A DNA stretch of 12,456 nucleotides, taken from Candidatus Nanohalobium sp. GTDB lineage: Archaea > Nanohalarchaeota > Nanosalinia > Nanosalinales > Nanosalinaceae. The position numbers were made by a program, and so were the translations under genes. The notes under the pieces are model-generated. The model made no database searches, was not told the origin of the DNA, and saw nothing but the letters and a program-made list of their open reading frames with translations. This document shows, piece by piece, positions 1 through 12,456 of the stretch (the first letter of the stretch is position 1; the number at the start of each line of letters is the position of its first letter). The stretch is taken from positions 1 through 12,456 of the forward strand of contig JBDGSM010000070.1 in the NCBI GenBank assembly GCA_042217545.1, in the 5' to 3' direction.

Positions 1-1
1 C

Positions 2-1666
2 GCACTAAGAAAATACGCAGACGAAGAAACAGCCGAAAAATGGGAAATGAGCGTAGAAGACGGAACAGTAGCATTTGGTTCTGCATTGAAGAACTGGGCG
101 ATCTCCATGCCTTACATGCAGGAAACAGGAATCACATTCGGCGACGTAATCGAAAGAGTAAACGAAGGCGACCACGAAGGCCTCAGAGAAGATGCACCGA
201 TCGAAGAAGTCGTACTGGACATGGTAGTGGACCACCTTGTCAACCCACACGAATCCGCTGAATGGAGGATTCCCGCTGTATGGCCTGGCGACGTAGGCTC
301 AGAAGTAGGTCAGGACATGCTTGACCACGACCAGGACGGCCGTCTAGTCGGCGTAGTTACAAATGTAGAGGACGACGAACACGCAGGAACGATCGCTACA
401 GCAAGACTGTTCTCGGGAACCGTGGAGGAAGGAGACGAACTCTACGGAATCGGCTCCCAGAAGACCGAGAGAGCTCAGCAGGTCGGAATTTACTCAGGAC
501 CTAGAAAGCTGACAGTAGATAGCGTTCCCTGCGGAAACATCGTAGCTATCACAGGCCCTGACTTCTCAACAGGAGAGACGTTTATCAGGAAAGGAGAGGA
601 AGAAATAGAACCGTTCGAGCAAATCGAACACGTCTTCGAGCCTGTAGTTACAAAGTCGATCGAGCCCAAGAGGACATCCGACCTTCCAAAGCTCATCGAA
701 GCGCTCAGAAAACGTTCCAAGGAAGACAACACCATCAAAGTCGATATTGACGAGGAAACAGGAGAGACAAAGGTTTCAGGCCTTGGAGAGCTACACATCG
801 AGGCAAAAGTCGAGAGATACCTTGAAGAACAGGGAATCGACATCAATGTCTCCGAGCCTATCGTAGTATTCAGGGAAGGTATCGAGGACGATTCACCGGA
901 AGTCTCCGGCAAGTCCCCTAACAGGCACAACGAGCTTGTCATGTCCGTAGAGCCTCTTCCAGAATCCGTCAGGAAGTTCCTGAAGGAGGACTACCAGGAT
1001 GTCAAGATGCAGGCAAACGAGGACCACGAGATCAAGGAAGCACTTGTAGAAGCAGGCCTTGACAAGGACGAAGCCGACAACGTAATGGAGGCCCACGAGG
1101 AGAACCTATTAATCAACGCTTCCAGAGGTATCAAGAACCTGCGTGAAATCCAGGAATACCTTGTTGACGCGTTCCACGAATTCACGGATGAAGGCCCAAT
1201 GGCAGGAGAGCCAGTTATAGGCCTCAAGGTGAAGCTTCACGACGCAAGCCTGCACGAGGACGCCATCCACAGAGGGCCATCTCAGATGATCCCTACGACG
1301 AAGCAAGCTATGACAAAAGGCTTCCTCCAGTCCACTCCAAGACTGATCGAGCCAAAGCAGAAGCTGAGGATCGACACCCCTACAGACACGATGGGAGATG
1401 CCATGACAGAAGTCTCCAACAGAAGAGGAGACGTCATCGACATGGAAGAGGAAGGAGATTCCTCAGTCATCCAGTGCAAGCTGCCTGTAGAAGAGCTATT
1501 CGGATTTGAAGCCGCTCTGAAGTCCGCAACCAACGGTAAAGGCTTCTTCTCCCTGATCGATATCATCTACGAGCCTCTTCCAATGAACCTTCAGGAGGAG
1601 AAGATCATGGAGATCCGTGAGAGAAAAGGCATGAAGCAGGAGATTCCAAGCCTCGAAGACGAGTAA
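2..1666 (+). CDS. fusA: Translation elongation factor aEF-2, 5'-truncated by the window edge
   Basis: The frame is open from base 2 (ALRKYADEETAEKWEMSVEDGTVAFGSA...), so ATG 47 is internal. EF-2 motifs: ARLFSGT, EPVVTKSIEP, GLGELHIE, SEPIVVFRE, KSPNRHN and the diphthamide loop HEDAIHRGPSQ. Directly upstream of EF-1alpha. Confidence 0.98.
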   Translation, partial: ALRKYADEETAEKWEMSVEDGTVAFGSALKNWAISMPYMQETGITFGDVIERVNEGDHEGLREDAPIEEVVLDMVVDHLVNPHESAEWRIPAVWPGDVGSEVGQDMLDHDQDGRLVGVVTNVEDDEHAGTIATARLFSGTVEEGDELYGIGSQKTERAQQVGIYSGPRKLTVDSVPCGNIVAITGPDFSTGETFIRKGEEEIEPFEQIEHVFEPVVTKSIEPKRTSDLPKLIEALRKRSKEDNTIKVDIDEETGETKVSGLGELHIEAKVERYLEEQGIDINVSEPIVVFREGIEDDSPEVSGKSPNRHNELVMSVEPLPESVRKFLKEDYQDVKMQANEDHEIKEALVEAGLDKDEADNVMEAHEENLLINASRGIKNLREIQEYLVDAFHEFTDEGPMAGEPVIGLKVKLHDASLHEDAIHRGPSQMIPTTKQAMTKGFLQSTPRLIEPKQKLRIDTPTDTMGDAMTEVSNRRGDVIDMEEEGDSSVIQCKLPVEELFGFEAALKSATNGKGFFSLIDIIYEPLPMNLQEEKIMEIRERKGMKQEIPSLEDE

Positions 1667-1681
1667 CAGGCCTTTCACACA

Positions 1682-1712
1682 TATTTTCCTCTTTTCTACT
1701 TTTCCTCTTTAT
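1682..1712 (+). terminator. Pyrimidine/oligo-T tract after fusA, putative archaeal intrinsic terminator
   Basis: TATTTTCCTCTTTTCTACTTTTCCTCTTTAT starts about 15 nt after the stop codon; several T4 runs, typical of archaeal terminators. Confidence 0.55.
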
Positions 1713-1720
1713 ATTCAGAA

Positions 1721-1749
1721 CTCAGGATTTCCTCAGGCCTTTTCTCAGG
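1721..1749 (+). repeat. Three direct CTCAGG repeats at 11-12 bp spacing
   Basis: CTCAGG at 1721, 1732 and 1744, just upstream of the tuf BRE/TATA. Confidence 0.6.
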
Positions 1750-1761
1750 AGTTTGGCTTCA

Positions 1762-1778
1762 CGAAACCCTTTTTAAAG
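1762..1778 (+). promoter_or_regulatory. BRE plus TATA box of the tuf promoter
   Basis: CGAAACCCTTTTTAAAG: purine-rich BRE followed by TTTTTAAA at 1770-1777, about 45 nt upstream of ATG 1823. Confidence 0.7.
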
Positions 1779-1810
1779 TTTAACAGGTAATCCGACTTTA
1801 TACGCAGTTA

Positions 1811-1815
1811 GGTGA
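1811..1815 (+). promoter_or_regulatory. Shine-Dalgarno site of tuf
   Basis: GGTGA ending 7 nt before ATG 1823, matching the archaeal SD core. Confidence 0.7.
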
Positions 1816-1822
1816 ACAAAAA

Positions 1823-3109
1823 ATGGCTGATAAACCACACATTAATCTTGTATTCATTGGACACGTTGACCACGGTAAATCTACTACCATCGGTAGGCTG
1901 CTGTGGGAAACAGAAAACCTTCCAGAAGAAGAAATGAGAAAGCTTGAGGAAGCTGCTGAGGAAGCAGGTAAGGAGTCTTTCAACTTCGCTTTCGCGATGG
2001 ACAATCTAGAGGAAGAGCGTGAGAGAGGAGTTACAATCGACCTGGCTCACCAGGAGTTTGACTCTGAGAATTACTATTTCACGATTATCGACGCTCCAGG
2101 CCACCGTGACTTCATCAAGAACATGATCACGGGAGCTTCTCAGGCTGACGCCGGAGTCCTTGTCGTCGCAGCAGACGACGGAATCCAGCCTCAGACAAAG
2201 GAGCACGCTTACCTCGCTAAGACACTGGGAATCGACCAGCTTGTCGTTGCAGTCAACAAGATGGACCTAGTTGACTACGAAGAAGACGGATTTAATGACA
2301 TCAAGGACGAGGTCTCGCAGATGATCCAGGGAGTCGGTTACGATACTTCCGACATCGACTTCGTACCTATCTCCAGCTTCGACGGCGAAGGAGTAGCAGA
2401 AAGCTCAGACGAGATGGGCTGGTATGACGGACCTTCACTACTTGAAGCACTTGACGACCTAGAAGAACCTGAGAAGGCAATCGATCTACCGACAAGAATC
2501 CCTATCCAGGACGTATACAACATCTCCGGAATCGGAGCTGTAACAGTCGGAAGAGTCGAGACAGGTGAACTCAACACAGGAGACGACGTAGTCTTCGAAC
2601 CAGCATCCACAAGACTGAACAGGAATGTAGGTGGAGAAGTCAAGTCCATCGAGATGCACCACGAAGAAGTAGAAGCAGCAGAGCCTGGTGACAACATCGG
2701 ATGGAACACAAGAGGCGTCGGAGAAGACGACGTCAAGAAGGGCGACGTAGCTGGAACAGCAGACAACCCACCAACAGTTGTCGAAAAGTTCGAAGCACAG
2801 GTCATCGTCCTCAACCACCCAAACGTCATCTCCGAGGGATACACACCAGTATTCCACGTCAACACCGCACAGGTCTCATGCACATTCGAGGACATCAAGT
2901 CCACCATGAACCCAAAGACAGGAGAGACGATCGAAGAAGACCCAGACTACATCAAACAGGGACAGGCAGCAAAAGTCACAATCAGGCCACAGCAGCCACT
3001 CGTCATCGAAGCAAACGACAACATCCCACAGATGTCACGCTTCGCAATCAGAGACATGGGACAGACAGTAGGAGCCGGACAGGCCCTATCCGTCGAAGAG
3101 AAAGAATAA
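1823..3109 (+). CDS. tuf: Translation elongation factor aEF-1alpha
   Basis: GHVDHGKST (G1), [17 protein letters not shown] (G3), NKMD (G4), [28 protein letters not shown]; 428 aa. Confidence 0.99.
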
Positions 3110-3133
3110 ACCAAAAGACCTCAATCTAGGGCC

Positions 3134-3190
3134 TTTATCTCTTTCTTATTTTCCCAACATTTTCTCCACATATTTTTTCAAGCTTTTCTA
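3134..3190 (+). terminator. Oligo-T tract after tuf, putative terminator
   Basis: TTTATCTCTTTCTTATTTTCCC...TATTTTTTCA...CTTTTCT directly after the tuf stop. Confidence 0.6.
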
Positions 3191-3237
3191 CCTCTCAATA
3201 CTGAAGAACTCTCAACCTTTGTGGACCTGAACAAGAC

Positions 3238-3247
3238 TTATTATAAA
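3238..3247 (+). promoter_or_regulatory. TATA box of the PA14-adhesin/pilin operon, probably giving a leaderless transcript
   Basis: TTATTATAAA ends about 20 nt before ATG 3268, preceded by purine-rich GAACAAGA; no SD visible. Confidence 0.6.
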
Positions 3248-3267
3248 CTATCCACAATTGAAGGGTA

Positions 3268-6200
3268 ATGAAAAGCAAAACCGCGTTCAGCGTTCTCCTG
3301 CTAATTCTCTCTGCCTCTCTAACGGCTGCAGCTCCCAGCATTTCTCTCAACGGACCCAGCAACGGCAGTGAAGCAGAAAGCCCTGTCAAATTCCAGTTCA
3401 CACCTCAGTGCAGCTCAAGCTGCAGCTCAGCAACCTTATCTTTCAACACAACAGGAAACCTGACATTCTCACGGACCATAGACAAATGGAAAACGGGCGA
3501 AAAAACCGGGGTAAAGGCCTCAAACAGCAACTTGACACTCTACCGTGAAGGCAGCACAGGAAACCTGAACTACAGATGGTACGATACAGGAAGTTACTAC
3601 AGCAGCAATGGCCATCCATCCAACACCGGGGAGATGAACAGCTTCTTCAACAGTTCAAAAAATGGAGTAAATCTAGGCGGCGAAGGCCTTCACAACGGTA
3701 GTGTAAGCTGGTATGATGGTTCAGACTGGGGCGAGAAACCTGATTATCTGCCAGCACAGGGTTATTCCTGGAAGGCCTCAGGTTATCTTTACGCACCGGA
3801 ATCAGGGGTCTATACGATAGGCCTTGACTCAGATGATGCCTCTGACGTCTTCATCAACGGCAGTAAAGTCGTCTCGTGGTACGGAGGCCACGCAGTTTCC
3901 GGCAGCTACGACCACAGCAACAAAGTATACCTGGATAAAGGCCAGTACACGATCAAGGTAAGGATGGAGGAAGGAGGCGGAGACGACGGCGTCTCAGTTG
4001 CCTGGAAAAAGCCAGGAGAATCCAGCTTCGAACTGATACCTGGTAAAAGATTTTCGAACTCGAGCATGGAGTACAACAGCTCGGGAAGTTACGAGACAGA
4101 GCCTTTCTCACTGAGTAATCCTGCTTACTGGACAGGAAAAAGTTTAGAGGCCTCCATCCCTGCAAACACCAGTCTGGACGTTAACTACGCAAGTAAAAGG
4201 CCTGGTGGCTGGGAATACTTTGAATCTTTAAGCGATGTTTCTCAGACGAGGAAGCTGAAAGTCAACTTCTCTCTTTCCACGGATGAGCCTCTGAAAAGCC
4301 CTGAAGTAAGTTATCTGAACCTTGAGTACAAGATGCCTGCCAACCAAGAGTTCAACTGGATCACAGATTCCGAAAGCGAATGGCAGAAAGGCTCAACGGA
4401 TCTGACCTCTATCGACTCAGGCACCGTCAAGTTGAAGAGGAACAGGTCAGGACCCAACAAAGAATTGAAGTATACCTGGTACAGTACTGAAGGCCTTAAT
4501 GAAAGAAATGGTTATGCTGACAGCGCTGAAGAGATGGATAATTTCTTCAACAGCTCTACAGAAGGAGTAAGCTTCGGCGGTTCCGGCATTCATGCTGAGC
4601 GAGTTCACTGGCACAGCGGCCAGTGGGATGAGAAACCTGCTTATCTTCCCGGAGATCACTATGCTTGGAAGGCCTCAGGATACCTCTACGCACCGAACAC
4701 AGGTACTTATACTATAGGTATTGATTCCGACGATGCCTCTGACGTCTTCATCGACGGTGAGAAAGTTGCCTCGTACTATGGCCCTCACGGGACTTCAGGA
4801 AGTTACGGTCACCAGGGAACGATCACCTTGGAAGAAGGATATCACAGGTTCAAAATCAGGATGCAGGAAGACACAGGCGGAGACGGAGTAAGCATCGCAT
4901 GGGAAAGACCAAACAAAAACAACATGAAAGTGATAAAGAGCAACCGTTTCTCTCGCAGACTGTACCAGCAATCAGGGAACTACACATCCAAAACCTTCTC
5001 CACGAAAAGAGAAGTTAAATGGGAAAAAGCCAGTGTAAAGGCCTCAACAGGAACAGATACAGACTACAGTATAGAGTACGGATACAACACGAGCGGGAGC
5101 TGGACCTACGTAAATTCAATAAGCTCAGTGCCCGAGACACGATTCCTGAAGTACAGGCTAGAGCTCAGCACTGCAGACGGAGAAAAGTCTCCTTCAGTCG
5201 ACAAAGTTAACCTGACCTATTCGAACTCTAAGGCCTCCTTCCAGGAGATGAAAACAGTAACAGATGTTCAGAGCGGTGTAGTGAATAATTTGAGCTTTGA
5301 TTTCTCAAGTTACTCCCTTCCAACTAACTTTCTGTGGAATATACAGGTCAAGCAGAGCGATGGCAGCACAAATATCTCAAAAAGTAGAGAGGTCAATGTA
5401 AGGCCTCATAGTTTCGCCTCACCAGACATAAAGTGGTCTGAACCTGAGGACGGGACTTCTAACAGGACGCCGATAAACTTCAGCTTCACACCGAAATGCT
5501 ACAGCGAGTACGGCTGCTACGAGGTAAGCCTCTATTTCAACAGCACAGGAGAGAAAGGAAGCTGGATCTTCAACCAGGATAATGACTGGAGCAGAGGCAG
5601 TCTATCCAATACTACTTTCGAAAGTGGTAAAGTGAAGCTTGAAGGAGAAGTTGGCGAGCAAGGGAAGCTGAGATACCGTTGGTACGACACTGAAGGCCTT
5701 AACCAGGACAACAGCTACGGCGACAGCAAAAAAGATATGGACAAGTTCTTCAACACCAAGATCGAAGGTGTAAGCCTTGAAGGCTCCGGAGAATACTCCA
5801 GAGAAGTCGACTGGAAGAACAACGAGTGGGATCCGAAGCCATCCTACCTGCCAGGAGATCATTACTCATGGAAGGCCTCAGGATACATCTACGCACCGAA
5901 CACAGGCACCTACAAATTCGGAATAGACTCCGATGACGCCTCAGACCTCTTCATCAACGGAGAAATGGTAACCTCCTACTATGGAGGACACGGAGATTCA
6001 GGTGACTACAGTCACAGCGGTACTGTGGAGCTCTCCGAAGGCTACCACACGTTAAAGGTCAGGATGCAGGAAGACACGGGAGGAGACGGAGTAAGCATCG
6101 CATGGGAAAGACCAAACAAAAACAACATGAAGGTGATACCTTCAAACAGGTTCTTCCTTAAAGATACAGAAAGCTCAGGAACTTATACGTCTCCAGTACT

Positions 6201-6843
6201 CAGCACAGGCAAGAAAGTAGATATTACAAAGGCCTCCATCGATAAAGATGTTCCTACAGGCACAGGCCTTGATCTGAAGTATCTTGAGAACACTTCAGGG
6301 GCCTGGAAGGTCTTCCCGGATCTTTCAAGTCTTCCACAGTCAAAGTACTTCAGGTTTAGAGCTGAGATGTCCTCGGGTTCGGAGAAGACACCTGCGCTCA
6401 GAAAGGTGAACCTCAGTTACGTCGATCATGAAATCTTCAAGAAACGTTTGAGCAAGAAAGACGTCTTTAACGGGACTTCAGGCGAGTTCAGTCTCCGGTT
6501 CCTTGACTATAGTCTGCCACAGACGTTCAAGACTGTACTGAGTGTGAAGCAGAGCGACGGACAGGTCACGAAGACAGATCCGAGGACAATAAAAGTCAAG
6601 TTCAGCGGAATCAAAGCCGAGATCTCCTGGAACGACAAGGCCTCAAACGAAATCGGCTACAAAATCTATACTAATGCCTCAGGTTCCTGGAACAAGGTAG
6701 GAGAAGTAGAGAGAAATACTGAAAGTTTCCAGGACCGCAATCCTAACATAAAGGATGGAGACTACGTATGTTACAGGGTTAAGGCCTTTAACACGGCAGG
6801 AGCTTCAGCTCCAGTAGAAGGGTGTGCAACATTCACGAGATGA
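3268..6843 (+). CDS. Large secreted surface glycoprotein, putative adhesin: three PA14 domains, Ig-like domains and a C-terminal FN3-like domain
   Basis: Sec-type signal peptide MKSKTAFSVLLLILSASLTAA. Three repeats with the PA14 signature (Y.WKASGY.YAP..G.Y..G.DSDDASD.FI.G...V..Y..H...G...L..G.H...VRM.E..G.DG..AW..P). The C-terminus ISWNDKASNEIGYKIY...FQD...YRVKAFNTAGAS is FN3-like. About 26 N-X-S/T sequons by manual count. No C-terminal membrane anchor. Confidence 0.85.
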   Translation: MKSKTAFSVLLLILSASLTAAAPSISLNGPSNGSEAESPVKFQFTPQCSSSCSSATLSFNTTGNLTFSRTIDKWKTGEKTGVKASNSNLTLYREGSTGNLNYRWYDTGSYYSSNGHPSNTGEMNSFFNSSKNGVNLGGEGLHNGSVSWYDGSDWGEKPDYLPAQGYSWKASGYLYAPESGVYTIGLDSDDASDVFINGSKVVSWYGGHAVSGSYDHSNKVYLDKGQYTIKVRMEEGGGDDGVSVAWKKPGESSFELIPGKRFSNSSMEYNSSGSYETEPFSLSNPAYWTGKSLEASIPANTSLDVNYASKRPGGWEYFESLSDVSQTRKLKVNFSLSTDEPLKSPEVSYLNLEYKMPANQEFNWITDSESEWQKGSTDLTSIDSGTVKLKRNRSGPNKELKYTWYSTEGLNERNGYADSAEEMDNFFNSSTEGVSFGGSGIHAERVHWHSGQWDEKPAYLPGDHYAWKASGYLYAPNTGTYTIGIDSDDASDVFIDGEKVASYYGPHGTSGSYGHQGTITLEEGYHRFKIRMQEDTGGDGVSIAWERPNKNNMKVIKSNRFSRRLYQQSGNYTSKTFSTKREVKWEKASVKASTGTDTDYSIEYGYNTSGSWTYVNSISSVPETRFLKYRLELSTADGEKSPSVDKVNLTYSNSKASFQEMKTVTDVQSGVVNNLSFDFSSYSLPTNFLWNIQVKQSDGSTNISKSREVNVRPHSFASPDIKWSEPEDGTSNRTPINFSFTPKCYSEYGCYEVSLYFNSTGEKGSWIFNQDNDWSRGSLSNTTFESGKVKLEGEVGEQGKLRYRWYDTEGLNQDNSYGDSKKDMDKFFNTKIEGVSLEGSGEYSREVDWKNNEWDPKPSYLPGDHYSWKASGYIYAPNTGTYKFGIDSDDASDLFINGEMVTSYYGGHGDSGDYSHSGTVELSEGYHTLKVRMQEDTGGDGVSIAWERPNKNNMKVIPSNRFFLKDTESSGTYTSPVLSTGKKVDITKASIDKDVPTGTGLDLKYLENTSGAWKVFPDLSSLPQSKYFRFRAEMSSGSEKTPALRKVNLSYVDHEIFKKRLSKKDVFNGTSGEFSLRFLDYSLPQTFKTVLSVKQSDGQVTKTDPRTIKVKFSGIKAEISWNDKASNEIGYKIYTNASGSWNKVGEVERNTESFQDRNPNIKDGDYVCYRVKAFNTAGASAPVEGCATFTR
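3565..4056 (+). repeat. PA14 domain copy 1
   Basis: LNYRWYDTG...GLDSDDASDVFING...RMEEGGGDDGVSVAWKKP...IPGKRFS. Confidence 0.8.
4465..4953 (+). repeat. PA14 domain copy 2
   Basis: LKYTWYSTEG...GIDSDDASDVFIDG...RMQEDTGGDGVSIAWERP...IKSNRFS. Confidence 0.8.
5668..6156 (+). repeat. PA14 domain copy 3
   Basis: LRYRWYDTEG...GIDSDDASDLFING...RMQEDTGGDGVSIAWERP...IPSNRFF. Confidence 0.8.
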
Positions 6844-7328
6844 AAGGACAGTCGGCTATAGAGTACCTGATGAGTTACGGTTGGATGCTGCTTGTAGTAG
6901 CGATTATAGGAGGTGCTATTTACACGACAGTCGGTGGAAGATGCGTTACTTCAACTTCCGGCTTCTCAAGTACAGACGTAAGAGTGGCAGACTTCGGAAC
7001 AACAGGTTCAGGTGAATTAAGGTTTAACCTGAGGAACGCTCATCCGGAACCGATCGAGATAACCAATATTTCAGTTACTTCAGAGACCTCAGGTCAGACG
7101 GTCAGTTCAGGCGATTTAACTAGGATACCGGCTCTTGGGACCTCTACTGCCCCAGTCTCAGATGTCTACTTCCAGGAAGCCAACGGCTGTAACGTGATTC
7201 AGGTTCAGATAACTTATGACTCGGGAGGTATAGAGAACCAGATCGTGACAGGCCAGTTTACCAGCAAAATCAAGATGGGTGCTTCTGCACTTCCTTCCCA
7301 ACCTACCAGCCTTTCGCTCTCATCCTAG
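6840..7328 (+). CDS. Type IV pilin-like protein with a class III signal peptide (162 aa)
   Basis: Likely start is ATG 6840, overlapping the upstream TGA (ATGA), not GTG 6822. MKG/QSAIEYLMSYGWMLLVVAIIGGAIY has basic residue plus Gly at -1, Gln +1, Glu +5 and a hydrophobic helix (class III / DUF361-type). Two Cys in the globular domain. Confidence 0.88.
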   Translation: MKGQSAIEYLMSYGWMLLVVAIIGGAIYTTVGGRCVTSTSGFSSTDVRVADFGTTGSGELRFNLRNAHPEPIEITNISVTSETSGQTVSSGDLTRIPALGTSTAPVSDVYFQEANGCNVIQVQITYDSGGIENQIVTGQFTSKIKMGASALPSQPTSLSLSS

Positions 7329-7351
7329 ACAGTCGAAGGCCTTAATTATCA

Positions 7352-7358
7352 TTTATAA
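7352..7358 (+). promoter_or_regulatory. TATA box of rpsJ, probably giving a leaderless transcript
   Basis: TTTATAA ends 24 nt before ATG 7383; no SD. Confidence 0.65.
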
Positions 7359-7382
7359 GATTTAACTCCGAACCTGTTTTGT

Positions 7383-7691
7383 ATGCAGAGAGCAAGAGTG
7401 AAGCTGAGAAGCACCGATCAGGGAAAGGTTGACAGTCTTGCAGATGAAATCCTGGAGATCGGCGACGAATACAACGCCAAGGTATCAGGACCTGTACCTC
7501 TCCCGACACAGGAGATGGAAGTAACCACAAGAAAAGCTCCGGACGGAGAAGGAAGCTCTACAATCGAACACTACGAGATGCACGTCCACAAGAGACTCAT
7601 CGACATCACAGAGTCAGAAAGGGCGCTGAGACAGGTCATGAGAGTTCATGTACCAGAAGGCGTAGACATCGAAATCGAACTACAGGAATAA
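7383..7691 (+). CDS. rpsJ: 30S ribosomal protein uS10
   Basis: ARVKLRS, VSGPVPLPT, TTRKAPDGEGS, YEMHVHKRLIDI, RQVMRVHVPEGVDIEI; 102 aa. Confidence 0.98.
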   Translation: MQRARVKLRSTDQGKVDSLADEILEIGDEYNAKVSGPVPLPTQEMEVTTRKAPDGEGSSTIEHYEMHVHKRLIDITESERALRQVMRVHVPEGVDIEIELQE

Positions 7692-7718
7692 AGGCCTTAC
7701 GAGGAAAAAACCTGTCCT

Positions 7719-7728
7719 AATTTAAAAA
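7719..7728 (+). promoter_or_regulatory. Candidate TATA box for the hairpin plus tRNA-Ser transcript
   Basis: AATTTAAAAA is the only TATA-like element between rpsJ and the tRNA, about 100 nt upstream of the mature tRNA 5' end. Confidence 0.4.
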
Positions 7729-7761
7729 TTCTACAGGCTACTTTTTCTATACAGATTTGAC

Positions 7762-7819
7762 GTACAGTTGACAACGAGAGATGGGTCAAACGGCCCATCC
7801 AGTGCTGCCAACTGTTACA
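7762..7819 (+). ncRNA. Candidate structured RNA (two-stem hairpin) upstream of tRNA-Ser
   Basis: Outer stem ACAGTTGACA 7764-7773 pairs with TGCCAACTGT 7806-7815 (9 of 10). A 6x6 internal loop follows, then inner stem GATGGGTC 7780-7787 with GGCCCATC 7792-7799 (one G-U) and loop AAAC. ACA at 7817-7819. Confidence 0.4.
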
Positions 7820-7826
7820 ACTTTGT

Positions 7827-7916
7827 GCCGGGGTGACTGAGTCTGGCTAAAAGTGCCAGCCTGGAAAGCTGGTGGGCCATATCCGGCCCTCATGGGTTCA
7901 AATCCCATCCCCGGCG
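7827..7916 (+). tRNA. tRNA-Ser (anticodon GGA), intronless, CCA not encoded
   Basis: Acceptor stem GCCGGGG/CCCCGGC with discriminator G. Anticodon arm CCAGC-CTGGAAA-GCTGG (GGA at 7863-7865). Long variable arm GGGCC-ATATCC-GGCCC. T-arm ATGGG-TTCAAAT-CCCAT. Conserved position after S10 in archaeal str clusters. Confidence 0.97.
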
Positions 7917-7925
7917 AACCTACAT

Positions 7926-8273
7926 TTACCTATCTACTGACTGAGAGATCAGAAGTTCTCTCCTGACCAGGTATGTTTCGCGGTAGATCGATGCTATGTA
8001 TGTTAGGCCCGAGTAGAGGGCCAGGAGGATTGTAATCCCTACGTAAGATGATATTCTGGCGATTATATCCATTCTGAGGGCGAATGTTGCTGCGAAGGAC
8101 GTTATTATGCCCGCGTAGAGAAGTATCTTTACTATAAGTTGAGCTGTTTTAGCCGTCCTGTATTTCTTGACTGCCTGTCTGTATTCCCCCCGGTCATGAG
8201 TTTTGAACTGCTCTATTTCCTCGCTGAGGATCTTATCTGCTCTTCCGAGAGGTGTGAATTTGGAAAGGCTCAT
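7926..8273 (-). CDS. Small hypothetical membrane protein (2 predicted TM helices)
   Basis: 115-aa ORF filling the gap between the tRNA and htrA. Hydrophobic segments LIVKILLYAGIITSFAATFAL and ISSYVGITILLALYSGLTYIASIY. TATA-like GTTAAAA on the minus strand at 8299-8305. Confidence 0.75.
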   Translation of the reverse strand: MSLSKFTPLGRADKILSEEIEQFKTHDRGEYRQAVKKYRTAKTAQLIVKILLYAGIITSFAATFALRMDIIARISSYVGITILLALYSGLTYIASIYRETYLVRRELLISQSVDR

Positions 8274-8327
8274 ATGTTGGATATTGTACCATTAGAGGTT
8301 TTAACTTTGCGTAGGACAGGTTCCAGA

Positions 8328-8335
8328 TATTTAAG
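8328..8335 (+). promoter_or_regulatory. TATA box of htrA, probably giving a leaderless transcript
   Basis: TATTTAAG ends about 22 nt before ATG 8358. Confidence 0.55.
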
Positions 8336-8357
8336 ATTCTACGATCATTACAGTAGT

Positions 8358-9488
8358 ATGAATCTAGGCAGGAAGATCGACCTTTTCGGCGTTATCGCCG
8401 TCCTGCTTTTCGGGGCGGTTCTTGGAGGAGCTTTAACGTTCCAGAACATGAATTCCCGGCTTAACAGCCTGGAAAGCCAGGTATCGAACCCCGGCGGGAA
8501 TGTCACCACCAGGCTCGTATACGTGAATACTACAAACAGCGGCTTACCTGAACTCTACGATATGCTGGACCAATCCGTCGTCTCTGTAACTTCCTACGGT
8601 GCCCAGTCCGCCCAGGGATCAGGTTTCATCTACAGCAAGAAAGGATACATAGTTACTAACAACCATGTCGTCGACGGTGCGAACCACGTAGAGGTCACCT
8701 TCACCGATGGCACAACAGTTAACGCGGACATCGTCGGTACAGATCCATACACAGATCTTGCAGTACTCAAGGTCAGCAAGAAAGGCCTCGATCCGGTAGA
8801 TCTTGGGAACTCCACCAAAGTCGAGGTAGGGCAGGAAGCGATAGCGATCGGCAATCCTTTCGGCCTGAAAAGCTCAATGACCAGCGGGATAATTTCCGCG
8901 AAAGGAAGAACCATCCGGGCACAACAGGGCTTCTCGATGCCGAACATCCTCCAAACCGATGCACCCATCAACCCTGGAAACTCCGGAGGCCCTCTCCTCA
9001 ACAAGTACGGAAAAGTAGTCGGCGTCAACACGGCGATCGACACGCAGACAGGAACGTTTTCCGGCGTGGGATTCGCTATTCCTGCCAACACCGTAAGACG
9101 TGTAGTACCGGAAATTATCTCCCATGGAGACTACAATCATCCCTACATAGGTGTCAGAGGCCTCAACGTAGGACCTGACATCGCGGAAAAGATGAATCTG
9201 AATAAGGCCTCAGGATTCCTCATCACTGAAGTACCTAACGGCACAGCAGCCGACGAGGCAGGTCTCAGAGGAGGACAGTACGAGGACACCATCCAGGGAA
9301 GAAAGATCGGCCTTGGAGGAGACGTAATAGTAGGTATCAACGGCACCAAAGTAAGAAGCCTCCAGGACGTGCTGACTTACCTGGCTAGAGAGGCAGAAGT
9401 AGGCGATACGATAACTATCACAGTCATCCGGGATGGCAAACGTAAAACATTCAACTTGAAGCTCCGTTCAAGGCCTGAAGCCAATTAG
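8358..9488 (+). CDS. htrA: Membrane-anchored HtrA/DegP-family serine protease with one PDZ domain (376 aa)
   Basis: Start reassigned from 8139 to ATG 8358 (MNLGRKIDLFGVIAVLLFGAVLGGAL, TM anchor), which removes the overlap with the divergent gene. Catalytic triad in TNNHVV, DLAVL and QTDAPINPGNSGGPL; PDZ signatures YIGV, AADEAGL and GGDVIVGING. Confidence 0.95.
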   Translation: MNLGRKIDLFGVIAVLLFGAVLGGALTFQNMNSRLNSLESQVSNPGGNVTTRLVYVNTTNSGLPELYDMLDQSVVSVTSYGAQSAQGSGFIYSKKGYIVTNNHVVDGANHVEVTFTDGTTVNADIVGTDPYTDLAVLKVSKKGLDPVDLGNSTKVEVGQEAIAIGNPFGLKSSMTSGIISAKGRTIRAQQGFSMPNILQTDAPINPGNSGGPLLNKYGKVVGVNTAIDTQTGTFSGVGFAIPANTVRRVVPEIISHGDYNHPYIGVRGLNVGPDIAEKMNLNKASGFLITEVPNGTAADEAGLRGGQYEDTIQGRKIGLGGDVIVGINGTKVRSLQDVLTYLAREAEVGDTITITVIRDGKRKTFNLKLRSRPEAN

Positions 9489-10471
9489 GGCCTGTATCTG
9501 AGGAAGGCCGCAAGGCCTCCAAAGTTTTCTATTCTTTCACCTGCTTCGTGGTCTGTATGGAGGATTATTACTTCTCCGCCCTGTCTCTCGACCATTTTAG
9601 GGACTTCAGGCATCTCTCTTCTCTTCTCCGCCGTTATCAACAGTTTTTCGACCGCTCCAATTTCCGCCTGTTCCTCAACTTTTTCCCCGTAATCTACAAG
9701 TCCGTCTTCCCTGAGTGCGTCAAGGAACTTTTCGACTTCCTGTGTCTCCTCGGATATACGTGAGCTCTCCTCTACTTTCTTCAGTGCTCCACGTTTGATA
9801 GCTTCGTGAAGGCCTGTCTTTCCAGTCACTGAAGTGTCCTGGAGGAAGATTTTTTCCTTTAAATCTTCTGAGAGCTCATTGTAGACCTTATTTTTCTCGT
9901 GGCCCGGCCCGGCAAGGATTACCTTGTCCATGTCTTTTGCTGAGCGTTTGAGGACCTTGTTTACCTGATTGTAGAAGTCCTTACCTGATTTCTGGTCTGG
10001 ATACATCTTCCCGGGGATGTTCTCAGCGACATCGGATAGGTCTTTGATACCTGACTCCTCCACGACGTAGAGGTTGGCTTCTCCTTTCTCTACTAGGCAG
10101 AAAAGAACTTTGTAGGCCTCGTTTTGCTCTGCTTCCATGAGACGTTCCCATTCCTCCTCTGTAAACTTTTTCCAGAGCTCGAACTCTTTCTCTGGTTCGA
10201 GGTTGAATGTGTGGTAGCCAAGTTCCACATCGTCGACTGCTTCCGTGATCTCTCCGGTGACCCTGAGCCGGTCCTGCTGATACTCAGTTTTTTCGACGCG
10301 GATCGTGAGGGTGCATGTCTTCTTCTCCCGGCCGTCGAGCTTGGTTCTCTGCGTCAGGGCCCGTGCATGGTCGCCTTCAGCGATCAGGTCTTTCATATAC
10401 CAGAGATCATCCCTGTTTTCCAGGGCTATCTTGGCATATCCGTCTTCCTTACTGCTTTTGATTATCTCCAT
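9485..10471 (-). CDS. pelA: Pelota (Dom34) ribosome-rescue factor, eRF1-like (328 aa)
   Basis: Start reassigned to ATG 10471 (MEIIKSS). Pelota motifs DDLWY, RLRVTG, LGYHTFNL, IPGK, ILAGPG, GLHEAIKR and GERIENFGGLAAFLRY; no GGQ or NIKS, so not aRF1. Overlaps the htrA 3' end by 4 nt (convergent). Confidence 0.93.
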   Translation of the reverse strand: MEIIKSSKEDGYAKIALENRDDLWYMKDLIAEGDHARALTQRTKLDGREKKTCTLTIRVEKTEYQQDRLRVTGEITEAVDDVELGYHTFNLEPEKEFELWKKFTEEEWERLMEAEQNEAYKVLFCLVEKGEANLYVVEESGIKDLSDVAENIPGKMYPDQKSGKDFYNQVNKVLKRSAKDMDKVILAGPGHEKNKVYNELSEDLKEKIFLQDTSVTGKTGLHEAIKRGALKKVEESSRISEETQEVEKFLDALREDGLVDYGEKVEEQAEIGAVEKLLITAEKRREMPEVPKMVERQGGEVIILHTDHEAGERIENFGGLAAFLRYRP

Positions 10472-10490
10472 ACAAAGGAAAAGGCCTCTT

Positions 10491-10501
10491 ACAAATAAAA
10501 A
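10491..10501. promoter_or_regulatory. AT-rich element centred in the 52-bp divergent gap; possible shared bidirectional TATA
   Basis: ACAAATAAAAA lies about 20-30 nt from both ATG 10471 (-) and ATG 10524 (+). Confidence 0.4.
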
Positions 10502-10523
10502 CCCCCAAACGAAAAACTGAACC

Positions 10524-11666
10524 ATGGAGCAAGGTTTCGCCGTAGTTCTAGTCGCAGGCCTCGCAGTTTTCGGCCTGATGTTCCTGGCAGGCCAGTCCAA
10601 CTTCACGCCTCAGCAGCCTGTACAGGGGAATAGAGTAGTTCTGGCCGAGAAAAATGTCGGCACTGTCGGCGGAGCCAGAACCGATATAAGAAATATCTCA
10701 TTCAGAAGCTTTACTGTCGGCGAAACAAGAGGTGATATCCAGGCCTACACCGAGGACCAGGAACAGATCTCAAGCAGCCTCTTCTCCGGCGACTCCATAG
10801 ATGTGAAGTATAACGCAACTCAGCCCGAAGGCGGCCAGGTAAGCTTTGAAGTCCTGGGACGGACAGGCAAAGGAAAGATCTGGGTGAACGTCAACGGTAA
10901 AGATGTCTTCAAGGCCGCCACGGTAACAGGAGCGACACCGAAGATCAACTTTTCAGGTAAAAACCTTCATCCGGGAATGAATGACATCAGGATAGGTACG
11001 ACCAGCGGAGGATGGTTCAGCTCGGCCAGTTACACACTGGAAGAAGTGGAGGTAACTGTCAACGATCGGAAGTTCCATGACTACCAGACCTCCTTCAAAC
11101 TATACAACCATGAACTCAATAATTACGCAGGAAGCAACCTGACATTTACAATACCCATGGATGCCTCAAGGCCTGACGCACCGTTAAAGATCGATGTAAA
11201 CGGACATCAGGTATTCTCCGACAAGCTTGTAAGATCGACTCAGGAGATCAAGGTAGGCAAGAGGGAGGCAGACCTGACACCAGGTTACAATACTATAGAC
11301 TTTGACACCAACGGCGATTCAATGTACCACGTTCAGGACCCTGAAATCGTGATGCAGTACCTCGGTACTACGAGGCCTGGTACTCTAAGGCTCGACTTCA
11401 AGGCCACGCCCGGACAGCTTGCATACGCCAAGGATGGAGCTACGAAGGAGATAATCAGCTTCGATTATCAGAACAATCTTCCTTCAGATCATCCCCTTGA
11501 CATATCCTTGAACGGGAATAAATACCGCGTATCTCCTTTGAACGGAAAGAATACTGTTGATATAAAGGCCTCAGATCTTAAAGAGGACAACACGTTGACA
11601 ATAAACAGCGATGGATCATTTAACATGCAAAACCTCCAAGTAGTTTCTGAGAAGGTGAAAGAATAG
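10524..11666 (+). CDS. Hypothetical N-terminally anchored extracellular beta-rich protein with three internal repeats
   Basis: N-terminal hydrophobic helix GFAVVLVAGLAVFGLMFLAG. Repeats: KIWVNVNG..VF...NLHPGMNDIRI, PLKIDVNG..VF...DLTPGYNTIDF and PLDISLNG......DLKEDNTLTI. Several N-glycosylation sequons. Confidence 0.8.
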   Translation: MEQGFAVVLVAGLAVFGLMFLAGQSNFTPQQPVQGNRVVLAEKNVGTVGGARTDIRNISFRSFTVGETRGDIQAYTEDQEQISSSLFSGDSIDVKYNATQPEGGQVSFEVLGRTGKGKIWVNVNGKDVFKAATVTGATPKINFSGKNLHPGMNDIRIGTTSGGWFSSASYTLEEVEVTVNDRKFHDYQTSFKLYNHELNNYAGSNLTFTIPMDASRPDAPLKIDVNGHQVFSDKLVRSTQEIKVGKREADLTPGYNTIDFDTNGDSMYHVQDPEIVMQYLGTTRPGTLRLDFKATPGQLAYAKDGATKEIISFDYQNNLPSDHPLDISLNGNKYRVSPLNGKNTVDIKASDLKEDNTLTINSDGSFNMQNLQVVSEKVKE

Positions 11667-12455
11667 ATGAGCGACGACGACGGCGGAGGAATGGTCGGCA
11701 AACTCCTAAAATGGGGTATACTACTATTCCTGTTCGGCATCTTCCCTCCGCTGTTCTTCGTATGGATTGGATGGAAGTACGTCAAGATGTGCGTACTGTT
11801 CTACTTCAAGATGCTTTACCTCATCATAAGATTCCCAATATGGCTATTCATCCAGCTACCACTGTACTACATAGGCGTAGGAGTGCACACCATCTCCAAC
11901 GCATTCAGCAAGGCCTACGGCGTAATGGTCGCAAAGAAGAAAAGATACGGCCTCTTATTTGGAATACTGCTACTGTTCACCATAAGAACATTCCTTCCGC
12001 ACAACACGGACGCGATGGTGTCCTTCCTTACAAGTGCAACACTAATACTACCGCTGGTATTCTTCATACCGTTCTTTTTCACATTCCTGGTTGCAGCCAT
12101 ATCCGCACACTTCAGGATGCCAGATATTGCAAGAAAAGAGATGCCGGGCGGCATGAACACAGGAATGAAGAGGAGAACAGGACAGGCAGCGAGAGCAGCC
12201 GCATCAGCAGGAGCAATGGGCGTAAAGGCCTACAAGAACAAAGAAGAAATAAAAGCAGCTAAAGGAACTGCAGAAGACCTGGCAAGTGGCGCAATGGATA
12301 CCGCTGAAGCAGCAGCTGGAGAGGGCGCACTCGCAGGAGACATGGTATCCGTCCTGGAGGGAATGCCTATGCTCGGAACAATGGTGGAAGGCGGAGGCGT
12401 CGCAGCAGGTTCAGCAGCAACAATTGCCGGGATGACTGGTGGAACAGCAATACTC
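11667..12455 (+). CDS. Hypothetical polytopic membrane protein with an Ala/Gly-rich region, 3'-truncated (absent from the ORF track)
   Basis: ATG 11667 directly follows TAG 11666. Manual translation stays open to the window end: MSDDDGGGMVGKLLKWGILLFLFGIFPPLFFVWIGWKYVKMCVLFYFKMLYLIIRFPIWLFIQLPLYYIGVG...KKKRYGLLFGILLLFTIRTF...LILPLVFFIPFFFTFLVAAISAHF...GQAARAAASAGAMG...GGGVAAGSAATIAGMTGGTAIL. Confidence 0.85.
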   Translation, partial: MSDDDGGGMVGKLLKWGILLFLFGIFPPLFFVWIGWKYVKMCVLFYFKMLYLIIRFPIWLFIQLPLYYIGVGVHTISNAFSKAYGVMVAKKKRYGLLFGILLLFTIRTFLPHNTDAMVSFLTSATLILPLVFFIPFFFTFLVAAISAHFRMPDIARKEMPGGMNTGMKRRTGQAARAAASAGAMGVKAYKNKEEIKAAKGTAEDLASGAMDTAEAAAGEGALAGDMVSVLEGMPMLGTMVEGGGVAAGSAATIAGMTGGTAIL

Positions 12456-12456
12456 G

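What the first reader, a model, noticed from the sequence alone, without database searches (positions are those of the whole stretch)
178..12231. HIP1-like highly iterated palindrome AGGCCT, about 13-fold over random expectation
Seen: 40 exact AGGCCT in 12,456 bp by manual count; a random hexamer would occur about 3 times. It makes up roughly half of all GGCC in the window, while the same-composition palindrome TGGCCA was found once. It occurs in all three codon phases (xxA-GGC-CTx Gly-Leu, xAG-GCC-Txx Lys/Glu/Gln-Ala-Ser/Tyr/Phe, AGG-CCT Arg-Pro) and in genes on both strands. All 4 Gly-Leu pairs in EF-2, all 5 Gly-Leu pairs in the adhesin and 7 of its 8 Lys-Ala-Ser triplets are encoded so as to spell it. 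Established: cyanobacterial HIP1 (GCGATCGC) behaves this way and has been linked to cognate DNA methyltransferases, whereas restriction-site palindromes are usually depleted. Inference: a DNA-level system creates or keeps AGGCCT, for example methylation-directed repair by an orphan GGCC/AGGCCT methylase, a chromatin or segregation protein site, or a self/uptake tag. I do not know of this being described for this lineage but cannot check.
Basis: partly seen in the sequence, partly recalled or inferred. Interest (0 to 1): 0.82.

Follow-up and report, generated by a model that had tools for sequence, protein, structure and literature searches.

The report
Hyper-abundant AGGCCT palindrome in nanohaloarchaea
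This tiny salt-loving archaeon writes the six-letter palindrome AGGCCT about once every 280 bases, in genes and spacers alike and even at the cost of changing its proteins; the word is likely a stop signal for a DNA-end-trimming enzyme (AddAB) and would then spread by repair, a kind of signal not described in archaea.

Summary
The window has 40 AGGCCT (shuffles give 3.4, at most 8). The whole 1.03 Mb genome has 3,699, 15 times expectation and far ahead of any other hexamer. Density is similar in coding and intergenic DNA. Of the peptide contexts that can spell the word, 61-75% do, against 8-12% in a poor relative, and those peptides are 1.5-2.1 times commoner, so the proteome has been reshaped. 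The trait is on or off: 12 rich genomes and one intermediate among 50 of the family (4 of 21 genera), and none of 20 in four sister families.

No DNA methyltransferase family and no Vsr is shared by the rich genomes.

The only correlate I found is an AddAB-type helicase-nuclease. It is present in all 13 rich or intermediate genomes and was not found in 21 of 37 poor ones. Its N-terminal motifs are invariant in rich lineages and mostly degenerate in poor ones, with one clear exception (G005). I therefore favour a palindromic Chi-like signal spread by biased repair, at about 45%. Biochemistry is lacking.

This scan has reported the same phenomenon before, on other windows of this genome and on other genomes. 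I found no paper describing it.

The parts
178..12231 (.). Span holding the 40 AGGCCT sites of the window (mean spacing about 310 bp). The sites are palindromic, so they have no strand.
   Evidence: 40 sites; shuffles mean 3.37, max 8
178..183 (.). AGGCCT in EF-2, codons E-G-L (xxA-GGC-CTx)
778..783 (.). AGGCCT in EF-2, S-G-L
1054..1059 (.). AGGCCT in EF-2, A-G-L
1219..1224 (.). AGGCCT in EF-2, I-G-L
1668..1673 (.). AGGCCT, intergenic, just after the EF-2 stop
1735..1740 (.). AGGCCT, intergenic, between EF-2 and EF-1alpha
3515..3520 (.). AGGCCT in PA14 protein, K-A-S (xAG-GCC-Txx)
3684..3689 (.). AGGCCT in PA14 protein, E-G-L
3773..3778 (.). AGGCCT in PA14 protein, K-A-S
3819..3824 (.). AGGCCT in PA14 protein, I-G-L
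4148..4153 (.). AGGCCT in PA14 protein, E-A-S
4198..4203 (.). AGGCCT in PA14 protein, R-P (AGG-CCT)
4491..4496 (.). AGGCCT in PA14 protein, E-G-L
4670..4675 (.). AGGCCT in PA14 protein, K-A-S
5039..5044 (.). AGGCCT in PA14 protein, K-A-S
5231..5236 (.). AGGCCT in PA14 protein, K-A-S
5401..5406 (.). AGGCCT in PA14 protein, R-P
5694..5699 (.). AGGCCT in PA14 protein, E-G-L
5873..5878 (.). AGGCCT in PA14 protein, K-A-S
6230..6235 (.). AGGCCT in PA14 protein, K-A-S
6264..6269 (.). AGGCCT in PA14 protein, T-G-L
6638..6643 (.). AGGCCT in PA14 protein, K-A-S
6782..6787 (.). AGGCCT in PA14 protein, K-A-F
7337..7342 (.). AGGCCT, intergenic, upstream of S10
7692..7697 (.). AGGCCT, intergenic, just after the S10 stop
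8783..8788 (.). AGGCCT in HtrA-like protease, K-G-L
9158..9163 (.). AGGCCT in HtrA-like protease, R-G-L
9205..9210 (.). AGGCCT in HtrA-like protease, K-A-S
9471..9476 (.). AGGCCT in HtrA-like protease, R-P
9513..9518 (.). AGGCCT in minus-strand eRF1-fold gene, G-G-L
9810..9815 (.). AGGCCT in minus-strand eRF1-fold gene, T-G-L
10114..10119 (.). AGGCCT in minus-strand eRF1-fold gene, E-A-Y
10482..10487 (.). AGGCCT in minus-strand eRF1-fold gene, R-G-L
10556..10561 (.). AGGCCT where the ORF calls of the eRF1-fold gene (R-P) and ORF380 (A-G-L) overlap
10741..10746 (.). AGGCCT in ORF380, Q-A-Y
11169..11174 (.). AGGCCT in ORF380, R-P
11373..11378 (.). AGGCCT in ORF380, R-P
11566..11571 (.). AGGCCT in ORF380, K-A-S
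11911..11916 (.). AGGCCT in ORF263, K-A-Y
12226..12231 (.). AGGCCT in ORF263, K-A-Y

Best explanation
AGGCCT is a genome-wide DNA-level signal of some nanohaloarchaea, and it is likely a palindromic Chi-like site: a word that would tell the AddAB-type helicase-nuclease encoded elsewhere in the genome (G000:C17:39063-44359, outside this window) to stop degrading a broken DNA end.

Shown:
- The word is hyper-abundant in coding and intergenic DNA.
- It fills most of the peptide contexts that allow it.
- It has shifted protein composition.
- It avoids close neighbours of its own kind.
- It is missing from rRNA and from islands that look recently acquired.
- Across relatives it is on or off, and it co-occurs with AddAB.

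Inferred:
- AddB's inactivated-helicase domain would recognise the word on single-stranded DNA.
- A broken copy lacking the word at a given place would be chewed past that place and recopied from an intact template. A copy carrying it would protect itself. Repair would therefore convert absent to present more often than the reverse (biased gene conversion).
- This would work between genome copies or between cells.
- A palindrome works from either side of a break, which would double the bias.
- Lineages that lost AddAB, or whose AddB recognition motifs decayed, would lose the drive, and the word would fade to background.
For: 1. It is a DNA-level signal.
- 3,699 copies, 15.2 times expectation.
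- Synonymous shuffling gives 589 +/- 23 against 3,088 observed.
- Intergenic O/E is 34 and 27 against coding 18 in G003 and G001.
- Occupancy of compatible peptides is 0.61-0.83 in the rich genomes G000, G001 and G003, against 0.08-0.12 in the poor G011. Those peptides are also 1.5-2.1 times commoner.

2. It co-occurs with AddAB.
- AddB-like was found in 13 of 13 rich or intermediate genomes and in 16 of 37 poor ones. No AddB-lacking genome (0 of 21) is rich.
- In genus g2 the two rich species have addB and addA. No addB was found in the four poor ones and no full-length addA: only a weak 150-residue hit in G048. Yet a conserved 864-aa marker of G003 is 88% identical in poor G047 and 85% in rich G046.

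3. The protein really is AddB-like.
- The model has pLDDT 85.
- The best five solved matches are all Bacillus subtilis AddB chains: Foldseek E 3.5e-11 to 5.6e-10; VIA-align Z 17.2-17.8, 642-662 residues aligned, rmsd about 12.
- The N-terminal half matches UvrD/PcrA cores (Z 16.8, 312 aligned, rmsd 4.6). The C-terminal half matches Cas4-type nucleases.
- The partner is a UvrD helicase with a C-terminal PD-(D/E)XK domain.

4. The N-terminal motifs track the trait.
- The residues are G-x-F45-A-x-T-P-x-R51-[LY] and Y211-Q212 (G000 numbering).
- F45+R51+Q212 are present in 11 of 11 full-length AddB of rich genomes, which form 3 separate clades on the AddB tree.
- They are present in 1 of 13 AddB of poor genomes. 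There R51 has become I, H, Q, K or E in at least 4 separate clades.
- In B. subtilis AddB, motif Ia/Ib/II-like residues (D41, Q42, T44, F68, R70, W73, F210) are the ones needed for Chi recognition (PMC3321194, passages read).
- The AddB N-terminal domain is relatively better conserved between rich genera: the ratio of N-terminal to C-terminal identity is 0.99, against 0.89-0.90 for other pairs.

5. Islands that look foreign are poor in the word, for example the G003 type I restriction-modification island at 669-686 kb.
Against: - AddAB is not sufficient. 16 of 37 poor genomes carry AddB-like, and at least 13 of these are full length.
- G005 has the complete 'rich' signature and an apparently full-length AddA, yet only 341 sites in about 0.8 Mb, and its own addAB locus is poor.
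- The poor relative G011 has full-length AddAB and no stand-out oligomer at all (top z about 20, against 156-172).
- Most of about 73 AddB-like homologues elsewhere, mostly in haloarchaea, sit in AGGCCT-depleted DNA.
- The statistics are weak once kinship is counted. By genus-level groups, 4 of 14 with AddB are rich against 0 of 12 without (one-sided Fisher about 0.07, my arithmetic).
- A permutation over sets of four genera ranks the rich set only 52nd of 495 for shared private residues. The signature residues were chosen after looking.
- Known Chi sites are asymmetric, oriented with replication and only modestly over-represented (recalled knowledge). This word is a perfect palindrome with no flank skew along the chromosome: 1,633 against 1,614 and 1,450 against 1,375. 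It is near saturation.
- The equivalence of F45/R51/Y211 with B. subtilis F68/R70/F210 rests on fold, predicted secondary-structure order and my recall of helicase motifs. There is no residue-level alignment: no PDB hit by sequence and hhalign was uninformative.
- The correlation would also arise if AddAB merely supplies the recombination that some other sequence-specific factor needs.
- Nothing here shows that AddAB responds to AGGCCT.
Confidence: 0.45

Rival explanations
1. A HIP-type palindrome made by an unidentified sequence-specific repair or modification factor. Something other than AddAB would recognise AGGCCT or near-AGGCCT heteroduplexes and resolve mismatches towards the word. AddAB would matter only because it supplies the recombination that creates heteroduplex DNA.
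For: - A contiguous 6-bp palindrome is the typical target of restriction-modification-like dimers rather than of a single-strand reader (established knowledge).
- In G003 the 1-nt variants at the outer positions are raised (GGGCCT 3.15, CGGCCT 1.63, TGGCCT 1.54) while some inner ones are lowered (AGACCT 0.71, AGCCCT 0.49). In G011 the values are 0.69-0.99 and 1.05-1.42. This is the pattern Elhai reports for HIP1 (PMC4390886, abstract read).
- AddAB is not sufficient, so a second factor is needed anyway.
- Some relatives strongly avoid the word (55-97 copies per Mb). This suggests that enzymes specific for AGGCCT circulate in this community.
Against: - No DNA methyltransferase family and no Vsr is shared by the rich genomes.
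- Among 66 genes shared by G000 and G003 and missing from G011, the DNA-related or unknown ones I could test are not confined to rich genomes: Rad50-like, NreA, three unknowns.
- No rich-specific gene sits beside addAB.
- In G000 and G001 the outer/inner asymmetry of variants is weak.
- Differences between G000 and G001 at sites are ordinary transitions spread over all positions.
Confidence: 0.25
2. A selected binding site for an abundant chromosome-organising, segregation or chromatin protein. Each site would be kept by selection for genome-wide coverage.
For: - Spacing is more even than random. Gaps of 20 bp or less number 110 against 227 expected. Gaps over 500 bp number 483 against 560 in G003, and 307 against 399 in G001.
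- Occupancy falls to 0.25-0.41 when another copy lies 6-12 bp away and to about 0.5-0.66 at 12-30 bp, as a protein footprint would give.
- HIP1 has been argued to be selected and linked to nucleoid structure (PMC5861425, abstract read).
Against: - Selection on about 4,000 individually dispensable sites, strong enough to change amino acids, is hard to sustain in a small-genome symbiont (inference).
- The apparent 'conservation' of sites (84-88% when the amino acids are identical) equals plain occupancy (0.7-0.8). It needs no site-by-site selection.
- No rich-specific DNA-binding protein was found.
- It does not explain the link with AddAB.
Confidence: 0.12
3. A DNA-uptake or kin-recognition tag of the USS/DUS kind. 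Cells would preferentially take up or keep DNA carrying the word, and recombination would then spread it.
For: - Like USS/DUS, the word is frequent, lies in genes, biases peptides and is more evenly spaced than chance (the USS/DUS properties are recalled).
- The AddB-bearing loci of haloarchaea, the group that hosts nanohaloarchaea (PMC11001535, abstract), are poor in it: 66 of 73 loci have O/E below 1. The word therefore separates symbiont DNA from such DNA by more than tenfold.
Against: - Known uptake signals are 9-12 nt and not palindromic (recalled).
- I did not search for competence genes.
- No evidence of natural transformation in this group was seen in the papers I searched.
Confidence: 0.1
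4. One reading: an orphan GGCC/AGGCCT cytosine methylase with methylation-directed very-short-patch repair creates the word.
For: By analogy with cyanobacterial HIPs, where a cognate methyltransferase accompanies each HIP (PMC4390886, abstract).
Against: - PF00145 was found in 0 of 4 (G000-G003) and 1 of 5 further rich genomes.
- PF01555 gave only sub-threshold housekeeping-like hits, except in G042.
- PF02384 was strong only in G003 and G042, and the G003 gene has no G000 homologue.
- PF02086 and Vsr were found in 0 of 5.
- C-to-T variants are not singled out at sites that differ between G000 and G001.
Confidence: 0.05
5. A by-product of codon, dipeptide or base composition.
For: The maximal-order Markov O/E is only 1.11.
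Against: - That model borrows the signal from the pentamers: 80% of AGGCC are followed by T.
- The word is as dense or denser in intergenic DNA.
- All three codon phases are used.
- The excess over synonymous shuffling is 5.2-fold.
- Relatives with about 59% identical proteins have the word at background level.
Confidence: 0.01

Closest known systems
HIP1 (GCGATCGC) and the alternate highly iterated palindromes of cyanobacteria (Elhai 2015, PMC4390886; Xu, Lawrence and Durand 2018, PMC5861425; abstracts read)
   Same: - A short GC-rich palindrome, 15- to 20-fold over-represented.
- Present in genes in all frames and between genes.
- Present or absent between related lineages.
- Shared at orthologous places far above background.
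- In G003, variants are biased to the outer positions.
   Different: - It is in an archaeon.
- It has six letters, not eight.
- It is denser, at 1 per 250-280 bp.
- No cognate methyltransferase accompanies it.
- Copies repel each other at short range.
- Its presence tracks an AddAB helicase-nuclease.
- The 10-90 kb periodicity reported for HIP1 was not tested.
Chi sites with AddAB of Bacillus subtilis and RecBCD of E. coli (Saikrishnan et al. 2012, PMC3321194, passages read)
   Same: - An over-represented short word in a genome that encodes a two-subunit helicase-nuclease.
- The AddB-like subunit has the fold of B. subtilis AddB.
- Residues in the helicase-like N-terminal domain are conserved exactly where the word is abundant.
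   Different: - The word is palindromic and has no polarity.
- It is near saturation, and it reshapes proteins.
- The enzyme is only 10-12% identical to B. subtilis AddB.
- Many genomes carry the enzyme without the word.
- No biochemistry exists.
- I found no archaeal Chi in print (search 81, listing only).
DNA uptake sequences (USS of Pasteurellaceae, DUS of Neisseriaceae); properties recalled, no paper read here
   Same: - A molecular-drive type of accumulation.
- The sequences lie in coding regions and bias peptides.
- Spacing is more even than random.
   Different: - Known uptake sequences are longer and not palindromic.
- They are tied to competence machinery, which I did not look for.
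Very-short-patch repair (Dcm/Vsr) shaping CCWGG frequency in E. coli; recalled
   Same: A sequence-specific repair bias that raises the frequency of a palindromic word.
   Different: - The effect there is small.
- It needs a methylase and Vsr. Neither a shared DNA methylase nor Vsr was found in the rich genomes searched.

Membership tests
Highly iterated palindromes (HIP) of cyanobacteria | Short palindrome at least about 15-fold over-represented genome-wide | tested here: met
   O/E is 15.2 (G000), 19.6 (G001 part) and 19.6 (G003).
Highly iterated palindromes (HIP) of cyanobacteria | Found in coding DNA in all frames and in intergenic DNA | tested here: met
   Phases 574/1048/1466; coding 3.48 against intergenic 3.86 per kb.
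Highly iterated palindromes (HIP) of cyanobacteria | A DNA methyltransferase specific for the palindrome or its core is present when the HIP is abundant (Elhai 2015) | tested here: not met
   No family is shared by the rich genomes: PF00145 in 1 of 9, PF01555 strong in 1 of 9, PF02384 strong in 2 of 5, PF02086 in 0 of 5. Divergent or unknown enzymes cannot be excluded.
Highly iterated palindromes (HIP) of cyanobacteria | 1-nt deviations biased to the first and last positions | tested here: inconclusive
   Clear in G003 (outer 1.5-3.2, inner 0.5-1.4). Weak in G000 and G001.
Highly iterated palindromes (HIP) of cyanobacteria | Sites conserved between genomes above background | tested here: met
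   64.9% against 19.8% (G000-G001) and 42.2% against 12.6% (G000-G003); rank 1 of 1,228 and 1 of 1,081 hexamers. This equals occupancy, so it does not show site-wise selection.
Highly iterated palindromes (HIP) of cyanobacteria | Chromosomal periodicity of 10-90 kb (Xu et al. 2018) | not tested
   Only gap statistics were computed.
Chi site of an AddAB/RecBCD helicase-nuclease | The genome encodes an AddAB- or RecBCD-type enzyme | tested here: met
   G000:C17:39063-44359. AddA-like is UvrD plus PD-(D/E)XK; AddB-like has the AddB fold. Found in 13 of 13 rich or intermediate genomes.
Chi site of an AddAB/RecBCD helicase-nuclease | The word is over-represented relative to composition | tested here: met
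Chi site of an AddAB/RecBCD helicase-nuclease | The word is asymmetric and preferentially oriented with replication | tested here: not met
   A perfect palindrome. Flanking 7-mers are equal on both strands along the chromosome (1,633 against 1,614; 1,450 against 1,375).
Chi site of an AddAB/RecBCD helicase-nuclease | Presence of the word follows the state of the enzyme's recognition locus | tested here: inconclusive
   F45+R51+Q212 in 11 of 11 rich against 1 of 13 poor AddB. The residues were chosen post hoc, the permutation rank is 52 of 495, G005 is an exception, and the mapping onto the B. subtilis Chi locus is inferred.
Chi site of an AddAB/RecBCD helicase-nuclease | The enzyme's nuclease is attenuated at the word in vitro or in vivo | not testable with these tools
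   Needs biochemistry or genetics.
DNA uptake sequences (USS/DUS) | Competence machinery with a receptor specific for the word | not tested
   No search was made for competence genes.
Restriction-modification target (StuI-type AGGCCT) | Cognate methylase and endonuclease present; the word is usually avoided | tested here: not met
   The word is enriched, not avoided, and no shared methylase was found. Avoidance is seen instead in relatives G029, G052 and G036 (55, 73 and 97 copies).

The most novel reading that the evidence does not exclude
AGGCCT is the first Chi site of an archaeon, and the first palindromic, self-spreading one. It is read by an AddAB of a family shared with the haloarchaea that host these symbionts. 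Because haloarchaeal DNA is depleted in the word while symbiont DNA is saturated with it, it doubles as a self mark. That mark lets the symbiont's nuclease destroy host or viral DNA, perhaps for nucleotide salvage, while sparing its own chromosome.
Probability: 0.3. Interest if true: 0.9.

Novelty: new variant of a known kind. Interest (0 to 1): 0.8.

Why it matters
Hyper-abundant palindromes such as HIP1 have been known for some thirty years without an agreed cause. This system is simpler in several ways:
- The genomes are about 1 Mb.
- The word has only six letters.
- No methylase clouds the picture.
- Related genomes have the trait either fully on or fully off, and some relatives of this group are kept in laboratory co-culture.

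That makes the cause testable by comparative genomics and by one biochemical assay. If AddAB reads the word, it would be the first recombination hotspot signal in archaea. It would also be a clear case of a repair enzyme driving genome-wide sequence and protein composition. In practice, the word is a strong marker for binning these genomes and for spotting recently acquired DNA.

Tried and rejected
**Tests that proved uninformative**
- The maximal-order Markov model gives O/E 1.11, but it is uninformative because the pentamers carry the signal.
- B. subtilis AddB could not be reached by sequence (phmmer and profile against the PDB). hhalign of the AddB N-terminus against AddA gave probability 1.2%. 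No residue-level map onto the known Chi locus was therefore obtained.

**Enzyme families not shared by the rich genomes**
- Methyltransferases PF00145, PF01555, PF02384 and PF02086, and Vsr PF03852.
- The weak N6_Mtase hits on large ORFs of G001 and G003 have no homologue in G000.

**Gene-content subtraction (G000 and G003 yes, G011 no)**
- It gave 66 candidates, and 59 G003 orthologues were annotated.
- Rad50-like with Mre11-like: rejected, because it is missing from the rich genera g20 and g26.
- NreA: rejected, because it is present in 5 of 5 genomes tested, three of them poor.
- Unknown proteins of 247, 284 and 196 aa: rejected.
- The remaining candidates were not tested across genomes.

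**Other negative checks**
- Neighbours of addAB: no gene is shared by the 7 rich loci and absent from the 6 poor ones; the best is 4 of 7.
- Mis-binning of addAB contigs in poor genomes: rejected, since their loci are themselves poor.
- Replication- or strand-linked asymmetry of flanks: none.
- Rich-specific AddB residues tested by permutation over four-genus sets: not significant, rank 52 of 495.

**Not completed**
- A species tree could not be built. The marker loci could not be cut out, so only identities to G003 were used.
- The two markers disagree on how close the poor g2 species are to G003. NreA is 72% identical for G047 and 94% for G046. The 864-aa marker is 88% and 85%.

**Literature**
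- No paper holds AGGCCT together with Nanohaloarchaea.
- Nothing relevant appeared under 'highly iterated palindrome' with archaea, AddAB with Nanohaloarchaeota (one paper on Cas4 phylogenomics, passages read), AGGCCT with archaea and genome, or Chi site with archaea and AddAB.
- The methylome paper on Ca. Nanohalococcus occultus (PMC11001535, abstract and passages read) reports only GDGcHC methylation in that symbiont and never mentions AGGCCT. I do not know whether that strain is rich in the word.

Full report
**The observation**

The window holds 40 exact AGGCCT at the stated places. 200 dinucleotide-preserving shuffles give 3.37 +/- 1.80 and never more than 8.
- 40 of the 79 GGCC lie inside the word, and TGGCCA occurs once.
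- All three codon phases, both gene orientations and four intergenic places are used.

**It is a property of the genome**

The window is G000:C68 of a 1,032,751-base, 82-contig assembly.
- Genome-wide there are 3,699 copies, one per 279 bp and 15.2 times the order-0 expectation. The next hexamers are its own shifted overlaps (7.6 times), and the next palindrome reaches 2.3 times.
- 58% of all GGCC and 49% of all AGGC belong to the word. Other NGGCCN are at or below expectation. Flanks are weak: A or G before, rarely T.
- Every contig carries 1.3-5.9 per kb.
- The pentamer-based Markov model gives O/E 1.11. This only reflects that 80% of AGGCC are followed by T.
- With my own ORF calls (1,100 ORFs, 86% of the DNA), density is 3.48 per kb in coding DNA and 3.86 in intergenic DNA. 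Shuffling synonymous codons within genes gives 589 +/- 23 against 3,088 observed.
- In the two relatives with single-contig genomes, the intergenic excess is larger than the coding one: O/E 34 and 27 against 18.

**How far it goes**

I fetched a second rich genus (G003, whole), a poor genus (G011, whole) and 780 kb of a congener (G001).

Share of peptide contexts that can spell the word and do so:

| Genome | X-Gly-Leu | [KEQ]-Ala-[CFLSWY] | Arg-Pro |
|---|---|---|---|
| G000 (rich) | 0.71 | 0.61 | 0.75 |
| G001 part (rich) | 0.78 | 0.68 | 0.79 |
| G003 (rich) | 0.71 | 0.72 | 0.83 |
| G011 (poor) | 0.08 | 0.09 | 0.12 |

- The peptides themselves are commoner in the rich genomes. For example [KEQ]-A-[CFLSWY] occurs 5.7-6.0 times per 1,000 aa against 2.7, and Arg-Pro 2.5 against 1.3. 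A DNA word has reshaped the proteome.
- Sites are shared at orthologous places far above background: 64.9% against 19.8% for G000-G001, and 42.2% against 12.6% for G000-G003. The word ranks first of more than 1,000 hexamers in both comparisons.
- Given identical amino acids, 88% and 84% of sites are shared. These values equal the occupancy, so they show saturation. They do not show site-by-site selection or common descent.
- Against G011 only 2.7% are shared.
- rRNA genes carry few copies, 0-1.4 per kb.

**Spacing**

- Copies repel each other at short range. Occupancy of a compatible context is 0.25-0.41 when another copy lies 6-12 bp away, 0.5-0.66 at 12-30 bp, and about 0.75 beyond 45 bp.
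- Gaps of 20 bp or less are half as frequent as an exponential predicts. Gaps of 500-750 bp are also too few.
- The excess of very long gaps in G003 comes from a few islands. One carries a type I restriction-modification system that G000 and G011 lack.
- There is no polarity. The preferred 7-mers are equally frequent on both strands all along the chromosomes.
- Flank preference differs between genera.

**Distribution among relatives**

Titles of related records name these organisms Nanohaloarchaea, as the earlier notes of this scan did.
- Of 50 genomes in 21 genera of the family, 12 are rich: 1,481-4,489 copies, 4.3 to 17 times the reversed control word. One is intermediate (G023: 762 copies, 5 times the control).
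- These are all 3 genomes of g1, all 5 of g20, all 3 of g26, and 2 of 6 of g2. The other 37 are at background or below.
- None of 20 genomes of four sister families is rich.
- The poor relative G011 has no stand-out oligomer of any kind: top z about 20 against 156-172.
- The three genera I hold are about equally distant, with median protein identity 59-61%.

**Methylation**

- C5 methylase PF00145 is absent from G000-G003 and present in only 1 of 5 further rich genomes.
- PF01555 is strong only in G042.
- PF02384 is strong only in G003 and G042. The G003 gene, and the weak-hit large ORFs of G001 and G003, have no homologue in G000.
- PF02086 and Vsr were found in none of 5.

**Search for a determinant**

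Subtracting G011 from the genes shared by G000 and G003 left 66 candidates. Those I could test across genomes are not confined to rich ones: Rad50-like, NreA and three unknowns.

Earlier notes of this scan proposed AddAB and a Chi-like role. I tested that lead.
- G000 encodes an AddB-like protein (855 aa) and an AddA-like protein (910 aa) at C17:39063-44359.
- AddA-like is a UvrD helicase with a C-terminal PD-(D/E)XK domain.
- The AddB-like model (pLDDT 85) matches B. subtilis AddB best. The first five Foldseek hits have E 3.5e-11 to 5.6e-10. VIA-align gives Z 17.2-17.8 over 642-662 residues, with rmsd about 12.
- Its N-terminal half matches UvrD/PcrA (Z 16.8, 312 residues, rmsd 4.6). Its C-terminal half matches Cas4-type nucleases.
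- AddB-like is found in 13 of 13 rich or intermediate genomes and in 16 of 37 poor ones. None of the 21 genomes without it is rich.
- In g2 the two rich species have both genes. No addB and no full-length addA was found in the four poor ones, although one conserved marker puts poor G047 as close to G003 as rich G046 (88% and 85%). NreA disagrees: 72% and 94%.

**Limits of that link**

- AddAB is clearly not sufficient. G011, G005, all four g24 genomes and others have full-length genes, and their loci are themselves poor in the word.
- On an AddB tree the rich genomes form three clades interleaved with poor ones: g1+g2; g20 next to g24; g26 next to G005. This needs at least three changes of state.
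- Counted by genus-level groups, the association is 4 of 14 against 0 of 12, about p = 0.07 (my arithmetic).
- No gene next to addAB is specific to rich genomes.

**The recognition domain**

In the N-terminal, helicase-like domain, all 11 full-length AddB of rich genomes keep G-x-F45-A-x-T-P-x-R51-[LY] and Y211-Q212.
- Of the 13 from poor genomes, only G005 keeps F45, R51 and Q212 together. R51 is replaced by I, H, Q, K or E in at least four clades.
- The partial G023 gene has the rich form.
- Among 79 homologues from public records, the four in strongly rich DNA have F, R and Q.
- Of the 73 in DNA with O/E below 3, 58 keep F and R, but 51 have S at position 212 and only 4 have Q. That set may overlap my genome sample, so it is not independent.
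- In B. subtilis AddB, residues of the motif Ia, Ib and II equivalents are required for Chi recognition (PMC3321194).
- By fold and by the order of predicted strands and helices, F45/R51 sit where motif Ib should be and Y211-Q212 just after the motif II strand. This mapping is my inference. Sequence methods could not align the proteins.
- The residues were picked after looking, and a permutation over four-genus sets ranks the rich set 52nd of 495.
- The N-terminal domain is relatively better conserved between rich genera: ratio 0.99 against 0.89-0.90.

**Reading**

- The data establish a DNA-level process strong enough to override codon choice and some amino-acid choice. It is self-limiting at short range, it is missing from islands that look newly acquired, and it is switched on in only some lineages.
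- The only correlate found is an AddAB whose putative recognition motifs are intact exactly where the word abounds.
- A Chi-like word would enjoy a conversion advantage. Copies lacking it are degraded past that place and recopied; copies carrying it protect themselves. A palindrome gains from breaks on either side.
- I rate this at about 45%.
- It leaves three things unexplained: G005, the many AddAB-bearing genomes without any enriched word, and the very short range of the repulsion.
- A second, unidentified sequence-specific factor that merely needs AddAB-dependent recombination is the main rival (about 25%). A selected protein-binding site and an uptake or kin tag follow. The methylase model and compositional artefacts are close to excluded.

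**Novelty**

I found no paper that mentions this word in these archaea, nor any archaeal Chi site (searches; listings, with passages of PMC5704561 and PMC11001535 read). The same phenomenon has already been reported by this scan on other windows of this genome and on other genomes. It is a new variant of known kinds (HIP, Chi), not a member of either as defined.

Noticed in passing
relatives G029, G052, G036 (whole genomes): Some family members strongly avoid AGGCCT: 55, 73 and 97 copies per about 1 Mb, against 344-491 of the reversed control word. This is as if an AGGCCT-specific restriction enzyme acted on them.
   Followed up: no
L198-L265 (loci): Close full-length homologues of the AddB-like protein (33-42% identity) are widespread in haloarchaea, several on plasmids. 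Their 20-kb surroundings are depleted in AGGCCT: 66 of 73 loci have O/E below 1. Most carry S where rich nanohaloarchaea carry Q212.
   Followed up: partly
G003:C1:669000-686000; also 168-174, 837-845 and 1035-1042 kb: Islands with 5 or fewer AGGCCT per 5 kb in an otherwise saturated genome. One holds a type I restriction-modification methylase and specificity subunit that have no homologue in G000 or G011. These are probably recent acquisitions.
   Followed up: partly
L114:3905-4180 (G011): Rfam group I intron hit (58.5 bits) at the 3' end of the 16S rRNA gene of a relative.
   Followed up: no
G011:C1:617776-619350: Three small ORFs (160, 212 and 134 aa) lie between addB and addA in the poor relative G011. 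The two genes abut in G000, G001 and G003.
   Followed up: no
23S rRNA of G001 (positions 814 and 852) and G000: Two AGGCCT 38 nt apart in the 23S rRNA of genus g1, where G003 has TGGCCT/AGGCCC and G011 has TGGTCT/AGGACC. Overall the rRNA genes are poor in the word (0-1.4 per kb).
   Followed up: partly
genome-wide, G000/G001 versus G003: Flank preference differs between genera. Genus g1 favours A-AGGCCT-T (AAGGCCTT, 626 copies in G000). G003 favours G-AGGCCT-C (GAGGCCTC, 690 copies).
   Followed up: partly
relatives G004, G007-G009, G011-G013, G015, G020: Solo PD-(D/E)XK (Cas4-like) proteins of about 220-250 aa occur in nine poor relatives. They were not found in the rich genomes G000-G003.
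   Followed up: no
window 3268-6843: A 1,191-aa protein with three PA14 domains (adhesin-like) carries 17 of the 40 sites, 8 of them in repeated K-A-S contexts.
   Followed up: no
window 9485-10606 (-) and 10524-11666 (+): The ORF calls of the eRF1-fold gene and of ORF380 overlap by 83 bases head to head. One AGGCCT (10556) lies in the overlap. The real starts are probably further in.
   Followed up: no

Follow-up and report, generated by a model that had tools for sequence, protein, structure and literature searches.

The gene pair between EF-1alpha and S10

The window, by which we mean the whole 12,456-nucleotide stretch of Candidatus Nanohalobium DNA analysed here, is contig C68 of a 1.03 Mb genome (G000) that is 92% complete. 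The two genes between those for EF-1alpha and S10 encode an adhesin-like protein and a pilin-like protein (Table 1). Their reading frames (3268-6843 and 6840-7328) share the four nucleotides ATGA, the coupling that a first-pass annotation of this DNA had reported. The slot between EF-1alpha and S10 is variable: it is empty in G034 and holds different genes in G001, G021 and G017. In G045 it is occupied by one of that genome's three copies of the truncated domain described below.

Table 1. Features of the window (positions in nucleotides of the forward strand)
Feature	Position	Strand	Basis or remarks
EF-1alpha gene	1823-3109		upstream neighbour of the adhesin/pilin pair
Secreted adhesin-like protein, 1,191 aa (130 kDa mature)	3268-6843	+	two insert-interrupted Ig-like repeats, three PA14 domains, C-terminal FN3 without strand A
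Predicted Sec signal peptide, residues 1-21	3268-3330	+	by eye and hydropathy; putative cleavage site
PA14 domain 1 with SDDAS motif	3721-4032	+	Pfam PF07691, best stretch residues 152-255
PA14 domain 2	4618-4929	+	bounds approximate, from the SDDAS motif offset
Second Ig-like repeat, N-terminal part	5419-5553	+	36% identity to the first repeat, E 5e-10
PA14 domain 3	5821-6132	+	bounds approximate
Second Ig-like repeat, C-terminal part, ending with RTIKVK (6583-6600)	6427-6600	+	repeat alignment
FN3 strands B-G without strand A (socket)	6610-6840	+	residues 1115-1191; model, structure alignment, strand-A scoring
ATGA start/stop overlap of adhesin and pilin	6840-6843	+
Archaeal type IV pilin-like protein, 162 aa	6840-7328	+	class III signal (MKG/QSAIEY), helix 6-31, beta-sandwich 38-146
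Linker GASA after the final pilin strand	7278-7289	+
Strand-A-like C-terminal tail (tag), then stop	7290-7328	+	matrix score, model, alignment
S10 gene	7383-7691		downstream neighbour of the adhesin/pilin pair
115-aa membrane protein	first of the genes in 7926-12455	-
Gene taken to encode an HtrA-like protease	8139-9488		downstream of the pair
Gene taken to be pelota-like	9485-10606	-	downstream of the pair
Secreted beta-rich protein, 380 aa	10524-11666		no Pfam family
Membrane protein gene running past the window end	last of the genes in 7926-12455

The adhesin had been described as a Sec-exported protein with no transmembrane anchor, lipobox or PGF-CTERM, and both hydropathy and a motif check agree with this. 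There is a single N-terminal hydrophobic stretch (KD19 1.98; runner-up 0.53), and no early cysteine or lipobox, PGF-CTERM or second hydrophobic segment was found in the sequence. PF07691 matches the protein in three stretches (E 1.7e-42, above the Pfam cut-off), and the Asp-Asp motif is present; we take this SDDAS motif of PA14/GLEYA domains to have a role in Ca/sugar binding. The PA14 domains make the adhesin a predicted lectin, for which host-glycan binding is the likely purpose. The region 3331-6600 is nested, each PA14 domain lying inside a beta-rich module and the module inside an Ig-like repeat, and it holds 26 N-glycosylation sequons. The model of the C-terminal half is poor outside PA14 and FN3 (pTM 0.35; pLDDT 35-50 in the region of the second Ig-like repeat); thus, the placement of RTIKVK comes from the alignment of the repeats and not from the model.

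The adhesin ends in an FN3 domain that begins at strand B

The last 77 residues of the adhesin are predicted as six strands with pLDDT 76-93 and superpose on solved FN3 domains. The single-domain matches begin at model residue 397-400, so only strands B-G are aligned. Superposition with residues 26-100 of FN3con (4u3h) gives a Z score of 9.5 and an rmsd of 2.2 for 74 aligned residues. The core pattern of FN3 is present, with Trp in strand B and Tyr in strands C and F; the strand A that should precede strand B in the same chain is not. We refer to this domain as the socket. The Pfam fn3 model (PF00041) gives no match to the socket of the window and matches three of 12 aligned relatives, with a best E value of 0.001. 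Cys1168 and Cys1186 lie on strands F and G, where they probably form a disulfide; the F-G cysteine pair is found in 15 of 16 aligned sockets.

Strand A was scored with a matrix trained on half of 2,029 intact FN3 repeats, which were collected by a profile search of 1.84 billion proteins and have the consensus PAAPSNLTATA. The motif lies 20 residues upstream of the strand-B Trp in 1,326 of these repeats. The residues preceding strand B in the window score -8.4, compared with a median of 17.3 and a 5th percentile of 5.2 for held-out intact FN3 domains. All 19 scored sockets are without an upstream strand A (-16.9 to 0.4), and scores as low as these occur in 2.6% of 1,015 held-out intact domains. 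In the relatives, strand B comes straight after the final strand of another domain, such as Ig or PKD. Similarly, RTIKVK in the window aligns with REVNVR at the end of the first Ig-like repeat (35% identity over 55 aa, E 7e-10). The first-pass annotation had read the end of the adhesin as an FN3 starting at strand B without the usual opening, with RTIKVK closing the preceding Ig-like unit; the six-strand model, the superposition, the strand-A score and the repeat alignment bear this out.

The pilin carries a strand-A-like tail

The head of the second protein finds its best Foldseek match in an archaeal type IV pilus (8fk7, E 2.4e-5) and also matches 6w8u (E 4.8e-3). Pfam and NCBIfam pilin models do not match the window pilin (P0001), and the class III signal was recognized by sequence pattern. 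This signal is intact, with Glu at +5, and the protein is 56% identical over the pilin to a tail-less pilin encoded beside TadC. The signal pattern, the N-terminal helix and the likeness of the head to solved archaeal pilins agree with the class III signal pilin annotated at first. The genome also encodes an assembly ATPase (PF00437, E 7e-40), TadC-like genes identified by inspection and a prepilin-peptidase-like gene that lies below the cut-off (E 0.003).

Tail-less pilins beside TadC genes stop at the final strand. In the window pilin, the head ends at residue 146 and models as complete without a tail strand; residues 147-162 are coil, and the block pLDDT falls from 84 to 61 and 54. Packing of the tail onto its own head, named beforehand as evidence against a donor role, is therefore not seen in the model. 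The tail, LPSQPTSLSLSS (7290-7325), scores 10.7 as a strand A, which is in the lower quartile of intact strand As, and ranks first among the ends of 1,452 ORFs of at least 100 aa in the genome (99th percentile 3.9), as expected from the earlier description of a short linker followed by an FN3-like strand A. Another tail-like ORF end (G000:C80:5353-5712, score 9.6) was rejected, since it arises from a frameshift next to an N gap, where reading resumes in another frame.

Among 88 distinct pilin ORFs from the examined loci, 12 score above 4 as strand A, two have variant tails that score near 0 and were called by eye (G017 and G022:C66), and the others are tail-less. One tailed pilin, in G031, was missed by the filter for these 88 ORFs and added from inspection of the locus. 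Tails were called from profile matches reaching the model end together with inspection, with only some of the pilin matches cut out. A scan of five genomes with PF04021 found nothing.

Predicted complex

The complex of the socket with the pilin head and tail, in which RTIKVKF was kept as a competitor, gave scores of 0.34, 0.27 and 0.35, and three controls gave 0.00. In the benchmark, 116 of 157 solved pairs and two of 215 mismatched pairs reached the mark; at scores of 0.60 or below, only 18 solved pairs and both mismatches did so. The runs agree in at least 89% of contacts, with a partner pLDDT of at least 69. A split domain can pass this test through its likeness to solved FN3 domains. No interface was displayed with the prediction, so the contact need not be that of the tail. 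The expectation had been a complete seven-stranded FN3 with a confident interface: the difference from the controls (0.34 versus 0.00) agrees with it weakly, and neither the confident interface nor the seventh strand was displayed.

Co-occurrence of tail and socket

Among 70 genomes of the phylum, 12 have a socket, 12 have a tail, 10 have both and 56 have neither; in this tally the G068 socket is an N-broken fragment, and G067, whose pilin is broken, counts as tail-only. Weak matches in G033, G056, G017:C11, G008, G041, G049, G037, G023 and others are internal, intact or unrelated domains and were excluded from the socket count. The Fisher p value for the association (1e-8) overstates it, because the genomes are kin and not independent. 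More telling is the joint presence of socket and tail in seven genera, in which the near-complete congeners G001, G019, G021 and G003 have neither.

Eight of 15 intact tailed pilins directly adjoin a socket gene (two in G000, one each in G002 and G014, three in G022 and one in L103), and three lie within about 1 kb of a socket (G031, G065 and, beside the N-broken fragment, G068). For one the next gene runs off the contig end (G017), for two the socket is encoded at another site of the genome (G029, G071), and for one no socket was found (G010, 72% complete). The broken tailed fragments G065:C50 and G067:C76 are excluded from these 15. The pair of the window is syntenic in G002 and G014, and G022 has three pairs, one of them in reverse order. 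G000 itself has a second pair on C5, located 2.6 kb from the assembly ATPase and near the prepilin-peptidase-like gene, in which a LamG cargo is followed by a pilin with three tandem tail motifs. In this pilin (G000:C5:15817-16443; L038 6818-7444), two 21-residue A+B-like repeats precede a final A.

The cargoes that end in a socket are unrelated and include PA14, LamG (one to nine copies), PKD/GLUG and DUF2341 proteins. Of 14 further cargoes examined, 13 have an N-terminal hydrophobic segment, and no later segment exceeds 1.2 in any of them. The pilins also belong to two families. In genus g16, sockets are present and family-1 pilins are found in none of the three genomes; in the metagenomic locus L103, the gene after a socket gene encodes a pilin that has the same tail and belongs to a second family (KGISPLIA type; TIGR02537), and a query with this pilin finds a tailed pilin in each of the three g16 genomes. 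The sockets of G017 and G022:C52 form a clade (100/99), and their pilins, although of different families, have a common variant tail (P.PM..S.f.V..Q). We infer that the G017 pilin and socket are one locus across a contig break. This single case, in which a tail variant tracks a socket variant, suggests covariation. Tailed pilins of both families also recur near RtcB/archease and ribosomal-protein L3 genes (L103, L115, L117, L037, L084 and L087; gene names read from the sequences), a second variable slot.

Tail and truncated FN3 thus occur together in homologous and in non-homologous loci, which is the opposite of the separate occurrence that the first-pass annotation had set down as counting against its proposal. 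The system is also broader than the one first proposed, with many cargoes and pilins of two families, and with pairs in either gene order or unlinked. A frameshifted fusion had been excluded from the gene order, B-G first and then A, and this holds: in the pilin-first pair of G022:C52, a signal-peptide protein of 1,030 aa separates the tail from the socket.

Beyond the phylum, locus L111 has a bacterial-type pair, in which a Big_9-like protein (1-1377) ends in an A-less FN3 with the Cys pair, and the neighbouring gene (1388-2725) encodes a secreted 433-aa protein with a strand-A tail (score 14.2). L107, L109 and L110 have A-less C-terminal FN3s resembling that of L111; the L110 neighbour is without a tail, and the L107 and L109 sequences stop before the neighbour can be judged. 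On the viral contigs L240 and L241 (3887-4345), a signal peptide is followed by FN3 strands B-G and then A, a circular permutant in one chain; the cut between A and B is thus used in nature. The best 150 matches of the profile search in 1.84 billion proteins are multi-repeat intact FN3 proteins only, so this search does not map sockets outside the phylum. A genome-wide scan beyond the phylum gave three loci, two intact FN3s and one spurious match.

Comparison with known systems

Compared with PF00041 domains, the split domain has the same B-G fold, the conserved Trp/Tyr pattern and a strand A of consensus P..P..L, but it is encoded in two proteins and has the F-G Cys pair. The nearest known system is that of PilC/PilY1 with PilK/PilX at bacterial type IV pilus tips, which the available text of two papers attributes to beta-strand complementation (PMC12918778; PMC13711793). 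It is alike in working, as a short C-terminal strand ties a non-pilin adhesin to a (minor) pilin, but the propeller and the strand direction place our proteins outside it. First, the adhesin there gives a strand to the sheet of the pilin, whereas here it is the pilin, with a head that models as complete, that has a strand to spare and would give it to a dedicated, portable FN3 domain found on unrelated cargoes. Second, the adhesin of the window is archaeal and has no beta-propeller, only three PA14 domains with Ig and FN3. The available text of PMC12918778 does not contain the terms fibronectin, FN3 or DPANN.

Donor-strand complementation or exchange is reported for the Pam pili of CPR bacteria (PMC13278184) and for archaeal cannulae, threads and Tat bundling pili (PMC12518558, PMC9715654, PMC12337348). 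As in these filaments, an incomplete Ig-like sandwich would be completed by a strand of another chain. However, donor-strand systems build filaments by subunits, whereas a one-to-one joint on a type IV pilin is proposed here, with a C-terminal tail as FN3 strand A. In classical chaperone-usher pili, an N-terminal extension replaces strand G; here the donor is C-terminal and the missing strand is A, and no chaperone or usher is evident in the loci examined.

A third comparison is with pilins that carry their module by fusion. Streptococcus sanguinis PilC is described, in the text available, as a modular type IV pilin with a fused lectin module (PMC9934059), and 49 longer pilin homologs of 285-893 aa include nanohaloarchaeal pilin-PKD, pilin-LamG and pilin-DUF285 fusions. 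In both arrangements the pilin would display a lectin or adhesive module; the fusions are covalent, whereas the cargo here is 263-2,583 aa long and made as a protein of its own with a signal peptide. Because members of this pilin family are also found fused directly to their cargo, the split domain seems to be a detachable counterpart of such fusions. G022, G034, G021 and G065 have expanded sets of nine to 15 pilin paralogs, and fusions to PKD, LamG, DUF285 or FGE-sulfatase-like domains are frequent among them.

Proposed mechanism and alternatives

What is observed is that the FN3 domain is split, that the split is conserved and that it recurs with unrelated cargoes and in two families of pilins, which confirms the split as a real feature; its reading as a connector between pilin and adhesin is supported by the sequences. 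We propose, with a probability of roughly 0.78, that the adhesin socket and the pilin tail join outside the cell as one FN3 domain and so hold the predicted lectin on type IV pili or on pilins that stay in the membrane. The adhesin would use the Sec route for export, and the prepilin peptidase would process the pilin. The tail would then pair with strand B, completing the A-B-E sheet, and the F-G cysteine pair may steady the socket while it is incomplete. Strands A and B of an FN3 domain begin at opposite ends of the sandwich, which would place the pilin and the cargo along one axis. Finally, the adhesin would be displayed by a pilin incorporated in the filament.

It is also conceivable, though at long odds, that the six-stranded FN3 is a stable stand-alone module, or one completed by a strand of the host or S-layer, that the adhesin is secreted or attached otherwise and that the tail is a relic of a pilin-FN3 fusion. 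In G045 (88% complete), a scan of all 34 contigs found three sockets but no tail, either on 10 listed class III-like proteins or on other ORF ends, which fits this reading, as do the L110 socket beside a tail-less neighbour and the G000:C5 tail, where A plus the B-like repeats resemble truncated FN3 starts. However, the G045 sockets (C11, C22; L099-L101) fall in a clade of their own, which also holds one long-branch row; their strand-B Trp is replaced by Phe or Tyr, and their C' loop is longer. The tail is conserved on two pilin families, stops where strand A ends and seems to vary with the socket; FN3 is listed in none of the 49 longer pilin homologs, and no FN3 match lies within any pilin ORF of the 70 genomes. 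G004 (82% complete) has a socket and no tail was seen in it, one of its pilins being cut by a contig end; G010 and G067 have tails only, and all three genomes are 72-82% complete. The adhesin of the window would depend on a partner to stay on the cell, a dependence to be set beside the G045 sockets with no detectable tail.

Slightly less probable again is a variant in which the tail binds the socket but the role of the pilin is that of an export chaperone or a single membrane anchor outside the filament. The pair of the window lies away from the main pilin/TadC locus, and S. sanguinis PilA is described, in the part of the paper available, as an intrapilus chaperone through modelled strand complementation (PMC9934059). 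A role outside the filament is harder to reconcile with the intact class III signal with Glu at +5, the close relation to the tail-less pilin beside TadC and the nearness of the second pair to the assembly ATPase. Lastly, it is very improbable that the FN3 is complete with RTIKVKF as its strand A, as the first-pass annotation had considered: by eye the spacing from Pro to the strand-B Trp is like that of an intact domain, one structural match (2ha1, rmsd 9.7) aligns from model residue 382 and the model of the second Ig-like repeat is poor, but the segment is homologous to the final strand of the first repeat, scores -8.4, precedes a superposition that starts at strand B and shows no conservation across sockets; in several of these the preceding domain leaves no room before strand B.

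The tethering of adhesin to pilin by a split FN3 may have a wider use. A strand-A tag of 12-16 residues on differing pilin families, with a socket on any secreted host-recognition protein, could constitute a portable tag/catcher toolkit with mutually selective variants, in which adhesins would be swapped or multiplexed in trans and the host range altered with the pilus unchanged. We regard this extension as tentative, at a little under even odds.

Implications

No description of a split-FN3 joint between pilin and adhesin was found in the full-text literature covered, which consisted mostly of main texts open without subscription. Large secreted adhesins have been proposed in archaeal pilus loci, without a tether in the text available (PMC4858521). 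For nanohaloarchaea, type IV pili and lectin-domain proteins have both been proposed for host attachment (10.1101/2023.02.24.529834; PMC10266531), and the available text of these two sources does not state the route of anchor-less lectins to the surface.

A natural salt-tolerant split FN3, possibly with selective variants, could serve as a protein connector. The tethering of adhesins by strand complementation would be extended to archaeal type IV pili, with the polarity reversed. The socket provides a sequence marker for candidate host-recognition proteins. For the attachment of DPANN symbionts to their hosts, the split FN3 would offer a concrete link, made up of a peptide and a 77-residue domain.
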